DNA of 64,000 nt, taken from IMG/VR virus record IMGVR_UViG_3300020463_000001, positions 64,001 to 128,000 of that record, one strand, 5' to 3'. Under the pieces are notes generated by a model. That model saw nothing but the letters and a program-made list of their open reading frames with translations, made no database searches and was not told where the DNA came from. The stretch comes from a virus (taxonomy: Duplodnaviria; Caudoviricetes). Both the position numbers and the translations under genes were made by a program. Below, one piece after another: positions 1-64,000 of the stretch. Every line of letters begins with the position of its first letter. Positions within the stretch are counted from its first letter, which is position 1.

Positions 1-2
1 AC

Positions 3-1019
3 ACAGATTTCAAAATAACAGAATTAACTACCGTAAATAAAGTTTATGGGGGTTCAAATAAAGAAACTACAGATTCTATCAAGTTTTATGCTCCTAGAAC
101 TTTTGAAGGTCAAAATAGAGCAGTAACAGTAAGAGATTACAAAACAATTATACCTAAGATATACACGCAGTCATCCTCTGTAAATGTTTGGGGTGGAGAA
201 GACAATGACCCTCCCCAATTTGGAAGAGTTTATATTTCAATCAAACCAAATGACGGAAGTTATCTTACAGATTTCGAAAAAACCACGATACAAAATAGAC
301 TCAAAACAGACTATTCTATATTAACCATTCTTCCAGAAATTATTGATCCAAATTATACAAAACTTCTTGTATCCACTAATGTAAAATATGATAATGAGGC
401 TACTATTCTTGGAGAAGACGAATTAAAAACAATAGTTTTAAACACTATCAAAACTTTTAGTGATACTTTTATGAACGAATTTGACAATTACTTCAGATAT
501 TCTAATTTCATCAGTGCAATTGATAATTCTAATGACGCAATAACCAATAATACTACTACAGTTAACCTTCAGATTGAAAAGAAGATAACATTAAATGCCA
601 GATCTCAATATGTTTATAATTTTAATAATGAGATTGCTGTCGGATCGATATCTTCCACTGGATTCAAGTCTATGAACTCAAATAATCTTTTATATATTGA
701 AGATACTTCTGATACTGCTCTCAAGTTTTACTATACAGATTCTAATGGAAAGAAAGTATATGTTGATACGGTGTCGGGAACGATAGACCACAAAAAAGGA
801 AATATAATCCTAAACGATCTCACTATAATAGAATTAGAAAATAATTCAAGTCTTTTAAAAATAAAAATGACTCCAAAAGATCAAGATGTATTCCCTAGAA
901 GAAATCAAATATTAGTTATCGATACACAAGAAGTATCAATAAATATGATGGCAGATACTGATGATTATAATAATAATTACGACATCACTACTCAAAGCGT
1001 AAGTATCATCAGAAGATAA
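3..1019 (+). CDS. gp6: Baseplate wedge subunit gp6, 5'-truncated by the window edge
   Basis: Frame +3 is open from position 3, upstream of the ORF-track Met at 471. It reads ...ETTDSIKFYAPRTFEGQNRAVTVRDYKTIIPKIY...VNVWGGEDNDPPQFGRVYISIKP..., the hallmark gp6 motif, and lies directly before gp7/gp8. Confidence 0.93.
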   Translation, partial: TDFKITELTTVNKVYGGSNKETTDSIKFYAPRTFEGQNRAVTVRDYKTIIPKIYTQSSSVNVWGGEDNDPPQFGRVYISIKPNDGSYLTDFEKTTIQNRLKTDYSILTILPEIIDPNYTKLLVSTNVKYDNEATILGEDELKTIVLNTIKTFSDTFMNEFDNYFRYSNFISAIDNSNDAITNNTTTVNLQIEKKITLNARSQYVYNFNNEIAVGSISSTGFKSMNSNNLLYIEDTSDTALKFYYTDSNGKKVYVDTVSGTIDHKKGNIILNDLTIIELENNSSLLKIKMTPKDQDVFPRRNQILVIDTQEVSINMMADTDDYNNNYDITTQSVSIIRR

Positions 1020-1023
1020 TTAA

Positions 1024-4000
1024 ATGTCAAGTCCCAACTTAAAAAACATTTCTTCTATTGTTAAAGAATCTTTGCCCTTCCATATTAGGGAAGGGGAGTA
1101 CGATAATTTTGTAAAATTTATAGAACTATACTATGAGTGGTTGAGTCAAGATGGAAATCCTCTTGATGTTATGTCTGAAATTACAGAATATGGCGATCTC
1201 GACAAAACATTAGATATATTTGTAAATCAGTTCAAGTCTGAAATCGGTGCAGTATTTCCATCTGTTACAAGAATACGAGACAAAAATACAAATGCTAAAA
1301 TTCTAGGTGCCTTATTTAATTCTACCGTTCAGTCTAATTCAGAAAACGAAACATTCATTCAAGACACTTTTATGGGGAATGGAATAGTATCTGAATTTTT
1401 AATGTCTTATAGAGATCCTTCTTATTATTTCGGAAGAGATGTTTCTCCGTATGTTGCTGATCTAAAAGTCTATACAAATCCATCTAATCCATTTTCTGGC
1501 TCTCCTGCAACCGATTCTAGTCTGTTATCTTTTCCCAACGATTACACAGAGTTAACAGAAGGGACAGATTATTATTTAAATGACGATAGATTAGTTTTTG
1601 GAGAAGAAGATAATATTCTGGCTCCATTGAATGGAGTTTCTATTGTAGTAGTATTTCAGTTAAGGACGAATCCTACAACAACTCCAGATAAAAATATAGA
1701 AGAAGAAAAAAAGAAAAAATTTACAGATCAAAATCACTTTCTTAAACTACTTCGAGATTTTTATCAATCAAAAGGTTCTCAGAAATCTTTGCAATTTTTA
1801 TTCAGAGCATTTCTCAACGAAGATATTGATGTTTATTATCCGAAAGAAAATATTTTTAAAGTAAGTAATAATAGATGGGTTCAGAGTAAAAGTATAAGAA
1901 CGAATCCGAATACTACTTCTGCGGCTGGAACTCCTGTCAGAATTATAGGGGAAACGAGTTCTGCAATAGGGATAGTAGAATCTGAAATTAATTACACTCG
2001 TTCTAATTTCAACGTCAATGAATATTTTTTAGGAGATGTTTCGGGTGAATTTCAAGACCAAGAAAATGTTTTTGTCGAGATGGACGATGGAAGATTGGTC
2101 AGAGAACAGTTATACTCTTGCATTACTGGTTTTGAAGTAGTAAATCCTGGCAGCAATTATCCTAGAAATTTCGTTTTAGACTTTAATTTGGGAACGATTG
2201 GATCTGGCGTTGGATTTAGTGCAAAAATTAATAATACAACAACTGGAGAAGTTACCAATATAAATGTCAATACTGCCGGAGACAACTATATTACCGGAGA
2301 ATTTGTCGAGTTTGTAAATGATGGAACATTTGGATCTGGAGCCATAGGAAGGATATCGCGAGTTGGTGGAGTTGAAAGAGATTTCGATATTACATGGACT
2401 CAAAACACAAGAAATCCAAGTTATCCACAAGTGGTATGGGACATATCGGACTATCCAGATGCTGTATTTGATTCTCAAACTTCTAGAGAAGTAGAAGTTT
2501 ATCTGGTAAACAGAGATACTAGTTATGATGATGTTGTTTTATTATATGATTTCGATACGGTAAAATCGTCATCAATATTTTATGAGTTTAAAAATGATAC
2601 TAACAGTGATCGCCATAATGCGTATAGAGAAAATCCTTCTTTCGGATCCGCGATAGGTAACTTTAGTTTATCTCTAAGGGGAGATGGATATGTTAGAATA
2701 CCTACAGCTGCAAGTTATTTCCACGATATACCCTCATTTACAATAGATTTTTGGTATTATGGAACTGGAGGTTCAGATTCTGTCGTATTTGCATTTAACG
2801 GAATAGGCCAGAATGATAACGCAGATCTTTTTGTGATGCGTCACCTCGCATCCGGTCAGTTTGAGATGATTGCTTCTGATGGAGGTAATGTAAGAAGAGA
2901 TTATACTTCCCCCACTGATGTTCAGTTAACCCAATCGAATACTTGGAGACACGTTACAATATATTCTTCTGCCGCTGATGGGACTACGATATATCTTGAC
3001 GGAACAGAAGCAGCAGACTTTCCAGATTTAATTGTAGATATGAGAGAAGATGCAATTCTTACTATTGGCGCAGATAACGATGACGCAGATAGTGGTAGCG
3101 ATATGTCAACTGCATTTTTTGGTTCTTTTAGAATAACTAAAGGAAGAAGATTTACAGAATATCAAAATCAGACAACTGGAGCAATCCAAATATTTGGTTG
3201 GGATTTAGACCCCATTCAAGTTGCGAGAAGATTATCTGACTACCAGTTTTCAATTAGTTCTGTCAACAATACAATATCATTTATGGACTATAACACAGGA
3301 GGAGATTTAGTTCCTACGGCAATACCAGATTGGCAATCCTTACAACTTAAATTTAAGAACATTGGTAAAGGGCCGGTAGAAAAAATTGATTTGGTTACTG
3401 GTGGATCTGGATATGCAAGAAACCCATATGCATATATCTCCGATACTTCCAACGGTTATGTGTCCGGAGGTGCTGGGGCATCAGTATCGGTGACTGGTTC
3501 AAATATTGGAGGTATCGAAGGAATAACAATTCGTCAGGACTCATCAAATCCCTCTCAGGATGGTTTTGGCGTAGGGTACACAACTCCTCCCACAATAGAT
3601 TTAACTCCCATAGGAGACGGTATGGCGCAAGTAAATGTACTTACTGGGCCTCTATGTGTCAGAGAAGGGGCGTTTGTAGATGATCAAAGTTTTGCATCGT
3701 CCGATAACAGAATTCACGATGGATATTTGTGGCAAGATTACTCATATGTTGTAAGAGTTAACAGAGTTATTGATGAGTGGAGAGATCTTATCAAGAGAGT
3801 CATTCATCCTGCGGGCATGATGGTCTTCGGAGAAGTTACTCTTACTTCTAAGATTGAAGGAAAGAGGCTCAAGCAAGCAATTCTCTATTTATTCTACGAA
3901 ATCATCAAGAATGTCGATGTCACGATGAAGAACATGGACGGACTTGGAAAATGGACTGGCGGAACTGAACTTGACGGATCTGGAAATGTTGTCAATAAAC

Positions 4001-5238
4001 AAACTCCAGTCAACTCACAGGATTTGATGTCTTCCGGTCTTATCTTAGAGTACAATAATCGCCAATACAGTCTACATTCTCTTAGTGGAGTTTCAGACGA
4101 TACTCCAGTGGGCGCAACAGTCGATAAAGGAGAAGGTAGATACACTTTGATGGTCAATGCGGATGCCTCTGGTGGAGGGGCAAATAATTTTTCAGAAATT
4201 AATTACGTTGCATTAAATCATCATGATCAATTCTCCAAGAGTCAGAAACATTACTATGAAAGTGGTATTATCGGAAATTTCTTTACTTTCTACAATGTGT
4301 CAGAAGAAATAATAACTGGAGATGAACATAGAGTTACTCGTTCATTCGCTAAATTTGAAGTAACTAGTGCAGCCTCTACTGATCATTATATTTTACTTGG
4401 AGTTAATTTATTATCATCATATGGAGATCTTGATAATGATTTGAATACTCCGGGCAATACAGTAGAATTTAGATGGGATAAAGTTTCAAGGGGCAATGTT
4501 AGTCGGATAAATACTAATTGGGTAGGTTCTGTAAGAGATGGAGCAGATCCCAGAGATGAAAAGTTTATTGTAAATATCATTACTAGACAACAAGAGATAC
4601 CGAGTCTAGGAACATCTTACAGAAGTTTAGAAAGATTTAAGTTCTTTTTTGATACTACATTCTCATTTGATGACTTGATAAGATATCGTTTTAGTCCACA
4701 ACAAGAGGCATTAGATTCTCCATATCTTGCATATTACGGATATACTGGTGCGTTTAGAAATACTTCAATGGCAGGAAATCAGGTCACGTTAGTTCAGAAA
4801 GAAGATAAAACAAATGTATGGGGAGTTGTCCCAGTATTTTCGCAAAATAATTTTGTAGGTATTACTGATGGAACAGATCATGATTGGCCCAATACAACAA
4901 TACAAAAAGTAGAAGAATTATTTGAAAGAAATTATCACGCAGTTTTGGATTCTAGAATTACTTTAACTCCAAAATACTTGGTAATAACTGACGAAAATCC
5001 AGAAACCGATGGTCTGAGAGTTGCCGGAATGACAAATCTTTCTATTGAAAGATCTAAGTTCAGAGAAACTCCACAAGTATTAGACAACAACTTCGAAACT
5101 GTGAAAATAACAGACATAGATTCAAAATATCTGGAAAAAACAAATTTTGCACATGAAACAATTTTGAGTGTTTATGATACGAATAATATTCCATCTACAC
5201 TACAAGAACTAGAATCCTTAGTGCAATTGATAGATTAA
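1024..5238 (+). CDS. gp7: Baseplate wedge initiator gp7 (marine T4-like long form) with an internal LamG/ConA-like domain
   Basis: N-terminus LPFHIREGEYDNFVKFIELYYEWL; LLRDFYQSKGSQKSLQFLFRAF; IHDGYLWQDYSYVVRVNRVIDEWRDLIKRVIHPAGMMVFGEV; synteny between gp6 and gp8. Confidence 0.88.
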   Translation: MSSPNLKNISSIVKESLPFHIREGEYDNFVKFIELYYEWLSQDGNPLDVMSEITEYGDLDKTLDIFVNQFKSEIGAVFPSVTRIRDKNTNAKILGALFNSTVQSNSENETFIQDTFMGNGIVSEFLMSYRDPSYYFGRDVSPYVADLKVYTNPSNPFSGSPATDSSLLSFPNDYTELTEGTDYYLNDDRLVFGEEDNILAPLNGVSIVVVFQLRTNPTTTPDKNIEEEKKKKFTDQNHFLKLLRDFYQSKGSQKSLQFLFRAFLNEDIDVYYPKENIFKVSNNRWVQSKSIRTNPNTTSAAGTPVRIIGETSSAIGIVESEINYTRSNFNVNEYFLGDVSGEFQDQENVFVEMDDGRLVREQLYSCITGFEVVNPGSNYPRNFVLDFNLGTIGSGVGFSAKINNTTTGEVTNINVNTAGDNYITGEFVEFVNDGTFGSGAIGRISRVGGVERDFDITWTQNTRNPSYPQVVWDISDYPDAVFDSQTSREVEVYLVNRDTSYDDVVLLYDFDTVKSSSIFYEFKNDTNSDRHNAYRENPSFGSAIGNFSLSLRGDGYVRIPTAASYFHDIPSFTIDFWYYGTGGSDSVVFAFNGIGQNDNADLFVMRHLASGQFEMIASDGGNVRRDYTSPTDVQLTQSNTWRHVTIYSSAADGTTIYLDGTEAADFPDLIVDMREDAILTIGADNDDADSGSDMSTAFFGSFRITKGRRFTEYQNQTTGAIQIFGWDLDPIQVARRLSDYQFSISSVNNTISFMDYNTGGDLVPTAIPDWQSLQLKFKNIGKGPVEKIDLVTGGSGYARNPYAYISDTSNGYVSGGAGASVSVTGSNIGGIEGITIRQDSSNPSQDGFGVGYTTPPTIDLTPIGDGMAQVNVLTGPLCVREGAFVDDQSFASSDNRIHDGYLWQDYSYVVRVNRVIDEWRDLIKRVIHPAGMMVFGEVTLTSKIEGKRLKQAILYLFYEIIKNVDVTMKNMDGLGKWTGGTELDGSGNVVNKQTPVNSQDLMSSGLILEYNNRQYSLHSLSGVSDDTPVGATVDKGEGRYTLMVNADASGGGANNFSEINYVALNHHDQFSKSQKHYYESGIIGNFFTFYNVSEEIITGDEHRVTRSFAKFEVTSAASTDHYILLGVNLLSSYGDLDNDLNTPGNTVEFRWDKVSRGNVSRINTNWVGSVRDGADPRDEKFIVNIITRQQEIPSLGTSYRSLERFKFFFDTTFSFDDLIRYRFSPQQEALDSPYLAYYGYTGAFRNTSMAGNQVTLVQKEDKTNVWGVVPVFSQNNFVGITDGTDHDWPNTTIQKVEELFERNYHAVLDSRITLTPKYLVITDENPETDGLRVAGMTNLSIERSKFRETPQVLDNNFETVKITDIDSKYLEKTNFAHETILSVYDTNNIPSTLQELESLVQLID

Positions 5239-5247
5239 AAAAAGTTT

Positions 5248-5255
5248 TATAAATA
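5248..5255 (+). promoter_or_regulatory. T4-type late promoter (TATAAATA)
   Basis: Exact TATAAATA in the gp7-gp8 intergenic gap, followed by a GAGG RBS. Confidence 0.8.
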
Positions 5256-5288
5256 TAGGATTAGACAATTTTTAGAGGATAATGATCA

Positions 5289-6977
5289 ATGGCGGCAATA
5301 ATCACAAATAGACTCAGAATATTTAATGCACAGCAGTTCATTGAATCACTTTCAGAACAAACTCCATTGTGGGAGGGCGGGGTATCCTACTCCGAGGGCG
5401 ATGTGGTTTTATATCAATCAAACCTTTATATCGCAGTAGAGGCCGGTACTTCCGATATTAGTTTACCCCCAACACATACTACTGGAGTTTCTTCTGGTGG
5501 TTCGGTGTTGCGATGGGCATTCTATAATGTGTCACTTTACAACAACCTTTACTTGGGCATCGGCAAAAACACATCTTGGACAGATGACTCAAACCCCCCA
5601 ACCCCATCAGATTCAGTAAAAGAACACTATACAGTAAAAAACGACTTGATTGCAATGAAAAAAGTCGGAGAAGATACTATTACTCTAGCACTTCCTAGAA
5701 TTGACTGGGAAACTGGTAGTGTCTATACAATGTATGATGATCTAGATCCAGAAGAAATTATTCCAAATGGTTATGTCCTTACAGAAGGAAATAACCAATA
5801 TAATGTTTATAAGTGTATCAATAATTCTAAGTGGACGGATACTTCTGTCGGTGTAGCGCCAGTCGCATCAACAGTAAAACCAACAGGAACTTCTACAACA
5901 GATCTTATAGAAACTGGTGACGGGTATGTGTGGAAGTATATGTATTCTGTGCAGTTGGATAGAGCACTGAAATTTCTAACAAAAGATTATTTTCCAGTTA
6001 AGTATTTGACTGCACAGCCAACAAATACTACTTCAGCAGATTATGTACAGTACCAAGTACAACAAAGTGCAAAATCATCTTCTGGTGCAATTGACTTTGT
6101 TAAAATTGTAGACGATGGAGATGGTTCTGGCCACGCCGGAGGTAGAGGATATCTTCAAAATATGAATCATTCTGGAGTGACTATTGGTGCAACTACAACC
6201 TCATTTTCTTTCACTCCGTCTTCCAGCGATATGATTCAAAGAGCAACCGATGCCGGTACAGGAGGATATGACGATTATTCTCTAGTATTTATATCAGGAA
6301 ATACATCATATCAACAGACAATTTCTTCGTTCTCTTTTAGTGCTGGCCAAGTTGACATAACTTTAGACGGAGTATTTCCTGGCCTGACAGGATCACAAAC
6401 TGGTGATATTATTATTGCACCGGAAGTTCAACTTGCAGGAGATGGAACTGGAGCAACGGCATACGGATTGACCCAAGGAACTGAAATCGCAAAGGTAGTT
6501 GTCAGCAACGGCGGAAGTGGTTATACCTATGCAACTGCAACAGTTTTGCCGGCACTTTCCAGTGGAACAGAGTGTCAGGTTAGAGCAATAATGTCGCCAG
6601 GCGATGGACACGGATGCAACCCAGTAGAAGAACTTGGCGGTTACTATGCAATGGTTGCTCTTAAATTAGAATATGACGAACAAGATACTAGAAATGGAAA
6701 TACCGAATCTGTATTCCCTGTCGTATCTAGTTCTTTAAGTGGATTTGACCCAGTATTCAGACAGATTATAATACTATCCGATCCAGTAGACACTTCTACA
6801 AGTAAGATTGCATACAATACAACCTACAGAGGCCCTTCACATCCAGAATACGGAGATGGAAACTCTGAGTTTGACGTAAACGCCGGAACTGGTAAAGTTC
6901 TTTACATAGAAAACAGACAACCTGTTTCAAGAGCAGTAGACCAAATCGAAGATATTAAAGTAGTATTCGAATTTTAA
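5289..6977 (+). CDS. gp8: Baseplate wedge subunit gp8
   Basis: MAAIITNRLRIFNAQQF start; LPRIDWETGSVYTMY; YNVYKCINN; ETGDGYVWKYMY; PGDGHGCNPVEELGG; C-terminal GKVLYIENRQPVSRAVDQIEDIKVVFEF. Confidence 0.93.
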   Translation: MAAIITNRLRIFNAQQFIESLSEQTPLWEGGVSYSEGDVVLYQSNLYIAVEAGTSDISLPPTHTTGVSSGGSVLRWAFYNVSLYNNLYLGIGKNTSWTDDSNPPTPSDSVKEHYTVKNDLIAMKKVGEDTITLALPRIDWETGSVYTMYDDLDPEEIIPNGYVLTEGNNQYNVYKCINNSKWTDTSVGVAPVASTVKPTGTSTTDLIETGDGYVWKYMYSVQLDRALKFLTKDYFPVKYLTAQPTNTTSADYVQYQVQQSAKSSSGAIDFVKIVDDGDGSGHAGGRGYLQNMNHSGVTIGATTTSFSFTPSSSDMIQRATDAGTGGYDDYSLVFISGNTSYQQTISSFSFSAGQVDITLDGVFPGLTGSQTGDIIIAPEVQLAGDGTGATAYGLTQGTEIAKVVVSNGGSGYTYATATVLPALSSGTECQVRAIMSPGDGHGCNPVEELGGYYAMVALKLEYDEQDTRNGNTESVFPVVSSSLSGFDPVFRQIIILSDPVDTSTSKIAYNTTYRGPSHPEYGDGNSEFDVNAGTGKVLYIENRQPVSRAVDQIEDIKVVFEF

Positions 6978-7000
6978 AAATTAATTGATAGAGAAAGAGT

Positions 7001-10000
7001 ATGGCATCCAATTTTAATGTAACTCCATATTATGATGACTATGACGTAAATAGTGGATATCTCAAAATACTGTTCAAGCCGGGTAACTCTGTTCAAGCAA
7101 GAGAACTGACACAAATTCAGTCTATCTTACAACAACAGATTGCGAATGTATCAGACCACTTCTTCAAAGAAGGTGCGATGATCATTCCTGGCCAATCAGC
7201 GATTGATACAGATATAACTTTTTTAAAAATAGGTTATCAAGACAATTCTGTTACATACAACTCTGCTGCAGATTTTGTAGGCAGAGTAGTTGTCGGTTCT
7301 ACTACAGGAATTCGAGCTCTTGTTGTCCATGCAGAAAACGCAACAGGTTCCACGGATACCGATGATCCCGATACCCTCTATGTTAAATTTATTAGTGGTG
7401 CCGATGTCTCTGATTATTCTTCGGTAGATTTTGTTGAGGGAGATAGTATATCCTTCTTGCCGGAAGAAGTTCTCACCACAGAATCAATTTCTTCAATGAG
7501 CGATTATGCGTGTGAAGTAAAACCATCATCCGATACTTCAATTGGAAAAGGTTCCGTTGCATTTATTGAGTCTGGAGTTTATTACCTTCAAAAGCATTTG
7601 GTAATGGTGAATGACCAAAAAATAGTTCTTGATAAGTACTCGAATAAACCATCATACAAAATCGGTCTGCAAGTCAACGAAGCTTTTGTCACAAGTAATA
7701 TGGACAATACTCTCCTTGACAATGCACAGGGAACAACAAACTTTAATGCGCCCGGCGCTGATAGATATAGAATATCCCTAGTATTCTCTAAGCGGTCAAT
7801 TGACGAAGTAGACACAAGCAACTTCATTGAACTTATCAGTGTTCGTAACGGAGTTGTGGAATCTCATGTGAGAACTACCGAATACTCTGTCTTAGAAGAA
7901 ACTCTGGCAAGAAGAACTTATGACGAATCTGGAGATTATACAGTAAGACCATACCAGATAGATGTTAGAGAACTGTTAAATGAGAATGGCAACAGGGGTG
8001 TATCTACGTTATCGGACTTCGAATTTACAAACGAAGTGGATGCTAAAGAAATGGCCCGAACACGGTTTTTTGACGAACCAGATATGATTGACCTTGCAAC
8101 TGGAAATGGACAGGCTCACACTGCAACACCAAACGACAGAACAAAATATCCAGAACAAAATTTAGATTCTACTGGAACCATATTCTATCCGGGCAAAACT
8201 CACGATAGTTTAGTTTCCGCACTTAGAGGAAGATTGGCGATTGGAATTGAGCCAGGCAAATCATACGTTAGAGGATATGAATTAGAAACTTTGGTAACTC
8301 AATTTGTAGATTATAAGAAATCTAGGGATCACATACAAAAGAATAATGAATATCTTACAACAAAATTAGGAAATTTTGTTTACCTTACAGATGTCATGGG
8401 TCTGCCCATACCAAATCAAACAGTAGATTTATTGAATATTAATGTTGCCGGTAATACTCATGTTAAAATTGACGATGACCCGACATTTAATGCTTCCGAT
8501 GGATCTACCAGTGAGGGAAAATCTACTTACGATAAAAATCAAATAAGTGCCGACTTTTCTACATGGTCATCAAATAATCCTATCGGTTCTGATGTTATTG
8601 GTACTGCAAAGATACGATATGTCGAACATTACGCACATGACCAAGACTCAGATTATTTATCCGCAAACTTTGCGCCTGGCGTGTCGAATGATGACAGTGC
8701 AATCTACAAAGTATATTTGTACGACATTAAGATGGAAATTAATCCAAGAACAAACAGAGAATATTTGTTAAACGACTTGAGGTCGATAGAGTCGCAGTCT
8801 GTCGCTGGGGCGTTTAATTTATTTAACGGAAATATTTTGGTAGAATATACTCTAGTAGATCAATTATCTACTTTTGATAATAAGAATATCGTATATTCTG
8901 AGTATCAAGATTCTCTGGTTAGAGGAGTTGTATATCACAGCTCTTCTAATAAAATATTAGTAAAAACTTTAGGAGCAGGAAATCCAACTTCGGTGGCTGT
9001 CGGTGAGTTAAATCCAAGACTTTTTGAGAGCAATGAAGTAATACGAGAAGTTGAATATGATACTACCCCAGAAAATGCTTTCTCTGGTTCTGTTAATCAT
9101 GATATTGGTTTAACCCCAAACAACGCAAGAGTTATATCTCGCAATGTTATTTTTAATACTTCCGGTTCAAGTATTATAGACACCGGATCTGATTTTGTTA
9201 AAACTATTAGGTTTGTCGATGACGATAGCGGAAATTCCAGCGTAGATACTTCATATACGGTTCAAATGAAATTTGAAAATGTTTCGCAAGCGTATGGAGG
9301 TTCTGGTAGTCAAGTAGAATTAACTCTAGGAACAAACTCCAATCAAATATTTGGTTCCTTTAACGAAAAATATTATTTTGCATACACACCAACTACCGGA
9401 AGCGGAGAACCTGTAGTACATAAACTGACATCTGATAACGTGGTATTATCCACTGATGGAAATAATAGAGTTACTACTGCGTTAGTATCGATAGAAGATT
9501 TGTCTGCTGGCAATAATGTAGTAGTTTATGCTCCAGTAATTAAGACCAACGCTGCAGAAAAAACAAAAACTCTGGTAGAAAATCAAGTCATATTCCCATA
9601 TTCAGCAAGAAAGACAGATGGAACTTTTGTTGCGTCTGAAACATATGCGGCAAATCCATCTTCCACATGGTATTCTTTAGATCTGTATGGTACAAATAAT
9701 ACTGGATCAGTTTTCAACTCTAATACTACTGACAGTTTAGGAAATTCTCTCGCATTGACTTCTATTCAATTAGAACATTCTGATATATTTGAATTAACTG
9801 CAGTATATGATACCTGTACTGTTTCAAATGTAATCTATCAAATAGATTCTGTCGGCACTAAAAAATTCTACAATGAAATGACTGCAGCCGAGTTAAAGTT
9901 TGCTCTTGACGCATACTTAGAATACGAAGAAACAGGAGTTAATCCAACCGGATTTGCAGATGTTCCAGTAAAAATTGTAGACATAACTGACAGATATACT

Positions 10001-13000
10001 TTAGATAATGGCCAAAGAACTGGGATGTATGACATTGGAGATATTAAAATACAACCAGGCCAAAGCGAATGTGCTGGTCGAGTTGCAATCGTTTACTCTT
10101 ACTTTGATCATAGTACTGGAGGAGATTATTTCTCTGCAGATTCTTACACACACTCGACTTCTGGTATAGAATATTCACAGATACCAACATTTAAAGATAG
10201 TCGCTTATCCGATGTATTAGATTTTAGACCTAAGACTGTCAGTGCGGATTTATTTACTGAATATTCCCTAGCAACCCCCCTAAAGTTTGGCAAAGTGTCT
10301 ACTACTTCTAGCACGCCGCTGGATAACTCATATGTTATTGCAGATTATCGCCAGTATCTGCCAAGAAAGGATAAGGTATATTTGAGTAAAGAAGGAGATT
10401 TCTTAATAAAATATGGAGCTCCATCAATTTCTCCAAATTATCCAGAAGATCCAAATGACGGCATGGTTATCTATAAACTCGCAACGGATCCATACAGTCT
10501 AGGGACAGAAAGCATAACTGCAGAGATGTTGGATAATAGACGATATACTATGAGGGATATTGGCAAGTTAGAAAAACGAATTAAGACTGTAGAATACTAC
10601 ACATCATTATCTTTATTAGAAAAAGAAACAAAAGATATGGATGTTCTTGATGAAAATGGTCTGGATAGATTTAAAAACGGATTTGTTGTAGAACCATTTA
10701 CAAGTCATAATATTGGGGATGTTTTTGATACTCAATATAATTGTGCAATTGATGTAGTAAATAAAGAACTTAGACCAGTTTTTAATCAAAAGAATACTCC
10801 CATGAATTTTAATCAGTCGGAATCGACTCTTTATAGTATCAAAGATGGGATGGTTATGCTGCCATATTCTTCGGCCGTTCTTGCGGGACAAGGCAAATCT
10901 TCCAAAACAGTTTCGGTCAATCCATACGCGATAATGGGATTTAGGGGTTATGTTAAACTATTCCCAGAGCAAGATGATTGGAAAGACACTAATAGGGGCA
11001 ATGGTTCTCAAAATGGAGGCGTAGGAGGAGATTTAAATTGGCCTCCTTATGAATCGGATGAAGATGATGATTTGAGTGATGGTTCTCCAAAGGGATCTAG
11101 ACCAGAACAAAATTTCTTTATTAGAGAAAGAAACGTATTTTTCCATGCATCTGGAATGAAACCAAAGACAAGAGTATTTGCATACTTTGATGGAACTCCT
11201 GTATCACAATTTTGCATAACCACAAAAACTATCAAAGTTACTGGGGTATCTTCTGCAGATAATTTTATTCAAACATATGAATCAGAAATTATTGACAATA
11301 CTGGGGATATGACTCTGGTGAACAATCAGGGCCATGAAGTTAGAGTAGTGGGAATTCAGTACGTTGACGCAAGTAGTTTAAATTTTTATGTGATTGACAA
11401 TATCGACACAAACACTTTCACTGCCGGACAGGCTGTATTCTTAGTCGGGCCCAATTTTACCAACGGAATATCGCCAGGCAAATTTGCCTTAGAGACTGGT
11501 TCTAATAGTTCAACTCTAGTTACTGACGAATCTGGAAACTTAAGGGGTTTATTCGCAATACCAAATACGGAAGAAATGAGGTTTAGAACCGGAGATAAAA
11601 TATTCAAATTGTCCGATCAACAATCCAGTACAGCTTTTAGTCAAACAGAGGCAGAAGGACTTTACTCCGCAAAGAGTAAATTAGACTCTTCAAGTTCTAC
11701 TAGACAGGAAAGATATAGTTCTCAGTTCGTTCAGAGTAATGGTTCGGTAAGAAATCAAATTGGTGAAGGATCTAATCAATTTAATCCTATTGCACAAACG
11801 GTCATGACAGACAAGATTGGAGGAGCATTTCTTACATCAGTAAATATTTTCTTCTCATCAAAAGATTCGGTTATACCAGTAAGTGTAGAATTGAGAAATA
11901 CAGTTGGGGGGTATCCGGGCAAGACAGTTCTTACTAGAAAAACTTTATATCCTTCTAATGTATTGACTTCTTCTACCGGAAATCTTGCAACAAACTTTTT
12001 ATTTGACGCTCCAGTTTACATAGAACAAGGAGTAGAATATGCAATAGTCGTTTTGGCAGATTCGCAGGATTATAGTGTTCATGTTGCAAGACTTGGTGAA
12101 AATTCTCTAGATGGGACTGGAACTATTAGTAAACAACCATATAGTGGAGTATTCTTTAAGGCGGCATCAACTTCTTGGGCACCGGAACAAATGGAGGATA
12201 TGAAGTTTACTCTGTTTAGAGCTCAGTTTAATACTTCAGTAAGTTCTACATTATATTTTGAGAATAAGGGGACGGATAAGTTAGGATATCCTTCGAATAC
12301 CGTTCAGTTAGGAACATCTTCTATCGAAACATTCGCTGGATCTGACAATGTTCGATTTCATGTTCCCAACCACGATTTAGTATCTTCTGGTGGGTCGAAT
12401 ACACATTACTATGTGACTATTGCCGGACTCAATTCAAACGCAAGATATGGGGGAGATACAAATACAAACGCATGGTTGGGGTCTGAATTGAATGGAACTC
12501 ATGAAGTAGTTGCTACTACATTAAACACTTTCGATATATTGATGACCAATGTCAAATATGTCGGAGGAAACAGTATTGCAGGGACATCAAAGGCTTCTAC
12601 TCTTGCATCATCAGGAAGATTTAATCCATCTCCAGATTCTTCTGGGAAAGTTACTGCAGAGGTGAACTCTAAGTTTGATGTTTTAGTTCCTATAATACAA
12701 ACATTGCAATTACCACAGACAAATGTCACCTATTCGATGAAGACTACCAGCGGACAGTCCCAAGACTCAGATATGCCGACTGGCGTTAAAGATAGCTCTT
12801 GGACTAATTTTGTTCCAAATAAAGATATATCTTTCGATACCCCAAGAGCAGTGTATTCCCCATATAACGAAAATAATTTTGGAACAGGAAGCAGTAATTT
12901 TGAGAAAAAATCTCTTGCGTATAAGTTGACACTATCATCAACGCAAGATAATATATCTCCAGTAATTGATACCCAAAGGTTTAGTTCTACATTAATATCT

Positions 13001-13459
13001 AATGTGGTAAATTATCCCATATGGACTACGAATACAGATTCACAAGGAAATTCTACTGATACTTCTTCTAATTATACAGATTTTATATCGGAAAGACAAA
13101 ATACTGGAGGAACCGTAGAATCTAAGTATATTACTAGAGAAATACAATTAAATCAACCGGCAACATCATTTAAAATTGTGTTAACAATGCATCGCCCTCA
13201 AGATGCAGATGTCGATTTGTATTATAAGTTAAAAACTAGTGATAGTCAAGACTATCGAAAATTGAATTATGAATACATTTCTAGACCAGAGGGATACTCC
13301 CAATCTTCTATAGGAGTAGATCAGTTTACAGAATTTGATTATGATGTTAAGGGCCTAACTGAATTTTCATCATTTGGAATTAAGATAGTAATGCGAAGTA
13401 AGAACTCTGCATTGCCACCTAGAATAAAAGATTTGAGGATTATCGCTCTTGCGAACTAA
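7001..13459 (+). CDS. vrlC: VrlC-like / DUF4815 large virion structural protein
   Basis: NFNVTPYYDDY..ILFKPGNSVQARELTQIQSILQQQI; NFNAPGADRYRISL; LARRTYDESGDYTV; RYTMRDIGKLEKRIKTVEYYTSLSLLE; C-terminal PPRIKDLRIIALA. Its position after gp8 is usual for marine T4-likes. Confidence 0.85.
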   Translation: MASNFNVTPYYDDYDVNSGYLKILFKPGNSVQARELTQIQSILQQQIANVSDHFFKEGAMIIPGQSAIDTDITFLKIGYQDNSVTYNSAADFVGRVVVGSTTGIRALVVHAENATGSTDTDDPDTLYVKFISGADVSDYSSVDFVEGDSISFLPEEVLTTESISSMSDYACEVKPSSDTSIGKGSVAFIESGVYYLQKHLVMVNDQKIVLDKYSNKPSYKIGLQVNEAFVTSNMDNTLLDNAQGTTNFNAPGADRYRISLVFSKRSIDEVDTSNFIELISVRNGVVESHVRTTEYSVLEETLARRTYDESGDYTVRPYQIDVRELLNENGNRGVSTLSDFEFTNEVDAKEMARTRFFDEPDMIDLATGNGQAHTATPNDRTKYPEQNLDSTGTIFYPGKTHDSLVSALRGRLAIGIEPGKSYVRGYELETLVTQFVDYKKSRDHIQKNNEYLTTKLGNFVYLTDVMGLPIPNQTVDLLNINVAGNTHVKIDDDPTFNASDGSTSEGKSTYDKNQISADFSTWSSNNPIGSDVIGTAKIRYVEHYAHDQDSDYLSANFAPGVSNDDSAIYKVYLYDIKMEINPRTNREYLLNDLRSIESQSVAGAFNLFNGNILVEYTLVDQLSTFDNKNIVYSEYQDSLVRGVVYHSSSNKILVKTLGAGNPTSVAVGELNPRLFESNEVIREVEYDTTPENAFSGSVNHDIGLTPNNARVISRNVIFNTSGSSIIDTGSDFVKTIRFVDDDSGNSSVDTSYTVQMKFENVSQAYGGSGSQVELTLGTNSNQIFGSFNEKYYFAYTPTTGSGEPVVHKLTSDNVVLSTDGNNRVTTALVSIEDLSAGNNVVVYAPVIKTNAAEKTKTLVENQVIFPYSARKTDGTFVASETYAANPSSTWYSLDLYGTNNTGSVFNSNTTDSLGNSLALTSIQLEHSDIFELTAVYDTCTVSNVIYQIDSVGTKKFYNEMTAAELKFALDAYLEYEETGVNPTGFADVPVKIVDITDRYTLDNGQRTGMYDIGDIKIQPGQSECAGRVAIVYSYFDHSTGGDYFSADSYTHSTSGIEYSQIPTFKDSRLSDVLDFRPKTVSADLFTEYSLATPLKFGKVSTTSSTPLDNSYVIADYRQYLPRKDKVYLSKEGDFLIKYGAPSISPNYPEDPNDGMVIYKLATDPYSLGTESITAEMLDNRRYTMRDIGKLEKRIKTVEYYTSLSLLEKETKDMDVLDENGLDRFKNGFVVEPFTSHNIGDVFDTQYNCAIDVVNKELRPVFNQKNTPMNFNQSESTLYSIKDGMVMLPYSSAVLAGQGKSSKTVSVNPYAIMGFRGYVKLFPEQDDWKDTNRGNGSQNGGVGGDLNWPPYESDEDDDLSDGSPKGSRPEQNFFIRERNVFFHASGMKPKTRVFAYFDGTPVSQFCITTKTIKVTGVSSADNFIQTYESEIIDNTGDMTLVNNQGHEVRVVGIQYVDASSLNFYVIDNIDTNTFTAGQAVFLVGPNFTNGISPGKFALETGSNSSTLVTDESGNLRGLFAIPNTEEMRFRTGDKIFKLSDQQSSTAFSQTEAEGLYSAKSKLDSSSSTRQERYSSQFVQSNGSVRNQIGEGSNQFNPIAQTVMTDKIGGAFLTSVNIFFSSKDSVIPVSVELRNTVGGYPGKTVLTRKTLYPSNVLTSSTGNLATNFLFDAPVYIEQGVEYAIVVLADSQDYSVHVARLGENSLDGTGTISKQPYSGVFFKAASTSWAPEQMEDMKFTLFRAQFNTSVSSTLYFENKGTDKLGYPSNTVQLGTSSIETFAGSDNVRFHVPNHDLVSSGGSNTHYYVTIAGLNSNARYGGDTNTNAWLGSELNGTHEVVATTLNTFDILMTNVKYVGGNSIAGTSKASTLASSGRFNPSPDSSGKVTAEVNSKFDVLVPIIQTLQLPQTNVTYSMKTTSGQSQDSDMPTGVKDSSWTNFVPNKDISFDTPRAVYSPYNENNFGTGSSNFEKKSLAYKLTLSSTQDNISPVIDTQRFSSTLISNVVNYPIWTTNTDSQGNSTDTSSNYTDFISERQNTGGTVESKYITREIQLNQPATSFKIVLTMHRPQDADVDLYYKLKTSDSQDYRKLNYEYISRPEGYSQSSIGVDQFTEFDYDVKGLTEFSSFGIKIVMRSKNSALPPRIKDLRIIALAN

Positions 13460-13467
13460 TATAAATA
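13460..13467 (+). promoter_or_regulatory. T4-type late promoter (TATAAATA)
   Basis: Exact TATAAATA immediately after the VrlC stop codon. Confidence 0.7.
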
Positions 13468-13470
13468 TTC

Positions 13471-13701
13471 ATGAAAGATATAAAAGATTATTTAATAGTA
13501 AAGGAAGATAGAACTCTGAGAAGAGATCCATATTCTGGTGCTATAATAAATTTTGATAATGGTGCGTATGTTAAATACATGAAAAAGTTGAAAAAGATTG
13601 AGATGCAAGAGAGGGAAATAGAAGGTTTAAAAACCGAAATAACGGAAATAAAGGGACTTCTGAATAAAATTTTAGAGAGCAAACAACATGGCAACATTTA
13701 A
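13471..13701 (+). CDS. Small conserved T4-like hypothetical protein with C-terminal coiled coil
   Basis: [16 protein letters not shown] motif followed by a heptad tail ([16 protein letters not shown]), resembling the small gene that commonly follows VrlC. Overlaps the next ORF by 14 nt. Confidence 0.75.
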
Positions 13702-15661
13702 TTATCCAACAACAAACAATGTATTAAGGACTGATACCTTTGATGCGTGGAAGAATAAAACTAATGAGTTGAATTCTCACGGACTTTATATTGAGTCCTT
13801 GATAGGGAATTTCAATAACTTAAACACGGCTAATAAAACTATAGTCGGGGCATTCAATGAGATTCATGGCGAAACAGATGTAAACACCGCAAACATTGGA
13901 GATGTTGCCTCTCTTAATTCTGCATATACTTCTGCATCGAACCTTTCGACTGCGATGAATAATTTGTATACGACTGCAACAAATTATACCAATACACAAG
14001 TTGCAAACGAAGCAGCAACAAGACTTGCTGAAGATAATACTTTACAAAGTAAAATAGACACAATTGAAGTTTCTGCTGGATTGACCGGAAACGGCGGATA
14101 TATTCAACAATCAAGTCTCAGGTATATTGCATCTGCATCCAATCTTGCAGACGCAGATACAAAATTAGATCAATCACTAGATGCAACTCAACAAGAACTA
14201 GATGTTACTCAAAGTTCTATTGGAACAGAAGCAGACGGAACTTTACCTCTTTCTGGAAATTATATTTCCGGTACAGTTAAAGTATCCTTGAGCGCACTAG
14301 ACAGTCAAGTATATGTCAACGAAAATGCAATTGCAAATCTGAATGCATACGCGAATAGAATCCAAAATGAATTAGACGCGACTCAGAGTGGTGCCGGTCT
14401 TGGAAGTTCTGGAGGGTATATCGGAACAATTTCTGGTGCATCGACTCTATCACAGGCAGACACTATCCTACAACAACAAATATCTTCTAATGACAGTGAA
14501 CTGGCCAATCATGAAATTAGACTGCAACGAACCGCAACAACTATTAATTCTTTTTTAGGTGCAGCTTTAGGAGATACTCACAGTTACTCTGGAACAAATT
14601 ACATAGATTCGCAGACTGTCCGTAATGCTGTACAGTCTCTAGATACTGAAGTCAAACAGAATGAAACTCAAATAGGTATAATTCAGGCAAAGCCAGGGTA
14701 TGAATTCGATCCGACAACACTTCATCCTGTGGCGTTAAGTGGAGACTATGATGACCTCGATTCTGCAAATGTTCCTACAAATCTAAATGAGTTTACTAAT
14801 GGCACACCAGCAGAATATTTCTTAAAGAACACTAATAAATTAAGTGTATCAAATTTACCAAACGGTACAGTATATTCTGCGTCTGATGGATCTACTTCAA
14901 ATATTTCTGATGTTATAATAGATACTCTAACTCTAAGAATAGCAGGTTCTAGTCAAAACGTCAGTTTTGAAAATACTCATCCTAATCAGTATGTTCAAGA
15001 TGTATCTATGAGTGGAAACACTCTAACATTAACTGACAGGGATGGGACTACTACATCATACACTCCGTCATTTACTGATAATGATACCACATACACAGCA
15101 GAGTTGCCACTGAGTATCGACAGCAGCAATGAGATAAGCCTCGGTAAAATAGGAACTTCAAATCTTCCAACAGGAACTCTTTCTTCATTGCAACCACTTA
15201 CTTCCGTTACTGGAAATCAACAATCTGGAATTAGATTCGCAAGAAGTGGCATAGGCATGACAGATTTCTATGATACTCATCCCAGTGAATATATTAAGAA
15301 GCCTTCTAAAAGTGGTAATACTTTGACTTTGACGAAACAAGACGGAACTACCCTATCTTATACTCCGTCATTTACAAACACAGACACTACATATAGCCCC
15401 GGCACAGGAATTAATATTAACGGAACAGTAATAAGTACTTCCTTTACAAATACTAATACTTGGCATTCGAATACAAATGCCAGAGAAGGTTATGTTGCTT
15501 CCGGCAGTGGCCAATATAATAAAGTTTGGAAAACTAACTCCAGTGGCACCCCTGCATGGAGAAATCCCGATGATAGTACTTGGGGCGGTAAAAAGATATC
15601 AGTGGTTAGTTCTCTGCCTTCTTCTACAGATGCAAACACCATTTACTTCATCAAAGAGTAG
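13688..15661 (+). CDS. Fibre protein (segmented coiled coil plus fibre repeats; fibritin/tail-fibre-like)
   Basis: [14 protein letters not shown]-terminus; [21 protein letters not shown]; [14 protein letters not shown]-type loops; two [27 protein letters not shown] repeats; ends [19 protein letters not shown]. Confidence 0.7.
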
Positions 15662-15667
15662 TAAAGT

Positions 15668-17557
15668 ATGCCCATACAAGTACCAAATTCCAATGGCACA
15701 TTCAGTGACCTAAAAGAAATTTATGTCGGAAGAGATTCGATATCTCAAGTTTATTCTGGCAGTGATTTGGTATGGGCAAAAGATATTACGCAAGTAACTT
15801 TGCCTAATAGTACGAACTATAATACTAGTTTAAGAAAAAATTGGTTAGCCTATGATCAATGGAGAAATGAAACTGGAAAATGTTATTTTCAAATTAATGG
15901 TTGGGCAATTAATGAAATACAATGTCAGAATAAAAGTGTAGGAAACTTTAGCACTAGTTCGGGAGATGGAGTTTCTAGTAATAGTACATTCGAAACTAAT
16001 TATAAATCAAGCAATTACTTTACTCATGGAGGAAAAGATTATACCATTATAAAAGATCTTTCAGTTATAAATGGATATTTCCCTCTTACCTTTACATTTC
16101 AGACATATTGTCTGGGTAGCCCATCAGATAATAATATTAATAATTTATTTTTTATCACTACTGCAAATTCTACTTCAAATGGTCGATTGGATAAAGATCA
16201 AAGTATTGCATCTAATACTCCGTTGATAGTCAATCAACCGACTAACAGAATTGAACTAGATGATGTATATCTTTTACCAAACGATAATAGTCAAAGGAAT
16301 TTTACTATTGGTCAAAAAAATAGGTCAGGCACTTATAGGTTAGCTAACTATGAGGGGAGGAATCCACAGAATTATGATGTAAGACCACTTCCTTGGAAAC
16401 AAGGTAATGCCATGAATAGTGTTGGTGATGCAAATATAAATTCTCAGAGCGGAAGGGTTATTATTCTCGCTAATGACAGTGGTTTGGATGCATCAAGAGG
16501 TTTTAGAGATAATACTACAGACTACTGGGAAGGAACTTCAAATCCAGATCAATTCTCTTTTAACACTCAAATTTCTGTAACAATGATGGCAAAAAAGGAC
16601 GATTGGACGGATAAAGACATATCCTTCGTTCAAATATATTCTCGACAGGGCTCTGGTAGCAGACCTTCTTCGGAATTAGATTTTAATGATATAAAATTTA
16701 TGCAAAAAGTAAATTTCTGTCTATTAACTGAAAGTCAATATGTAGATAAAGTTTCTTCTAATAAGTTTACCAGAATTGTGCGGTCGAATTTACAATCATA
16801 TCCTCAACTTTCATTGCCAAAAACATCAGATAATTCTGTCAGACTGAGGTGGGAACCAGCTGCGCCGGAACCAGACACTGCTGGCACTACTCCTTCAGTC
16901 AGTACTCCTGTTGTAACCGAAACGGAGGATATTGTTTCTACATCAGATGTTAGATATATTACAAATAAATATACTCCCGTTGATGACAATTCTATCCAAT
17001 CCGTTACGATATCATTTCTTCCCGATGGATTTATTGAACTACAGGGCATGGCGAAAAAATCAATCTTATTTTCTGGCAACAACGCCAACAATAGAATAAT
17101 TGGAGGATCGACTATTGTAACTGTGAGTAATAAATTCAAATGGCATGAGGATGCTGGAACTTCGGCAATGACTGGGACTTACGAAGCTAAGGCAAGGCTT
17201 ATATCTGGCAAAAGAATTACTATGGCAGATAATCAATATAAGAAAATGACGATTGGTGGGAGTCAGGCAGTATATAGACTTTTCAGCAACGAAGAAGTAA
17301 AGACCCGGCTTCACATTGAAATTAGGAATGCTGATACTAGAGAAATAGTTGCGACTTGGAACCAAACTCTAGAGCTCAAATTGGATCCAGATAATAATAA
17401 CACTTCTAGTAATACAAATACTACAACCGAGTCTACTATCGCGGAAGATAATACTCAACAAGAAACTACTCAACAAGGAAAGTGGGTTCTTGTTCCCAAT
17501 CCAGATCGTGCATACCCCGATTTAGTATGGGTGCCAACTACGAAGGCACCTTCGTAG
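15668..17557 (+). CDS. Putative fibre-tip/adhesin protein
   Basis: 629 aa ORF. The N-terminal KEIYVGRDSISQVYSGSDLVW motif is typical of fibre-associated proteins; the rest is beta-rich and N/S/T-rich. Confidence 0.55.
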   Translation: MPIQVPNSNGTFSDLKEIYVGRDSISQVYSGSDLVWAKDITQVTLPNSTNYNTSLRKNWLAYDQWRNETGKCYFQINGWAINEIQCQNKSVGNFSTSSGDGVSSNSTFETNYKSSNYFTHGGKDYTIIKDLSVINGYFPLTFTFQTYCLGSPSDNNINNLFFITTANSTSNGRLDKDQSIASNTPLIVNQPTNRIELDDVYLLPNDNSQRNFTIGQKNRSGTYRLANYEGRNPQNYDVRPLPWKQGNAMNSVGDANINSQSGRVIILANDSGLDASRGFRDNTTDYWEGTSNPDQFSFNTQISVTMMAKKDDWTDKDISFVQIYSRQGSGSRPSSELDFNDIKFMQKVNFCLLTESQYVDKVSSNKFTRIVRSNLQSYPQLSLPKTSDNSVRLRWEPAAPEPDTAGTTPSVSTPVVTETEDIVSTSDVRYITNKYTPVDDNSIQSVTISFLPDGFIELQGMAKKSILFSGNNANNRIIGGSTIVTVSNKFKWHEDAGTSAMTGTYEAKARLISGKRITMADNQYKKMTIGGSQAVYRLFSNEEVKTRLHIEIRNADTREIVATWNQTLELKLDPDNNNTSSNTNTTTESTIAEDNTQQETTQQGKWVLVPNPDRAYPDLVWVPTTKAPS

Positions 17558-17581
17558 TTGGATCAGTCGTATAACATAGGA

Positions 17582-17589
17582 TGTAAATA
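17582..17589 (+). promoter_or_regulatory. Possible variant late promoter (TGTAAATA)
   Basis: One mismatch to TATAAATA, 10 nt upstream of the 17600 start. Confidence 0.35.
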
Positions 17590-17599
17590 GAGATATAGT

Positions 17600-19576
17600 A
17601 TGGCAATAAAATTAATAAACAGTCTTAACGATTTGCCTAATTATGGTGTTTCTGTGTCTAGATCTGGGTTTACCAAACTCACAGATACTGGAGGAATCGA
17701 TAGCACTGGAGCAGTTTCTGGCGTGGGTCTCATGATGACTCTTGCATCAGATATGACTGCCAGCTGGCAACTATATAATGGAGATTCAACTCCAGACAAT
17801 AAAATACAATTGGTCGGTGTCGGAGATAATGCGAATACTGATGTTACTAAACAATTTTTTAATCAGTTGCCTATCAATTCTCAGACGTATTTCGGTCAAG
17901 CAAACTTCGGGCCAGTGGGAAATTTAAGACAACACGTTTTACTATTCGAAACAACCAACGAAATATTACCAAATCGCGGATCAGTATCTAGAGGAGTCGA
18001 TCAATCATATAGAGTAAGATTTGAATTTGATGAACGCCCCAGATTACATACAACAGATGTTGAATTTAATAGAGAACTGTATCAGTTAAATTTAAGACTG
18101 AGGTCTATGGGAAGAGCGCAGTATGTTGTCGGGTCTCAAATAAACGAAACCTCGACTTCGCAACATCAACTAGAAACCACTAAAGATGCAGATAATAATT
18201 TAGTTCATACTGGTTATACGTTCAACGGCACTTGGGCGGTATCCGATGGGATACCAAATTGTATGTATGGATGGATGAAAATTAATGTAGGTACATCAAA
18301 TCAACTTTTGAACAATGGAACTGTATTAGAATCGATATCGGGTAACGATGGTCTTATCACCCTAGAAAATGGATCTACTCTTACTACATCAGTTGTACGA
18401 ACTCCGGGCGAATTGGTAGATCTTCATTTTGAAGATGTGGTGATACCAGCACAATCTCTCGTTTTTCCATACGATGGTATTAATCAATATTCAGTGGGAG
18501 AAGTTATTTCTGGGCCTGGCGGAGCATCTGCTACTGTTCATAGTGTATCGACATCCTCTACAACTCAAAGTGTTACTTTTTCTGATTGGAATAACATCGA
18601 TTTTGATGAGGGGGAAACTATTACTGGCGCAAATAGTTCTTTGTCTCTTTCTTTAACTCTTGTTACTACACAAATAAATAGAAGTAAGAGATTTAGAAAT
18701 AAGAGAAAGGGAAAGGGTTGGTTCAAGAGATTTCCTAAAATTGGAACAAATCTTGAAGGAACTTATCCCATGTCATATCGATTAACTATGACAGAACGGG
18801 GATTTGTTTTATATATGTTTGATGATGCTGCCAGTGATCAATCAGATGATTATGCTTGGACTTGTGTTCAAAGAACTGTTGATAATACAGAGGGAACTAC
18901 GCCGTCAGACGAATCTACCAGATTTCCTGTCCATGTTCTATATTCTTGTTCCAGAGAAAGTGTATATGCGAGAGATTTCGGTGTATATTTCTCCGAGTCT
19001 GCCGCAAACCTTCAAACTGCAGAAACTGCAGTTAACAGTGTTTTTGATAATGAGGGGAATCAGTACACAGTAGATAGCCTAGGAAATGATAGTTTTTATA
19101 TTTTAAGTCCTTACGATAGAGAAGATTCTCTTGCAGATGAATTTACTGCAAAACTTATCTGGCGATTTGTTGCGAGAGAATTTGATATATTAAAACCTTG
19201 GGATGTTCATAAACTTGCGACTAAACACCAGACCGACAGTAATGCGATTATAAATCCTCTAGAACAGTTAGCAATCACTAACGACAATAGATTTGTAATT
19301 ACATTCCCAACTGGTTTGACAACGCAAAGATTTATGTATCCGAAAGAAGAAATAGACCTCATATGTTTTTCTTCTGCGGAGGTTGTGGCTGAAGGAAGTA
19401 ATGTTCCTATGAATACATATCTTCCTTCTGGAAACGCAGACAATAGAAGATATCAGGGAATGAGGTCAACTCTTGCTAATGGAAATGGCATGAGAATTAT
19501 GTTATTAGTGAACGGAAGACACATCTTTAACAGTGATGTTAACATTGGAACAGATACTTCCGCAAACTTAATTTAA
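17600..19576 (+). CDS. Virion structural protein, paralog family A member 1
   Basis: Shares YPMSYRLT..DDYAW..VQR..VD, RFV.RE.D.LKPWD, INP.EQL.IT and NGNGMR blocks with the ORFs at 19637, 23356 and 37390. Confidence 0.7.
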   Translation: MAIKLINSLNDLPNYGVSVSRSGFTKLTDTGGIDSTGAVSGVGLMMTLASDMTASWQLYNGDSTPDNKIQLVGVGDNANTDVTKQFFNQLPINSQTYFGQANFGPVGNLRQHVLLFETTNEILPNRGSVSRGVDQSYRVRFEFDERPRLHTTDVEFNRELYQLNLRLRSMGRAQYVVGSQINETSTSQHQLETTKDADNNLVHTGYTFNGTWAVSDGIPNCMYGWMKINVGTSNQLLNNGTVLESISGNDGLITLENGSTLTTSVVRTPGELVDLHFEDVVIPAQSLVFPYDGINQYSVGEVISGPGGASATVHSVSTSSTTQSVTFSDWNNIDFDEGETITGANSSLSLSLTLVTTQINRSKRFRNKRKGKGWFKRFPKIGTNLEGTYPMSYRLTMTERGFVLYMFDDAASDQSDDYAWTCVQRTVDNTEGTTPSDESTRFPVHVLYSCSRESVYARDFGVYFSESAANLQTAETAVNSVFDNEGNQYTVDSLGNDSFYILSPYDREDSLADEFTAKLIWRFVAREFDILKPWDVHKLATKHQTDSNAIINPLEQLAITNDNRFVITFPTGLTTQRFMYPKEEIDLICFSSAEVVAEGSNVPMNTYLPSGNADNRRYQGMRSTLANGNGMRIMLLVNGRHIFNSDVNIGTDTSANLI

Positions 19577-19592
19577 GTGATGAAAAAAGTTT

Positions 19593-19600
19593 TATAAATA
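19593..19600 (+). promoter_or_regulatory. T4-type late promoter (TATAAATA)
   Basis: Exact motif in the intergenic gap; AAGGAG RBS before the ATG at 19637. Confidence 0.8.
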
Positions 19601-19636
19601 GTCAGATAAGTAAAATATGTCTCAAAGGAGAAAATA

Positions 19637-22600
19637 ATGCCTGTTGCAAGTGGATATAGTATTCAAAGAAATGAAATCATTAATATACCTCATCGTCAGC
19701 AATATGAAACCCATTCTGCTGAAGGTACAAAGAACCAGTTTTTCTTGAGGTCTAAGATTGATTTCGCAAGTAAAGATTGGGAGTGGAGCATCAAAGTTGG
19801 TGGTGTTCGCTATGATTTAGACAGAACAATCTCTCCTGCCTCTGTTACAAATGGAGGAAACTCCCAAAGAAATGCTCAGGGAGTTTCAGCGGCCAGCGGT
19901 ACTGCTTCTGGTAAGACTGACCAAGCAATTTGGGATTCTTCTACGGAAACCTATGCAGAAGGAGATACTGTTTCTGGATCTGGCGCGGTAAAGTTTGATC
20001 AGAGTCTTGGTGTATTCGGGGGCATCGAATTCGCACCAGAGTATACTCCATCCGGCAACGAAATCCTAGAGATTACATATCAAGAACATGAAACTCAATG
20101 GACTGGTTCCAGAGGCGGACTTCTTTTCCAACTTGCAAGTGATATGTGTATCCATCCGTATGATTCTCCAGAGATATTCAAGTATATGGGTTCCGCTAGT
20201 CCAATTGGACTTTCAGAGTCTTTTAGTGAGGACTTTAGTGAGAACCCAGCAACTAACACTGCTCAAGCGATTGAGGATGCTAGAAAAACTGCAAGAACTC
20301 CTAATGCGGTTTACAAACTTATTAGAGAACACTCAGTAACATATTCGGCTGTAGATATATCGGACTCAGATCCGTCCAACATTACTCCAAAAACATTAAC
20401 TAGTGATTTCCCATTTTCTATTGCTGATTTAGGAGACGGAGAATTCCGAGTATCTATTGCAGGAAGAGTTATCCAAGATGAATACTGGTCTGTTGAACAA
20501 AACTCAGATCGTTCTGTAACCATTAAGTTATTGGTTGCTTCTTCTGAATTCAACTGGGTATCTGACGCAAGTTCCGTCGAAGTTATTGTAGGTTTTCACT
20601 GGAAGCATTCACTCGCAGTTCCATTTGGTGCAAAGTTTGGGCCATTCGATCCTGACGGCGGACAAATCACATATACCAACCCGTCTTCTGGAAATAGAGC
20701 AACTATATTATTTTCTGATCTTGTCGATGATACCGATCCAGATAATCCGGTTGCGACTGGACTTAACACTGGTAAAACTCAATCTGCAGACTTAGATTTT
20801 ATCAAGTCAGGAGATCTGTTCCTACTAGAATTCAAAGATGACGAACAGTTTATCCCTGCGTTTAATCTGATTCACCCCAAACCAGTAAGTAATTCCAAAG
20901 AAGATGTTCTTGCTGCACTGAAACAAGTCACTACAAAATTTCTTGTAGAATCCGCAAGAGGAACTGACTTGCTATCAGATGACGAATTGACTCCGATCTC
21001 TACCGATCCAACATCAAATAAGACCAAACCACAAAACTGGAGAATTCGTTTTGAGTATAGTGGTGATGGTGCTCAGATTAAGGTCAATGTTGCAACAGAA
21101 TATCAACTCCTTGATGACATGACAATTACGCAAGGGCAAGGAAGAGATGGTGCGAAATATCCCATCTACAGAGAGCCGGGCGAATTATGTGATGTTTACC
21201 AAGAACCAAGTATTGGTCGAGGTGTTGTCACCAGAATTCAAAAGGCCAAGTCACAATTCTTTACAAGAGTTTCTAAATCTGAGGATGAGGTCGCAAGATC
21301 ATATCCAATGTCATATAGAATGACAGTAACCGACCACGGCATGGGATTGTTCATATTTGACCAAGCGTCAGTAGACCAAGATGATGATTATTCTTGGTTC
21401 GTTGTACAACGTCATGTTGATCAATCTACTGGACAACCAGAATTCTCAGGTAAGTCTCCTGTACACTGTGTATACTCGCCAACAAAACGACCAGTAGAAA
21501 TTAGTGATTTAAACACATATTACTCAACACAAGATGTTGCAGATCTTTCTAAGCCAAGAAATATCTTCGATAGTTTTGGTAGAGAATTAGAAACAGAAGC
21601 TCCTACAATCTTTGTAAATAGAGATCAGAGTTTCTTTAATGACTTTGTGAACGCAATTGACTTCACAGGAACATACGCTATTCCAGAAACTTCTGGTGGT
21701 CAATCGGTGTATAAAGATGAACTAGATGTTGGTTTTATCGGCGGTGCGGATGTCAGTGATGATATCGCAATACTATATTGGAATGATGGAGCAAGCGATC
21801 CCAAACCAATAAATGAATTACAAATTTTAGGATTTGAGAGATTAGGAAGATCTGGACAAGGAACAAATATCGGAAGGGTGGCCAATACTATTGGGCCATT
21901 TGCTACGGCGACAGCACCGTCTGTTTCGATTAATTCTCAAAATGGTGCAAGTTGGCAGACAAACCCAGCACAACAGACTGGAACACAACTTTCTGGAAAC
22001 GTAACATTCCCAGTTTCTGCATTAGAAGCAGTTTCTAATTTTGAAGATGCTACTAGTCAAACTCCGGGCCCGACTGCTACTGCTCCTGCAACTCTTTCAG
22101 ATTGGGACGATCCATCTTATGCACTCTTAGATATCCTCTTCAACGAAGTATCTGCAAACAGAGAAAAGGTATTTGAAAGTTTAGTAGTTGCTCTTGACGG
22201 AGTAGAAATCCTACGAGATCCTAACGCATATGTCCTTACATATGACGAATGGGTACGAAATGGAGATCCATCAACAGTACAAAGATTCTTAGAGGGTCTT
22301 GATAATGCTGGTGTTAAAAATTTTGGAACTAGCTTTAAGTTGCCGGAAAATTCTAGCAATGTCACTGCGAACTTTATCACTAACATTGGGAATGCGAAAA
22401 ACGAATCTAAGAGTACCAGTAGTCAGTCTGGAGACGATTATGATACTGACTTTGTAACTAATATACAAGGTCTAAATACAACAGCCTATCTAGTAATTTC
22501 TACAGATTCTGTTGGGTTGAGAGGTAAATTGCCAGGAGATCCAATCTTCTCAGATTACGGAACATCTCAGCTGAACTTGACTGCAGGGCCCAACAGGTAT

Positions 22601-23308
22601 CTGTATGACTTCTTCAACCAGACTCTGTACTTTAGAGACACACCAAGATCAGGTTCTTCGTTCTCTATGAAGTTGGTGAACTATAACTCATCTACTCCAT
22701 CACAGACCACATACATTGTGACGGTTCCGCCGGATAGAGATCTTCCGGATCGTAACCAAAACTCTGTTAAGACTATCAACAGGTTTATCGTAAGAGAAAG
22801 TGATGTATTGAAACCTTGGGATTATCATACTTCTGCAACAATGCATGAGGCAGATTCTAACTCAATCATCAACCCACAAGAGCAGTTGTCAATCACTCAG
22901 GATAGGGATTTCGTATTTAGTTTCCCAACTCAGTTGACTTCTCAGAGATTCTATTATCCTAGAAGTGAATTAGACTTGATTGCGATTTCTTCTGCTGACT
23001 TCTCTACACAGGCTGGTCACATTGAAATTGACAAGTATTCTGACTCTGACGGAAAGAACGGAACTCTATTTGTTGGCGCTAATCAAGAAGGTATCAATCC
23101 TACTGGAATTTCTGATAGTGCTGGGCCATTTAGGTTTGCAGCGCATACCGGGCCAGACAACAGACAGTACATCTGGAAGAAGAATAAGAGGAAGTATGAA
23201 GGTATGATGAGTACAGAACCAAATGGTAACGGTATGAGAGTGTTCTTACAGGTTACTGGTTCTAGTGTACGTTATAGTGATGTTACCGAAGGTGAAGCTC
23301 CAGCATAA
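19637..23308 (+). CDS. Virion structural protein, paralog family A member 2
   Basis: 1223 aa; same conserved blocks (SYPMSYRMTVTDHG, DDDYSWFVVQRHVD, RFIVRESDVLKPWD, INPQEQLSITQD, NGNGMRV). Confidence 0.7.
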   Translation: MPVASGYSIQRNEIINIPHRQQYETHSAEGTKNQFFLRSKIDFASKDWEWSIKVGGVRYDLDRTISPASVTNGGNSQRNAQGVSAASGTASGKTDQAIWDSSTETYAEGDTVSGSGAVKFDQSLGVFGGIEFAPEYTPSGNEILEITYQEHETQWTGSRGGLLFQLASDMCIHPYDSPEIFKYMGSASPIGLSESFSEDFSENPATNTAQAIEDARKTARTPNAVYKLIREHSVTYSAVDISDSDPSNITPKTLTSDFPFSIADLGDGEFRVSIAGRVIQDEYWSVEQNSDRSVTIKLLVASSEFNWVSDASSVEVIVGFHWKHSLAVPFGAKFGPFDPDGGQITYTNPSSGNRATILFSDLVDDTDPDNPVATGLNTGKTQSADLDFIKSGDLFLLEFKDDEQFIPAFNLIHPKPVSNSKEDVLAALKQVTTKFLVESARGTDLLSDDELTPISTDPTSNKTKPQNWRIRFEYSGDGAQIKVNVATEYQLLDDMTITQGQGRDGAKYPIYREPGELCDVYQEPSIGRGVVTRIQKAKSQFFTRVSKSEDEVARSYPMSYRMTVTDHGMGLFIFDQASVDQDDDYSWFVVQRHVDQSTGQPEFSGKSPVHCVYSPTKRPVEISDLNTYYSTQDVADLSKPRNIFDSFGRELETEAPTIFVNRDQSFFNDFVNAIDFTGTYAIPETSGGQSVYKDELDVGFIGGADVSDDIAILYWNDGASDPKPINELQILGFERLGRSGQGTNIGRVANTIGPFATATAPSVSINSQNGASWQTNPAQQTGTQLSGNVTFPVSALEAVSNFEDATSQTPGPTATAPATLSDWDDPSYALLDILFNEVSANREKVFESLVVALDGVEILRDPNAYVLTYDEWVRNGDPSTVQRFLEGLDNAGVKNFGTSFKLPENSSNVTANFITNIGNAKNESKSTSSQSGDDYDTDFVTNIQGLNTTAYLVISTDSVGLRGKLPGDPIFSDYGTSQLNLTAGPNRYLYDFFNQTLYFRDTPRSGSSFSMKLVNYNSSTPSQTTYIVTVPPDRDLPDRNQNSVKTINRFIVRESDVLKPWDYHTSATMHEADSNSIINPQEQLSITQDRDFVFSFPTQLTSQRFYYPRSELDLIAISSADFSTQAGHIEIDKYSDSDGKNGTLFVGANQEGINPTGISDSAGPFRFAAHTGPDNRQYIWKKNKRKYEGMMSTEPNGNGMRVFLQVTGSSVRYSDVTEGEAPA

Positions 23309-23331
23309 GGAGTTCCCCCTTCGTAATATCT

Positions 23332-23339
23332 CATAAATA
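23332..23339 (+). promoter_or_regulatory. Probable variant late promoter (CATAAATA)
   Basis: One mismatch to consensus, in the intergenic gap before the GAGG RBS of 23356. Confidence 0.5.
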
Positions 23340-23355
23340 ATATAAAGAGGAAAGT

Positions 23356-26300
23356 ATGTCTTCGACTTTGAATTATCCATTTAAGTCTTCCGGATTTTCA
23401 GTACAAAGAAATGAAATACTTACTGTTCAACCTCCTTATTATACTCACCTATTACAAGGAGATGGGACATCAACTTCGTTTCCAGTTTATGCGGAAGAAG
23501 GAAAGAAACCAAATCTGAACTTATCAGACGTTCAGCAGTTTCGCGTGTTTCAAAACTCTGTCAATGGGCCAGAATATAGTTTAGATAATATAACTGGCGA
23601 TTCTTCTTTCTCAAACAACGGCGAATTCTATTATACTCCTCCGCAAACTTCAGATGATTCTGATAACGGAACTATAACATTTAGAACTGCTCCAGCTGGA
23701 GGATTAAAAATTCTAGTTCAATACTTTCCTGTAGTTAACTCAGGAAATGCTGATCCAGCAGGAATTCTTCAGAGTCTTGCGAAAGATTTAACATTACATC
23801 CATATCGAAATGATTTCTCTGAAGCATGGTCATCTAATCAACAGAAGAAATCTACTGCCACCATTAATCTTGCAACTAATTTTGTTGAACAGTCAGGAAC
23901 CATAACAGTAACTGATTCTGATGGGGCCTCAGTCAATTTTGATGCAAATGATGTCGGAAAAAGAATTAGAGAGAAATATGGATCTGGTATGTTTGTGATA
24001 GATTCTGTTACAGATAATGTTGCAAATATAACTGTAGTATCACCAAAGTCCGATTCCTCTACGACTTCTTATACAGAGGGAGAGTGGATGTTAATAATTC
24101 CTAGCTCTGATGTAGAACCTCAAGCATATAATATTATTTATCCGAGAGTACAAGATTCTGATATTACACATCCATCAATAAATTTTGATGGACAACAAGA
24201 TCACACCTCAGTTATGGATTGTATCAGAAGAATCGGGTCTGTATTTGTAGTAGAATCGGAAAAGGGAACAGACATTCTTTCCTCACTAAAAGACATTGAT
24301 TCTTCTAATACATTTATACCTACTACTGCCGTTGCTTCTCAAGTCGCACAGGAAAATCGAACACCACAAAAATGGAGAATGAGATTCTTTTATGATACTA
24401 GAGATGAATACATTCATGTAAATATTGGAACTAAATTTCAAATAATGGACGATGGAGATATATCTCAAACAGTAGGCAGGGATGGCATAACATCTGGCCC
24501 CACAAGAAATCCCGGCGAACTTTCCGATGTATACTATAAGTTTGACGAAAGAGGAAATAAAGCAAAATCTGGTTTTTATAGAAGACAAGGAAAGACTGAT
24601 ACAAATATCGCTGGAAGTTATCCTATATCATATCGACTTACTTGTTCGGATCATGGTACTGCGTTTTTTATCCAAGATCAAGCATCTATAGACGATGATG
24701 ATTATGCATGGTTTGTTGTGCAACGTCATGTCAATAATATTTCTGGTAAAATAGATCTGGAAGACGGAAAGTCTCCCGTTCATTGTGTCTATGCACCCTC
24801 TAAGCGTCCCACAGAGGCGTCCGATTTTAACATGGGTTTCTATGCATCATATTCATCACAAACCTTTGCTAACGGAAAGACAGTCATTGAAACAACAGAT
24901 TTGGGCCCAATCTTTAAAACTGATGGAACTCAACTAACACCAGAGACACCAATACAATTTACCATCGTTACTGACAAAGATCCAGTAGCAGTTTCTTCTG
25001 CAGGAACATCATACTATAGAGGAACAAGTTATAGAATCCCTCCTAGTGATTACGATCCAATTCACGAAATCAATATTGCAGATTATGCTTTGGGTTCTGG
25101 AAACTATGCACTTCCTCTTGGATCTAATTATACTACAAAGGGTGTTTATAACAAACTTATGCCACCCGATGTGGGACTTAATACTGCAGGCGATATGTTG
25201 GGATATCCAATTGGTCAGACAGGAACTCCAACTCCCAACGCACCAACTGATGCGATAGAAACTGCAGATCAGGAATTTGCGGTCATATCTTATGCATCAG
25301 CAGCAACATCTGGTATTCAATTATCTAATCCGGATGGGCTTAAATATGTCCCTAAAAAATTAAATACATTAAGTCTTTCTAGACAAGAACAACTGGGCCC
25401 AGCAGAATCTGGGTTATCTCCATATCAAGTTCAAATTTTCGACATTGATTCTGGGGGAAGTAATGGGTTAGCCGATCTTGTCGAAGGAATAGATTATAAT
25501 ATTGTAAAAGAAAATGATGAATACTGGTACTTTCAATTTGTCACAAAAGATACGGATAATATCATTCCTAATGCATACATATCTGATCTTGTTGAGGGCC
25601 CAAATATGCCCGGCGCAAATTCTTCCAATCCTAAATCTTTATCTAGGATGGGGTGGTATGATTCTTCTGGCATTTTAGTCGAACCAAGAAATGTTCTATT
25701 AAACGGGGCAATCATACCAAGCTCGCATTATACTATTGATCAGGAAATAAACTTCACAGTCAAGGTTGCGGCTTTTAATATTCCGGCAGGGTTCGCCTCT
25801 GCAGATCTTACTTTTGATAATGGAAATAGAACAGCATCTGGAGTATCTGTAACACAGACCGGAACACAAGGAGAGTTTGCAGTTTCTGTAGTAGTTAATG
25901 AATCAGACTCGACACCTTTCCCAATAGGTTCCAGTGTTATTATGGAAGACTCTGGAAACACTTATACGTTTATTGTTGACGAAGTTTCTACAACTATGGT
26001 AATAGATCCGATATTTAAATATGTTAGGGGCGATACTGTAGTACTTGGTAATAGTGATGTACTAGAAATTAAATCTTATTTCAGTCCAGAGAATACAAAG
26101 ATTATTTTATCTTATGTTTGGAATGGGGCTGGTTATCAAAACAAATATATCAATCCATTTGGAGGTTCATCACAAATAAGATCACAAACTCAGATTAAAC
26201 CTCTTTATGAAGTTAATAGGTTAGATGTTTTTGTAAATGGAGTAGAAATTAATTCTTCTCCGTATCCAAATGGGTATTTTATAGAATCTGATGGTGATGT

Positions 26301-27117
26301 AACATTTAGAGATATAAGTTTGAGTTTACAAAACGAATATGTCTACTCTATGCCTCAGGATACAATATATATTAAGAATGATTTAGTGAAGGGAGAACAA
26401 CTCAAATTCTCTTATGAAAATTATAATTCTGCAGAGGAAACGGACTCTTCTGCAGCATCTTATTTGTTGGAAATACCAGAAGATAGAGATATACCAAGTG
26501 CTTGGTCTAATTTGCACAAAGATACAATTGCAATATACAGATTTGTTGTGAGAGAAGATGATGTTCTTAAGCCTTGGGATTTTCATGTGTCTGCGATAAT
26601 TCCACAAATAGATAGTCCAGCTATTATCAACCCACAGGAACAATTGTCAATCACTCAGGATAAGACTTTTGTATTTACATTCCCTTCTCCTTTGACAACT
26701 CAGAAGTTTATCTATCCAAACTCTGAAATGGATTTACTGTGTTATTCTGGTGCAAGTTCATCTACCCTTGGAGGATTCACTAGTATTGGTACTGCAGCGT
26801 CTCCTAAATACGATCTGGATGGAAAACAAGTAAGTCTTGCAACTGACATCACTGGATCTTACAGTCTCGACAACGGAATTGGAGTTGCGCCTAGCGCATC
26901 ATCTGCGGGGGATTATACTTCTGCGAGTGGTGATGTTCTTAACTACAGAGACATATATTCTTGGCACACCGGAACTGACACATCAACAACTTCTGCATCT
27001 AGATCTTATGTGGGTATGCAATCTACACAAAGTTATGGAAACGGCATGAGAATATTCGTTCTAGTAAGAGGTGGGCCAATCAATCCTATATATTCGGATT
27101 TTGTTGTTAGGACTTAA
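23356..27117 (+). CDS. Virion structural protein, paralog family A member 3
   Basis: 1253 aa; SYPISYRLTCSDHG, DDDYAWFVVQRHVN, RFVVREDDVLKPWD, INPQEQLSITQD, YGNGMRI. Confidence 0.7.
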   Translation: MSSTLNYPFKSSGFSVQRNEILTVQPPYYTHLLQGDGTSTSFPVYAEEGKKPNLNLSDVQQFRVFQNSVNGPEYSLDNITGDSSFSNNGEFYYTPPQTSDDSDNGTITFRTAPAGGLKILVQYFPVVNSGNADPAGILQSLAKDLTLHPYRNDFSEAWSSNQQKKSTATINLATNFVEQSGTITVTDSDGASVNFDANDVGKRIREKYGSGMFVIDSVTDNVANITVVSPKSDSSTTSYTEGEWMLIIPSSDVEPQAYNIIYPRVQDSDITHPSINFDGQQDHTSVMDCIRRIGSVFVVESEKGTDILSSLKDIDSSNTFIPTTAVASQVAQENRTPQKWRMRFFYDTRDEYIHVNIGTKFQIMDDGDISQTVGRDGITSGPTRNPGELSDVYYKFDERGNKAKSGFYRRQGKTDTNIAGSYPISYRLTCSDHGTAFFIQDQASIDDDDYAWFVVQRHVNNISGKIDLEDGKSPVHCVYAPSKRPTEASDFNMGFYASYSSQTFANGKTVIETTDLGPIFKTDGTQLTPETPIQFTIVTDKDPVAVSSAGTSYYRGTSYRIPPSDYDPIHEINIADYALGSGNYALPLGSNYTTKGVYNKLMPPDVGLNTAGDMLGYPIGQTGTPTPNAPTDAIETADQEFAVISYASAATSGIQLSNPDGLKYVPKKLNTLSLSRQEQLGPAESGLSPYQVQIFDIDSGGSNGLADLVEGIDYNIVKENDEYWYFQFVTKDTDNIIPNAYISDLVEGPNMPGANSSNPKSLSRMGWYDSSGILVEPRNVLLNGAIIPSSHYTIDQEINFTVKVAAFNIPAGFASADLTFDNGNRTASGVSVTQTGTQGEFAVSVVVNESDSTPFPIGSSVIMEDSGNTYTFIVDEVSTTMVIDPIFKYVRGDTVVLGNSDVLEIKSYFSPENTKIILSYVWNGAGYQNKYINPFGGSSQIRSQTQIKPLYEVNRLDVFVNGVEINSSPYPNGYFIESDGDVTFRDISLSLQNEYVYSMPQDTIYIKNDLVKGEQLKFSYENYNSAEETDSSAASYLLEIPEDRDIPSAWSNLHKDTIAIYRFVVREDDVLKPWDFHVSAIIPQIDSPAIINPQEQLSITQDKTFVFTFPSPLTTQKFIYPNSEMDLLCYSGASSSTLGGFTSIGTAASPKYDLDGKQVSLATDITGSYSLDNGIGVAPSASSAGDYTSASGDVLNYRDIYSWHTGTDTSTTSASRSYVGMQSTQSYGNGMRIFVLVRGGPINPIYSDFVVRT

Positions 27118-27132
27118 ACCTTAATAAATTAT

Positions 27133-27140
27133 CATAAATA
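27133..27140 (+). promoter_or_regulatory. Probable variant late promoter (CATAAATA)
   Basis: One mismatch to consensus, abutting the terminator hairpin. Confidence 0.45.
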
Positions 27141-27166
27141 AAAGGAGGCTTGTGTCTCCTTTTTTT
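27141..27166 (+). terminator. Rho-independent terminator
   Basis: Stem AAAGGAGGC / loop TTGT / GTCTCCTTT (one G-U pair) followed by a T run, just after ORF 23356-27117. Confidence 0.75.
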
Positions 27167-27182
27167 ATATCCAGAGAACCCG

Positions 27183-30100
27183 ATGGCAGATTTTAAAACA
27201 ATATTTTTATTTGAAGATTATGTCGCTACGGAGATTGGCGCACAACCTCAATCTGTCGGATCGAATGAAATTTTAGTTTCCGGCTTGGATGATTCCGTTG
27301 TACTGGTTTTTCAAAATGGATTTATGTATGTTGATGATATTTTCTGGGGAAATATCGTATCCGTACAAAATGGCGATAGGCTACGATTACAAGTTAATCA
27401 TCAAGTTATAAACGAACCAGTAGAATATGAAATACTGGTTCTAGAAAGATCTTCTGGGTTTGTCTTTGAGGTCACTGATTCCTTTACATGGAATGTGGAA
27501 ATAAATGATCCTCTGGCAAATGAACCGGCAAAATTTTCAACACAATCTTCCACCGACGAAAATAATAGAATATCAGACATTCTGACATCTATTGTTGCTT
27601 CGAGTTTATCAGAAGCGATTACTGCGAATAGAAGTTCTGCAACCTCTACATTGGGCCAAATAGAACCAGAATTAATTCTAGAAGTTTTACAAAAGGCTGG
27701 ATTTATAGAAACAGATACTTCTGGAGAAATAGATTTAAATTCTCTAAGTCAAGTATTTGACAGCTTTAGAGAAATTATAAACGATACCTCTAGAAATATT
27801 GTAGAAGATATTTTATCCGACGAAACTCTAATACAACAATTCACTTCAGATGCTGAAGAAAATTTAATAGTAGACATAGAAAATACTTCAGAACAATTAA
27901 AAGAATCATTCACAAATAGATTGAACGAAATGTTTTCTGAAGTATCAGAAACTACTTCCGTACAAACTACAGATACAGATGAAACTCAAGACATTTCTGC
28001 AATAGATTCTACTACTATTGCAGAAGAATCATCAATAACTTCAGAAACGACACAAATAAATGTTTCTGAATTGGTAGAAGAAAAAACACAAACACTGACA
28101 GAAACAAAAGAAGTATTACAATCAATTCAACAATCTGTGGACGAGAGTTCTGATGATGCGGATTTGTCTCAACAGGCGTTTGCAGAATTCTTAGAGTCAA
28201 CTGAAATTAATGATAAAGTTCTTGGAGAACTTTCTGAGTTAATTGATTTACAAGATCCAAAACCAATAGATGAATTAATTGAGAATGTTGAACAATCTAT
28301 ACAAACATTCCAAGATTTACAAGAAATAGAACAATCTAATCCTCAAGTATTTGTAGATATTCAAGAAGCACTAGGAATTAATGTAGATCCACAGTTTGAT
28401 GAAACATTAGATATCATACAAGAAAATACCCAGTTATTTGGTGAGTTGGATGATCTAATACAAACTAATTTACAATTATTCCAAACCTCATTAGAAACCG
28501 ACAGGTTTGAAGCGAAATCTTTCCATGAAATAAGGTCAATAGGTTTCAGAACTATAGATGAATTTAGTGATAGGTTGTTTGCGGAACGATCAGAAATAAT
28601 AGATGTATTGACAAAATTAGTTTCTGAATTTATAGAAGAAGCCCTGATAAAAACCTTAGTCACTGCTGAAGAAGAATTATTAGTCGATGCACTACAGAGA
28701 TTGTTTGGAGAAGAACAAGAATCCTTTGATTTAGAAACTATAAGAAGAACAGAGATAACAGACATAGATGATGTCTTCGCAAAAACTTTAATAGAAGAAC
28801 TAGAAAAACAATCAGAATTTCAATATGATTTAGCAGAGACAACTCTCTTAGATACTCTGGTCAATCTCAATATTGTAAGTTTCGTAGAAACATTCCTAGA
28901 GAATGTTCAAAATCTAATAGAAGATACTGATAAGGTTCAGTTACTAGATCAAACCCTTATATCAGAACTAGAAAATAATTTTGAAAGTTTAATAATAGAA
29001 TCATCTTTTGATGATATAATTGACGAATTGAAGGCCTTAGATTTTACTGAAGATGTCCCAGAGATACAGGATCTATTGAGGTTTGTATCTACAGAAGAAA
29101 GTGAATTTGTAGAAAATATTTTAAGATTATTTGATACCGACGATTCAATCAGTGGCGAATCTATAATAGAAGATGAAACTACCGAGAGTGTCACTGGAGA
29201 AGAATCAAGAGAGGAGGAAACTGACTCTATTGTTTCTGGAGAAGATTCTATAGGAGATGAAACCGACGAAACAATTTCATCATCCGATGTAATAGGAGAC
29301 GAAAGCACTCAGACTGTTACTGGAGAGGAAGAACGCGAAGAAGAATCTGATTCTACTATCTTCGGAGAAGATATTATAGGAGATGAGTCTTCTACCACAA
29401 CAGAAGGTACGGACACTGTTGGAGAAGACACACAATCATCTCAATTAGCAGAAGACGAATTAGGAGAAACTTCTCCAGAGATTGTAAACGCAGAACAAGA
29501 AGTAATAGATACAGGAGATTCTTCAGATGTTTCAGAACAAGAAGTAGTCGATACTGGTGATTCTTCAGATGTTTCAGAGCAGGAAATAGTAGATACTGTT
29601 GCTCCTCCAGATAACGCAGTAGATCCAATATCTGATGTTGGTATATCTTCTGATGAAAGTTTAGAAGAATCCTCCGATACTGTTGCTCCTCCAGATAACG
29701 CAGTGGATCCAATATCTGATGTCGGGTTATCTTCTGATGAAGCAGAAGAAGAAGCATCCGATATATCAGATCCAGCAGATGAAGTATTGGAAGATGCTCC
29801 GGATGTGTCTATATCTCCAGAAGATGCGATAGAAGTTACAGAAGACACTGCGATATCTTCAGATGTCGGTGAGGTAGATCCAAATGACACTGGCGATTCG
29901 GCAGATCTTGGTGAAGTTCAGCCAGATGACACTGGTGATTCCGCTGATGTCGGAGAAGTAGATCCGAGCGACACTGGGGATTCTGCTGATGTCGGAGAAG
30001 TAGATCCGAGCGACACTGGGGATTCTGCTGATGTCGGAGAAGTAGATCCAAATGATACCGGAGACTCTACTGATGTTGGTGAAGTAGATCCAAGCGACAC

Positions 30101-30614
30101 TGGTGATTCTGCTGATGTTGGTGAAGTAGATCCAATAGACACCGGAGACTCTGCTGATGTTGGAACAGAACAACCAACAGATACTGGAGATTCTGCGGAT
30201 GTCGTTGAAGAAACACCTTCTCAAATCGGCGATTCTACCAACGATTTTGAAGAAGACCCATCTATCGTGGGCGATTCTACAGATGTAGTCGAAGACGATC
30301 CAACAAACATAGGAGATTCTTCCGATGATGTTGAAGATGAAGTAAGTGAAATAACAGATGAAGCAGACGAAACTGAAACTGACGCAGGAAATATTAGTGA
30401 TGGTGCTGGTGAATCAGAGACTCCGTTAGACAATGCAGACGACGGACAAGATCCAGATGAGGTGAACGATGACTTTGAAACAAAGGGAATCATACAACTC
30501 CGAGACGGGACGATGACATTTTATAAACTAAGACCATTCAGAATCGCAACTTCTGATCAATTCATTGGGCCATTTATAGATAGACTTGGAATAAGTAGGG
30601 ATATAAGGTTATAA
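27183..30614 (+). CDS. Very acidic repeat-containing hypothetical (probably virion) protein
   Basis: The start is more plausibly the ATG at 27183 (MADFKTIF), since the track's TTG at 27150 lies inside the terminator. Small beta-rich N-domain (SNEILVSGL..VQNGDRLRLQ), long D/E-rich helical region, 14-aa repeats, short basic C-tail. Confidence 0.75.
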   Translation: MADFKTIFLFEDYVATEIGAQPQSVGSNEILVSGLDDSVVLVFQNGFMYVDDIFWGNIVSVQNGDRLRLQVNHQVINEPVEYEILVLERSSGFVFEVTDSFTWNVEINDPLANEPAKFSTQSSTDENNRISDILTSIVASSLSEAITANRSSATSTLGQIEPELILEVLQKAGFIETDTSGEIDLNSLSQVFDSFREIINDTSRNIVEDILSDETLIQQFTSDAEENLIVDIENTSEQLKESFTNRLNEMFSEVSETTSVQTTDTDETQDISAIDSTTIAEESSITSETTQINVSELVEEKTQTLTETKEVLQSIQQSVDESSDDADLSQQAFAEFLESTEINDKVLGELSELIDLQDPKPIDELIENVEQSIQTFQDLQEIEQSNPQVFVDIQEALGINVDPQFDETLDIIQENTQLFGELDDLIQTNLQLFQTSLETDRFEAKSFHEIRSIGFRTIDEFSDRLFAERSEIIDVLTKLVSEFIEEALIKTLVTAEEELLVDALQRLFGEEQESFDLETIRRTEITDIDDVFAKTLIEELEKQSEFQYDLAETTLLDTLVNLNIVSFVETFLENVQNLIEDTDKVQLLDQTLISELENNFESLIIESSFDDIIDELKALDFTEDVPEIQDLLRFVSTEESEFVENILRLFDTDDSISGESIIEDETTESVTGEESREEETDSIVSGEDSIGDETDETISSSDVIGDESTQTVTGEEEREEESDSTIFGEDIIGDESSTTTEGTDTVGEDTQSSQLAEDELGETSPEIVNAEQEVIDTGDSSDVSEQEVVDTGDSSDVSEQEIVDTVAPPDNAVDPISDVGISSDESLEESSDTVAPPDNAVDPISDVGLSSDEAEEEASDISDPADEVLEDAPDVSISPEDAIEVTEDTAISSDVGEVDPNDTGDSADLGEVQPDDTGDSADVGEVDPSDTGDSADVGEVDPSDTGDSADVGEVDPNDTGDSTDVGEVDPSDTGDSADVGEVDPIDTGDSADVGTEQPTDTGDSADVVEETPSQIGDSTNDFEEDPSIVGDSTDVVEDDPTNIGDSSDDVEDEVSEITDEADETETDAGNISDGAGESETPLDNADDGQDPDEVNDDFETKGIIQLRDGTMTFYKLRPFRIATSDQFIGPFIDRLGISRDIRL
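29157..30458 (+). repeat. Coding tandem repeat, 42-bp / 14-aa period, 31 units
   Basis: Units run from ESIIEDETTESVTG to ETPLDNADDGQDPD; 31 x 42 = 1302 bp lands exactly on 30458. The core EVDPSDTGDSADVG units are near-identical, with exact DNA copies at about 29944-30048. Confidence 0.9.
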
Positions 30615-30615
30615 G

Positions 30616-33291
30616 ATGCCAGTATTTTTTGGATCCGGTAATATAATAACGAAAGCGAAGACAGTTCGTATGTCTTCATTTATCTATACTGAAGCTTCCG
30701 AAGTTGATATTACCTATGAAAACCACTTCAAAGAATATGTCATTGACATGGTTGATGGGTTTTCTGAGCGTCAAAATATTTACTATGATCCATTTAAATA
30801 CAGCGATTATCTTGACCGAGTTACTTCTACTTCATTTGATACCAAGGAAGTCTATAGTGGAGAAAGATACAATACATTTTTCAATTCCCCCGAGCATAAC
30901 TTGGAATATATTTTGGGATCTTCTTTTAATACAGAAGACAACACTAATCTTATAAACACCAAATATGTTTCGGAGATATATCAATCTCTGGATAATCTTC
31001 TTTCTACTGGAATGTCTTACGAAGAAGTAAGTGCAAAAATTCGAGTGCAATTGTTAGCATATTCATTTATGACTCTAGATGTATTTGAAAGAAAGAAAGA
31101 GTACGCTCTTAGAAATTTAAATATAGTCGAGGATCAAATAAAAGAACTTGGCGGACAAGATATAGAATCGAAACAATTACTTCAAGCACTTTATTTTAGC
31201 ACAAGTAGTCAAGATGTTAAATCCGCACTAAATCCTCTTGACGGAACTCTCAATTTAAATATTGTTACTGAACTATTTATTAAATCTAGACTAGAAGACT
31301 TCTCACTAAATAAGAGTTCGTTTATTTTAGATATAGAAGAAAGGGGAATATACAAAGAAATAGAAAGGGCCACTTTTGAAGAAACTGTTCCCATTCTACA
31401 AAATCCGGAAACTGGTCTTTACTATCTAGAGTTTAAAGATACGATAGAACAGATAGACGATTCTATGTTTTTTGATAACGATGTGGATAGAGTGTATGAG
31501 GCTCAGAATTTAATATACGGAAGTCCTAATGTAGAATATCATCCAATTAATAATTTCTTCCAAAGATATATGCCAAGACAAGCAGCATCAGGTGAACATC
31601 ATGAAATCATTTCGGATCTTGTAATTGAAACTGAATTTTATACCCAAGAGAAAAATGATATATTAATTAACCTAGAACCAAAGTATATCTCAGATAACGA
31701 CAAGACTTTTATTCGTAGTATATTCTATATTGAACTAGACGATTATCAGGATTATCTTGGTTATGTTCCATATGTTAAATCTTCTACAGATACTGCATAT
31801 ATTCCGGACGAACAGTTTTTACAAACAAAAGTTCACATCCCAGATAAGAATATCTTTAAGTTTAGATATGAAGAAATTAAGTTTGGTGGTAAATATGTGG
31901 TCACTGAGGCTGGAGAAGTATTTGTATTTTACAATACTATGGAAGCAAGATATGCCGGATACTATAAAGACTATGATACTCTTTATGAATACATCAATGA
32001 TTTATTCTTATCGACAAACTTGTCTTCGCATGATTCTATAAAACCACATGAAACATTATATTATAGACCAGAATCAAATCATCCAATAAACGGAGGATCT
32101 CATTTGGGTCATACTGTTCCTCATGTTATGGTCATGAGTAATAGCACCAGACTTATGGAAACAGAATACATAAAAGAAACTACTGCAGAAAATGTTGATC
32201 AAGAATACAGATTCTTTCAAAGTGTTGTGGGAAGAGATGCGGCGTTTGGAAAACTTTTTGAGTTTGACCCAGTATATCACGATTTAGATCAAAACGCAAT
32301 AGGAGATACTTTTAATTTTGTTTATGAGGTGGTCAGTGGCAGATTGCCTAATTGTTTGACTCTCAATAATTCTATCATTAGTGGAAATATAGGAGAAACA
32401 GAACAGTTTCTGAAACAGTATTCATACGAATCGTGGATTAAAAATCAAAATCTAGAAATAGATACCAACTACGAAGATTTCAATCCAGAAGAGGTCAAGG
32501 AAATAGAAGTTACAATTGTTGGTAGGGCCACAACGCGAGGAACTATAGATATTATAGATGACGTTGGATTTTCTATTGGAGATATTATAACACAAAGAGA
32601 CAGTTCTGGCAACTTACAGGGTTCTGCTACAATAACTAGAATTCTATTTAATTACATCAGAGAGTTTTCTGTTCTTGGCGCAGACCCACAAGATCTCAAT
32701 ATTATACGATATGAAATAGATAATATTGAAGGCTCATTCATCGCATCAGAGATAAATCAGATAATTGTGAACGATGAACTGAGAATTGTACTAGAAAGTA
32801 TCCAAAGGGCAAATGGGTTGATGGTTCTGGAATCAGAATTATCTACTGCTAGTGGATTAATAAAACAAATTGACTTAATTTTCCCCATAAATAATAATTA
32901 CACCTATGATAAAGATAGGTTCTTATTAAATACTGAAGGTATATCTGACAGAGAAGATCAATATGAATGGTTGACCTACATGAGAAGTCAAGGTCATTAT
33001 AGATTTGATGTAGATGCGAATATCGCTGCAATACAAGAATCCATAAATGAATTGACAAAGGATTACAGAGCAGGCAGAACCAATCTTACTCAGAAACAGT
33101 TTAATGAAGAAATAGAGTTTCTGGAGTTATCGAAAGGTAATCCTTTCGAAGAAGAAACTTACGAAAGATTAGAAAGAATAGAAGAATTTAAATTGGATTG
33201 TAAAGAAGAAGTGGACGAACAAACTTACTACGAAGACAATCCAGAAAGAGTTACGACAAGAGGATACCCAATATATGTCAGCTGTAACTAG
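30616..33291 (+). CDS. Hypothetical protein, likely virion-associated, with an Ig/cadherin-like segment
   Basis: 891 aa ORF; FVYEVVSGRLPNCLTLNNSIISGNIG resembles putative Ig repeats; FSIGDIITQ..GSATITRI module; 3' end overlaps the PAAR gene. Confidence 0.6.
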   Translation: MPVFFGSGNIITKAKTVRMSSFIYTEASEVDITYENHFKEYVIDMVDGFSERQNIYYDPFKYSDYLDRVTSTSFDTKEVYSGERYNTFFNSPEHNLEYILGSSFNTEDNTNLINTKYVSEIYQSLDNLLSTGMSYEEVSAKIRVQLLAYSFMTLDVFERKKEYALRNLNIVEDQIKELGGQDIESKQLLQALYFSTSSQDVKSALNPLDGTLNLNIVTELFIKSRLEDFSLNKSSFILDIEERGIYKEIERATFEETVPILQNPETGLYYLEFKDTIEQIDDSMFFDNDVDRVYEAQNLIYGSPNVEYHPINNFFQRYMPRQAASGEHHEIISDLVIETEFYTQEKNDILINLEPKYISDNDKTFIRSIFYIELDDYQDYLGYVPYVKSSTDTAYIPDEQFLQTKVHIPDKNIFKFRYEEIKFGGKYVVTEAGEVFVFYNTMEARYAGYYKDYDTLYEYINDLFLSTNLSSHDSIKPHETLYYRPESNHPINGGSHLGHTVPHVMVMSNSTRLMETEYIKETTAENVDQEYRFFQSVVGRDAAFGKLFEFDPVYHDLDQNAIGDTFNFVYEVVSGRLPNCLTLNNSIISGNIGETEQFLKQYSYESWIKNQNLEIDTNYEDFNPEEVKEIEVTIVGRATTRGTIDIIDDVGFSIGDIITQRDSSGNLQGSATITRILFNYIREFSVLGADPQDLNIIRYEIDNIEGSFIASEINQIIVNDELRIVLESIQRANGLMVLESELSTASGLIKQIDLIFPINNNYTYDKDRFLLNTEGISDREDQYEWLTYMRSQGHYRFDVDANIAAIQESINELTKDYRAGRTNLTQKQFNEEIEFLELSKGNPFEEETYERLERIEEFKLDCKEEVDEQTYYEDNPERVTTRGYPIYVSCN

Positions 33292-33562
33292 ATTAGGAGA
33301 CTCTTGTACGGGTCATGGTTGTTATGCGCCTAGAGCTTGCATCAAGGGTAGTAGTAACGTCTTTGTGAATGGAAAGGCGGCACATCGAAAAGGAGATGCT
33401 TGGAATCTACATCCTTGCGGAAACTCTAAACATGGGGGAGTTACTTCTGTGGGATCTTCTAGTGTTTATGTAAATGGAAAACCTCTTGCGAGAAAGGGAG
33501 ATCCAATATCTTGTGGATCTGCTATCTTGCAGGGAAGTGACAATGTTAGTGCTGGTGGGTAA
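33275..33562 (+). CDS. gp5.4: PAAR-repeat spike-tip protein (T4 gp5.4-like)
   Basis: AVTRLGDSCTGH; NVFVNGKAAHRKGD; SVYVNGKPLARKGDPISCGS. Three PAAR-like repeats with Cys/His metal ligands, 95 aa. Confidence 0.92.
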   Translation: MSAVTRLGDSCTGHGCYAPRACIKGSSNVFVNGKAAHRKGDAWNLHPCGNSKHGGVTSVGSSSVYVNGKPLARKGDPISCGSAILQGSDNVSAGG

Positions 33563-33573
33563 GGAGATAAACT

Positions 33574-36393
33574 TTGGCATTTAATACACCAAGACCATTA
33601 AAGGCTATATTCCAGAGTGATGGAGAAGTTATCCTTGGAGAATTCAACGAGGATGATGTTCTTGAAGTCGCGAGTGGCGGAACTGGTACTAGTACACTAG
33701 ATCAATTTAGAACTAATATCAGCGCAATTAAATACGAAGATTTCGCAACCTTCGCAGACTTCCCTGCGATCCCAGAAAGTGGTAGACTCGCAAAAGATTT
33801 ATCTACCGGATCTCTATACTATTCTCATAATGATACTTGGATAGAAGTCGGCAGCGCACAAATAGTTTCTGGTACAGACGTTGCGGGAGTTGCAATAAAC
33901 GATGTCGAAGTAGAGAAACTAGTATTCGATGGCAATTTAATATTTGATTATGATTCAGTAACTAAAGTAGGAACTCTTTCTGTTAGTGCATCTCTAACAG
34001 CAACTGAACTGACTATAGGTCTTCCTACAGACGGAACTTACGATGATGGTGCGATAGGGATATCTGATACTGCGAAGACTGCAGATGTCATCGATGATCT
34101 CAACGAAGCACTAGATAATATCAGAAATAATACATTTGTCAAAAGTGTTTTATTTTCCGGTTCTCCCCTTACTGGAGGAGAAGGAATGAATGTTACTCTT
34201 AGCATAACTTCCGATGGAAATCCAAATCGTTATGACATAGATTGGGGAGATGGTTCTCAAACTAATGGATCCTCCAGTTCTACACCAAGTCACATTTATA
34301 CTTCAAATGTTAACAGTCCATATACTATTACTGTCCGGGCATTCCACAATCAGGCCACAGGAACTGGAAGCGAAGCATTTCACACAAGAGAAGATTATAT
34401 TATCGTATTTACTGCTAACCCTGCTGTTGCCTTTAGATTATACAGAAATTCTTCTGGAGGAACACCGTTAACAGGTAATGATTTGTATGTTGTAGAGGGT
34501 GGTTCTTTATATCTAGAAAATATTACAACAAACACTCTTATGGCAGATGTGACTTACGACATGGACTGGGGAGATGGTTCCACTAACGATACAATCGCAA
34601 ATGACTCTGCTGCTGGTGGAGTGAGCGGAGACAGACTACAACATACATGGGCGGATGGAACAGATAGTGGGACAGGAAGAGATACTATGAGACTCACACT
34701 AGATTCTCACACTACTGCAGACCCGAATGCAGTTCCAACAAATAGTACGTTAAGCCTAAAGGTTTACGATGACAGTATTGCCGCGCCCGATGGTTTGAGT
34801 ACTAAATCAATTTCTTTCACAGAGGATGTGGGTTCTTCGCCAAGACTTGCACATGGGTTTACAGATAACACCGGAGTCACAACTCAATCTGCGGGAAATG
34901 AAGTCAATAGAATTACATCAACTTCTGGGACTACTGAATCTAGTGAGATAACTTCATTTGCACATAACGCAGACTCCGGTGCGTTGAGTGCTATAGTAAA
35001 TGAAACTTCAGACGGTTCGGTTACTTTAACTACCGGAAGTAATGCAGGAACACACGGAAGTTTAGTTCTCACACAGGAAAGTGACTATAATCTTTTGAGC
35101 GCGCAAGGAACTCCCACTAGTTTTAATTCTAGTATATATCGCCCAGATTTATATAAAGGATTTAAGGCGAGGGTATCAAAAGACTCCAACACAATTCCGA
35201 ATGGTGTTAACAGTTTTCAGTTATCTCACACAGAAACCGGAGACACCAACAAAGTAGAATTTATCAAAGATGATTTGACATCTACTCCAACAGTTACAAA
35301 TGGTACTATAACAGAAAAGACCGGAACTTACAAGTATATTAGTGGTATTCCTTACTACGATACTGGATCGTCTTTAACATGGAGCGGAATACAAATAACG
35401 AACTTTATTGGCCAAACATATAGAGTAACTAATAGTGTGATAGAAGTTTCTTCGAGCACAAACTTAGAAGGGACAAGTGGAAGTTCTATTGCAAGTGAAA
35501 ATTATTCTTATTCTGAAGTTGACAATCCATTAGATTCTTTCTTGACTGGAGGAATACCAAATGCAAATACAGCAAAAGATACTCAGTATACCATAAAAGA
35601 TCTGACTGTCAATATCACACCGTCAAGTGTTCGGTCTGTAGAAAAAATAAAAGTTAGAGGTCTGAATGTCAACGGCTCTGGCAGTTATGAAACTAATGAT
35701 ATGATTTTACAGGTTCACACCGCAAATCAAACAGGAATCAACGAATTATCCATACCCGTAAGTTCATCTCTTGGAGATGGTTTCAATGACAACGGAGTGA
35801 GGATATTCGATTTTGCTTCAGAGACTACGGATAATCCTTCCATAAGTAACTCCACAAATTACTATACAAATAGTCTTTATGCAGAGTCATCAGATCCCGG
35901 CGTAGTAGGAACACAAGAAGCAACAATAAGATTGGGAAGATTGTCTCATAGTGTCGCAGATTATACTTCTGGATATCTTCCGGTTGGGCCAGATAGAAGT
36001 GGTGACACAGGAATTCAGTATTTTACTTTTGCGTTCAGAAGAACAGTGACTGCGAACTTCAATATCAATATATCCTCTGGGGGTATCAGTGGTATTTGGA
36101 TTGCATCGCCTGGCACTACAATAGATAACTCCAGTACAATCAATGGATGGTTGGATTGTTCGGTTCAGTATGCTGGTGCTGGTGTGCCTGGCGAGGATAC
36201 TGCTGCTGGAGGAAACGGAAGCAATGGTTGTGCGTCTACAGGTTCGGACAAAATACAATCAAACACCACACTAAGCGGTTTTTACAGAATGACATTGGGA
36301 ACAGAGAACTTGACAAACGCGACTGGAAATGTTGCATTGGTTAGAATTGCATTGAACTCTGGACAGTCAGTCAATTCTATTAGTATCACATAG
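33574..36393 (+). CDS. Virion structural/fibre protein with two PKD-like domains
   Basis: TTG start with AAGGAG RBS; GGTG motif in the N-terminus; YDIDWGDGS and YDMDWGDGS PKD signatures; Thr/Ser/Gly-rich. Confidence 0.65.
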   Translation: MAFNTPRPLKAIFQSDGEVILGEFNEDDVLEVASGGTGTSTLDQFRTNISAIKYEDFATFADFPAIPESGRLAKDLSTGSLYYSHNDTWIEVGSAQIVSGTDVAGVAINDVEVEKLVFDGNLIFDYDSVTKVGTLSVSASLTATELTIGLPTDGTYDDGAIGISDTAKTADVIDDLNEALDNIRNNTFVKSVLFSGSPLTGGEGMNVTLSITSDGNPNRYDIDWGDGSQTNGSSSSTPSHIYTSNVNSPYTITVRAFHNQATGTGSEAFHTREDYIIVFTANPAVAFRLYRNSSGGTPLTGNDLYVVEGGSLYLENITTNTLMADVTYDMDWGDGSTNDTIANDSAAGGVSGDRLQHTWADGTDSGTGRDTMRLTLDSHTTADPNAVPTNSTLSLKVYDDSIAAPDGLSTKSISFTEDVGSSPRLAHGFTDNTGVTTQSAGNEVNRITSTSGTTESSEITSFAHNADSGALSAIVNETSDGSVTLTTGSNAGTHGSLVLTQESDYNLLSAQGTPTSFNSSIYRPDLYKGFKARVSKDSNTIPNGVNSFQLSHTETGDTNKVEFIKDDLTSTPTVTNGTITEKTGTYKYISGIPYYDTGSSLTWSGIQITNFIGQTYRVTNSVIEVSSSTNLEGTSGSSIASENYSYSEVDNPLDSFLTGGIPNANTAKDTQYTIKDLTVNITPSSVRSVEKIKVRGLNVNGSGSYETNDMILQVHTANQTGINELSIPVSSSLGDGFNDNGVRIFDFASETTDNPSISNSTNYYTNSLYAESSDPGVVGTQEATIRLGRLSHSVADYTSGYLPVGPDRSGDTGIQYFTFAFRRTVTANFNINISSGGISGIWIASPGTTIDNSSTINGWLDCSVQYAGAGVPGEDTAAGGNGSNGCASTGSDKIQSNTTLSGFYRMTLGTENLTNATGNVALVRIALNSGQSVNSISIT

Positions 36394-36401
36394 AGGCAAT
36401 A

Positions 36402-37313
36402 ATGGCAATCTCCGACGATCAAAAAATTGACTATCTGTGGAAGAAGCTTGGTTATGGTGCTTCAAAGACAGATATCAATTCAATCAAAGGTGCGACAAAC
36501 GAGAGCATTCCTAGTCCTTTATTGATAAGAGGGGATAAATTGTGGTCAGATTCCGCACAGATTCCTTCTGTAATGCCTACATCATCTAATACCTATGTTG
36601 GTGTCTATTTGGATTCTCAGTCCAGTACAGTGGAATGTACGAAGGATTTGACCGCTTCTGCGAATAGGACATGGATTACAGGACTGACAGATTGGATACC
36701 GCCTGAGTTCGGATCCACATATCAGGTCAAAGTATACATCGAATCTTCTGGAATGTCAACCCCCCAATCTACAGGAGATCAAATATTTGCGGCTGGATCC
36801 GGAAATAATGACGAATGGTTTTTTGACTATCAAAGTGGTATTCTTCATTTTATTGGAACAAATCTTCCGAGCGGAATTAATGGAAATGTAGTTTATATAT
36901 CTGGTGCGAGATATGTCGGAGACTTTGGAGTTGGCGGCGGATCGATTGGAGCAAACATACAGTCTCTCGTAAATAATATACAGAATGTTCAGAACGCACT
37001 AAATAACTTCGAATATTCCGGACACACCCAGTCAGAAATAGATACTCTGGTTGCCGGCGGAGAACCTATAGGTATTGTATATGACGATACGACTGGTAAG
37101 TTTATTCCATCGACTATATCAGCATCAGGAGGAGGCGGAGGGAGTAGTAGTGTTCCATTCTTGCCTCTTTTACTAAATAACGGAACAGAAGAACAAGTTC
37201 CTCTATTGACCACATTCGATGGCCAAGAGTTGATCAGTGGTTTGTTGAGGTTTACATTAACAGACGGGAACAGAGACGATATTGATTTGTTAATATCCGG
37301 ATCCACTCCGTAA
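36402..37313 (+). CDS. Hypothetical virion protein
   Basis: 303 aa ORF with GAGG RBS; MAISDDQKIDYLWKKLGYG start and EWFFDYQSGILHFIG beta motif; Gly linker before a short C-terminal domain. Confidence 0.65.
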   Translation: MAISDDQKIDYLWKKLGYGASKTDINSIKGATNESIPSPLLIRGDKLWSDSAQIPSVMPTSSNTYVGVYLDSQSSTVECTKDLTASANRTWITGLTDWIPPEFGSTYQVKVYIESSGMSTPQSTGDQIFAAGSGNNDEWFFDYQSGILHFIGTNLPSGINGNVVYISGARYVGDFGVGGGSIGANIQSLVNNIQNVQNALNNFEYSGHTQSEIDTLVAGGEPIGIVYDDTTGKFIPSTISASGGGGGSSSVPFLPLLLNNGTEEQVPLLTTFDGQELISGLLRFTLTDGNRDDIDLLISGSTP

Positions 37314-37329
37314 TAGAATGAAAAATAAT

Positions 37330-37337
37330 TATAAATA
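37330..37337 (+). promoter_or_regulatory. T4-type late promoter (TATAAATA)
   Basis: Exact motif in the intergenic gap; AAGGAG RBS downstream. Confidence 0.8.
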
Positions 37338-37389
37338 CTAAGACAATCACACTAAATATAGTATTAATTTAAGCGCAAAGGAGCTCCAT

Positions 37390-40300
37390 ATGGGCGTCAA
37401 TCTTGAACGAAATAATGTCATACATCTTGACGGATATCATTGGGATAAAGAAAAAGATGACGATAAACCACTTCTTAGTCAGCTAACAGACGATCTATTG
37501 GCCAACGGATTTACAGACGTTGGGCCAGAAGTAATTAAACTCACAATCTCTGACAGCGAGTTGACTTCGTTTATCGATAAATTTATCGTATACCACTATG
37601 ATTCTGATCCCTCTACGGTTGGAGGTGGAGCGTTTGGTAATGCATTTGAAGACTCCAAAAAAATACCAAACTATACTGTGCCTGCAGTTAACGAACATGA
37701 TCATAATAAATTTGTTTACGACTTACCTTTAGGAAATGGAGAAGATCCAACAGGCCAAAGATTCAAATACATTCACCAAGCATATGCCGATGCAGAACGA
37801 TGGAATAAAAGGTGGTCAGAGTTCCCTACATTAGAACAAATTTCGGGATCAACATCCGCTGCATCTTACCTTGGCCCAAACTCCGAATTGTTTGCGTATT
37901 TAAATCCACACCCATCGAATATGATGACTAATGAAACTAGTCAAACCCTACCTTCTGGTGTTATAAATCATCAGAGTCGAGTTAAGAAAATTATTTTTAA
38001 TATCGGTGCAGATAAGTACGAGAGAGTATTTAATCAACTGGATACTGTTGGTGAAGAGGGTTCCGGTGTCTTCTTGGGATCAAATCGAGGACAAGAAGCA
38101 ATTAGTATTTCTAGTCAAACTGGATCTCTTACTGGAGATAATGACTCTAGTGGAAGTATAGATGATAATTTTCCTCTCGCAAAAGAAATATATCCCGCTG
38201 CAGCAAGATTTACTGAAGTTGCTCAATTTAGAGTTGGACAGAGAGTTGTTGGTGAACAATCAGGAGCAATCGGTGTTGTAACAGAATTTATAGATGCAAA
38301 TGGAGATCCCTGTGTAGTGGGTAAAAACATATTTGAAAAGAATATGATGTATGACCCAGAGTTACTTGCAAATGTCAGAGGCCAAACTGCAACACATATT
38401 TCTGATGGAACTAAAAGCGTTCTAGAGTTTTCTACAGATTTTTCTATCGCAGATTTTGATGAAACTGTAGATCAAGTTTATACAGTAACTACAACCGATT
38501 CTTCTGATGTCGTAACAAAATTAACCTCGACAGGTCTTACGCCAAATTATTCTACAAATGGAACTGGAATTACATTTTTAGATTTTGGTGGACAACCAGT
38601 ATCAGTAGGAAATGAGTTGACTGTAACTGTCTCTTATGGCCCGAAAATGTTAAAAAGCAGACTCCCAAGTGCTGGGATGGTTTATGGTGGAAACTATGTT
38701 CCAGAATACGACTTGCCCGATGACGAAGATTCTACTCGCGGAAAAATAATCACAAGAGTTAATGTTGAAAAGAAACCATATGGAAATCTACAAAGAAAAA
38801 CTGTCTTTATAGACGAATGGGTAGAACAGACAGAGGGAAGACAACTTGTAGTAGAAGCATTGTCTAAAGATTTCTTCCCCGGCGAAAAAATCTTTTCAGA
38901 AAACCCTTTTGGAGATGACGACAATTCTACTGCAGAACTGACTGGATGGTCAGAACCAATAGATGTGACTGTAAACTATGAGAACAAATCGGTGTCAAAT
39001 ACCTTTACTATGGCTGGCACTTTTAATGCTCAAGATCATGATATAAGTATAGTAGTTAGACCTTATAGATTGGTTGGTTCCGGAACATCATCTAAAAGAG
39101 AAGCTTCGGCCGCGGATCAATTTATTCTTGAAGGAGCAACTTTGACTTCTAATAGTGGCCAAAGACTAAAAAATGGAGGGTTTTCTGCGACTCAAATTCA
39201 GTATCCTTCGGGGAGTTATGATTATTGGACTCAATCTGGACCTGGCCAGGCAAATGCAACTGAAAGTGGGCCCAGCCAACAGTCGTCATTGCGTAATGCT
39301 CAGATTATAGTAACTGTATCGGCCAAAGAACCAGATTATACTACTCTTTCTAGAATTCCTCCACAATCTACCGGATTTTCTAATTCCGGTGTTCAAACTC
39401 TTGGAGAAAAGGGAGATAAGACAGGAGATTTTGGAGCTCTTACTTTTTCAAAGTTAAGTAGATTTAGTGCTCAAACCGAATTAACAAATGTCGCCGATAA
39501 AAACACTAATGATATAGTACACAGTTCAAGTATTGGTGCCGGTTCAGCAGAGTCTTTATCCTTTAGAATAGAATTTGAAAGAGAGAAAAGTCTTCTTAAC
39601 AAAATAGAACCTGTAACTGATCAGTTTGATATCAATAATCAAGTGGTTGTGAATCTTGTAAATGATTCTTTGGGAACTTCTCATCAAGTCGGAGATAGTT
39701 TTACTGTTAGTTCTTGGGACAATGATGATGTAAGAAACGCTGCAACTACTCAATATTTTCCGGCATTAGTTGTCGGATGGATCAAATCAAAATCCTCCGG
39801 CATGCCTGCCGGTAAGCAACGGGTAACTTTTGACGAACAAAACGAGTATGATGGTAGAGGTGCATCTCCTACAGAAAGAATGAGTTACGTAACTCTTGAT
39901 ATGGTACAACCCGAAGAGTCTAATGAATTTATTGTAAATTCTGGAGAAGGTAAGACATTTCTAAAGAAAGATCCGCAAGGTGGGGTAATTTCTGGAACTG
40001 GGTATTCTACTGGATATGTAGGAATCGGAACAGTTGCTAAACTTGTTTACGAAAATGAATATAACAAAGTTAAGAGATGTTTGATCAATTCTGCAAGAGG
40101 TGTTAAGTTTTCTCCGGAAGATGTTACTACTGGTCTGTCTACTTCCACCGAAGCAAGTTTAGTTCAGTATAAAGAAGAAGAACTAGTTCAAGGAAATAAA
40201 CATCATTTCTGGATTGCGTTAGATAAATCAGAAACATTCTTTACTTCAGATCAAATAGAACCAAAGACTCTTCTGGGATCTATGACTTTATCTATGAAAA

Positions 40301-43300
40301 CAGAAGATAATAGTTCCCCATCGGCACTGGCGGTAACAGGTATGCAGTTAGGAGATGTTTATACTTTTACTCTACAAAGGATTAAAGGAAGATATACTGG
40401 AGCTTCTAGTGATGTATTATTTGGCGATCCAGTAACTGTTCAGATTACTGTAGAGTCTACTTCTATTTCTGACTTTGCATTAGAATTAGCGAACGAGTTG
40501 AATGATAATTTACCAGAATATAGTTTTGAGATAGATTCGGAGAATACATCTAATATATTGTTTAGATCTAATAAAGTAGGATTTGATTTATCTATTGGTT
40601 ACAATTCTTCAAACTATTCAGAAAGTTTAGAACCAGTTAGAATAGAATCTGATAGAGCCAACTTTGGAATGAGTCCAGTCGATACGAGTGTTAGAAGCGC
40701 TTCTTCTACTCCAATTGGTATAACTGCAATCAACGGTTCTTTCGGTGTTGCTGTAAAGGATAGTTCCGATGCAAATGGTAATTATTATTTGGGAGGATAT
40801 CATCATAAGATTGATTTCGCTCTTCCAAACGAAGCCTACTATGGAGATAAATTTGAGTTTGTATTAAGTGGTTTGATAACTCAGAGTTCTATTTCGGAAA
40901 TCTACACTACTCCTTCAACTTTTGATTTAACTTTGGAGTATACTGCGGATAGAAGATTTAACAGTTCCGCATCGTTAGGTGCTGCCATTAAGAATTCAGT
41001 TATAACTAATTCTTATATATCTAAGTTTATGAAAGTAAGTCTAGAATCAAACCTAATTAAGTTTGAATATACACCAGACTCATGGGCGTATCTAGACAAG
41101 ACATCTATACATAACCAAACTGGTGCATATGGATTAATGAATGAAAATTCTTCTAAATACACATCAGTTTATGCTACAGGATCATCTGATTCAGATCCAT
41201 TTGGTTCTGTAATTACTGCAGCGACAGGATTAGCAGACGATTCATTCTTAGTTATTATGAATGAAATGACATCAAATGGATATACAGATATTCCTACTAC
41301 TGTATCTTTATATGATATGGAAGTATGGGACGGAACACAATACACAAACAATACAATGTATGTAGACGATCTACCATCAGAAGCAGTGTTTACTGGTCAA
41401 CTTACAGTTACACCAATGACTCAGTATGAGTTCACTGACGATGATACTGGAGGTTTGGGGCCTCTACAAACAATTGGTTTTGTAAGATCTCAATTACCTT
41501 CTTCTCTGGTAAGACAAAAAGTTAAAATTAAGTTTCCATTTGCCAGAGATTTTGGAACATTTGCGGATCCAATAACTCACTTATCAGATGCTGTCGGGGC
41601 AAGTTATAATAATTCATCCACATCTACTGCAGATGCTACGTCTCATCCGACAACTTTGGGAGGGAATACTAAGTATTTTACTTCTTACAAACAACACGTT
41701 ATTGGTGCAGCAGGGCCTAAGTTTGTCTCTGAAGCTGGGACTACATATTCTTCAACCGGATTTATATCTCAGGGAGATAGAAAGGGCCCAGAAACCTCAT
41801 TTGACCCAGATCTGAGAGGGTATCATCCAGAAGTTTCTGTGTCCGATAACTACGCACACTATTCTTCTTTCCCATACCATGAGTGTGGTTTAGAATTAGA
41901 AAGTTTTGAGTTTATCGCAGATCACTCAATCGGGCCGATTGTTCTTGAAACAAATGACCAATCAAACTTAGGTGGTGTTGGCGGAGATCAACCTTGGAGA
42001 ATTCGTTTCGAAGTCAGTAGAGGTTATGAAGTAACAGATGCGTCTCCATTTATTGCAACTCAAAACTATCAAGGTGTTGGGGGAAATAAAGGAAATACTG
42101 AGTTTGAATATCTGAAAGTACACGTTGCGACAGAATATCAAATTAAAGGTGATGGAACTGTAACTTCTATACAAAGTGCAGATGGACTTGAAAAAGGAGA
42201 ATTTAGAGAGCCAGGATTCCTTGGTGGTGTTAGACCTCAATACTCAGGATATGTTCGAGCAAGAACTCACTTAATATCGCCAGAAGTTACTGATTATTTG
42301 GAAGTTCAATCACTTCAAGCAATAAGAACTAGTGGTCTGAATCCTTCTGCCGGTATTGTTGGATTTAAGGATTATAATAAAGTAGTTTCTGGCACAGAAG
42401 GCGAAAGAATTCTTGGGGGAGGAACTTCTGACGGAACAGAAACAACTAAAGCAGAATTTAGATATGAAGATAAATATCTGAGAGGATCAAGTACAGAATT
42501 AGTATTTGATACTCCATTCAATACTGGTACTCTGAGAATGCAGAAAGGATTCTTTAGAAGAACTGGTAAACAAGAAAGAAGTGTTGCATTATCATACCCA
42601 ATGAGTTATACATTAACTGTTGCGGATCACGGTGTTGTTTTCTATCTCAGAGATCAAGCCGCAAGCGCACAAGCAGACGATTATGCATGGTTTGTTATTC
42701 AGAGACACGTTGATTCTACAACTGGTGTTCCGGATTATGATTCATTATCACAACCAGTACACTGTGTATATCAAACGTCTGAACCGCCTTTGTTGTATTC
42801 CGATTTGACTCCATTCTTCTCTGTAGATGAATCCAGTGGAGAAACTACAGACAGAACAACTTCTGCCTTTGTAGAAGGACTAACAAATCAATTCGGATCT
42901 AGAATCTTTGACTTCAGAGTCGATGAATTTGTAGAACAGGAATTGAAGGCTTTTGATATTGAGAACCAAGGACGATTCAGAAGATTCGTAGTTCGCGAGA
43001 AAGACGTACTGAAACCTTGGGATAGACACGTTTTCGCCGGTATATCTGAGACGGACTCTCATGCGGTACTAAATATATTAGAACAACTTGCATTGAATGA
43101 AGACGGACAATTAGTAATCCAGTTCCCGAATAGATTGGGATCACAGAGATACTTCTTTACAGGAAAAGAATTGGATTTGATTGCGTTTTCTGATGGAGGT
43201 GCCGTAGGTCAGGATACTTTGATAACAAGTGATCGATTCAGTACTACTGGTACAACAGACAAGAGAAGACTGTATAAGGCACTTATGTCAACGAAACCTT

Positions 43301-43386
43301 TTGGTAATGGTATGAGAGTTTTGACAATGGTCGCTGGATATGGAATCACATCATCACAGGCGGATACGCGGCTCCTATCATCGTAA
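37390..43386 (+). CDS. Virion structural protein, paralog family A member 4 (largest)
   Basis: 1998 aa; the C-terminal third carries PWRIRFE, SYPMSYTLTVADHG, DDYAWFVIQRHVD, RFVVREKDVLKPWD, FGNGMRV. Confidence 0.7.
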   Translation: MGVNLERNNVIHLDGYHWDKEKDDDKPLLSQLTDDLLANGFTDVGPEVIKLTISDSELTSFIDKFIVYHYDSDPSTVGGGAFGNAFEDSKKIPNYTVPAVNEHDHNKFVYDLPLGNGEDPTGQRFKYIHQAYADAERWNKRWSEFPTLEQISGSTSAASYLGPNSELFAYLNPHPSNMMTNETSQTLPSGVINHQSRVKKIIFNIGADKYERVFNQLDTVGEEGSGVFLGSNRGQEAISISSQTGSLTGDNDSSGSIDDNFPLAKEIYPAAARFTEVAQFRVGQRVVGEQSGAIGVVTEFIDANGDPCVVGKNIFEKNMMYDPELLANVRGQTATHISDGTKSVLEFSTDFSIADFDETVDQVYTVTTTDSSDVVTKLTSTGLTPNYSTNGTGITFLDFGGQPVSVGNELTVTVSYGPKMLKSRLPSAGMVYGGNYVPEYDLPDDEDSTRGKIITRVNVEKKPYGNLQRKTVFIDEWVEQTEGRQLVVEALSKDFFPGEKIFSENPFGDDDNSTAELTGWSEPIDVTVNYENKSVSNTFTMAGTFNAQDHDISIVVRPYRLVGSGTSSKREASAADQFILEGATLTSNSGQRLKNGGFSATQIQYPSGSYDYWTQSGPGQANATESGPSQQSSLRNAQIIVTVSAKEPDYTTLSRIPPQSTGFSNSGVQTLGEKGDKTGDFGALTFSKLSRFSAQTELTNVADKNTNDIVHSSSIGAGSAESLSFRIEFEREKSLLNKIEPVTDQFDINNQVVVNLVNDSLGTSHQVGDSFTVSSWDNDDVRNAATTQYFPALVVGWIKSKSSGMPAGKQRVTFDEQNEYDGRGASPTERMSYVTLDMVQPEESNEFIVNSGEGKTFLKKDPQGGVISGTGYSTGYVGIGTVAKLVYENEYNKVKRCLINSARGVKFSPEDVTTGLSTSTEASLVQYKEEELVQGNKHHFWIALDKSETFFTSDQIEPKTLLGSMTLSMKTEDNSSPSALAVTGMQLGDVYTFTLQRIKGRYTGASSDVLFGDPVTVQITVESTSISDFALELANELNDNLPEYSFEIDSENTSNILFRSNKVGFDLSIGYNSSNYSESLEPVRIESDRANFGMSPVDTSVRSASSTPIGITAINGSFGVAVKDSSDANGNYYLGGYHHKIDFALPNEAYYGDKFEFVLSGLITQSSISEIYTTPSTFDLTLEYTADRRFNSSASLGAAIKNSVITNSYISKFMKVSLESNLIKFEYTPDSWAYLDKTSIHNQTGAYGLMNENSSKYTSVYATGSSDSDPFGSVITAATGLADDSFLVIMNEMTSNGYTDIPTTVSLYDMEVWDGTQYTNNTMYVDDLPSEAVFTGQLTVTPMTQYEFTDDDTGGLGPLQTIGFVRSQLPSSLVRQKVKIKFPFARDFGTFADPITHLSDAVGASYNNSSTSTADATSHPTTLGGNTKYFTSYKQHVIGAAGPKFVSEAGTTYSSTGFISQGDRKGPETSFDPDLRGYHPEVSVSDNYAHYSSFPYHECGLELESFEFIADHSIGPIVLETNDQSNLGGVGGDQPWRIRFEVSRGYEVTDASPFIATQNYQGVGGNKGNTEFEYLKVHVATEYQIKGDGTVTSIQSADGLEKGEFREPGFLGGVRPQYSGYVRARTHLISPEVTDYLEVQSLQAIRTSGLNPSAGIVGFKDYNKVVSGTEGERILGGGTSDGTETTKAEFRYEDKYLRGSSTELVFDTPFNTGTLRMQKGFFRRTGKQERSVALSYPMSYTLTVADHGVVFYLRDQAASAQADDYAWFVIQRHVDSTTGVPDYDSLSQPVHCVYQTSEPPLLYSDLTPFFSVDESSGETTDRTTSAFVEGLTNQFGSRIFDFRVDEFVEQELKAFDIENQGRFRRFVVREKDVLKPWDRHVFAGISETDSHAVLNILEQLALNEDGQLVIQFPNRLGSQRYFFTGKELDLIAFSDGGAVGQDTLITSDRFSTTGTTDKRRLYKALMSTKPFGNGMRVLTMVAGYGITSSQADTRLLSS

Positions 43387-43399
43387 GTAGGAGTAACAT

Positions 43400-43831
43400 A
43401 TGTCTAACTCTACTATCCCAATTAGAGTTAATAAGGATGGCACAGGAAATACCGAGGGGCTCGCTGAATTTCAAACCGGCGAGCATATCGGACTGGAGCA
43501 TGGTGGAACTGGTGGATCTAATGCCGCCGAAGCGAGAACTAATCTAGAACTTGCCAGTATTGCTACAACTTCAGATTATATAGATCTGATTAATAAACCA
43601 GTATTAAGAACATTTAGATATGTTATTAATAGTGCTGCAAATCAGTGGGTCATCCAACATGACAAAGGAACTACTTCTTTTCATGAAAAACTTTTCGAAA
43701 CTGACGGAACCCCATTCATTGCTTATGTAGAAGTAATAGATTCTAATAGCTTTAAAGTACATCTTTCAGAAACAATTACTGGTTATGTCGATGTTATTTT
43801 CGATAATGTAGAATTATTGCCAGATAACTAA
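43400..43831 (+). CDS. Small fibre-associated protein
   Basis: EHGGTGGSNAAEARTNLELASIATTSDYIDLINKP fibre motif, plus a C-terminal WVIQHDKG...VEVIDSNSFKVHL domain similar to the C-terminus of 43931. Confidence 0.65.
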   Translation: MSNSTIPIRVNKDGTGNTEGLAEFQTGEHIGLEHGGTGGSNAAEARTNLELASIATTSDYIDLINKPVLRTFRYVINSAANQWVIQHDKGTTSFHEKLFETDGTPFIAYVEVIDSNSFKVHLSETITGYVDVIFDNVELLPDN

Positions 43832-43850
43832 CCTTAAAATTAAATTATTT

Positions 43851-43858
43851 TATAAATA
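43851..43858 (+). promoter_or_regulatory. T4-type late promoter (TATAAATA)
   Basis: Exact motif 72 nt upstream of the ATG at 43931. Confidence 0.8.
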
Positions 43859-43930
43859 GAACACTGTCGATTCGAGTTACCGGATCATTTAATTTTGCAA
43901 AAATAAATCTTTTTAACAGAGAGGAAAAAA

Positions 43931-46504
43931 ATGTCTAATAAGTATATTAAATTTCATGGCATTAAGCTTGCAGACAATTCAGTAATCGAAAGTTTACGAA
44001 TTGAGCAGGTGGCTGCCGACCCTACACCAGCATCCGCTGGTCGTTTGTGGTATAATACTACTGAAAAAGTATTTAAGTTCTCCAGTTTAGACGGAAGCGA
44101 TCAAGTCGTAGTACGTCAAGCGGTTACACTCACAGAGATGACAGCGGCAATTGCAGTAGAAACATCTGCTAGAATTGCGGACGTTAATGCTGAAGAATCC
44201 GCGAGACAATCTGCTGACGCGGCGATTCAATCTGAACTAGACGCCACACAAACTGGTGCTGGTCTATCTGCTGACGGCTCGTTAGCCAGTCACAGTGGAA
44301 CAAACTATATTGACAGTGCAACAACCCTTAAAGGGACTGACGCATTGTTGGATGCTGCGATTAAAGCAGTATCAGACGAAATCAACACTAGCCAATCTGG
44401 CACAGGGTTGAACTCAGACGGTACTTATACCGCTGATGGTTCGTCAAACTATATTTCTGGTGCAACCTCATTAAAGAATGCAGATTCTTTATTGGATGCC
44501 CAGATCAAGACAAATGCTGATGCGATTACTTCAGAAGCAACTTCAAGAGCTTCTGCAGACAGCGCAAACGCAACGTCTATTGGAAATGTACAATCTGAGT
44601 TGGATGCAACTCAAACAGGTGCTGGACTTGGTGCCGATGGTGCGTATAGTGCTAATGGTGCTACTACTTACCTCACAGGTGCAACTTCATTGGTTTCTGC
44701 CGATGAAGCATTAGATAGCGCTGTTGCTGCAGTTCAGTCTGAATTAGATGCAACACAAACTGGTGCTGGTCTTGGAACAGGTGGTGCTTACACTGCAAAT
44801 GGTTCTACGAACTATCTTGCTTCTGCGACTTCATTGGTATCTGCTGACGAAGCTCTTGATGCACAGATTAAGTCTGTTGCTGATTCAGTTGCTGGTTCCG
44901 TATCTAGTGGTATCACAGGACTTCAATCAGAAGTTGATGCCATAGAAAACGCAGTAGGTCTTGCTGCTGATGGATCGTTTGTATCATACAGTGGTACTAA
45001 CTATCTTGACTCAACAACATCTATGAAGACTGCTGACGAAGCACTTGACAGTGCAACTAAGGCAGTATCTGATGTTGCTGACGCTGCAGTAGTGAGAGCT
45101 GGTGATACGATGGGTGGTACTCTGAATATGAGCACCAACAAAATCACTAACTTGCCTACTCCTTCTGACGATGCGGATGCTGCGACTAAGGGTTATGTAG
45201 ACGCAACTGCTTCTGGTCTTGATGTTAAGGCATCAGTACGAGTTACTACAACAGGAAATGTAGACCTTTCAAGCGCACTCGCTAATGGTTCAACAGTTGA
45301 CGGTGTTACACTGTCAAGTGGTGACAGAGTACTTGTTAAGGATCAAACAGACGCATCTCAGAACGGTATCTATGTTGCTCAGGCATCTGGTGCTGCTGTA
45401 AGAGCTGCGGATTTTGATTCTGACCCAGAAGTTACTTCTGGTGCGTTCACATTCGTTGAAGAAGGTACTACAAACGCAAGCAACGGTTTCGTACTTGTAA
45501 GTGCAGATAACATCTCTGTTGGTTCTACCAACATGACGTTTGAGCAGTTCTCAGGTGCTGGACAAATCGAAGCTGGTGCTGGTATTAAGAAGAATGGTAA
45601 TGAACTATTCTTGTCATTTGGTGCTGGTGTTGTAGAACTACCTTCCGACGAAATCGGTCTAGACCTTGCGTCTGATTCTGGTTTGATGTTGTCACAAGAC
45701 GGTTCTAGTGCTTCAACTCATACTGATGCTACGCTTCAGATGAAGTTAGACGGTGCCACTCTTACAAAGACGGCCTCTGGTGTTAGAGTTGCTGCTTCAA
45801 TAGTCAGTGACATTTCTACACTTCAGTCTGATGCTACTAGTCTCCAATCTGAATTGGATGCTACTCAGACAGGTGCTGGTCTTGGAACAGACGGTTCATA
45901 CAGTGCAAATGGTTCTACCAACTATCTTGCTTCTGCTACATCATTGGTTTCTGCTGACGAAGCTCTTGATGCACAAATCAAGTCTGTTGCAGATTCAGTT
46001 GCCGGTTCAGTATCTAGTGGTATCACAGGACTTCAAACAGAAGTTGATGCTGTAGAAACCGCTGCTGGTCTGAATGCAGATGGTACGTTCTCTGCTCACA
46101 GTGGAACAAACTATCTTGATTCTGCGACAACGATGAAGGAAGTAGACGCTGCACTAGATTCACAACTTGCATCTAGTACTGCTGAGTTAGACTCACTGAT
46201 CTCTGATGTTGAGGGTGACCTCTCAACAGAAACTGCTGCTAGAATTTCTGGTGACAGTGCGATCAGATCTGCCGTAAACTCTACGAAGTTTACCTTCCAG
46301 TCTACATCAACAGCTACGACTCACACAGTTTCTCACAACTTGAACTCCAACTTCTTGGTTGTACAAGTTATGGTACTGGGTGATGACGGATTGTATGCTA
46401 ACGATCTCGTACCTGTAGAAGAGACTGACGCAAATACTCTTACTTGCTACTTAACAGAAGCAAGACACGTTAGAGTATCTGTAATGTCAATGTCAGATAT
46501 CTAA
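43931..46504 (+). CDS. Fibritin/whisker-like or head-fibre protein (segmented coiled coil with central globular domain)
   Basis: Seven ELDATQTGAGL..DG.Y....TNY...ATSL..AD..LD units; central GLDVKASVRV..GDRVLVKDQTDASQNGIYV domain; C-terminal THTVSHNLNS domain; own promoter and terminator. Confidence 0.7.
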   Translation: MSNKYIKFHGIKLADNSVIESLRIEQVAADPTPASAGRLWYNTTEKVFKFSSLDGSDQVVVRQAVTLTEMTAAIAVETSARIADVNAEESARQSADAAIQSELDATQTGAGLSADGSLASHSGTNYIDSATTLKGTDALLDAAIKAVSDEINTSQSGTGLNSDGTYTADGSSNYISGATSLKNADSLLDAQIKTNADAITSEATSRASADSANATSIGNVQSELDATQTGAGLGADGAYSANGATTYLTGATSLVSADEALDSAVAAVQSELDATQTGAGLGTGGAYTANGSTNYLASATSLVSADEALDAQIKSVADSVAGSVSSGITGLQSEVDAIENAVGLAADGSFVSYSGTNYLDSTTSMKTADEALDSATKAVSDVADAAVVRAGDTMGGTLNMSTNKITNLPTPSDDADAATKGYVDATASGLDVKASVRVTTTGNVDLSSALANGSTVDGVTLSSGDRVLVKDQTDASQNGIYVAQASGAAVRAADFDSDPEVTSGAFTFVEEGTTNASNGFVLVSADNISVGSTNMTFEQFSGAGQIEAGAGIKKNGNELFLSFGAGVVELPSDEIGLDLASDSGLMLSQDGSSASTHTDATLQMKLDGATLTKTASGVRVAASIVSDISTLQSDATSLQSELDATQTGAGLGTDGSYSANGSTNYLASATSLVSADEALDAQIKSVADSVAGSVSSGITGLQTEVDAVETAAGLNADGTFSAHSGTNYLDSATTMKEVDAALDSQLASSTAELDSLISDVEGDLSTETAARISGDSAIRSAVNSTKFTFQSTSTATTHTVSHNLNSNFLVVQVMVLGDDGLYANDLVPVEETDANTLTCYLTEARHVRVSVMSMSDI
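44735..46050 (+). repeat. Intragenic direct repeat, about 205 bp x2 at 1110-bp offset (about 44735-44940 and 45845-46050)
   Basis: For example 44841-44865 = 45951-45975 (25 bp exact) and 44900-44926 = 46010-46036 (27 bp exact); the encoded peptides are near-identical. Confidence 0.85.
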
Positions 46505-46521
46505 TACATATCTATAGTGAT

Positions 46522-46550
46522 AAAAGGGGGAGCATTGCTCCCCTTTTTTT
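46522..46550 (+). terminator. Rho-independent terminator
   Basis: AAAAGGGGGAGC-ATT-GCTCCCCTTTT hairpin followed by a T run, 17 nt after the stop of 43931-46504. Confidence 0.9.
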
Positions 46551-46570
46551 ATATTCTTTTAAAAATATAT

Positions 46571-46578
46571 TATAAATA
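46571..46578 (+). promoter_or_regulatory. T4-type late promoter (TATAAATA)
   Basis: Exact motif between the terminator and the AAGGA RBS of 46607. Confidence 0.8.
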
Positions 46579-46606
46579 GAAGGTGAACATTCAAAAGGAA
46601 AGTTAA

Positions 46607-46813
46607 ATGGTTCCAATGAAACTATATAATATCCAGACAATGAAAAGTCCGGAAAGAGTGAAAGAGGCCATCGAAGAGGCGGTTAGTATTCTTAAACAAA
46701 ATTGTATTCTTGCAGATTTTAATGAGGACGATATTAGAGAAACATATTCTGAACATTTACGACTGGTAAAAAACTACTTAACTATATTGGAGTTGATGTT
46801 AGACGATGAGTAA
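46607..46813 (+). CDS. Small helical hypothetical protein
   Basis: 68 aa; AAGGA RBS; downstream of a late promoter; overlaps the next ORF (ATGAGTAA). Confidence 0.6.
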   Translation: MVPMKLYNIQTMKSPERVKEAIEEAVSILKQNCILADFNEDDIRETYSEHLRLVKNYLTILELMLDDE

Positions 46814-47027
46814 AAGAACTGTACATGGCCCACAACTTCTTACATTTATAAGTAAGATAGAAAAGAACCTAGAAGACTTTAATTTTTATGATGCAAATTC
46901 TTCCAAGGAAGATAAAATGGCATATATCCGATATCAGAGAGAACTTTTTGATATCGCAGAAAGAGTTTTGGCTGGTAGTTTATATTTTGTTGGTACATCT
47001 CAAGAGGTAAGGGAAGTAAAAAGTTAG
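46806..47027 (+). CDS. Small hypothetical protein
   Basis: 73 aa; 8-nt overlap with the upstream ORF suggests translational coupling. Confidence 0.6.
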   Translation: MSKRTVHGPQLLTFISKIEKNLEDFNFYDANSSKEDKMAYIRYQRELFDIAERVLAGSLYFVGTSQEVREVKS

Positions 47028-47077
47028 AATTATTTCTAAATTAATTCTATTTTTGGGTTTTTTGAGACAACTAAAAT

Positions 47078-47085
47078 AATAAATA
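47078..47085 (+). promoter_or_regulatory. Possible variant late promoter (AATAAATA)
   Basis: One mismatch to consensus, in the 119-nt gap before the six-paralog cluster. Confidence 0.4.
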
Positions 47086-47146
47086 TACACATACAATTAC
47101 TTGATGAGACTAAATTAATTCTAATTTTCGCAAAGGAGATTCATAA

Positions 47147-48022
47147 ATGGCGGATTCAAATCTAAGCACTTCTATTGCTGCAGTACTTTCTAGAGGTCAA
47201 TCACTTATTTCAAGTGCAACCGCATCAGAACTTGCTGACATCACCGAAGCACTTAAAAAAATCAAAAAGACTGATGATGCAACAGCAGAAACTGCTGTCA
47301 ACGCAAGAGTAAGTTCGTTGTATTCTACTGCAACGATTGACGAAAAACTTAAATTATCCAGAGCTGTCGCAAATATGTTGGAAACAAAATTTGTAGATGG
47401 TATTCAATTTCCAGATGATACTGGATTATCCGATAGAATTCTAAAGACAACTGGTATGTCTACTCAATGGGCGAAAGTATCTTTATCTGATATGAATGCT
47501 CTATCTGGAACTCCTACCGCTGGAGATATTCTAGTTTATGATGCTAGTTCAACTGCATTTGTTTCTACTCCTGCCGATGCTGCAAAAATTCGATACTACG
47601 CAGACGCCGCAAGTCTCCCAACAGATGGTGAGAAGGGCGAACTAGTTCTTTGTGGTACAGACTTTAAATTCTATTGTGTTAAGAGTGTAACTCATAGTGT
47701 AACTGCAGTAACTGGTGCATATGTTATCAATTCAGAGAATAATCCTGCGTTGACTTTCTATAGAGGAAGCACATACACATTCGCACTTGATGGAACTTCA
47801 ACATCAACTCATCCATTCTATTTTGCGACAAGCAATGCAGGAAGTTATACTGGAGAGTATACGACTGGAGTGACTAATTCAAGAGCAACATCAGGAAGTG
47901 TAACGATCACAGTTCCTTCTGACGCTCCGGATACTTTATACTATCAGTGTGGAAATCACTCATCAATGGTGGGAACTATTACCGTTGCGGGGCCTTGGGT
48001 CGAAGTAACGGCTGCAAACTAA
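47147..48022 (+). CDS. Paralog family B member 1: helical N-module + fibre shaft + cupredoxin-like C-domain
   Basis: MADSNLSTSI.. N-module; C-terminal HPFYF...LYYQCGNHSSMVG (H, C-x2-H-x2-M). Confidence 0.72.
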   Translation: MADSNLSTSIAAVLSRGQSLISSATASELADITEALKKIKKTDDATAETAVNARVSSLYSTATIDEKLKLSRAVANMLETKFVDGIQFPDDTGLSDRILKTTGMSTQWAKVSLSDMNALSGTPTAGDILVYDASSTAFVSTPADAAKIRYYADAASLPTDGEKGELVLCGTDFKFYCVKSVTHSVTAVTGAYVINSENNPALTFYRGSTYTFALDGTSTSTHPFYFATSNAGSYTGEYTTGVTNSRATSGSVTITVPSDAPDTLYYQCGNHSSMVGTITVAGPWVEVTAAN

Positions 48023-48046
48023 TAAGAAATATAACGGAGAAAAGGA

Positions 48047-48637
48047 ATGTCATATTTAGATAGCGCATTAGACGCAGCAAGACTTACAATGGTTGCTGAC
48101 ATCGAAGCACAAGTCTCTACCGCAAACAAAGATGACCTCTTGAAATATGCAAGAATGGTCAAGAATCTAAGAGAAACTGATAATGTAACAATCGAAACAT
48201 TAATCAACGCAAGATTAGAATCACTTCTTTCTACGGAAGATGATGTCGATACTCTTTTAGATCTCTCTGACAGTTTGTCAAAGGTACTGGACTTGGTTCA
48301 ACCTAACACAGAAACAGGAAGAGAACTTCCTACACAATCCGGTAACGGTGGTAAGTATCTTACAACAGACGGAACAAACGTCTCTTGGGGAACACCAGCA
48401 TTATCAGATGTTTCTGATTTAACCAGTGTTTCTGACGGCGAAGTTCCAGTTTATACTGGTTCTGGATTTACCGGAGAAAGCTTAGTAAACAAAACTGTCG
48501 CTGCAGAATACAACTCAGTCGCTGGTTTGCCCGCAAGTGCAAGCAATGGTGACTTTGCATATGTTCTAGAGAACAGTAACATTTATTATTGGAATGGAAC
48601 TGCATGGACTGCATTTGGTTCATTTGTAGCTTCCTAA
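48047..48637 (+). CDS. Paralog family B member 2: N-module + short shaft, no cargo
   Basis: N-module (..IETLINARLESLLST..); LPTQSGNGGKYLTTDGTNVSW; ends at LPASASNGDFAYV..IYYWNGTAW. Confidence 0.72.
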   Translation: MSYLDSALDAARLTMVADIEAQVSTANKDDLLKYARMVKNLRETDNVTIETLINARLESLLSTEDDVDTLLDLSDSLSKVLDLVQPNTETGRELPTQSGNGGKYLTTDGTNVSWGTPALSDVSDLTSVSDGEVPVYTGSGFTGESLVNKTVAAEYNSVAGLPASASNGDFAYVLENSNIYYWNGTAWTAFGSFVAS

Positions 48638-48665
48638 TAAGACAAAATAACGAGGGATAAAAGAC

Positions 48666-49205
48666 ATGGCAGATTCAAATTTACAAAACGCAATCGGCGC
48701 GATGAAAACAAAAATTCGTGCAGAAGTCGGTGGTGCGGATGTAGATAATGTATTAAAGTTGTCTAGGGCTGCAAAGAATACAGGTTTGGATACAGACGGA
48801 GATGTTGAGGGAGATTTCAACATTAGAGCGTTGTCTCTATCCACAACTGCTACTGCAGGCGAAGTAGACAAGTTAAGTAGAGGAATTAAGAAACTTATCA
48901 CAAGAGATGTAGATACAGGTGGAGTCCAGATCAGTAGTTCTGATGACGTTCCAGCTGGTTCTTCAAACCAATACTTTTCTCAGGGTGGAGCAAGAGCATT
49001 AGTCCAGACTAGTGGAGACGTAAGTTATAATTCAGTAACTGGTGAATTTTCTTTCACTGCCCCAGCGGGTGGTTTGACAGTTTACGCAAATTCATCAGAA
49101 TTACCTTTGAGTGGAAATAACGCAGGCGATCAGGCACTAGTTACTTCTACAAACAGACTGTACATCTTCACAGGATCAGGATGGTATAGCGTACCAGTAT
49201 CTTAA
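48666..49205 (+). CDS. Paralog family B member 3: N-module + short shaft, no cargo
   Basis: MADSNLQNAI.. N-module; SGDVSYNSVTGEFSFTAP; ends at LPLSGNNAGDQALV..LYIFTGSGW. Confidence 0.72.
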   Translation: MADSNLQNAIGAMKTKIRAEVGGADVDNVLKLSRAAKNTGLDTDGDVEGDFNIRALSLSTTATAGEVDKLSRGIKKLITRDVDTGGVQISSSDDVPAGSSNQYFSQGGARALVQTSGDVSYNSVTGEFSFTAPAGGLTVYANSSELPLSGNNAGDQALVTSTNRLYIFTGSGWYSVPVS

Positions 49206-49260
49206 TATTTGGTTGGTTCCTTATACTGTCAATAACAAAGTAATTTAAGGGAGTTGCCGA

Positions 49261-52200
49261 ATGGCTGACGCACAACTATCAACGTCGATAACATCAATTA
49301 GCGAAAGAGCATCAGAGGTCGCCGTATCGGCCTCTGCGGATGAGTTACAGAAAATATCTAGAGTTGCTCCAAGTCTTGAACAATCAGAAAACGCAGCATT
49401 AGAAGTTGCAATCAACACCAGAGCAGCAGCAATTGCTGGAACTGCGTCTGCGTCTGACTTGAAGAAGATTGGAAAAGCAATCGGAAATATGTTGGAACCG
49501 CAAACTGCTTCTGTATCAGGAGAGTTTATTGGTTCTCAAACCAATCATTCTGGAAAATTCTTTTCTACAAATGGAACTGCGAAGAACTGGGGTGGAGTCA
49601 CTATGGGTGGTCTTCAACAGGTTCAGTTGTCTACAATAGAGAACGATCAGACACTTGTGTATAATAGTGTCAGCGGTAAATTTGAAAACTCTTCAAGAGC
49701 ATTTGATATTCCACAATACTCACTAACACAAAATCTACCAGCGTCTGCAAATGCTGGTGAAGTTGTTTTTGATGTTCAGTCATCTCAACTCAAATACTGG
49801 AACGGAACGGAATGGAAGGTTGCGGCGGTTGTTGCGACAGGTGGAACTGCTGGTGGAGTAACTTGGACAAGAGGGTCTAGTTTCAATATAGCACACCCAG
49901 AATCAAATTTGACTCCATCCTACGGTGGATGGGAGACTGGGCCAGCGACACAGGGCCCTCCTCGTATTGATGCATATGGAAATTATCTTGCGATAGCAGA
50001 TAGTTTTAATCAGTCAGACAATAGTGGCAATGCAAATGCCAGAAGAGGTAGAGTTTATATTTACGATATGTCAAACTCTTCTACTGTGCCAATAAGAACT
50101 TATAAATCAGAATCTATCAATTCCTATGATAGTCAAGAGTTCGGTAAAAGAATAAAGTTCTGGAAAAATCCATCCAATGATAAACTTTATGTTCTTATTT
50201 CGCTGCACGGCGCAACTCAAACGTATGCATTCAATGTAACCGATGGTTCTTTATCACCGGAATTTCAATTCGGAGGATATTCTAGTGGATTTAGTTCTCA
50301 GAATAAGGGAGTTATTACTCCAGACGGAAATTATTATATATTGCCTGGTGGGGCCCCTAGAGGAGTTTATGTATACGATTTGATTAATACTCAAACGACA
50401 CACAAATGGTTTGTTGGAAAGAATACCAGTAATGGCCAGGAGTTGCGTGATTATAACGGCATTTTTGTAGATGCATCTACAGGAAAACTCATTATTACGG
50501 ATCCATATGCTAATAGTAATACGGGCCAGGTCGAGATATATGACATATCTGATTTATCAACTCAGGCCCCGAATTTACTAGCGTCATATTATTTTGATAG
50601 TCCGTATGGCAGCGCATATTATGGTTATACTGCTGCATATGATCCAAGTTCACAATATTTATATCTTGGACATGATAGTAGTGGTGGTGGACAAGTTGAT
50701 AATCCTCCTGTATATGTTTATGATGTTTCTGCCCTTACATCAACGGATGGAGGGAAACACGCTTTACCTACTCCAGTAATTTCAATACCAAATCCCAGAG
50801 TGGATGAAAGTGGCAACGCATATCCAAAAAATTCTCATGTAGGCTGGACAAGAGGCGGAATTCACATCTTAAGTGATAGATTATATATCGCAGATAGTAG
50901 TGGAACTTCCAACGGCGCAGTAGGGAATGGTGTCATTCATGTATTCAATAAGTCTGACGGATCTCATTTAGAAACAATAGCAAATCCACATCCAGAACTG
51001 AGAGCAAGATTCGCAAGACAAGGTTTTGTTATTGGAGAAGATCCAGATTCAGACACTGCATATCTTATGGGAACAGCAAATGTTAATTCCGGAGCTGGCG
51101 AAGGACAATACTGGAATAATGAAACAGATTATATGGCAATGGGATATGTATTCACTAAAGATTCTGCATCCAGTGGTTCTGGAGAAAGTTCTAGTTCGCC
51201 CACATCGTCAATACAGTTCGATGGTTCGGATGATTACTTAACCGTAGATTTCCAATCAACTGTCATTTCTTCCAATGAAGAGTTTACTGTAGAATTTTGG
51301 ATTTCCCCAAATGATCTTGCTAACAATTATGGCAACGGATTATTGAACTTTACAAATAATTTGGGAACATATGAAAAGTTATTGTATATTTCTAGCACAG
51401 GAAATGTCTCTTTGTATAATAACGGAGATATTACATCCAACTCCGGAGGTGGTCTTACTGTAGATGGGTGGCACCATATTGCATTGACTAGACAATCTGA
51501 TAATTACATTAGAATTTATATTGATGGCCAATTAATAAATACATCGTCTAGTCAGTGGGATGTGGAATTACCAAGATATCTTGAAATAGGAAGGGTTAGT
51601 TCCACTACTGGATATTTTGATGGAGAGCTTGCAGATTTGCGTATCGTTAAAGGCACATCGGTCTATAACGCAAACTTCACTCCGACAACATCGCCACTAG
51701 GAGATGTCGCAGGAACATCACTACTAATATCTAGCAGCAACACTACAGATATTGTTGATGCGTCTTCATCTAATGAAACTATAACTGCATCCGGCAGTCC
51801 TACTGTTGTTACAGACACTCCATATACAGCATCTGGTGGTGGTTCTGAACAATCCTCTGAAAGTTCTGGAGAATCCACTCCGACAATTACATATAAGATG
51901 GTTGTGGGTGCGGATAGAGACGATGATAATGGTGGATTACAAACTGGATCTGTTTATGTATACGATCTAGATGGTTCTAATGAAGTCAAAATAACCGCAA
52001 GTGATGCTCAACAGGGGGATCAATTCGGAAGAGATGTGGCAACCGGAAACGATAAAATTGTAGTCGGTGCATATAAAGAAGATACTAGAGGTGACGCAGC
52101 AGGAAAGGCATACATTTACGATCTAGATGGAACTAATGAAGTCATATTGTGTCCTACCGATCTTTCCGCTGGTGACAATTTTGGTGTCGCGGTTGCGGCT

Positions 52201-54174
52201 GGAAATAATAAAGTTGCTGTCGGTGCAAACGCACAATCAGACTATGATGGGGCCGTGTATGTCTATGATCTAGACGGAACCAACGAAGTTAAAATAACTC
52301 CTAGTGCCGGAGCAGGCAATAGTTTCGGAAGATCTGTAGTTATTGGACATAATAAATTGGCAGTTGGTGCTGAAGGTAACGGCGGTGCTGGAGCCGTATG
52401 TGTCTACGATTTAGACGGAACCAACGAGGTTATAATAACTGGCAGTGATTCAACTCCCAATGCAAGATTTGGTTCATATGAACAATCTCTTGCTATTGGA
52501 GAAAATAAAATTGTAGTTGGCGCATCACAACAAACAGGGCCAGGTGGAGTAGATAGCGGACAAAATAATTATGGAGCCGTATATGTCTATGATTTAGATG
52601 GAACCAACGAAGTTAAAATAACTGCTAGTGATGCTGGAACTGAACATGATTATTTTGGATGGTCGGTTGCGGTAGGAGAAAGCAAAATCGCAGTTGGTGC
52701 TAGATTCCAAGATAGTGCAGTGAATAATGGAGGAAAGGTCTATCTTTACGACTTAGATGGAAGTAATGAAATTCAAATTGTTGCAAGCGATCCTGATGTC
52801 GATGATAACTTTGGTTTTGATGTTGCAATTGCAAACGGAAAAGTTATTGTAGGATCTAATGATGATAAGACTGGAGCAAATAATGGCGCAGTTTACGTCT
52901 ATGATCTAGACGGATCTAATGAGGTTAAAGTTCTTGCAAGTGATGGAGCAATTAGTGATCTCTTCGGCCAATCAATTGCAGTTCCTACAGTCGCAGGAGT
53001 TACTTCTTCTGGAAGTTCTTCTAGCTCATCCACACCAGTAGATTGGAGTCCGCTCACATTGATACAGACTGCTGGTAAGAGTGTACACACTATTACTGGT
53101 GGAACTACAGGAGAGTCAGATCTTGCAGTAGATATGACAGAAACATACACAGTTCTTGGAGTAGACAAAGCATATAGTGGTTACGGATCAGCATATATTA
53201 TAGATACTGTATCTGGAAATGTTACTGCGACCATAAACAATCCCAATCCGTTAACATCAGGAAGTTTCGCAAGAAGAAACTCTGTCGGCACAGACGGTGT
53301 TCATGTTGTTCTTGGTAATAGGGATCAAGATGAAGTATATGTCTACAATATGTCAGGACAAATTCAAAGAACTATCAGTGGCCCTGACTCCGGCGCAATG
53401 TTCGGTCACTCTGTTAAGATTGATGGAGACTATATCGTAGTCGGTGGATATAATCAAGATAAGGCATATATCTGTTCTACATCAACAGGTGCGGTTCTAT
53501 ATACATTGACAAATCCAAATGTATACGGATCTACTCCGGATCAGTTCGGTCAGGTAGTTGATATTTCCGGAAACTTCATGGTAGTTTCTACTGTAGAAGA
53601 AGATGCTGCAGATGGAAGTAACTCAGGTGTCGCATATGTGTATACTGTAGATGCTGGTAGTTTACTTCATACATTTGTCAATCCAAACGCACATGGAACA
53701 AGTGCCTTGGATAACTTTGGAATTGATTGTGCTCTTGATGGAAACTACCTCGTAGTGGGTGCTTTTGGGGAATCTGACGCTGCTGTAGGGTCTGGTTCTG
53801 GTAAGGCGTACTTCTACAATGTCGCAACAGGAACACTCTTACACACCATTGACAACCCAAATCCGGACAGCGGAACTGAAGTAGATTACATGGGTTGGTC
53901 AGTTGATGTTGAAGGTCAAACCGCAATAGTCAGTGCATGGTATGAGACTGGAGCTGCAGGAGCAGACTCTGGTAAGTGTTACCTCTATGATGTAGTATCA
54001 GGAAATCTATTACATACCATTGAAGATCCAAATGTATATTCTGGTGGGGGAACTGATGATAGATTTGGTTCAGAAGTTGCAATATCAGGAACTTTCATAG
54101 CAATCTCCGCAAAGGGCGAAGATCATGCAAGTCAAAATAATGTTGGCGCAATCTATGTATTCAAAGGAGAATAA
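49261..54174 (+). CDS. Paralog family B member 4: large adhesin with three beta-propellers (FG-GAP-like) and a LamG domain
   Basis: N-module closest to 47147; LamG signature SIQFDGSDDYL..FTVEFWI..WHHIALTR..YIDG..LRIVKG; seven VVGA..G.VYVYDLDG.NEVKI..SD..FG blades; further NPN..D.FG..V.ISG blades. Confidence 0.78.
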   Translation: MADAQLSTSITSISERASEVAVSASADELQKISRVAPSLEQSENAALEVAINTRAAAIAGTASASDLKKIGKAIGNMLEPQTASVSGEFIGSQTNHSGKFFSTNGTAKNWGGVTMGGLQQVQLSTIENDQTLVYNSVSGKFENSSRAFDIPQYSLTQNLPASANAGEVVFDVQSSQLKYWNGTEWKVAAVVATGGTAGGVTWTRGSSFNIAHPESNLTPSYGGWETGPATQGPPRIDAYGNYLAIADSFNQSDNSGNANARRGRVYIYDMSNSSTVPIRTYKSESINSYDSQEFGKRIKFWKNPSNDKLYVLISLHGATQTYAFNVTDGSLSPEFQFGGYSSGFSSQNKGVITPDGNYYILPGGAPRGVYVYDLINTQTTHKWFVGKNTSNGQELRDYNGIFVDASTGKLIITDPYANSNTGQVEIYDISDLSTQAPNLLASYYFDSPYGSAYYGYTAAYDPSSQYLYLGHDSSGGGQVDNPPVYVYDVSALTSTDGGKHALPTPVISIPNPRVDESGNAYPKNSHVGWTRGGIHILSDRLYIADSSGTSNGAVGNGVIHVFNKSDGSHLETIANPHPELRARFARQGFVIGEDPDSDTAYLMGTANVNSGAGEGQYWNNETDYMAMGYVFTKDSASSGSGESSSSPTSSIQFDGSDDYLTVDFQSTVISSNEEFTVEFWISPNDLANNYGNGLLNFTNNLGTYEKLLYISSTGNVSLYNNGDITSNSGGGLTVDGWHHIALTRQSDNYIRIYIDGQLINTSSSQWDVELPRYLEIGRVSSTTGYFDGELADLRIVKGTSVYNANFTPTTSPLGDVAGTSLLISSSNTTDIVDASSSNETITASGSPTVVTDTPYTASGGGSEQSSESSGESTPTITYKMVVGADRDDDNGGLQTGSVYVYDLDGSNEVKITASDAQQGDQFGRDVATGNDKIVVGAYKEDTRGDAAGKAYIYDLDGTNEVILCPTDLSAGDNFGVAVAAGNNKVAVGANAQSDYDGAVYVYDLDGTNEVKITPSAGAGNSFGRSVVIGHNKLAVGAEGNGGAGAVCVYDLDGTNEVIITGSDSTPNARFGSYEQSLAIGENKIVVGASQQTGPGGVDSGQNNYGAVYVYDLDGTNEVKITASDAGTEHDYFGWSVAVGESKIAVGARFQDSAVNNGGKVYLYDLDGSNEIQIVASDPDVDDNFGFDVAIANGKVIVGSNDDKTGANNGAVYVYDLDGSNEVKVLASDGAISDLFGQSIAVPTVAGVTSSGSSSSSSTPVDWSPLTLIQTAGKSVHTITGGTTGESDLAVDMTETYTVLGVDKAYSGYGSAYIIDTVSGNVTATINNPNPLTSGSFARRNSVGTDGVHVVLGNRDQDEVYVYNMSGQIQRTISGPDSGAMFGHSVKIDGDYIVVGGYNQDKAYICSTSTGAVLYTLTNPNVYGSTPDQFGQVVDISGNFMVVSTVEEDAADGSNSGVAYVYTVDAGSLLHTFVNPNAHGTSALDNFGIDCALDGNYLVVGAFGESDAAVGSGSGKAYFYNVATGTLLHTIDNPNPDSGTEVDYMGWSVDVEGQTAIVSAWYETGAAGADSGKCYLYDVVSGNLLHTIEDPNVYSGGGTDDRFGSEVAISGTFIAISAKGEDHASQNNVGAIYVFKGE
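51895..52980 (+). repeat. Seven FG-GAP-like beta-propeller blades, similar at DNA level
   Basis: Recurring gtctatgatctagacggaaccaacgaagttaaaataact-like sequence (52261-52299, 52402-52440, 52585-52623); peptide YDLDG(S/T)NE x7. Confidence 0.85.
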
Positions 54175-54178
54175 TTAA

Positions 54179-56176
54179 ATGGCTAATACGTTTACCGCAA
54201 GAGATACACTCAAGACAAAACTACTCGCAGCATTAAGTAGTGCTACTAATGCAGATCAAATTGTCAAGTTATCTAGAACAATAGAAAAAGCAAACCTAGA
54301 CGATGATGCAGATCTAGAAACCGCATTGGACACAAAAGTATCTGCAATGGCAACTACTGCCTCTACAGGAGATATTGAGAAACTTGCGTTTGGTGTCAAG
54401 AAATTAAGAACTTCTGAGACTGCAACAGATCCAGTTTCTAGTATGATCCCAGAAGGTTCTAGTAATCTTTATGTAACTGATTCTAGAGTTAGAAGTTCTT
54501 TTAGTGCAACTGGAGATTTATCTTATGATTCCGGAACTGGTGTCTTATCTTACACTGCATTACCAGATGCGTTAACAGTTTATGCGACAGTTGCAGATTT
54601 ACCCTTACCCGAAAATACTCCTTCTGGTGCAAAGGGAATAGTTGAAGAGAACAAGAAACTTTATATTAACACAGGATCTGCATGGCTTAATGTAGGTCTT
54701 GTAGATCAGAAACCAAACTTCACAACAACACCAGACGGTTCATATACATTGAGCCCAGGCGCAGATACAGTTATTACCTTGTCTGCTACTGATCCTCAAG
54801 GAGATCCTATCACATTTTCTCATGTGGTATCTGTAGGGTCTTTGGGAGGAACTACAGTGTCACAATCCGGTAATGTCTTCACAATCACAGGAAGTTCTGA
54901 TACTAACGATACTGCCCCCTTCTCAATAACATTTAGAGCAAGTGACGGAACAAATATTACAGATACAACTTCAGAATTCACAGTGCAATTTACAGTAGTG
55001 CCTAACTGGGGTGCGTTAGATGGAAATTACGAAACTCTTGTATCAGGACAGGCGAACGGCGCAGAGCTCGGAGCCGCGTTAAGACTTGCAGGAGATTATC
55101 TAATTGCGGTACAGCAAAGTGGTACACTTTATTGGGGATTTGATATGAGTTCTCAAACTGGACAAGTAAGTTCTTCAAGTGCTCTTTGGCAATCGAACTT
55201 GACTGGGTATATGCAGCATTATTCTGATTCACTTGCGGGAAATGAACACTTCTTTGTTACATCATTGGCAAATACCGCCCATGGCCACAGTGCAAGCGGT
55301 ATGGCTGTTGTAAGACCATCAGATGGTCATGTATATGGATACTTATTTGATGCTGCAGTAGGTACTAGTTTGGGGTATGGTGTTGCACTTTACGGCGATG
55401 GCCCTTGGTATGTCTTTAGTGCTCATCAACATAATAACCATCATTTTTTATTTAAAATTAATTCATTAGAACCATTCAATTTCGAACTGGTATCGCATGG
55501 CAAAAATGTTGGAGAAGCATTTCTGGATAGTTCGGTAGTTAACGAAGGGGGGCTTCATGGATCTGAGGTTTCTCTTGGAGATAACTTAGTAGTAATGTCA
55601 GCATTTAACGCACCTTGGAATGGTGTTAATGGGGCGAGAAATAATGGTTCAGTTCACCTTTACGATTATGCAGGGTCATTGCAATCATCTTTGTATTCTC
55701 CTTTAGGAGAACCGGATGCAAACCGAGAAAATGGATTCGGTGGGGGAAATAATAGATCCGGAGGAACTCATGTTGATGGCAATACTCTGTATGTGGGAGA
55801 ACAAGGAAATACATACGGATCCAATAATACGGATGGAGCAATCCATATATACGATATAAGTGATGTAACCTCGCCAACTCTTACCCAGACCATCAGACCA
55901 TCAGATCTTGGTCTGAGTAATGCGGTTCATTTTGGAAGGTCAATCCAAGTTTCCCAGACATCAATGTTGATATCTTATAAAAATTCTAGCAACAATGGGG
56001 AAGCATATGCAATTGTTGATACTTCTGATATGTCACTGAAAAAGAATTTCTCATCCGTTATGGGATTCGCAGGGTGGCCAAGAAACTCAATTTCAGTCAA
56101 CTCTTCTGGTATCGGAACTTTTGCTTATTGGGTCTACGATAGTAAGGGAAAGATCGCTGTCCACAGAACAACTTAA
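54179..56176 (+). CDS. Paralog family B member 5: N-module + shaft + cadherin-like Ig + beta-propeller
   Basis: IPEGSSNLYVTD..TGDLSYDSGTG; VITLSATDPQGDPITFS..FRASDG Ig domain; propeller-like C-terminal half. Confidence 0.72.
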   Translation: MANTFTARDTLKTKLLAALSSATNADQIVKLSRTIEKANLDDDADLETALDTKVSAMATTASTGDIEKLAFGVKKLRTSETATDPVSSMIPEGSSNLYVTDSRVRSSFSATGDLSYDSGTGVLSYTALPDALTVYATVADLPLPENTPSGAKGIVEENKKLYINTGSAWLNVGLVDQKPNFTTTPDGSYTLSPGADTVITLSATDPQGDPITFSHVVSVGSLGGTTVSQSGNVFTITGSSDTNDTAPFSITFRASDGTNITDTTSEFTVQFTVVPNWGALDGNYETLVSGQANGAELGAALRLAGDYLIAVQQSGTLYWGFDMSSQTGQVSSSSALWQSNLTGYMQHYSDSLAGNEHFFVTSLANTAHGHSASGMAVVRPSDGHVYGYLFDAAVGTSLGYGVALYGDGPWYVFSAHQHNNHHFLFKINSLEPFNFELVSHGKNVGEAFLDSSVVNEGGLHGSEVSLGDNLVVMSAFNAPWNGVNGARNNGSVHLYDYAGSLQSSLYSPLGEPDANRENGFGGGNNRSGGTHVDGNTLYVGEQGNTYGSNNTDGAIHIYDISDVTSPTLTQTIRPSDLGLSNAVHFGRSIQVSQTSMLISYKNSSNNGEAYAIVDTSDMSLKKNFSSVMGFAGWPRNSISVNSSGIGTFAYWVYDSKGKIAVHRTT

Positions 56177-56194
56177 TTTAAATAGGAAACAATA

Positions 56195-58486
56195 ATGCCT
56201 AATACTAATTTAGAAAACTCAAAGACCAACATGAAGACTCGTATTAGAAATCGAGTCCAAGCTGGTCAAACACCAAGAGATCTAGGTAGACTTGCGAAGT
56301 CTGCTAGATTTGTGGGACTCACAGATGACGCAGAAGTAGAATCTGATATTGATACTCAGATGGCTGCTGCGATTCCTGCAGCATCCATAGATGATCTCGT
56401 AGAAATGTCTGAAGGTCTTGCAGAGTTAAGAACTGGTTCTGCAGATATGGGTAGAGTCAGTAATACAGATAATTTAACAGAGGGCGGAAATAAGTTTCTT
56501 AAAGCATCAAACGTACAACCAGCAATAAGTGTCTCTGGAGACTTGTCTTATGACAGTGGTGTGGTTTCATACACTGCTCCGACTTCTGCTGCACTTCAAG
56601 TTGTCGCGACAGTTGGAGATCTTCCTACTGGTGCAAGTCCCGGCGATCAAGCAGTTGTTCAATCCAATAATAAATTGTATATTAGAACTGCAGATGGTTG
56701 GTATGCAACTGCGTTGATTAATACTGCACCAACAGTATCAGGAAACGATGCGACATATACGCTTGCAACAGACGGAAGCCCTACAGTTATTACATTAACC
56801 GCTGTTGATCCAGAGAATGATCCAGTATCATTCTCACATTCAGTGACTTCTGGAGATCTCAATGGAACTACAGTAGATCAGACAGATAATGTCTTTACTA
56901 TCACTCCACACGCATCACAGGCAGCAACATTCGAATTAACATTCTCTGCAGATGACTCAGTAAATGTCACAACTGCAGTTTCAAGTTTTAGTTTAGTGTT
57001 CGGATTAGATTGGAGCAGTCCTACCCAAATAGGATCTAATAGAGACTATGAATTGAATTATGTGTATGAACAAAATGGATTTTATACATACAACGCTTAT
57101 ATTGATCAGTGGCCTGGAGGAGGATCCCAGAGCGCCTTTGGATCTTATTCCAAGAATGGAAAGAGTTGGATGGTTTTTGGAGACTCTCAGGTTAGAGATG
57201 CTAGTACTGACACCAGAGGTTTTATTGCTGGACTAGCACTTCATGATCCATACGGATTTGAAGGAAACAACGGAGGAAACTTTGCAGCGGCAAGGTGGTC
57301 TTTCAAAAATCCAAATATATACACCACTCCACATAATTATGATAATTTCGGGCATAAAGTTGCTGTTTCTCCAAGTGGAACTTATGTTGCGGTTTCCGCT
57401 CAAGAAGAAAACGCACCTCAACTATATGGAAGAAGTTCGGGCGGCCGAGCATATCTTTATAATATAGATACAAATACATATACAACCATAGATGATCCAA
57501 ATATAAGTCATGTCGGAATGTTTGGCCAGGGAATTGCCGTAAGCGACACTCATACTGCTGTCGGGAAAACCGACTACAGCGAACAGGGTGGCGGCATGGC
57601 CGGAAGAGTACACATATTTGACAACGCCACTGGTAATTTTTTAGCATATGTCACTCATGATAGTACTACTTATCAAAGATCAGATTATCCTCAACAATCT
57701 TGGCAATTGCCAGAAGATGGTGATTTATTCGGCGCAAACGTAGTAATGAATAATGAATATTTGTGCGTTGCTGCTGAAAACGAACAACCCGTAAGTGGAC
57801 ATAACGGTGTTGGTGCAGTTTATGTGTATGATATGGCAGATCCTTCCAATCCAAGTTTTTTATATAAGTTACAACCTACCGGATATAGTGGCGCAAATGC
57901 TCCGACATCGATGGTTGGAGTTAATGCACCATATCAAATGAATCATAAGGTTTATTTCGGAGGAAGTAGATCCAACTCTAGCATGGTAATATCTGGAAAT
58001 AAACTTGCTGTGGGTGCTCCTGGCCATTTCACTAATACCCCTCGGCCGGTTGCTGGAAACTATAGTGGTAGTTCTGTATTCGGATGGGATGGAACTGGAT
58101 ATAATCAGGGCCCCGAAGAATCAAGGGGAGGAAAGATATTTATATATGATTTAACTTCTGGAAATCTCATTACAGAAATTGAACATCCCCAGAACTATGG
58201 ATATTCAAATATTTCCGGAAGTCTTGGCGGTGCATACAGTTTAGGTCATGCATTTGCATTCGACGGGGATGTCGTGGTCGCTGGAAGAGGTCGTACTAGA
58301 GATGTAGATGTCTATAGTGCATCTGATGGAAGTATTATAACAACTTTGGTTGATGCAGCTCCATTTACAGGAAGTCTTGATAGGCCTCCTGTAGTATTTC
58401 TACAAGATAACTATATTGTTGCATTAGGTAAAACTGGAGGCAGCAACTCTGGCGGAATGCCAATAGGTAACGTCTGGAAAGCATAA
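56195..58486 (+). CDS. Paralog family B member 6: N-module + shaft + cadherin-like Ig + beta-propeller
   Basis: LTEGGNKF..SGDLSYDSG; VITLTAVDPENDPVSFS..FSADD Ig domain; NFGHKVAVS / FGQGIAVS / FGANVVM FG-GAP-like blades. Confidence 0.72.
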   Translation: MPNTNLENSKTNMKTRIRNRVQAGQTPRDLGRLAKSARFVGLTDDAEVESDIDTQMAAAIPAASIDDLVEMSEGLAELRTGSADMGRVSNTDNLTEGGNKFLKASNVQPAISVSGDLSYDSGVVSYTAPTSAALQVVATVGDLPTGASPGDQAVVQSNNKLYIRTADGWYATALINTAPTVSGNDATYTLATDGSPTVITLTAVDPENDPVSFSHSVTSGDLNGTTVDQTDNVFTITPHASQAATFELTFSADDSVNVTTAVSSFSLVFGLDWSSPTQIGSNRDYELNYVYEQNGFYTYNAYIDQWPGGGSQSAFGSYSKNGKSWMVFGDSQVRDASTDTRGFIAGLALHDPYGFEGNNGGNFAAARWSFKNPNIYTTPHNYDNFGHKVAVSPSGTYVAVSAQEENAPQLYGRSSGGRAYLYNIDTNTYTTIDDPNISHVGMFGQGIAVSDTHTAVGKTDYSEQGGGMAGRVHIFDNATGNFLAYVTHDSTTYQRSDYPQQSWQLPEDGDLFGANVVMNNEYLCVAAENEQPVSGHNGVGAVYVYDMADPSNPSFLYKLQPTGYSGANAPTSMVGVNAPYQMNHKVYFGGSRSNSSMVISGNKLAVGAPGHFTNTPRPVAGNYSGSSVFGWDGTGYNQGPEESRGGKIFIYDLTSGNLITEIEHPQNYGYSNISGSLGGAYSLGHAFAFDGDVVVAGRGRTRDVDVYSASDGSIITTLVDAAPFTGSLDRPPVVFLQDNYIVALGKTGGSNSGGMPIGNVWKA

Positions 58487-58498
58487 TTTAAAATACAA

Positions 58499-58506
58499 TA
58501 TAAATA
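58499..58506 (+). promoter_or_regulatory. T4-type late promoter (TATAAATA)
   Basis: Exact motif 6 nt before the ATG at 58513. Confidence 0.7.
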
Positions 58507-58512
58507 TTCTTT

Positions 58513-59532
58513 ATGAAAGAATTGACGCTGAGTGAAGACTCAATAAACTACTTGGATGATTATTACAATCTTGATGGCGAGAAGTTAACATCGAAATATG
58601 AATGTAACTTTCCCATCAAGGTTGATAATAATTTCGCATTCTCCCTCAATTATGATAACAAAGGGGGGTTCTGTATTGGAAACAAAAAAGAATCTCTTTT
58701 CTTCTATTCTCCAAATGACAAGATAGAGTACAAATACAGAACTCGCAATACTAACACATTTGGAACTTTTTTTCAAGAGAAACAAAAGACAAATACTTTC
58801 CCGATAGTATTCAACAATACCATATCACTTCTCAACTATAGTCACGCAAGAAAGAAAGCTTGGATTAATTCCTCTAGTCTTAAAATAGATTCTCTGGTGG
58901 AATCAAAAACTGCGATCTTTGGAAAGAGTTATTATAACTTTTTTATCACTCAAAGTGAAATCATAATTGTTTCTAATAATTTCCAATCCGCAAGAAAGAT
59001 TAAATTAAGAAACAAAATAATCAAGAATGTAGAGATAGGAACTAAAGAAGAGAATAAGATCTCTCTGGTTATCAATACTAATCTGGGCGTATGTATCTTT
59101 GATGTGTCTATCCCCAGATTTGCATTCAAGGATAAGAAGTTCTTCTTTGGAGATTACGAAGTATCTATCAACTCAAATAACGAGATATTCTTATACGACA
59201 ATCAAAGCTCTAAGTATACCAAATTAGATCACTACACATATTCTTCTAATTATAAGAACCAACGATTCTATCCGGTATGCCTTGGTAATAATGTATCGTA
59301 TTTTTCCGAAAGACAGAATATACTATTTGAAGAAGATCCGGATCTTGAGTTTAATGTTGAAGGTATGTTTTTCCAGAGAATGAAAGAATTTCCTATGGAG
59401 GAATTTCCTGTCAATGCTCGTATAGAGAAGATAGATCTCAACGAAGAAACCTTCGAAAAACATCAAATAAACCTAGACTCTGAGGTTATTAAGTTTCCTT
59501 TTTATAAACCAAGGAAAAGAAGGAAATCCTAA
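58513..59532 (+). CDS. Hypothetical protein (K/N/F-rich orphan)
   Basis: 339 aa ORF filling the gap between two late promoters; no recognisable motif; basic C-terminus KPRKRRKS. Confidence 0.6.
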   Translation: MKELTLSEDSINYLDDYYNLDGEKLTSKYECNFPIKVDNNFAFSLNYDNKGGFCIGNKKESLFFYSPNDKIEYKYRTRNTNTFGTFFQEKQKTNTFPIVFNNTISLLNYSHARKKAWINSSSLKIDSLVESKTAIFGKSYYNFFITQSEIIIVSNNFQSARKIKLRNKIIKNVEIGTKEENKISLVINTNLGVCIFDVSIPRFAFKDKKFFFGDYEVSINSNNEIFLYDNQSSKYTKLDHYTYSSNYKNQRFYPVCLGNNVSYFSERQNILFEEDPDLEFNVEGMFFQRMKEFPMEEFPVNARIEKIDLNEETFEKHQINLDSEVIKFPFYKPRKRRKS

Positions 59533-59535
59533 AAA

Positions 59536-59543
59536 TATAAATA
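59536..59543 (+). promoter_or_regulatory. T4-type late promoter (TATAAATA)
   Basis: Exact motif before the AGGAG RBS of gp13. Confidence 0.82.
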
Positions 59544-59567
59544 CTCTTATAGAATAGGAGTATTAGT

Positions 59568-60317
59568 ATGTCTGCAATAACCAGCAGAAGCGAATTCAAA
59601 GAATACTGTCTCAGAAAATTAGGCAAACCTGTCATCCAGATAAACATAGCCGACGAACAAGTCGATGATCGTGTTGATGATGCATTTGAACATTATCGCG
59701 ACTATCACTATGATGCGGTAGAAAAGGTTTATCTGAAACATCAAGTTACTCAAGATAATATCACAAACGGATACATCGAACTTAACGATGCGATTGTTGG
59801 TGTCAAAAGAGTTCTTCCTTTATTTGATAAGACAGACGGATATTCTAAAAGTTTCTTTGATGTTCGTTATCAAATGCACCTCAACGAAATTTATGATCTT
59901 AAAAGTATGGAGTTGTTGACTTATGAACTCACACAGTCACATCTTCAGTTAGTTAATGATATGATCACAGGAAGAGTGCCGATTAGATTTAATCGTCACC
60001 AAAATCGTTTATTCTTAGATATAGACTGGGAGGAGAGTCTGGATGTTGATGAATATCTAATTGTAGAAGTGTATCGTGTTTTGGATCCGGATACTTATAC
60101 GGATGTTTGGAATGACAGATGGTTGAAGAGATACGCAACTGCACTTATAAAGAAGCAATGGGGAGAGAATCTATCGAAGTACGAAGGAATTCAAATGCCT
60201 GGCGGCATGACATTTAGTGGGACAAGAATCTTGGACGAAGCAAACCAAGAGATAACTCAACTTGAGGAAGAGATGTCTACTAACTACGAATTACCTGTAG
60301 ATTTCTTGGTAGGTTAA
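59568..60317 (+). CDS. gp13: Neck protein gp13
   Basis: EFKEYCLRKLGKPVIQINIADEQVDDRVDDA; WLKRYATALIKKQWGENLSKYEGIQMPGG; YELPVDFLVG. Confidence 0.95.
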   Translation: MSAITSRSEFKEYCLRKLGKPVIQINIADEQVDDRVDDAFEHYRDYHYDAVEKVYLKHQVTQDNITNGYIELNDAIVGVKRVLPLFDKTDGYSKSFFDVRYQMHLNEIYDLKSMELLTYELTQSHLQLVNDMITGRVPIRFNRHQNRLFLDIDWEESLDVDEYLIVEVYRVLDPDTYTDVWNDRWLKRYATALIKKQWGENLSKYEGIQMPGGMTFSGTRILDEANQEITQLEEEMSTNYELPVDFLVG

Positions 60318-60318
60318 C

Positions 60319-61179
60319 ATGGCTGTCAATCAATACTTTAATCAGACAAGTCTAGCATCTGAACAAAATCTTTTGGAGGATTTGGTCGTTGAGTCTATTC
60401 AGATTCATGGTCAGAACTTCTATTATATAGAAAGAACTGAAGTTAACTCTGATACTGTATTCAACGAAGCAACTCTAAGTGAATTCAATACCGCATATCT
60501 GGTAGAGATGCATATAGAAGATACAGATGGATTTGCTGGTGAAGGAGACTTTCTTTCTAAGTTTGGTCTAGAAGTACGAGACCAATTAAATGTTATTGTA
60601 TCAAAGAAAAGATTCACAGAAGCAACCAGTAAAACAATTCCTTTATCTGGAGACTTAATATATTTCCCTTTAGTTGATAGGTGTTTCGAAATTCAATTTG
60701 TCGAAGATGAAGTGCCATTCTATCAACTTGGCAAAATGTATGTATTCAGATTGTCAACAGAGCTCTTCGAATACTCACACGAATCATTTGATACTGGTGT
60801 TGCAGAGATAGACGATATCGGAACTGAGAATACAACATTCAGTGTAGACCTAACTTTTGGAACTGGAACTGGAGAATTTTCTGTAGGTGAGACTATCTAT
60901 CAGGGAGCAGATCTTGCAAACGCAACTGCAACAGGAGAAGTAATCTCTTGGAACTCTGGAACTAATGTTCTGAGAGTTGGTTCACTTACCGGAACATTCG
61001 CACAGAATACAAATACAATCGGTGCAACCTCGTCAGCAGATTATCTCTTAGGTGCGACACAACAAATAACTTATATAGAAACAACAGAAAATGTAGTAGA
61101 TAATAGTTCAGATTTCTCTGGAACTGCTGACACAGTTATCGATTTTTCAGTCACCAATCCATTCAGTGAGAGTTACTAA
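60319..61179 (+). CDS. gp14: Neck protein gp14
   Basis: EQNLLEDLVVESIQIHG; GFAGEGDFLSKFGLEVRD; FYQLGKMYVFRLSTELFEYSHE; IDFSVTNPF. Confidence 0.95.
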   Translation: MAVNQYFNQTSLASEQNLLEDLVVESIQIHGQNFYYIERTEVNSDTVFNEATLSEFNTAYLVEMHIEDTDGFAGEGDFLSKFGLEVRDQLNVIVSKKRFTEATSKTIPLSGDLIYFPLVDRCFEIQFVEDEVPFYQLGKMYVFRLSTELFEYSHESFDTGVAEIDDIGTENTTFSVDLTFGTGTGEFSVGETIYQGADLANATATGEVISWNSGTNVLRVGSLTGTFAQNTNTIGATSSADYLLGATQQITYIETTENVVDNSSDFSGTADTVIDFSVTNPFSESY

Positions 61180-61931
61180 TGTTAGGCATAACCCCACAAT
61201 ATAGAGGAACTCTTCGAAACTATATTATAGGATTCGGTTCTCTCTTTGATGACATAGATATCCAGAGAAAAGATTCTTCTGGGAATGTTACGAGTATTAT
61301 AAGAGTACCACTTTCGTATGGGCCTGCCCAAAAGTATATCTCTAGAATTAACTCAGAGAGTAGTGATGTCGCAGTAGTTCTTCCCAGAATGAGTTTTGAG
61401 ATATCTGGCATCAGTTATGACTCAGGAAGAAAACTTAATAAGATGTCTGGATATACTGGTGCTCATACTCCAGAGGGAAGTAAAACATTTGTTTACAATC
61501 CTGTTCCTTGGGATATATCTTTGACGCTTTCTTTATTAGTAAAGAATGCAGAGGATGGTACACAGATATTAGAACAGATACTCCCTTTCTTTACTCCTTC
61601 CTTTATAGTACCTATAAAAGAAGTAGAAGAATTAGATATAGTAAGAGATACTCCAGTCATATTGGATTCAGTAGATGTTCAAGATACATATGAAGGAGAC
61701 TACTTAACAAGAAGAGTTTTAGAGTGGACTCTAGGTTTTACACTCAAAGGATATCTATATGGTTCTCAGGATAATAAGAAGACAATCAAAAAATCAACTG
61801 CGAAGATTGTCAATATAGATACAAACAGAGATTTTTCTCAACAAGAATATGAAATAGATCCTACTACTGCCACAGAACTTGATGATTATGGATTTGGCAC
61901 AAGTATAACAGAGTTTAATAATGAAGACTAA
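61179..61931 (+). CDS. gp15: Tail sheath stabiliser/completion protein gp15
   Basis: IIGFGSLFDDI; RVPLSYGPAQKY; LPRMSFEI; QILEQILPFFTP; YEGDYLTRRVLEWTLGFTLKGYLYG. Confidence 0.95.
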   Translation: MLGITPQYRGTLRNYIIGFGSLFDDIDIQRKDSSGNVTSIIRVPLSYGPAQKYISRINSESSDVAVVLPRMSFEISGISYDSGRKLNKMSGYTGAHTPEGSKTFVYNPVPWDISLTLSLLVKNAEDGTQILEQILPFFTPSFIVPIKEVEELDIVRDTPVILDSVDVQDTYEGDYLTRRVLEWTLGFTLKGYLYGSQDNKKTIKKSTAKIVNIDTNRDFSQQEYEIDPTTATELDDYGFGTSITEFNNED

Positions 61932-62385
61932 AAGTGTGGACGAAAAACTCAACGATTTTCTTGGAATCGAAACTGAGATAAAAGAAACATCTCAGGAGTT
62001 AGTTGTGAGAGCCAATAATGATATACAAGAATATCAAGAAGAGAAAGATGAACAACGTCAAAAAGATATTGAGAATGATTATGATTTTCATCGTCACAAT
62101 CTACATGACTTAGTAGAGAAAGGTCAGGACACTCTGAATAATCTCATCGAACTTGCAAAACAGAGTGAACATCCAAGAGCATACGAAGTAGTAGGTCAAT
62201 TGATGAAAACTACTGGAGATCTCACAAAAGATCTCATAGAACTTCAAGTCACTATGAACAAGATACAAAATACAAAAGAAGGTGGGCCAAGTAAAGTAGT
62301 GAACAACAATGCAGTCTTTGTCGGTAATACAAATGACTTATTAGAAGTTATTAAAGGTAAGAACAGAGTTATAGATCATGAGTGA
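61921..62385 (+). CDS. gp16: Terminase small subunit gp16
   Basis: LIELAKQSEHPRAYEVVGQLMKT; NNNAVFVGNTNDLL; overlaps gp15 and gp17. Confidence 0.93.
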   Translation: MKTKSVDEKLNDFLGIETEIKETSQELVVRANNDIQEYQEEKDEQRQKDIENDYDFHRHNLHDLVEKGQDTLNNLIELAKQSEHPRAYEVVGQLMKTTGDLTKDLIELQVTMNKIQNTKEGGPSKVVNNNAVFVGNTNDLLEVIKGKNRVIDHE

Positions 62386-64000
62386 TGTCTATTTAAATAA
62401 TCCTAATCTCAAAAATGCGGGGGTTGAAATTCAATGGACTCAGGAACAGGCACAAGAATATGTTAAGTGTTTAGAAGATCCAGTATATTTCATTAAGACA
62501 TATATGAAGATTGTAAACCTAGACACTGGTCTGGTTCCATTTGAGTTATATCCATTTCAAGAAAAAATGATTCAGACTTTCCATGAGGAGAGATTTACTA
62601 TATGTAAGATTGGAAGACAGTCCGGAAAGTCTATTACTTGTATTGCTTTCTTCCTTCATTATATACTCTTTAATAAAGATGTATCTGTTGCTCTTCTTGC
62701 AAACAAACTTGCAACTGCGAGAGAACTTCTTGGTAGATTGCAAAGAGCATACGAGAATCTTCCTCTTTGGTTGCAACAAGGAGTGTTGGTCTGGAACAAG
62801 ACTAATATAGAGTTGGAGAACGGTGCGAAGATAATGGCTGCTGCGACTTCATCCTCTGCTATAAGAGGTGGATCATTCAACATTCTATTCTTGGACGAAT
62901 TTGCGTTTGTTCCAAATGAAATTGCAGAAGAGTTTTTCAACTCAGTATATCCTACAATTTCTTCTGGAGAATCTACAAAAGTTATTATTGTATCTACTCC
63001 ACAAGGTATGAATCATTTCTATAAACTCTGGAATGATTCAGTTCAAAATACTAATTCTTATAAATCTATAGAAGTTCACTGGTCTGAGGTTCCCGGCCGG
63101 GATGAAGAATGGAAAGAACAAACAATTAAGAATACTTCTGAAGAACAATTTCGACAGGAGTTTGAGACTGAGTTTCTAGGTAGTACTAATACTCTTATTA
63201 ATACTGCGAAGTTAAAAAATCTTTCCTACAATACACCAATAAAGATGACTCGTAATGGAACCGTGAAAATATATGAGGAGCCACAAGAAGAAAGTACATA
63301 CTTTATTACTGTAGATGTAAGTAGAGGAAGAGGTCAGGATTATTCTGCATTATCGATATTTGACGCATCAGAAGTACCTTATAAGCAAGTCGCAACATTC
63401 AGATCTAATGAAATGCCTCCTATGGTATATCCGACACTTATAAAAGGACTAGCAGTTGAGTATAATGATGCGTATATACTAGTAGAGATTAATGACGTAG
63501 GACAACAGGTTAGTGATATTTTATACCATGATCTTGAGTACGAAAACATGATTTCGATTCATAACGATACTCGTAAAGGCCAGTCGATTAGTTCTGGTTT
63601 TGGTAAAGCCTTTACACTGGGAATCAGAACAACCAAGGCCACCAAAAAAATTGGTTGTTTTAACATGAAGAGTTTGGTCGAAGAAGACAAGATGATAATT
63701 AACGACTTCGATACCATAAACGAATTGACAACTTTTGTTTCAAAAGGACACAAATACGAAGCAGAAAATGGTAAGACAGATGACATGGTAGACACTGTGA
63801 TGTTATTCTCTTGGATGGTCACAGATCATTACTTCAGAGAACTGTCCGATTTAGACACCAGAAAGGAGATTTACGAAGAAAGAATTCGTATGTTAGAGGA
63901 GAATATGACGCCGTTTGGATACATTCAAGATGGTGCAGAAATTGGCAATTTTTCAGACGATGAAGGACAAGTCTGGCAAGTTGTTGAAAATAGTCTTTAA
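62378..64000 (+). CDS. gp17: Terminase large subunit gp17
   Basis: Walker A GRQSGKS; Walker B ILFLDEFAFV; IIVSTPQGMNHFY; nuclease YFITVDVSRGRGQDYSA; DDMVD. Complete to the TAA at 63998-64000. Confidence 0.97.
   Translation: MSDVYLNNPNLKNAGVEIQWTQEQAQEYVKCLEDPVYFIKTYMKIVNLDTGLVPFELYPFQEKMIQTFHEERFTICKIGRQSGKSITCIAFFLHYILFNKDVSVALLANKLATARELLGRLQRAYENLPLWLQQGVLVWNKTNIELENGAKIMAAATSSSAIRGGSFNILFLDEFAFVPNEIAEEFFNSVYPTISSGESTKVIIVSTPQGMNHFYKLWNDSVQNTNSYKSIEVHWSEVPGRDEEWKEQTIKNTSEEQFRQEFETEFLGSTNTLINTAKLKNLSYNTPIKMTRNGTVKIYEEPQEESTYFITVDVSRGRGQDYSALSIFDASEVPYKQVATFRSNEMPPMVYPTLIKGLAVEYNDAYILVEINDVGQQVSDILYHDLEYENMISIHNDTRKGQSISSGFGKAFTLGIRTTKATKKIGCFNMKSLVEEDKMIINDFDTINELTTFVSKGHKYEAENGKTDDMVDTVMLFSWMVTDHYFRELSDLDTRKEIYEERIRMLEENMTPFGYIQDGAEIGNFSDDEGQVWQVVENSL

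Follow-up and report, generated by a model that had tools for sequence, protein, structure and literature searches.

Four large genes in the window, a 64,000-nucleotide stretch of DNA from a 200.7-kb uncultured marine T4-like phage, encode paralogous proteins built on one interrupted core. We consider that they probably form a hetero-oligomeric scaffold for baseplate arms, in which the core dimerizes and displays variable adhesion inserts. The four genes and the segments discussed below are as follows.

17600..19576, + strand: paralog 1 (P0001), 658 aa, the shortest of the four; core segments at ~aa 14-52, 135-146, 225-282, 356-455 and 516-642
18449..18682, + strand: small beta-barrel domain inserted in paralog 1, aa 284-361
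19220..19345, + strand: predicted dimer-interface block of paralog 1, aa 541-582, with the motifs INP.EQL.I and FP..L..QR
19637..23308, + strand: paralog 2 (P0002), 1223 aa; core at aa 6-12, 163-170, 409-628, 1043-1138 and 1184-1211, with large inserts at ~13-408 and 629-1042
22838..22963, + strand: predicted dimer-interface block of paralog 2, aa 1068-1109, including the 19-bp exact repeat 22886-22904
23356..27117, + strand: paralog 3 (P0003), 1253 aa; core at aa 13-19, 138-145, 332-486, 1055-1133 and 1213-1243, with large inserts at ~20-331 and 487-1054
26596..26721, + strand: predicted dimer-interface block of paralog 3, aa 1081-1122, including the 19-bp exact repeat 26644-26662
37390..43386, + strand: paralog 4 (P0004), 1998 aa; core at aa 2-52 (N-terminal strand and helix), 1517-1619, 1711-1801 and 1859-1987, with an insert of ~1460 aa (aa 53-1516) after the N-terminal strand and helix
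43039..43164, + strand: predicted dimer-interface block of paralog 4, aa 1884-1925

The similarity among the four ORFs, whose starts and lengths (658, 1223, 1253 and 1998 aa) agreed with an earlier sequence-only reading of this DNA, is far beyond chance (BLASTP E 3e-52 and 1e-43 for P0002/P0003, and 3e-52 for P0001/P0004), and they are true paralogs. A whole-genome search found only these four copies, which together occupy ~15 kb of the genome. All four contain a common colinear core of ~340 residues, and inserts ranging from 40 to ~1460 residues break it at the same sites each time. Segments of an HMM of 343 positions, made from 53 minimal forms of the family, mapped in order onto each protein with the inserts lying between them. 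The N-terminal ~50 HMM positions were weak in P0001 and P0004 (i-Evalue 0.009-0.015), where this part of the core is backed by the motifs and by a structural alignment spanning residues 17..638; the N-terminus of paralog 4 also agrees with the consensus start of the minimal family forms. The earlier reading had listed 13 ordered motifs as shared by all four proteins. Eleven of them occurred without mismatch and in the listed order in at least three of the proteins, while the two N-terminal motifs were exact only in members 2 and 3, being one residue off or substituted in members 1 and 4, and the SYP(M/I)SY.LT..DHG motif was exact in members 3 and 4 but not in members 1 and 2. The 19-bp exact DNA identity noticed between paralogs 2 and 3 (22886-22904 and 26644-26662) is present and codes for L-S-I-T-Q-D in both genes. 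A late-promoter box of its own had been assigned to each gene; this held exactly for member 2 (TATAAATA upstream, at 19593) and member 4 (the same box upstream, at 37330), but members 1 and 3 have only one-mismatch versions, TGTAAATA and CATAAATA.

All four proteins matched the phrog_12249 HMM (E 3.9e-49, 6e-45, 6.3e-35 and 1.4e-37). This was their sole PHROG match, and they had no Pfam matches at E ≤ 0.1; the families of T4 gp9, gp10, gp11 and gp12 were therefore unmatched, and the view that these are not T4 core genes was correct. Members of phrog_12249 are genuinely homologous in sequence, with E 1e-35 to 1e-49 for the PHROG and 1e-59 to 1e-73 for the minimal-form HMM. They include Lu11 gp246/gp247, which match phrog_12249 end to end, PaBG gp261 (330 aa; 39% identity, E 9e-62), and homologues in Erwinia Y3, Dickeya JA and NCTB, all of them jumbo myophages whose proteins carry the same ordered motifs as the window proteins. 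In these phages the genes often form tandem pairs beside tail-fibre genes, and the proteins are minimal (320-400 aa) and free of inserts, in contrast to the four fixed orthologous groups and giant size seen in the marine T4-like clade. PaBG gp261 is listed as band 10 (34.8 kDa) in the structural proteome of PaBG (PMC7412058 Table 1), placing one homologue in a virion.

The phrog_12249 annotation reads "tail sheath", as do the RefSeq names of the Lu11, Erwinia and Dickeya homologues, and a two-component sheath is known in the Lu11/PaBG group (PMC7412058), so that the four proteins might be sheath paralogs or sheath-associated proteins. We regard this as very improbable. The phage has its own gp18 (PF04984 and PF17482; 56 and 51 bits) directly downstream of gp17, just past the window, and hhalign of the family against this gp18 gave a probability of only 0.15. 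Sheath Pfam domains were absent from the four proteins and three minimal forms at E ≤ 0.1. The fold matches listed for P0001 and for the model of the minimal member included no sheath protein, although a family missing from such lists might still match. In Lu11, the phage from which the PHROG derives, two genes for genuine sheath proteins lie at 33 kb and 54 kb and are distinct from gp246/gp247 at 200 kb, and in PaBG the sheath is made of gp213 and gp76 (58 kDa), not gp261. Because of the separate gp18, the lack of sheath Pfam domains and the two other sheath genes in Lu11, the "tail sheath" label of phrog_12249 is probably an error, which suggests a systematic misannotation spreading through RefSeq via this PHROG.

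The fold of the core was assessed with predicted structures. A minimal family member was modelled with high confidence (pLDDT 89, pTM 0.90), and in comparison with the PDB only gp47 of JBD30 matched this model (Z 16.0, rmsd 4.0, 256 of 317 residues; next match Z 4.8), in an alignment spanning both chains end to end. Foldseek with the same model returned JBD30 gp48 (E 4.8e-5) and gp47 (E 1.6e-4) with a probability of 1.00, the next match being at 0.04. JBD30 gp47 was also the top match of the AF2 model of P0001 (m7650e815bdae, pLDDT 64), with Z 13.9 over residues 17-638; this match was found by the exhaustive aligner only, as a Foldseek search of the PDB with this low-confidence model gave nothing significant. 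These models indicate that the core of the four paralogs shares the gp47/gp48 fold. A PDB sequence search with P0001 and a profile search (A1, E ≤ 10) were empty, hhalign of the family (A3) with 12 aligned gp47/gp48-like proteins gave a probability of 0.1, and scans with phrog_12249 and phrog_687 did not cross-match. The link is thus one of fold alone.

JBD30 gp47 and gp48, described as "tail-fibre-forming proteins" (PDB 8RK3, phrog_687), belong to the Pseudomonas siphophage Casadabanvirus JBD30. They are paralogs whose heterodimers make up the three lateral arms of the baseplate, and these arms bind the type IV pilus (PMC11445458). The likeness to the window proteins extends over the whole-domain fold, the side-by-side paralogs, a twofold-like dimer (observed there and predicted here for a stand-in pair) and the setting in a tail-tip or baseplate module. 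The systems differ in that JBD30, a siphophage, has a threefold baseplate and two paralogs, whereas the window belongs to a T4-like myophage with four paralogs, in which the core is broken by inserts. The sequence-only reading, which saw the four proteins as a hetero-oligomeric assembly forming either the periphery of the baseplate or a platform for fibres, had counted identity of the core with a characterized baseplate protein against itself; such a relationship was in a sense found, yet it confirms the proposed role. The proposal gains partial support from this fold, from the predicted heterodimer of a stand-in pair (see below) and from the homologue in a virion proteome. The authors of the JBD30 study suggested the nitrilase superfamily for gp47 (PMC11445458), and the core is rich in invariant charged residues (R, E, D and H), as might be expected if it were an enzyme such as a hydrolase. 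This is scarcely credible, since neither JBD30 gp47/gp48 nor the window family has a Pfam family, and the invariant residues are concentrated in beta-strands and at the predicted interface. The matches listed in the fold searches included no nitrilase-type enzyme, an absence that holds for those lists only.

As a stand-in for the window proteins, a tandem pair of minimal forms from another phage, P0146/P0170, was examined for complex formation. The two proteins were predicted to bind each other with a score of 0.67, versus 0.00 for the best of 3 controls; 58 of the 80 solved complexes attained that mark, as did 2 of the 110 mismatched pairs. Contact agreement between runs was at least 74%, and the partner pLDDT was at least 80. 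This interface corresponds to one of the conserved motif blocks, present in each of the four window proteins, and the blocks listed above were mapped from this predicted heterodimer. Pairwise identity was 46% in the interface block versus 43% in the rest of the core, in an incomplete alignment from which P0003 is largely missing, so the block does not clearly stand out in conservation. The predicted interface is pseudo-symmetric, so that the same score would fit a heterodimer or a homodimer; a solved complex of this kind, 8RK3, exists.

Since equivalent residues are used in both chains of the predicted interface, homodimers are plausible, and each paralog might instead form its own homo-oligomeric appendage, giving four kinds of arm or fibre on one scaffold rather than a single hetero-complex. 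In line with this, PaBG has a single copy of the gene, whose product is in the virion, so hetero-oligomerization is not obligatory in the family, and ~10 kb of other genes part paralog 4 from the tandem triplet. We nevertheless give this possibility roughly a minor share of the weight. In JBD30 and many siphophages the family-like fold always occurs as an adjacent, heterodimerizing pair; a tree of the C-terminal core indicates that tandem pairs arose independently in Lu11 and L099; and every sufficiently long related contig keeps all four orthologous groups together. The hetero-oligomeric scaffold remains the reading that we prefer, with heterodimerization of the window's own proteins as a prediction carried over from the stand-in pair.

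The four orthologous groups were recovered by the tree of the C-terminal core, and in the family tree the marine T4-like clade formed a separate branch with 100/100 support. A check of copy number and synteny, as the earlier reading had advised, showed the order par1-par2-par3, followed by par4 ~20 kb on, in 65 related IMG/VR loci, where the ortholog lengths were 584-832 (par1), 1222-1738 (par2), 1050-1631 (par3) and 1294-2014 aa (par4). Such old, individually conserved groups most likely hold distinct, non-interchangeable positions. Some relatives have five paralogs rather than four. A tblastn search of P0001 against cultured phages revealed no cyanophage and no other T4-like carrier, and a word-index search for "shorter" homologues yielded mostly contig-end fragments.

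In the window, the paralog genes sit in a T4-like late operon between gp6, a gp7-like gene and gp8 on one side and gp13, gp14 and gp15 on the other, with fibre genes and a PAAR gene as neighbours. The gp47/gp48-like pair lies between the tape measure and distal tail protein genes (gene order TMP-A-B-Dit in six siphophages), whereas the window genes lie between gp8 and gp13. This is the genomic slot of T4 gp9, gp10, gp11 and gp12, which presumably have the same place in the particle and the same role in host attachment as the window paralogs. The T4 proteins differ in being homotrimers, with no sequence or fold similarity detected, while the window family is predicted to dimerize. A fibritin-like gene is also present in the window region. 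That gene would be in keeping with proteins located elsewhere on the virion, for instance in tail-surface "hairs", in whiskers or in a collar, as would the minimal-form carriers of the Erwinia Y3 group and Atu_ph07, jumbo myophages that a literature search ties to the term "hairy". Such a location is improbable, however, as the only solved relative, JBD30 gp47/gp48, is located on the baseplate, the genes of both the window and Lu11 lie among baseplate and tail-fibre genes, and the siphophage pair has the tail-tip setting given above. Attachment to the baseplate is the more probable location for the arms that we propose.

We propose that all four gene products are late virion proteins belonging to the tail/baseplate module and built on one beta-rich core of ~340 residues. 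Two cores would pair across a pseudo-twofold interface made up of the conserved block that contains INP.EQL.I and FP..L..QR. Dimers would then link into arm-like appendages fixed at the baseplate periphery, and the long inserts, emerging from four or five loops on the surface of the core, would point away from it and make contact with the host. Each paralog most likely holds a distinct, non-interchangeable position in this hetero-oligomeric arm or platform. A broader and clearly more tentative hypothesis is that the gp47/gp48 arm fold is an ancient dimerizing scaffold of siphophages and myophages. In the large marine T4-like clade, it would have replaced the gp9-gp12 periphery by a four- or five-subunit hetero-oligomeric platform, with loops taking nested inserts of up to ~3000 residues, and this platform would be a candidate docking site for the 14 exchangeable fibres of the phage.

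Marine T4-like phages rank with the most abundant viruses. To our knowledge, the 40-50 kb of giant genes from gp8 to gp13, which govern host attachment, are almost entirely unannotated; for four of those genes a fold can now be named, together with a probable principle of assembly and a probable location in the particle. The siphophage baseplate-arm pair, solved only in 2024, is tied by the predicted fold to a family that occurs in jumbo myophages and across hundreds of metagenomic protein clusters. A conserved dimerizing core with hypervariable loop inserts offers a testable model of receptor-binding diversification and, if true, would represent a general "loop-display" route to host-range variation, unlike the swapping of fibre tips.

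The inserts had been described as carrying small Ig-like modules. This was not borne out, since the four proteins had no match in a Pfam scan (E ≤ 0.1) and the inserts had neither internal repeats nor similarity to any other window protein. Language-model atlas look-ups with the P0003 and P0004 inserts gave scores all below 0.9, to unnamed viral clusters, so the Ig-like modules stay unconfirmed; recognizable adhesin domains were likewise not found by the Pfam scan, the repeat search or the atlas look-ups. The sole modelled insert, residues 284-361 of P0001, is predicted to fold as a small beta-barrel similar to one domain found in gp7-type baseplate proteins. It matched the gp7-like chain of Klebsiella phage KP1 (9f4a_AY) with Z 9.6 and rmsd 2.0 over 74 residues, and it also matched gp7 "baseplate wedge initiator" domains in BFVD. 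We also observed that the long inserts are lineage-variable, acidic and rich in Ser/Thr, reaching ~1460 aa in this phage and ~3000 aa in relatives.

The sequence-only reading had described four large paralogs built on one split core with inserts, and the four ORFs were recovered as described:

17600-19576, + strand, paralog 1 (P0001, 658 aa)
19637-23308, + strand, paralog 2 (P0002, 1223 aa)
23356-27117, + strand, paralog 3 (P0003, 1253 aa)
37390-43386, + strand, paralog 4 (P0004, 1998 aa)

A genome-wide search found these four as the only copies of the family, with BLASTP relating paralogs 2 and 3 (3e-52 and 1e-43) as well as paralogs 1 and 4 (3e-52). The shared motifs proposed earlier follow the stated order, the two N-terminal ones being exact in paralogs 2 and 3 only and degenerate in 1 and 4. 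The 19-bp DNA identity between paralogs 2 and 3 is exact and codes for L-S-I-T-Q-D. We conclude that the four-paralog family is real. A Pfam scan of the four proteins gave no match; all four matched phrog_12249 (E 1e-35 to 4e-49), a family labelled "tail sheath" whose full-length members have about 360-400 aa and which includes the tandem pair Lu11 gp246/gp247, adjoining tail-fibre genes. Searched with a family profile, 1.84 billion representative proteins yielded 386 clusters at E ≤ 1e-3, falling into a minimal (313-450 aa) and a giant (500-2500 aa) size class. Cultured carriers are the Lu11/PaBG/NCTB/Dickeya/Erwinia jumbo group, Atu_ph07 and a few others, and a search of cultured phages found no homologues in cyanophages.

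A family HMM built from 53 minimal, insert-free forms (343 match positions) mapped in ordered pieces onto each of the four paralogs. Insert sites recur after the N-terminal strand and helix, and near HMM positions 105-125, 212-218 and 295-312; paralog 4 has the minimal-family consensus N-terminus, then an insert of about 1460 residues, then core again. The inserts are acidic and Ser/Thr-rich. No internal repeats were found within them, nor any similarity to each other or to other window proteins, except for part of the N-terminal region common to paralogs 2 and 3. Pfam gave no match on the inserts, and protein-atlas look-ups yielded weak leads only. The single insert modelled, P0001 284-361, came out as a small beta-barrel; it resembles a domain found in baseplate proteins of the gp7 type (Z 9.6, rmsd 2.0, 74 residues).

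The P0001 model (31 homologues) reached only pLDDT 64 and pTM 0.65. In exhaustive structural alignment it had one outstanding match, chain 8rk3_c of the Pseudomonas siphophage JBD30 baseplate (Z 13.9, 256 residues; model 17-638 against chain 2-318), which we took as the arm protein gp47 because its length of 318 aa fits. The model of the minimal member P0123 (53 homologues; pLDDT 89, pTM 0.90) gave the same single match (Z 16.0, rmsd 4.0; runner-up Z 4.8), and Foldseek placed gp48 (E 4.8e-5) and gp47 (1.6e-4) ahead of the following match at 0.04. A search of the ESM Atlas returned viral clusters only (TM 0.55-0.66). Profile-profile comparison of the family with 12 gp47/gp48-like siphophage proteins gave no sequence signal (probability 0.1). 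Therefore, the modelled structures establish kinship with gp47/gp48 at the level of the fold only. In JBD30, gp47 and gp48 have similar folds and build three bent arms, each of three gp47-gp48 heterodimers mutually rotated by 180 degrees (PMC11445458). In diverse siphophages we found an adjacent gp47/gp48-like pair directly after the gene for the tape measure; for Mesyanzhinovviridae, such a pair has been proposed to make up tail fibres (PMC11946847).

Dimerisation was modelled on a stand-in, a tandem minimal pair encoded side by side on the metagenomic contig L099: P0146 (392 aa) and P0170 (350 aa). The model supported binding with a score of 0.67, whereas the best of three controls scored 0.00. 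Of 80 solved complexes 58 attained this mark, and of 110 mismatched pairs 2 did. The prediction calls for caution, as a like complex (8RK3), though without sequence similarity, is already solved. Runs shared at least 74% of contacts, with partner pLDDT of at least 80. The predicted interface maps to a conserved block around INP.EQL.I and FP..L..QR, within which the 19-bp identity of paralogs 2 and 3 falls. Mapped from this model, the block lies at:

P0001, residues 541-582
P0002, residues 1068-1109
P0003, residues 1081-1122
P0004, residues 1884-1925

Since equivalent residues are used in both chains, the predicted interface is pseudo-twofold, and heterodimer and homodimer are indistinguishable from it. 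This symmetry would equally suit the main rival, that each paralog forms a homo-oligomeric appendage of its own on the shared scaffold, which we regard as less likely. Gene order and phylogeny bear on the choice. The same order, a giant gene (with DUF4815 where Pfam matches are on record), two or three other genes, then paralogs 1, 2 and 3, occurs in 65 IMG/VR loci and several metagenome contigs, with paralog 4 about 20 kb beyond paralog 3 in long contigs. Ortholog lengths are 584-832, 1222-1738, 1050-1631 and 1294-2014 aa for paralogs 1 to 4, and a fifth orthologous group (544-3344 aa) is present in part of the lineages. In a maximum-likelihood tree of the C-terminal core, the marine clade stood apart from the minimal jumbo-phage forms (100/100), and the orthologous groups were recovered for paralogs 4 (100/100), 3 (98/92), 2 (89/94) and 1 (92/80). 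Tandem pairs grouped by genome in Lu11 (99/91) and, more weakly, in L099 (83/81), which points to independent duplications. Paralogs that are old and individually kept, and whose mutual-contact block is conserved, are easier to reconcile with fixed positions in a hetero-oligomer than with redundancy. We favour, with moderate confidence, a hetero-oligomeric baseplate-arm scaffold; the earlier proposal of a hetero-oligomeric baseplate-periphery or fibre-platform complex is largely borne out by independent evidence. Another virion location or an enzymatic role appears less probable than either arrangement. One member of the family, PaBG gp261 (330 aa), shares 39% identity with P0123 along its whole length; the structural proteome of PaBG lists it as a band of 34.8 kDa (PMC7412058 Table 1).

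In some IMG/VR relatives (L049, L067, L064, L065, L068, L095) the fifth group lies directly after paralog 1, its 3344-aa form being an extreme insert expansion. Contig L019 has a family triplet of 682/1421/1500 aa.

A sheath role, suggested by the phrog_12249 label, likewise has only a small share of the probability, and the label is probably wrong. The genuine gp18 tail sheath of this phage lies directly after gp17, just outside the window (61.5 bits on PF17482 in one scan; 56 on PF17482 and 51 on PF04984 in another). No sheath Pfam domain was found in the family, and its profile did not align with gp18 (probability 0.15). Lu11 has two true sheath-domain proteins, at 33 kb and 54 kb, which correspond to the two-component sheath published for this group of phages (gp213 and gp76 of PaBG, about 58 kDa each; PMC7412058). 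"Tail sheath" stands on RefSeq NC_017972 (Lu11 gp246/gp247), NC_047880, NC_048053 and others; the matching GenBank records read "hypothetical protein". The genuine Lu11 sheath genes lie elsewhere; an apparent mis-annotation seems to be spreading through RefSeq re-annotation.

The window covers positions 64001-128000 of a 200,733-bp IMG/VR virus record that carries direct terminal repeats. PHROG scans recognised a T4-like late region:

3-1019, gp6
1024-5238, gp7-like giant
5289-6977, gp8
7001-13459, 2152-aa protein after gp8, phrog_358 match
between the phrog_358 gene and gp13, + strand throughout, very large genes spanning about 45 kb
59568-64000, gp13, gp14, gp15, gp16 and gp17, in order

Each paralog had been credited with a late-promoter-like box; the exact T4-type TATAAATA precedes paralogs 2 and 4, and paralogs 1 and 3 have one-mismatch versions. 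Across the window all eight exact + strand boxes (5248, 13460, 19593, 37330, 43851, 46571, 58499 and 59536) are intergenic, a pattern that fits T4-type late promoters splitting the region into several late transcripts. Most of the eight sit just 5' of the point where a gene begins, and three exact boxes occur on the - strand.

Related-contig counterparts of the 2152-aa phrog_358 protein carry DUF4815, and this protein may be part of the same structural unit as the paralogs. In related contigs the counterpart gene always precedes the triplet of paralogs by a few genes. Directly 5' of paralog 1 lie two genes (13688-15661 and 15668-17557), each of about 640 aa, with essentially no family matches; in related contigs, the slots are filled by genes of 400-470 and 980-1130 aa. 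Between paralogs 3 and 4 lies a 95-aa PAAR-repeat protein (33275-33562; phrog_281, E 1.6e-33), whose gene start overlaps the end of an 891-aa gene (30616-33291). The large terminase of this phage shares about 58% identity with cyanomyovirus ones, e.g., those of S-SRM01 and P-SSM2. In GenBank MW015081.1 the S-SRM01 large terminase gene (128249-129844) is labelled "tail sheath protein", probably an off-by-one annotation slip; the RefSeq copy reads terminase large subunit.

Follow-up and report, generated by a model that had tools for sequence, protein, structure and literature searches.

Why would a phage encode a giant, strongly acidic protein whose rear 40% repeats one 14-residue unit in strict register? 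The question is raised by a gene at positions 27183-30614 (+ strand) of a 64,000-nucleotide stretch of viral DNA (hereafter the window), part of the 200,733-bp genome of an uncultured marine phage related to T4. The gene encodes 1143 residues, with 311 Asp/Glu against 43 Lys/Arg and a net charge of -268, and is the most acidic ORF of the genome. Its product is a late, clade-specific protein of marine T4-like phages. The reading that we prefer, if tentatively, is that this protein is a polyanion loaded into the head, carrying a repeat that is constrained in register and non-globular.

We place the start of the gene at ATG 27183 rather than at the TTG 27150 of the ORF list, as the homologs all share the Met1 encoded at the former. 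The upstream gap holds the core of a T4-type late promoter motif and a terminator-like hairpin (Table 1). On the + strand of the window, ten matches to ATAAATA lie in short gaps directly 5′ of genes, with a total count no higher than chance, so that the copy near the acidic gene is a positional hint only. The next gene starts one base past the stop codon of the acidic gene, which probably reflects translational coupling.

Architecture of the protein and its repeat

The protein has five parts, namely a putative tag, a small beta-rich domain, an acidic helix of ~530 residues, the 14-residue array and a neutral end-piece. Residues 1-125 carry a net charge of -15; AlphaFold2 predicts strands, at low confidence, for residues 39-85, and the small N-terminal domain (residues 12-125) is 43% identical to that of the distant homolog P0006/P0009. 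Helices are predicted for residues 124-649, with a pLDDT of 60-83 at residues 290-390 only. The 14-residue unit of a second type found once in this region is present in three copies in L001, in two in L011 and in none in L002. In the end-piece, residues 1100-1116 are predicted by AlphaFold2 to form a beta-hairpin (pLDDT up to 77). Within the phage genome, neither the N-terminal nor the C-terminal end-domain has a paralog.

Table 1. Features of the acidic gene and its immediate surroundings, in window coordinates
Feature	Position	Strand	Basis or remark
ATAAATA, core of T4-type late promoter motif	27134..27140	+	43 nt 5′ of start codon
Hairpin followed by T-run, terminator-like	27140..27163	+	between upstream gene and acidic gene
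Residues 1-11, MADFKTIFLFE, capsid-targeting-sequence-like tag with Leu-x-Glu end	27183..27215	+	match to tag pattern
Residues 12-125, small conserved beta-rich domain	27216..27557	+	predicted strands and homolog identity
Residues 126-658, long acidic helical region, net -101	27558..29156	+	AlphaFold2; many indels between relatives
Residues 259-272, single second-type 14-residue unit, S[VI]QTTDxDETQDTx	27957..27998	+	homolog comparison
Array block A, units 1-8, Glu/Ser/Thr-rich, 42-residue super-repeat	29157..29492	+	family D3
Array block B, units 9-16	29493..29828	+	families D2, D4
Array block C, units 17-25, core units EVDPxDTGDSADVG	29829..30206	+	sequence
Exact DNA duplication	29943..30049	+	65-nt self-match, offset 42
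Array block D, units 26-31, degenerate	30207..30458	+	phase scores; phase as in blocks B and C
Residues 1093-1143, C-terminal end-piece, 51 residues, net charge 0	30459..30611	+	conserved in homologs
Downstream gene, 891-residue protein	30616..33291	+	no family assigned

A sequence-only reading of the window had described 31 consecutive 14-residue units almost devoid of basic residues, and the analysis bears out both points. Positions 29157-30458 translate to residues 659-1092, that is, 31 x 14 residues, among which there are no Lys, two Arg and 154 Asp/Glu (of 434). Self-identity at lag 14 reaches 0.48, compared with ~0.11 in shuffles (z = 24), with further peaks at lags 28, 42, 56, 70 and 84, and in a sliding analysis it exceeds background from residue ~645 to 1075. 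The exact DNA copies noted by that reading were found as well: an uninterrupted 65-nt self-match at 29943-30007, at offset 42, means that 29943-30049 is duplicated, the sole recent unit duplication. Units 20 and 21 are identical at the DNA level.

The same reading had claimed an unbroken register for the whole array. For units 9-31 the result is decisive, since units 9-16, 17-25 and 26-31 are in a common phase (shift 0 scores 12-18, other shifts <=4). Units 1-8 form a separate repeat of 14/42 residues, and their phase relative to the remaining units is ambiguous from the single sequence; here it is only the comparison of homologs that suggests a common phase. Block B, which contains two EQEV.DTGDSSDVS units and a 28-residue doublet, is the best-conserved block of the array (93-97% identity across relatives), and block A shows a dN/dS of 0.2-0.4.

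Each unit comprises two D-x-x-D-[TV]-G hexads and two further residues, with Asp at positions 6, 9 and 12. Positions 1, 2 and 6 are mostly acidic and positions 9 and 12 frequently so; among 132 distinct units, position 6 is acidic in 86% and positions 4, 8, 11 and 14 in 0-3%. Small residues occupy positions 8 and 14. Position 4 is hydrophobic or Pro, as is, in part, position 13, giving about two such residues per unit.

The Asp residues of the unit may follow a period-3 (polyproline-II-like) spacing, and the non-acidic positions may form a 3.5-residue stripe.

Register of the array among relatives

Array unit counts in eight relatives range from 23 to 31, the array of one relative being cut after 20. 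In the seven close homologs, with 27-31 units, the register is kept up to the end-piece. The same holds for the distant homolog P0009, which is 42% identical and has 23 units; four landmarks occur in the same phase in this protein despite different unit counts between them. Throughout the eight homologs, length differences within the array are multiples of 14 residues. Compared with P0009, 17 of the 18 gaps in the N-terminal part are not multiples of 14, while the array gaps measure 28, 14, (11+3) and 56, leaving no net out-of-phase indel. Strict length conservation, which the sequence-only reading had proposed and had itself exposed to refutation by out-of-phase indels in homologs, thus survived this comparison.

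The array units are under purifying selection, with a pS of 0.56 and a pN of 0.11 between paralogous units (pN/pS 0.2) and a dN/dS of 0.03-0.4 between orthologs. Judging from these sequences, the 14-residue length appears to be constrained and more than a by-product of recent expansion. Selection maintains the register, probably because each unit is one copy of a motif binding cations or a partner, with no spare linker. Wherever the protein is located, the array offers a clean natural example of a repeat with a predicted lack of fold that retains its register while the rest of the proteins gained 17 out-of-phase indels. It is thus a good test object for the question of whether “disordered” acidic repeats hide a periodic state that forms with cations or a partner.

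With six matches among 1.84 billion representative proteins, the family is very small, which limits its general importance unless other phages turn out to use the same principle. No P0006-type relatives were found in IMG/VR, no match to the acidic protein in the ESM Atlas, and no homolog in cultured phages by tblastn against 50,697 phage records; PHROGs and Pfam returned nothing for the whole protein, for its separate parts or for P0009.

A candidate tag for head loading

The case for a polyanion loaded into the head begins with the N terminus. In T4, the first 10 residues of IPIII (MKTYQEFIAE) are enough for head loading, residues 4 and 7 serving targeting and residues 8 and 10 cleavage (PMC9026906, PMC8442874). 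The acidic protein resembles T4 IPI-III and Alt in a tag-like N terminus of ~10 residues that is aromatic at position 4, hydrophobic at 7/8 and, in the window protein and its close homologs, closed by Leu/Ile-x-Glu (Mullaney and Black 1996, reviewed in PMC9026906; PMC8442874; PMC12373910). In MADFKTIFLFE, Phe4 and Ile7/Phe8 take the aromatic and hydrophobic targeting positions, and an aromatic residue at 4 and Ile7/Phe8 are kept in all homologs, including P0009. Leu9-Phe10-Glu11 is found in the window protein and in every close homolog; P0009 has Arg-Phe-Asp instead (MVDFNDIFRFDE), and this loss of Leu-x-Glu counts against head loading.

Other proteins of the phage bear the same tag. The pattern M.[DT][FY]..I?FL.?E, derived from its gp68-like, DUF6267 and kinase-like proteins, matches only these three sources and the acidic protein among 401,462 six-frame residues (0.03 expected), and in the relative G001 it matches only the gp68-like gene and the ortholog of the acidic gene. 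In the DUF6267 protein the domain begins at residue 16, indicating that the tag is an add-on. As in T4, where the tag likewise occurs on IPI-III and Alt, the phage thus carries one tag on unrelated proteins and encodes the corresponding machinery: a gp21 protease (phrog_207; genome positions 132922-133569) and, between the portal and protease genes, a gp22 scaffold (phrog_237) and gp67/gp68-like small genes. Its own gp22 and gp67-like proteins contain acidic stretches rich in Glu, Thr and Val, similar in composition to the acidic protein.

Based on these likenesses, we propose that the tag would most likely bring the acidic protein into the prohead core, in the manner of T4 internal proteins, where a gp21-type protease would cut it after Glu11. 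The polyanionic part might then remain with the DNA until both exit at infection, or else help to fill the core and be expelled. Head loading, cleavage, binding of cations or a partner, and ejection are all steps that we infer. Several observations argue against them. A chain of net -268 alongside packed DNA is electrostatically awkward, and the gene lies within a ~45-kb block of fibre- or appendage-like genes, away from the head genes. The internal proteins known to carry such a tag are small and strongly basic (PMC8442874), and the other tagged proteins of this phage have net charges of +15 to +44, versus -268. Moreover, the 11-residue tag could be merely the first strand of the N-terminal domain. 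If the tag does act in head loading, T4-type loading extends beyond small basic proteins and enzymes to a huge polyanion, which raises the questions of charge balance in the packed capsid and of the action of the polyanion after injection.

An acidic DNA mimic or charge shield had been offered by the sequence-only reading as an alternative, and the capsid-targeting-like N terminus may lend it some support. In its most specific form, the protein would be a giant pre-packaged “protein DNA-mimic”, largely unfolded, loaded into the head by the T4-type tag and injected with the genome, whose Asp array absorbs DNA-binding defence or nucleoid proteins of the host, or divalent cations, ahead of any exposure of the DNA; we regard this version as quite unlikely. 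The protein shares with T7 Ocr and ArdA (cited in PMC12373910) an extreme excess of Asp/Glu, and would share the anti-defence logic of proteins whose arrival coincides with that of the DNA or closely follows it. Proteins of the Ocr/ArdA type copy the phosphates of B-DNA with a folded surface of carboxylates and inhibit type I R-M or BREX. However, Ocr and ArdA are small dimers, folded and expressed early once the DNA has entered, whereas the acidic protein is giant, late and predicted to be unfolded, with no sequence similarity to them. The T4 internal proteins, of which the known ones inhibit GmrSD nucleases, differ too, being small and highly basic, whereas the present protein has 1143 residues, a charge of -268 and repeats, and its packaging and cleavage are putative. 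An injected polyanion, if real, would be their acidic, disordered and repeat-based counterpart.

Competing roles, gene neighbours and fold

The gene neighbourhood points elsewhere, to an external flexible virion filament or “hair” that is anchored on the head or a tail appendage by one conserved end and in which the array would form an extended, hydrated, cation-binding brush, stopping particles from adhering to one another or to surfaces other than the host, or making first host contact. We consider such a filament the main rival, only slightly less likely than the head-loaded polyanion. All neighbours are large, fibre- or appendage-like late genes. They include three upstream paralogs and a fourth one downstream, each with a phrog_12249 core, which are accessory virion parts given that the true sheath gene, gp18, is located elsewhere. 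The acidic gene is also tightly coupled to the downstream gene for the 891-residue protein, and the next-but-one genes (939 and 303 residues) are homologous to phiCbK gp073 and gp074. In phiCbK these two directly precede gp76, a flexible, repeat-expanded protein of 2,799 residues proposed to form a head filament (PMC3556154), and Atu_ph07, for which hair-like capsid fibres have been reported (PMC12796354), also has the same family. This adjacency is evidence of position only, however. Both gp76 and the acidic protein are very large and flexible, and gp76, which is coil-predicted and tandem-duplicated, adjoins homologs of the 939- and 303-residue genes, but it is rich in Gly, Ala and Pro and has a lectin-like domain (PMC3556154), whereas the acidic protein has neither feature, no homology to gp76 and a different gene order. 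Furthermore, Pfam and PHROGs detect no trimerisation, Ig-like, lectin or other fibre domain in it, and the tag that it carries is present in none of the 28 other large ORFs of the window. A PDB sequence search with the neighbouring 891-, 939- and 1253-residue proteins gave no useful match.

A different fate for the array was favoured by the sequence-only reading, which saw in its strict length a beta-solenoid or a Ca2+-stabilised rod. With Ca2+ or Mg2+ the array would fold into a regular rod, such as a beta-roll with 14 residues per coil or another solenoid, each unit forming one turn. The register kept across deep divergence, the absence of small indels, the invariably small residues at 8 and 14, the fixed Asp at 6, 9 and 12 and the two hexads per unit would all fit a rod of this kind. 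Seawater contains ~10 mM Ca2+ and ~50 mM Mg2+, and RTX domains are disordered when Ca2+ is absent. Nevertheless, both AlphaFold2 runs return the array as coil, with no strand or other secondary structure and at low confidence (pLDDT 25-30 in the full-length run, 38-47 in the run with array and end-piece). Pfam yields no RTX, thrombospondin type-3 or other repeat family for the array or its core at E <= 10, and a PDB sequence search with the array gives no match at E <= 10. Residues that are hydrophobic or Pro at position 4 and partly at 13 are also too few for the core of a solenoid. The array has the short, Asp/Gly-rich repeats and the strongly negative charge of RTX beta-rolls and thrombospondin type-3 repeats, but its hexad-based unit differs from their motifs (GGxGxDxUx and DxDxDG, respectively), contains no Gly-Gly, does not match PF00353 (RTX/HemolysinCabind) and is not predicted to form beta structure.

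We therefore judge the folded rod unlikely. With a net charge of 0.35 per residue, the array falls far to the disordered side of the charge-hydropathy line, and the models are consistent with a non-globular, extended polyanion. For a purely disordered spacer it is nonetheless unusual to keep so strict a register, to conserve Gly and Asp positions and to be under strong purifying selection. This leaves room for a cation-induced fold, which AlphaFold2 would miss when given 6-8 sequences and no ions.

The composition of the protein would also suit a factor used in assembly and missing from the finished particle, where its acidic chain would scaffold or chaperone the giant appendage proteins encoded nearby during their assembly. 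Acidic, helical chains are typical of phage scaffolds and fibre chaperones, the gp22 of this phage has a net charge of -68, the protein does contain a long acidic helical region, and synteny with the appendage genes is kept in all relatives. On the T4 side, gp22, gp67 and gp68 are likewise acidic proteins, made late, helical or unstructured and located inside the head (PMC9958956), but the acidic protein differs from them in its tandem array, in the lack of any sequence relationship and in a gene far from the head module. Profile comparison detects no similarity to gp22, a chaperone of 1143 residues would be very large, and both the periodic array and the tag would be left unexplained, making such a role improbable.

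Still less probable is a polyprotein, in which the head protease would cut at each unit boundary ([V/L/I]-Gly-Glu), yielding numerous acidic peptides of 14 residues. There is precedent in T4 gp21, which cuts the acidic core proteins gp22, gp67 and gp68 to small peptides (PMC9958956); [LIV]-x-Glu sites fall at unit position 1 in 9-12 units per complete homolog, and the core array together with the end-piece is in every case the longest stretch without a strict [LI]-x-Glu site. However, strict [LI]-x-Glu sites occur in the array about as often as expected (5 versus 4.9), the boundary motif is absent from the TEQP-type units, which are dominant in L013, and Val at P3 is not documented as acceptable.

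Finally, the suggestion of a molecular ruler, taken as a tail ruler or tube lining with one unit (about 4 nm extended) per tail ring, is scarcely credible: general T4 figures scaled to an 824-residue tape measure give ~31-32 rings, close to the 31 units, which is numerology only, but that 824-residue protein is itself a separate tape-measure candidate, encoded in the canonical T4 hub cluster beside the baseplate hub (phrog_150) and tube-like genes, and the number of units does not track its length, as the tape measure of G001 has 801 versus 824 residues (-3%) and its array 27 versus 31 units (-13%).

A 14-residue period kept in phase among relatives

The whole repeat stretch is contained in a single gene, which encodes a 1143-residue acidic protein that contains 311 Asp/Glu and 43 Lys/Arg (net charge -268) and tops the acidity ranking of all ORFs in the genome. 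The ORF list starts this frame at TTG 27150; the homologs all start at the Met encoded by ATG 27183, before which the frame has no other ATG. The source record is a complete virus of 200,733 bp with terminal repeats and is a marine T4-like phage. Directly 3′ of the window are the sheath, tube, portal, gp21 protease, gp22 scaffold and major capsid protein genes, and directly 5′ are hub, gp5, gp25 and gp48-type genes together with an 824-residue tape-measure candidate.

Features of the acidic-protein locus and related loci (window coordinates unless marked; L014 and L015, stretches of the same phage genome outside the window; L024, phiCbK)
Feature	Coordinates	Strand	Remarks
Acidic-protein gene	27183-30614	+	N-terminus MADFKTIFLFE
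Array	29157-30458		residues 659-1092
Exact DNA duplication	29943-30049
Block B (units 9-16)	29493-29828		residues 771-882
Mini-array unit	27957-27998		residues 259-272
Antisense ORFs	28949-30493	-	90-149 residues
gp073/gp074 homologs	33574-37313		939 and 303 residues
phiCbK gp073/gp074	L024, 34386-37037
Four giant paralogs	17600-27117 and 37390-43386		phrog_12249
gp18 sheath	L015:93-2147		phrog_23, E 3e-117
gp68-like core protein	L015:4650-4919 (genome 132650)		N-terminus MKTFSQFLE
DUF6267 protein	L014:2099-3352 (genome 167098)		N-terminus MHDFTDFLTE
Kinase/zeta-toxin-like protein	L014:3821-5182 (genome 168820)		N-terminus MRDYKQIFLNE

The array translates into 31 units of 14 residues, which lack Lys and contain only two Arg, as the sequence-only reading had described, and residue identity at a lag of 14 is 0.48, 24 sd above composition-matched shuffles, with harmonics at each multiple of 14. 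The periodic array is real, statistically overwhelming and conserved. Measured against 1-5 background matches per 28 positions, sliding lag-14 identity sets its limits at about residues 645-1075. In the core unit, Glu-Val precedes two D-x-x-D-[TV]-G hexads. The position rules persist over 132 distinct units collected across all homologs: an acidic residue occupies position 6 in 86% of them and positions 4, 8, 11 and 14 in 0-3%; position 4 carries a hydrophobic residue or Pro in 74%, and position 14 a small residue in 81%. A phase test decisively places units 9-31 in a single register, so the unbroken register proposed earlier stands for these units; units 1-8 repeat separately, with a 14/42-residue period, and the window sequence alone does not settle how their phase relates to that of the others. 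Elsewhere in the protein, a 14-residue unit S[VI]QTTDxDETQDTx constitutes a second mini-array, with one copy in the window and in the related locus L010, two in L011, three in L001 and none in L002.

The acidic protein belongs to a very small family. When 1.84 billion representative proteins were searched with a profile built on the non-repeat part, six matched: four family fragments, one distant member and P0008, a weakly matching repeat protein apparently unrelated to the family. Word-based searches yielded two full-length homologs, P0002 and P0009, scans of IMG/VR and metagenomes yielded nine loci from ocean samples, and cultured phages contained no homolog. When every homolog was stacked as 14-residue rows starting at a fixed anchor, we counted 31 units in the window, 30 in L001 and L010, 29 in L011, 27 in L002 and P0002, and at least 20 in L013, whose contig ends within the array; in all of these the C-terminal end-piece begins in phase. 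P0009, only ~42% identical to the window protein in the array part, has 23 units counted backwards from the C-terminal anchor, and its four landmarks (the block A Gly at position 14, the LGE.S.EI..A/EQE junction, the perfect core units and the end-piece) occupy the window's phase, though the numbers of units between them differ. In a global alignment of these two proteins, 17 of the 18 gaps in the 658-residue N-terminal part are not multiples of 14, whereas the gaps in the 434-residue array measure 28, 14, 56 and, as a pair, 11 + 3, which leaves no net out-of-phase gap there against ~11 expected at the N-terminal rate. Phase is thus kept over 23-31 units, which bears out the suggested constraint on unit length and, at the level of sequence comparison, supports a constrained period. 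Unequal crossing-over explains the unit-sized changes in the well-repeated core but does not explain why small indels are missing from the degenerate blocks, whose self-similarity does not rise above background.

A capsid-targeting-like tag and the gene neighborhood

The gp68-like, DUF6267 and kinase/zeta-toxin-like proteins of this phage have in common an N-terminal tag, MxD/T-F/Y-xx(I)FL(x)E. We wrote the pattern from these three N-termini alone, leaving out the acidic protein; in 401,462 six-frame residues it matched only its three sources and the acidic protein (0.03 expected), and in G001, a 127-kb relative genome, only the gp68-like gene and the acidic ortholog. The Pfam domain of the DUF6267 protein begins at residue 16, making the tag an add-on in that protein. 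In T4 IPIII, the first ten residues (MKTYQEFIAE) are sufficient for head loading, with residues 4 and 7 controlling targeting and residues 8 and 10 controlling gp21 cleavage (PMC9026906; PMC8442874). The acidic protein carries matching residues; P0009 keeps the targeting residues and not Leu-x-Glu. With modest confidence, we read the array as a polyanionic domain, register-constrained and non-globular, of a protein that the T4-type tag would probably bring into the head. Charge counts against head loading: known tagged internal proteins are basic (PMC8442874), as are the phage's other three tagged proteins (net +15 to +44), unlike the strongly negative acidic protein.

Gene placement likewise weighs against head loading, and makes an external acidic filament a serious rival, because the acidic gene sits within a block of fibre-like genes, is probably coupled to the adjacent, unassigned 891-residue gene and is followed downstream by homologs of phiCbK gp073 and gp074 (303-residue product versus gp074, 32% identity, E 1e-24). 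In phiCbK, this pair belongs to the head module, directly ahead of gp76, a flexible, repeat-expanded head-filament candidate (PMC3556154); the family is also present in the huge phages Atu_ph07, for which hair-like capsid fibres have been reported (PMC12796354), Phosso and SCTP-2. It may mark a capsid-fibre module common to a T4-like myovirus and giant siphoviruses. The four giant paralogs carry the phrog_12249 label "tail sheath," which is misleading since the true gp18 sheath is encoded elsewhere, after the window.

Predicted structure of the array

In the AlphaFold2 model of the full protein (6 sequences; mean pLDDT 33), the array is coil at pLDDT 25-30, helices span residues 124-649 and a hairpin lies close to the C terminus. 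Modeling units 17-31 with the end-piece (8 sequences) again gave a coil array (~38-47), and only the hairpin, residues 1100-1116, reached 77. Charge-hydropathy analysis puts the array far into the disordered side of the boundary, and it matched no Pfam family or PDB chain, even at E <= 10. These results favor a non-globular array and argue against the beta-solenoid once envisaged for it. A fold induced by cations or a partner may exist, and a cation-induced rod is a less likely rival reading. The molecular ruler suggested earlier is not supported as a tail ruler, as the separate 824-residue candidate fills the tape-measure role and a relative with 27 units has a tape-measure gene only 3% shorter.

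Selection and recombination

Orthologous dN/dS in the four array blocks is 0.03-0.4, near the values of the flanking domains. Paralogous core units differ with pS 0.56 and pN 0.11, indicating that the units are old and their peptide sequence maintained. The exact DNA copies noted by the sequence-only reading were confirmed, and the remaining core units share only 64-81% DNA identity; recent expansion therefore applies to this one duplication and not to the other units.

The gene is a recombination mosaic, its front half nearest L001 and its rear nearest L002. The N-terminal part is ~91-95% identical to L001 (91% over the whole length, ~95% at aligned positions) and 67-77% to L002, whereas over the last six units and the end-piece identity is 95-98% with L002 and only 70-84% with L001, which places recombination breakpoints within the array. 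Conservation within the protein peaks, at 93-97% identity, in block B, which includes a 28-residue PPD(N/S)AVDPI doublet; the dS of this block is also unusually low (~0.34 versus 1.1-2.8 in the N-terminal part for the same pair), which suggests recent exchange or DNA-level constraint. The several putative antisense ORFs across the array are an expected by-product of the GAx/GTx-rich repeat.
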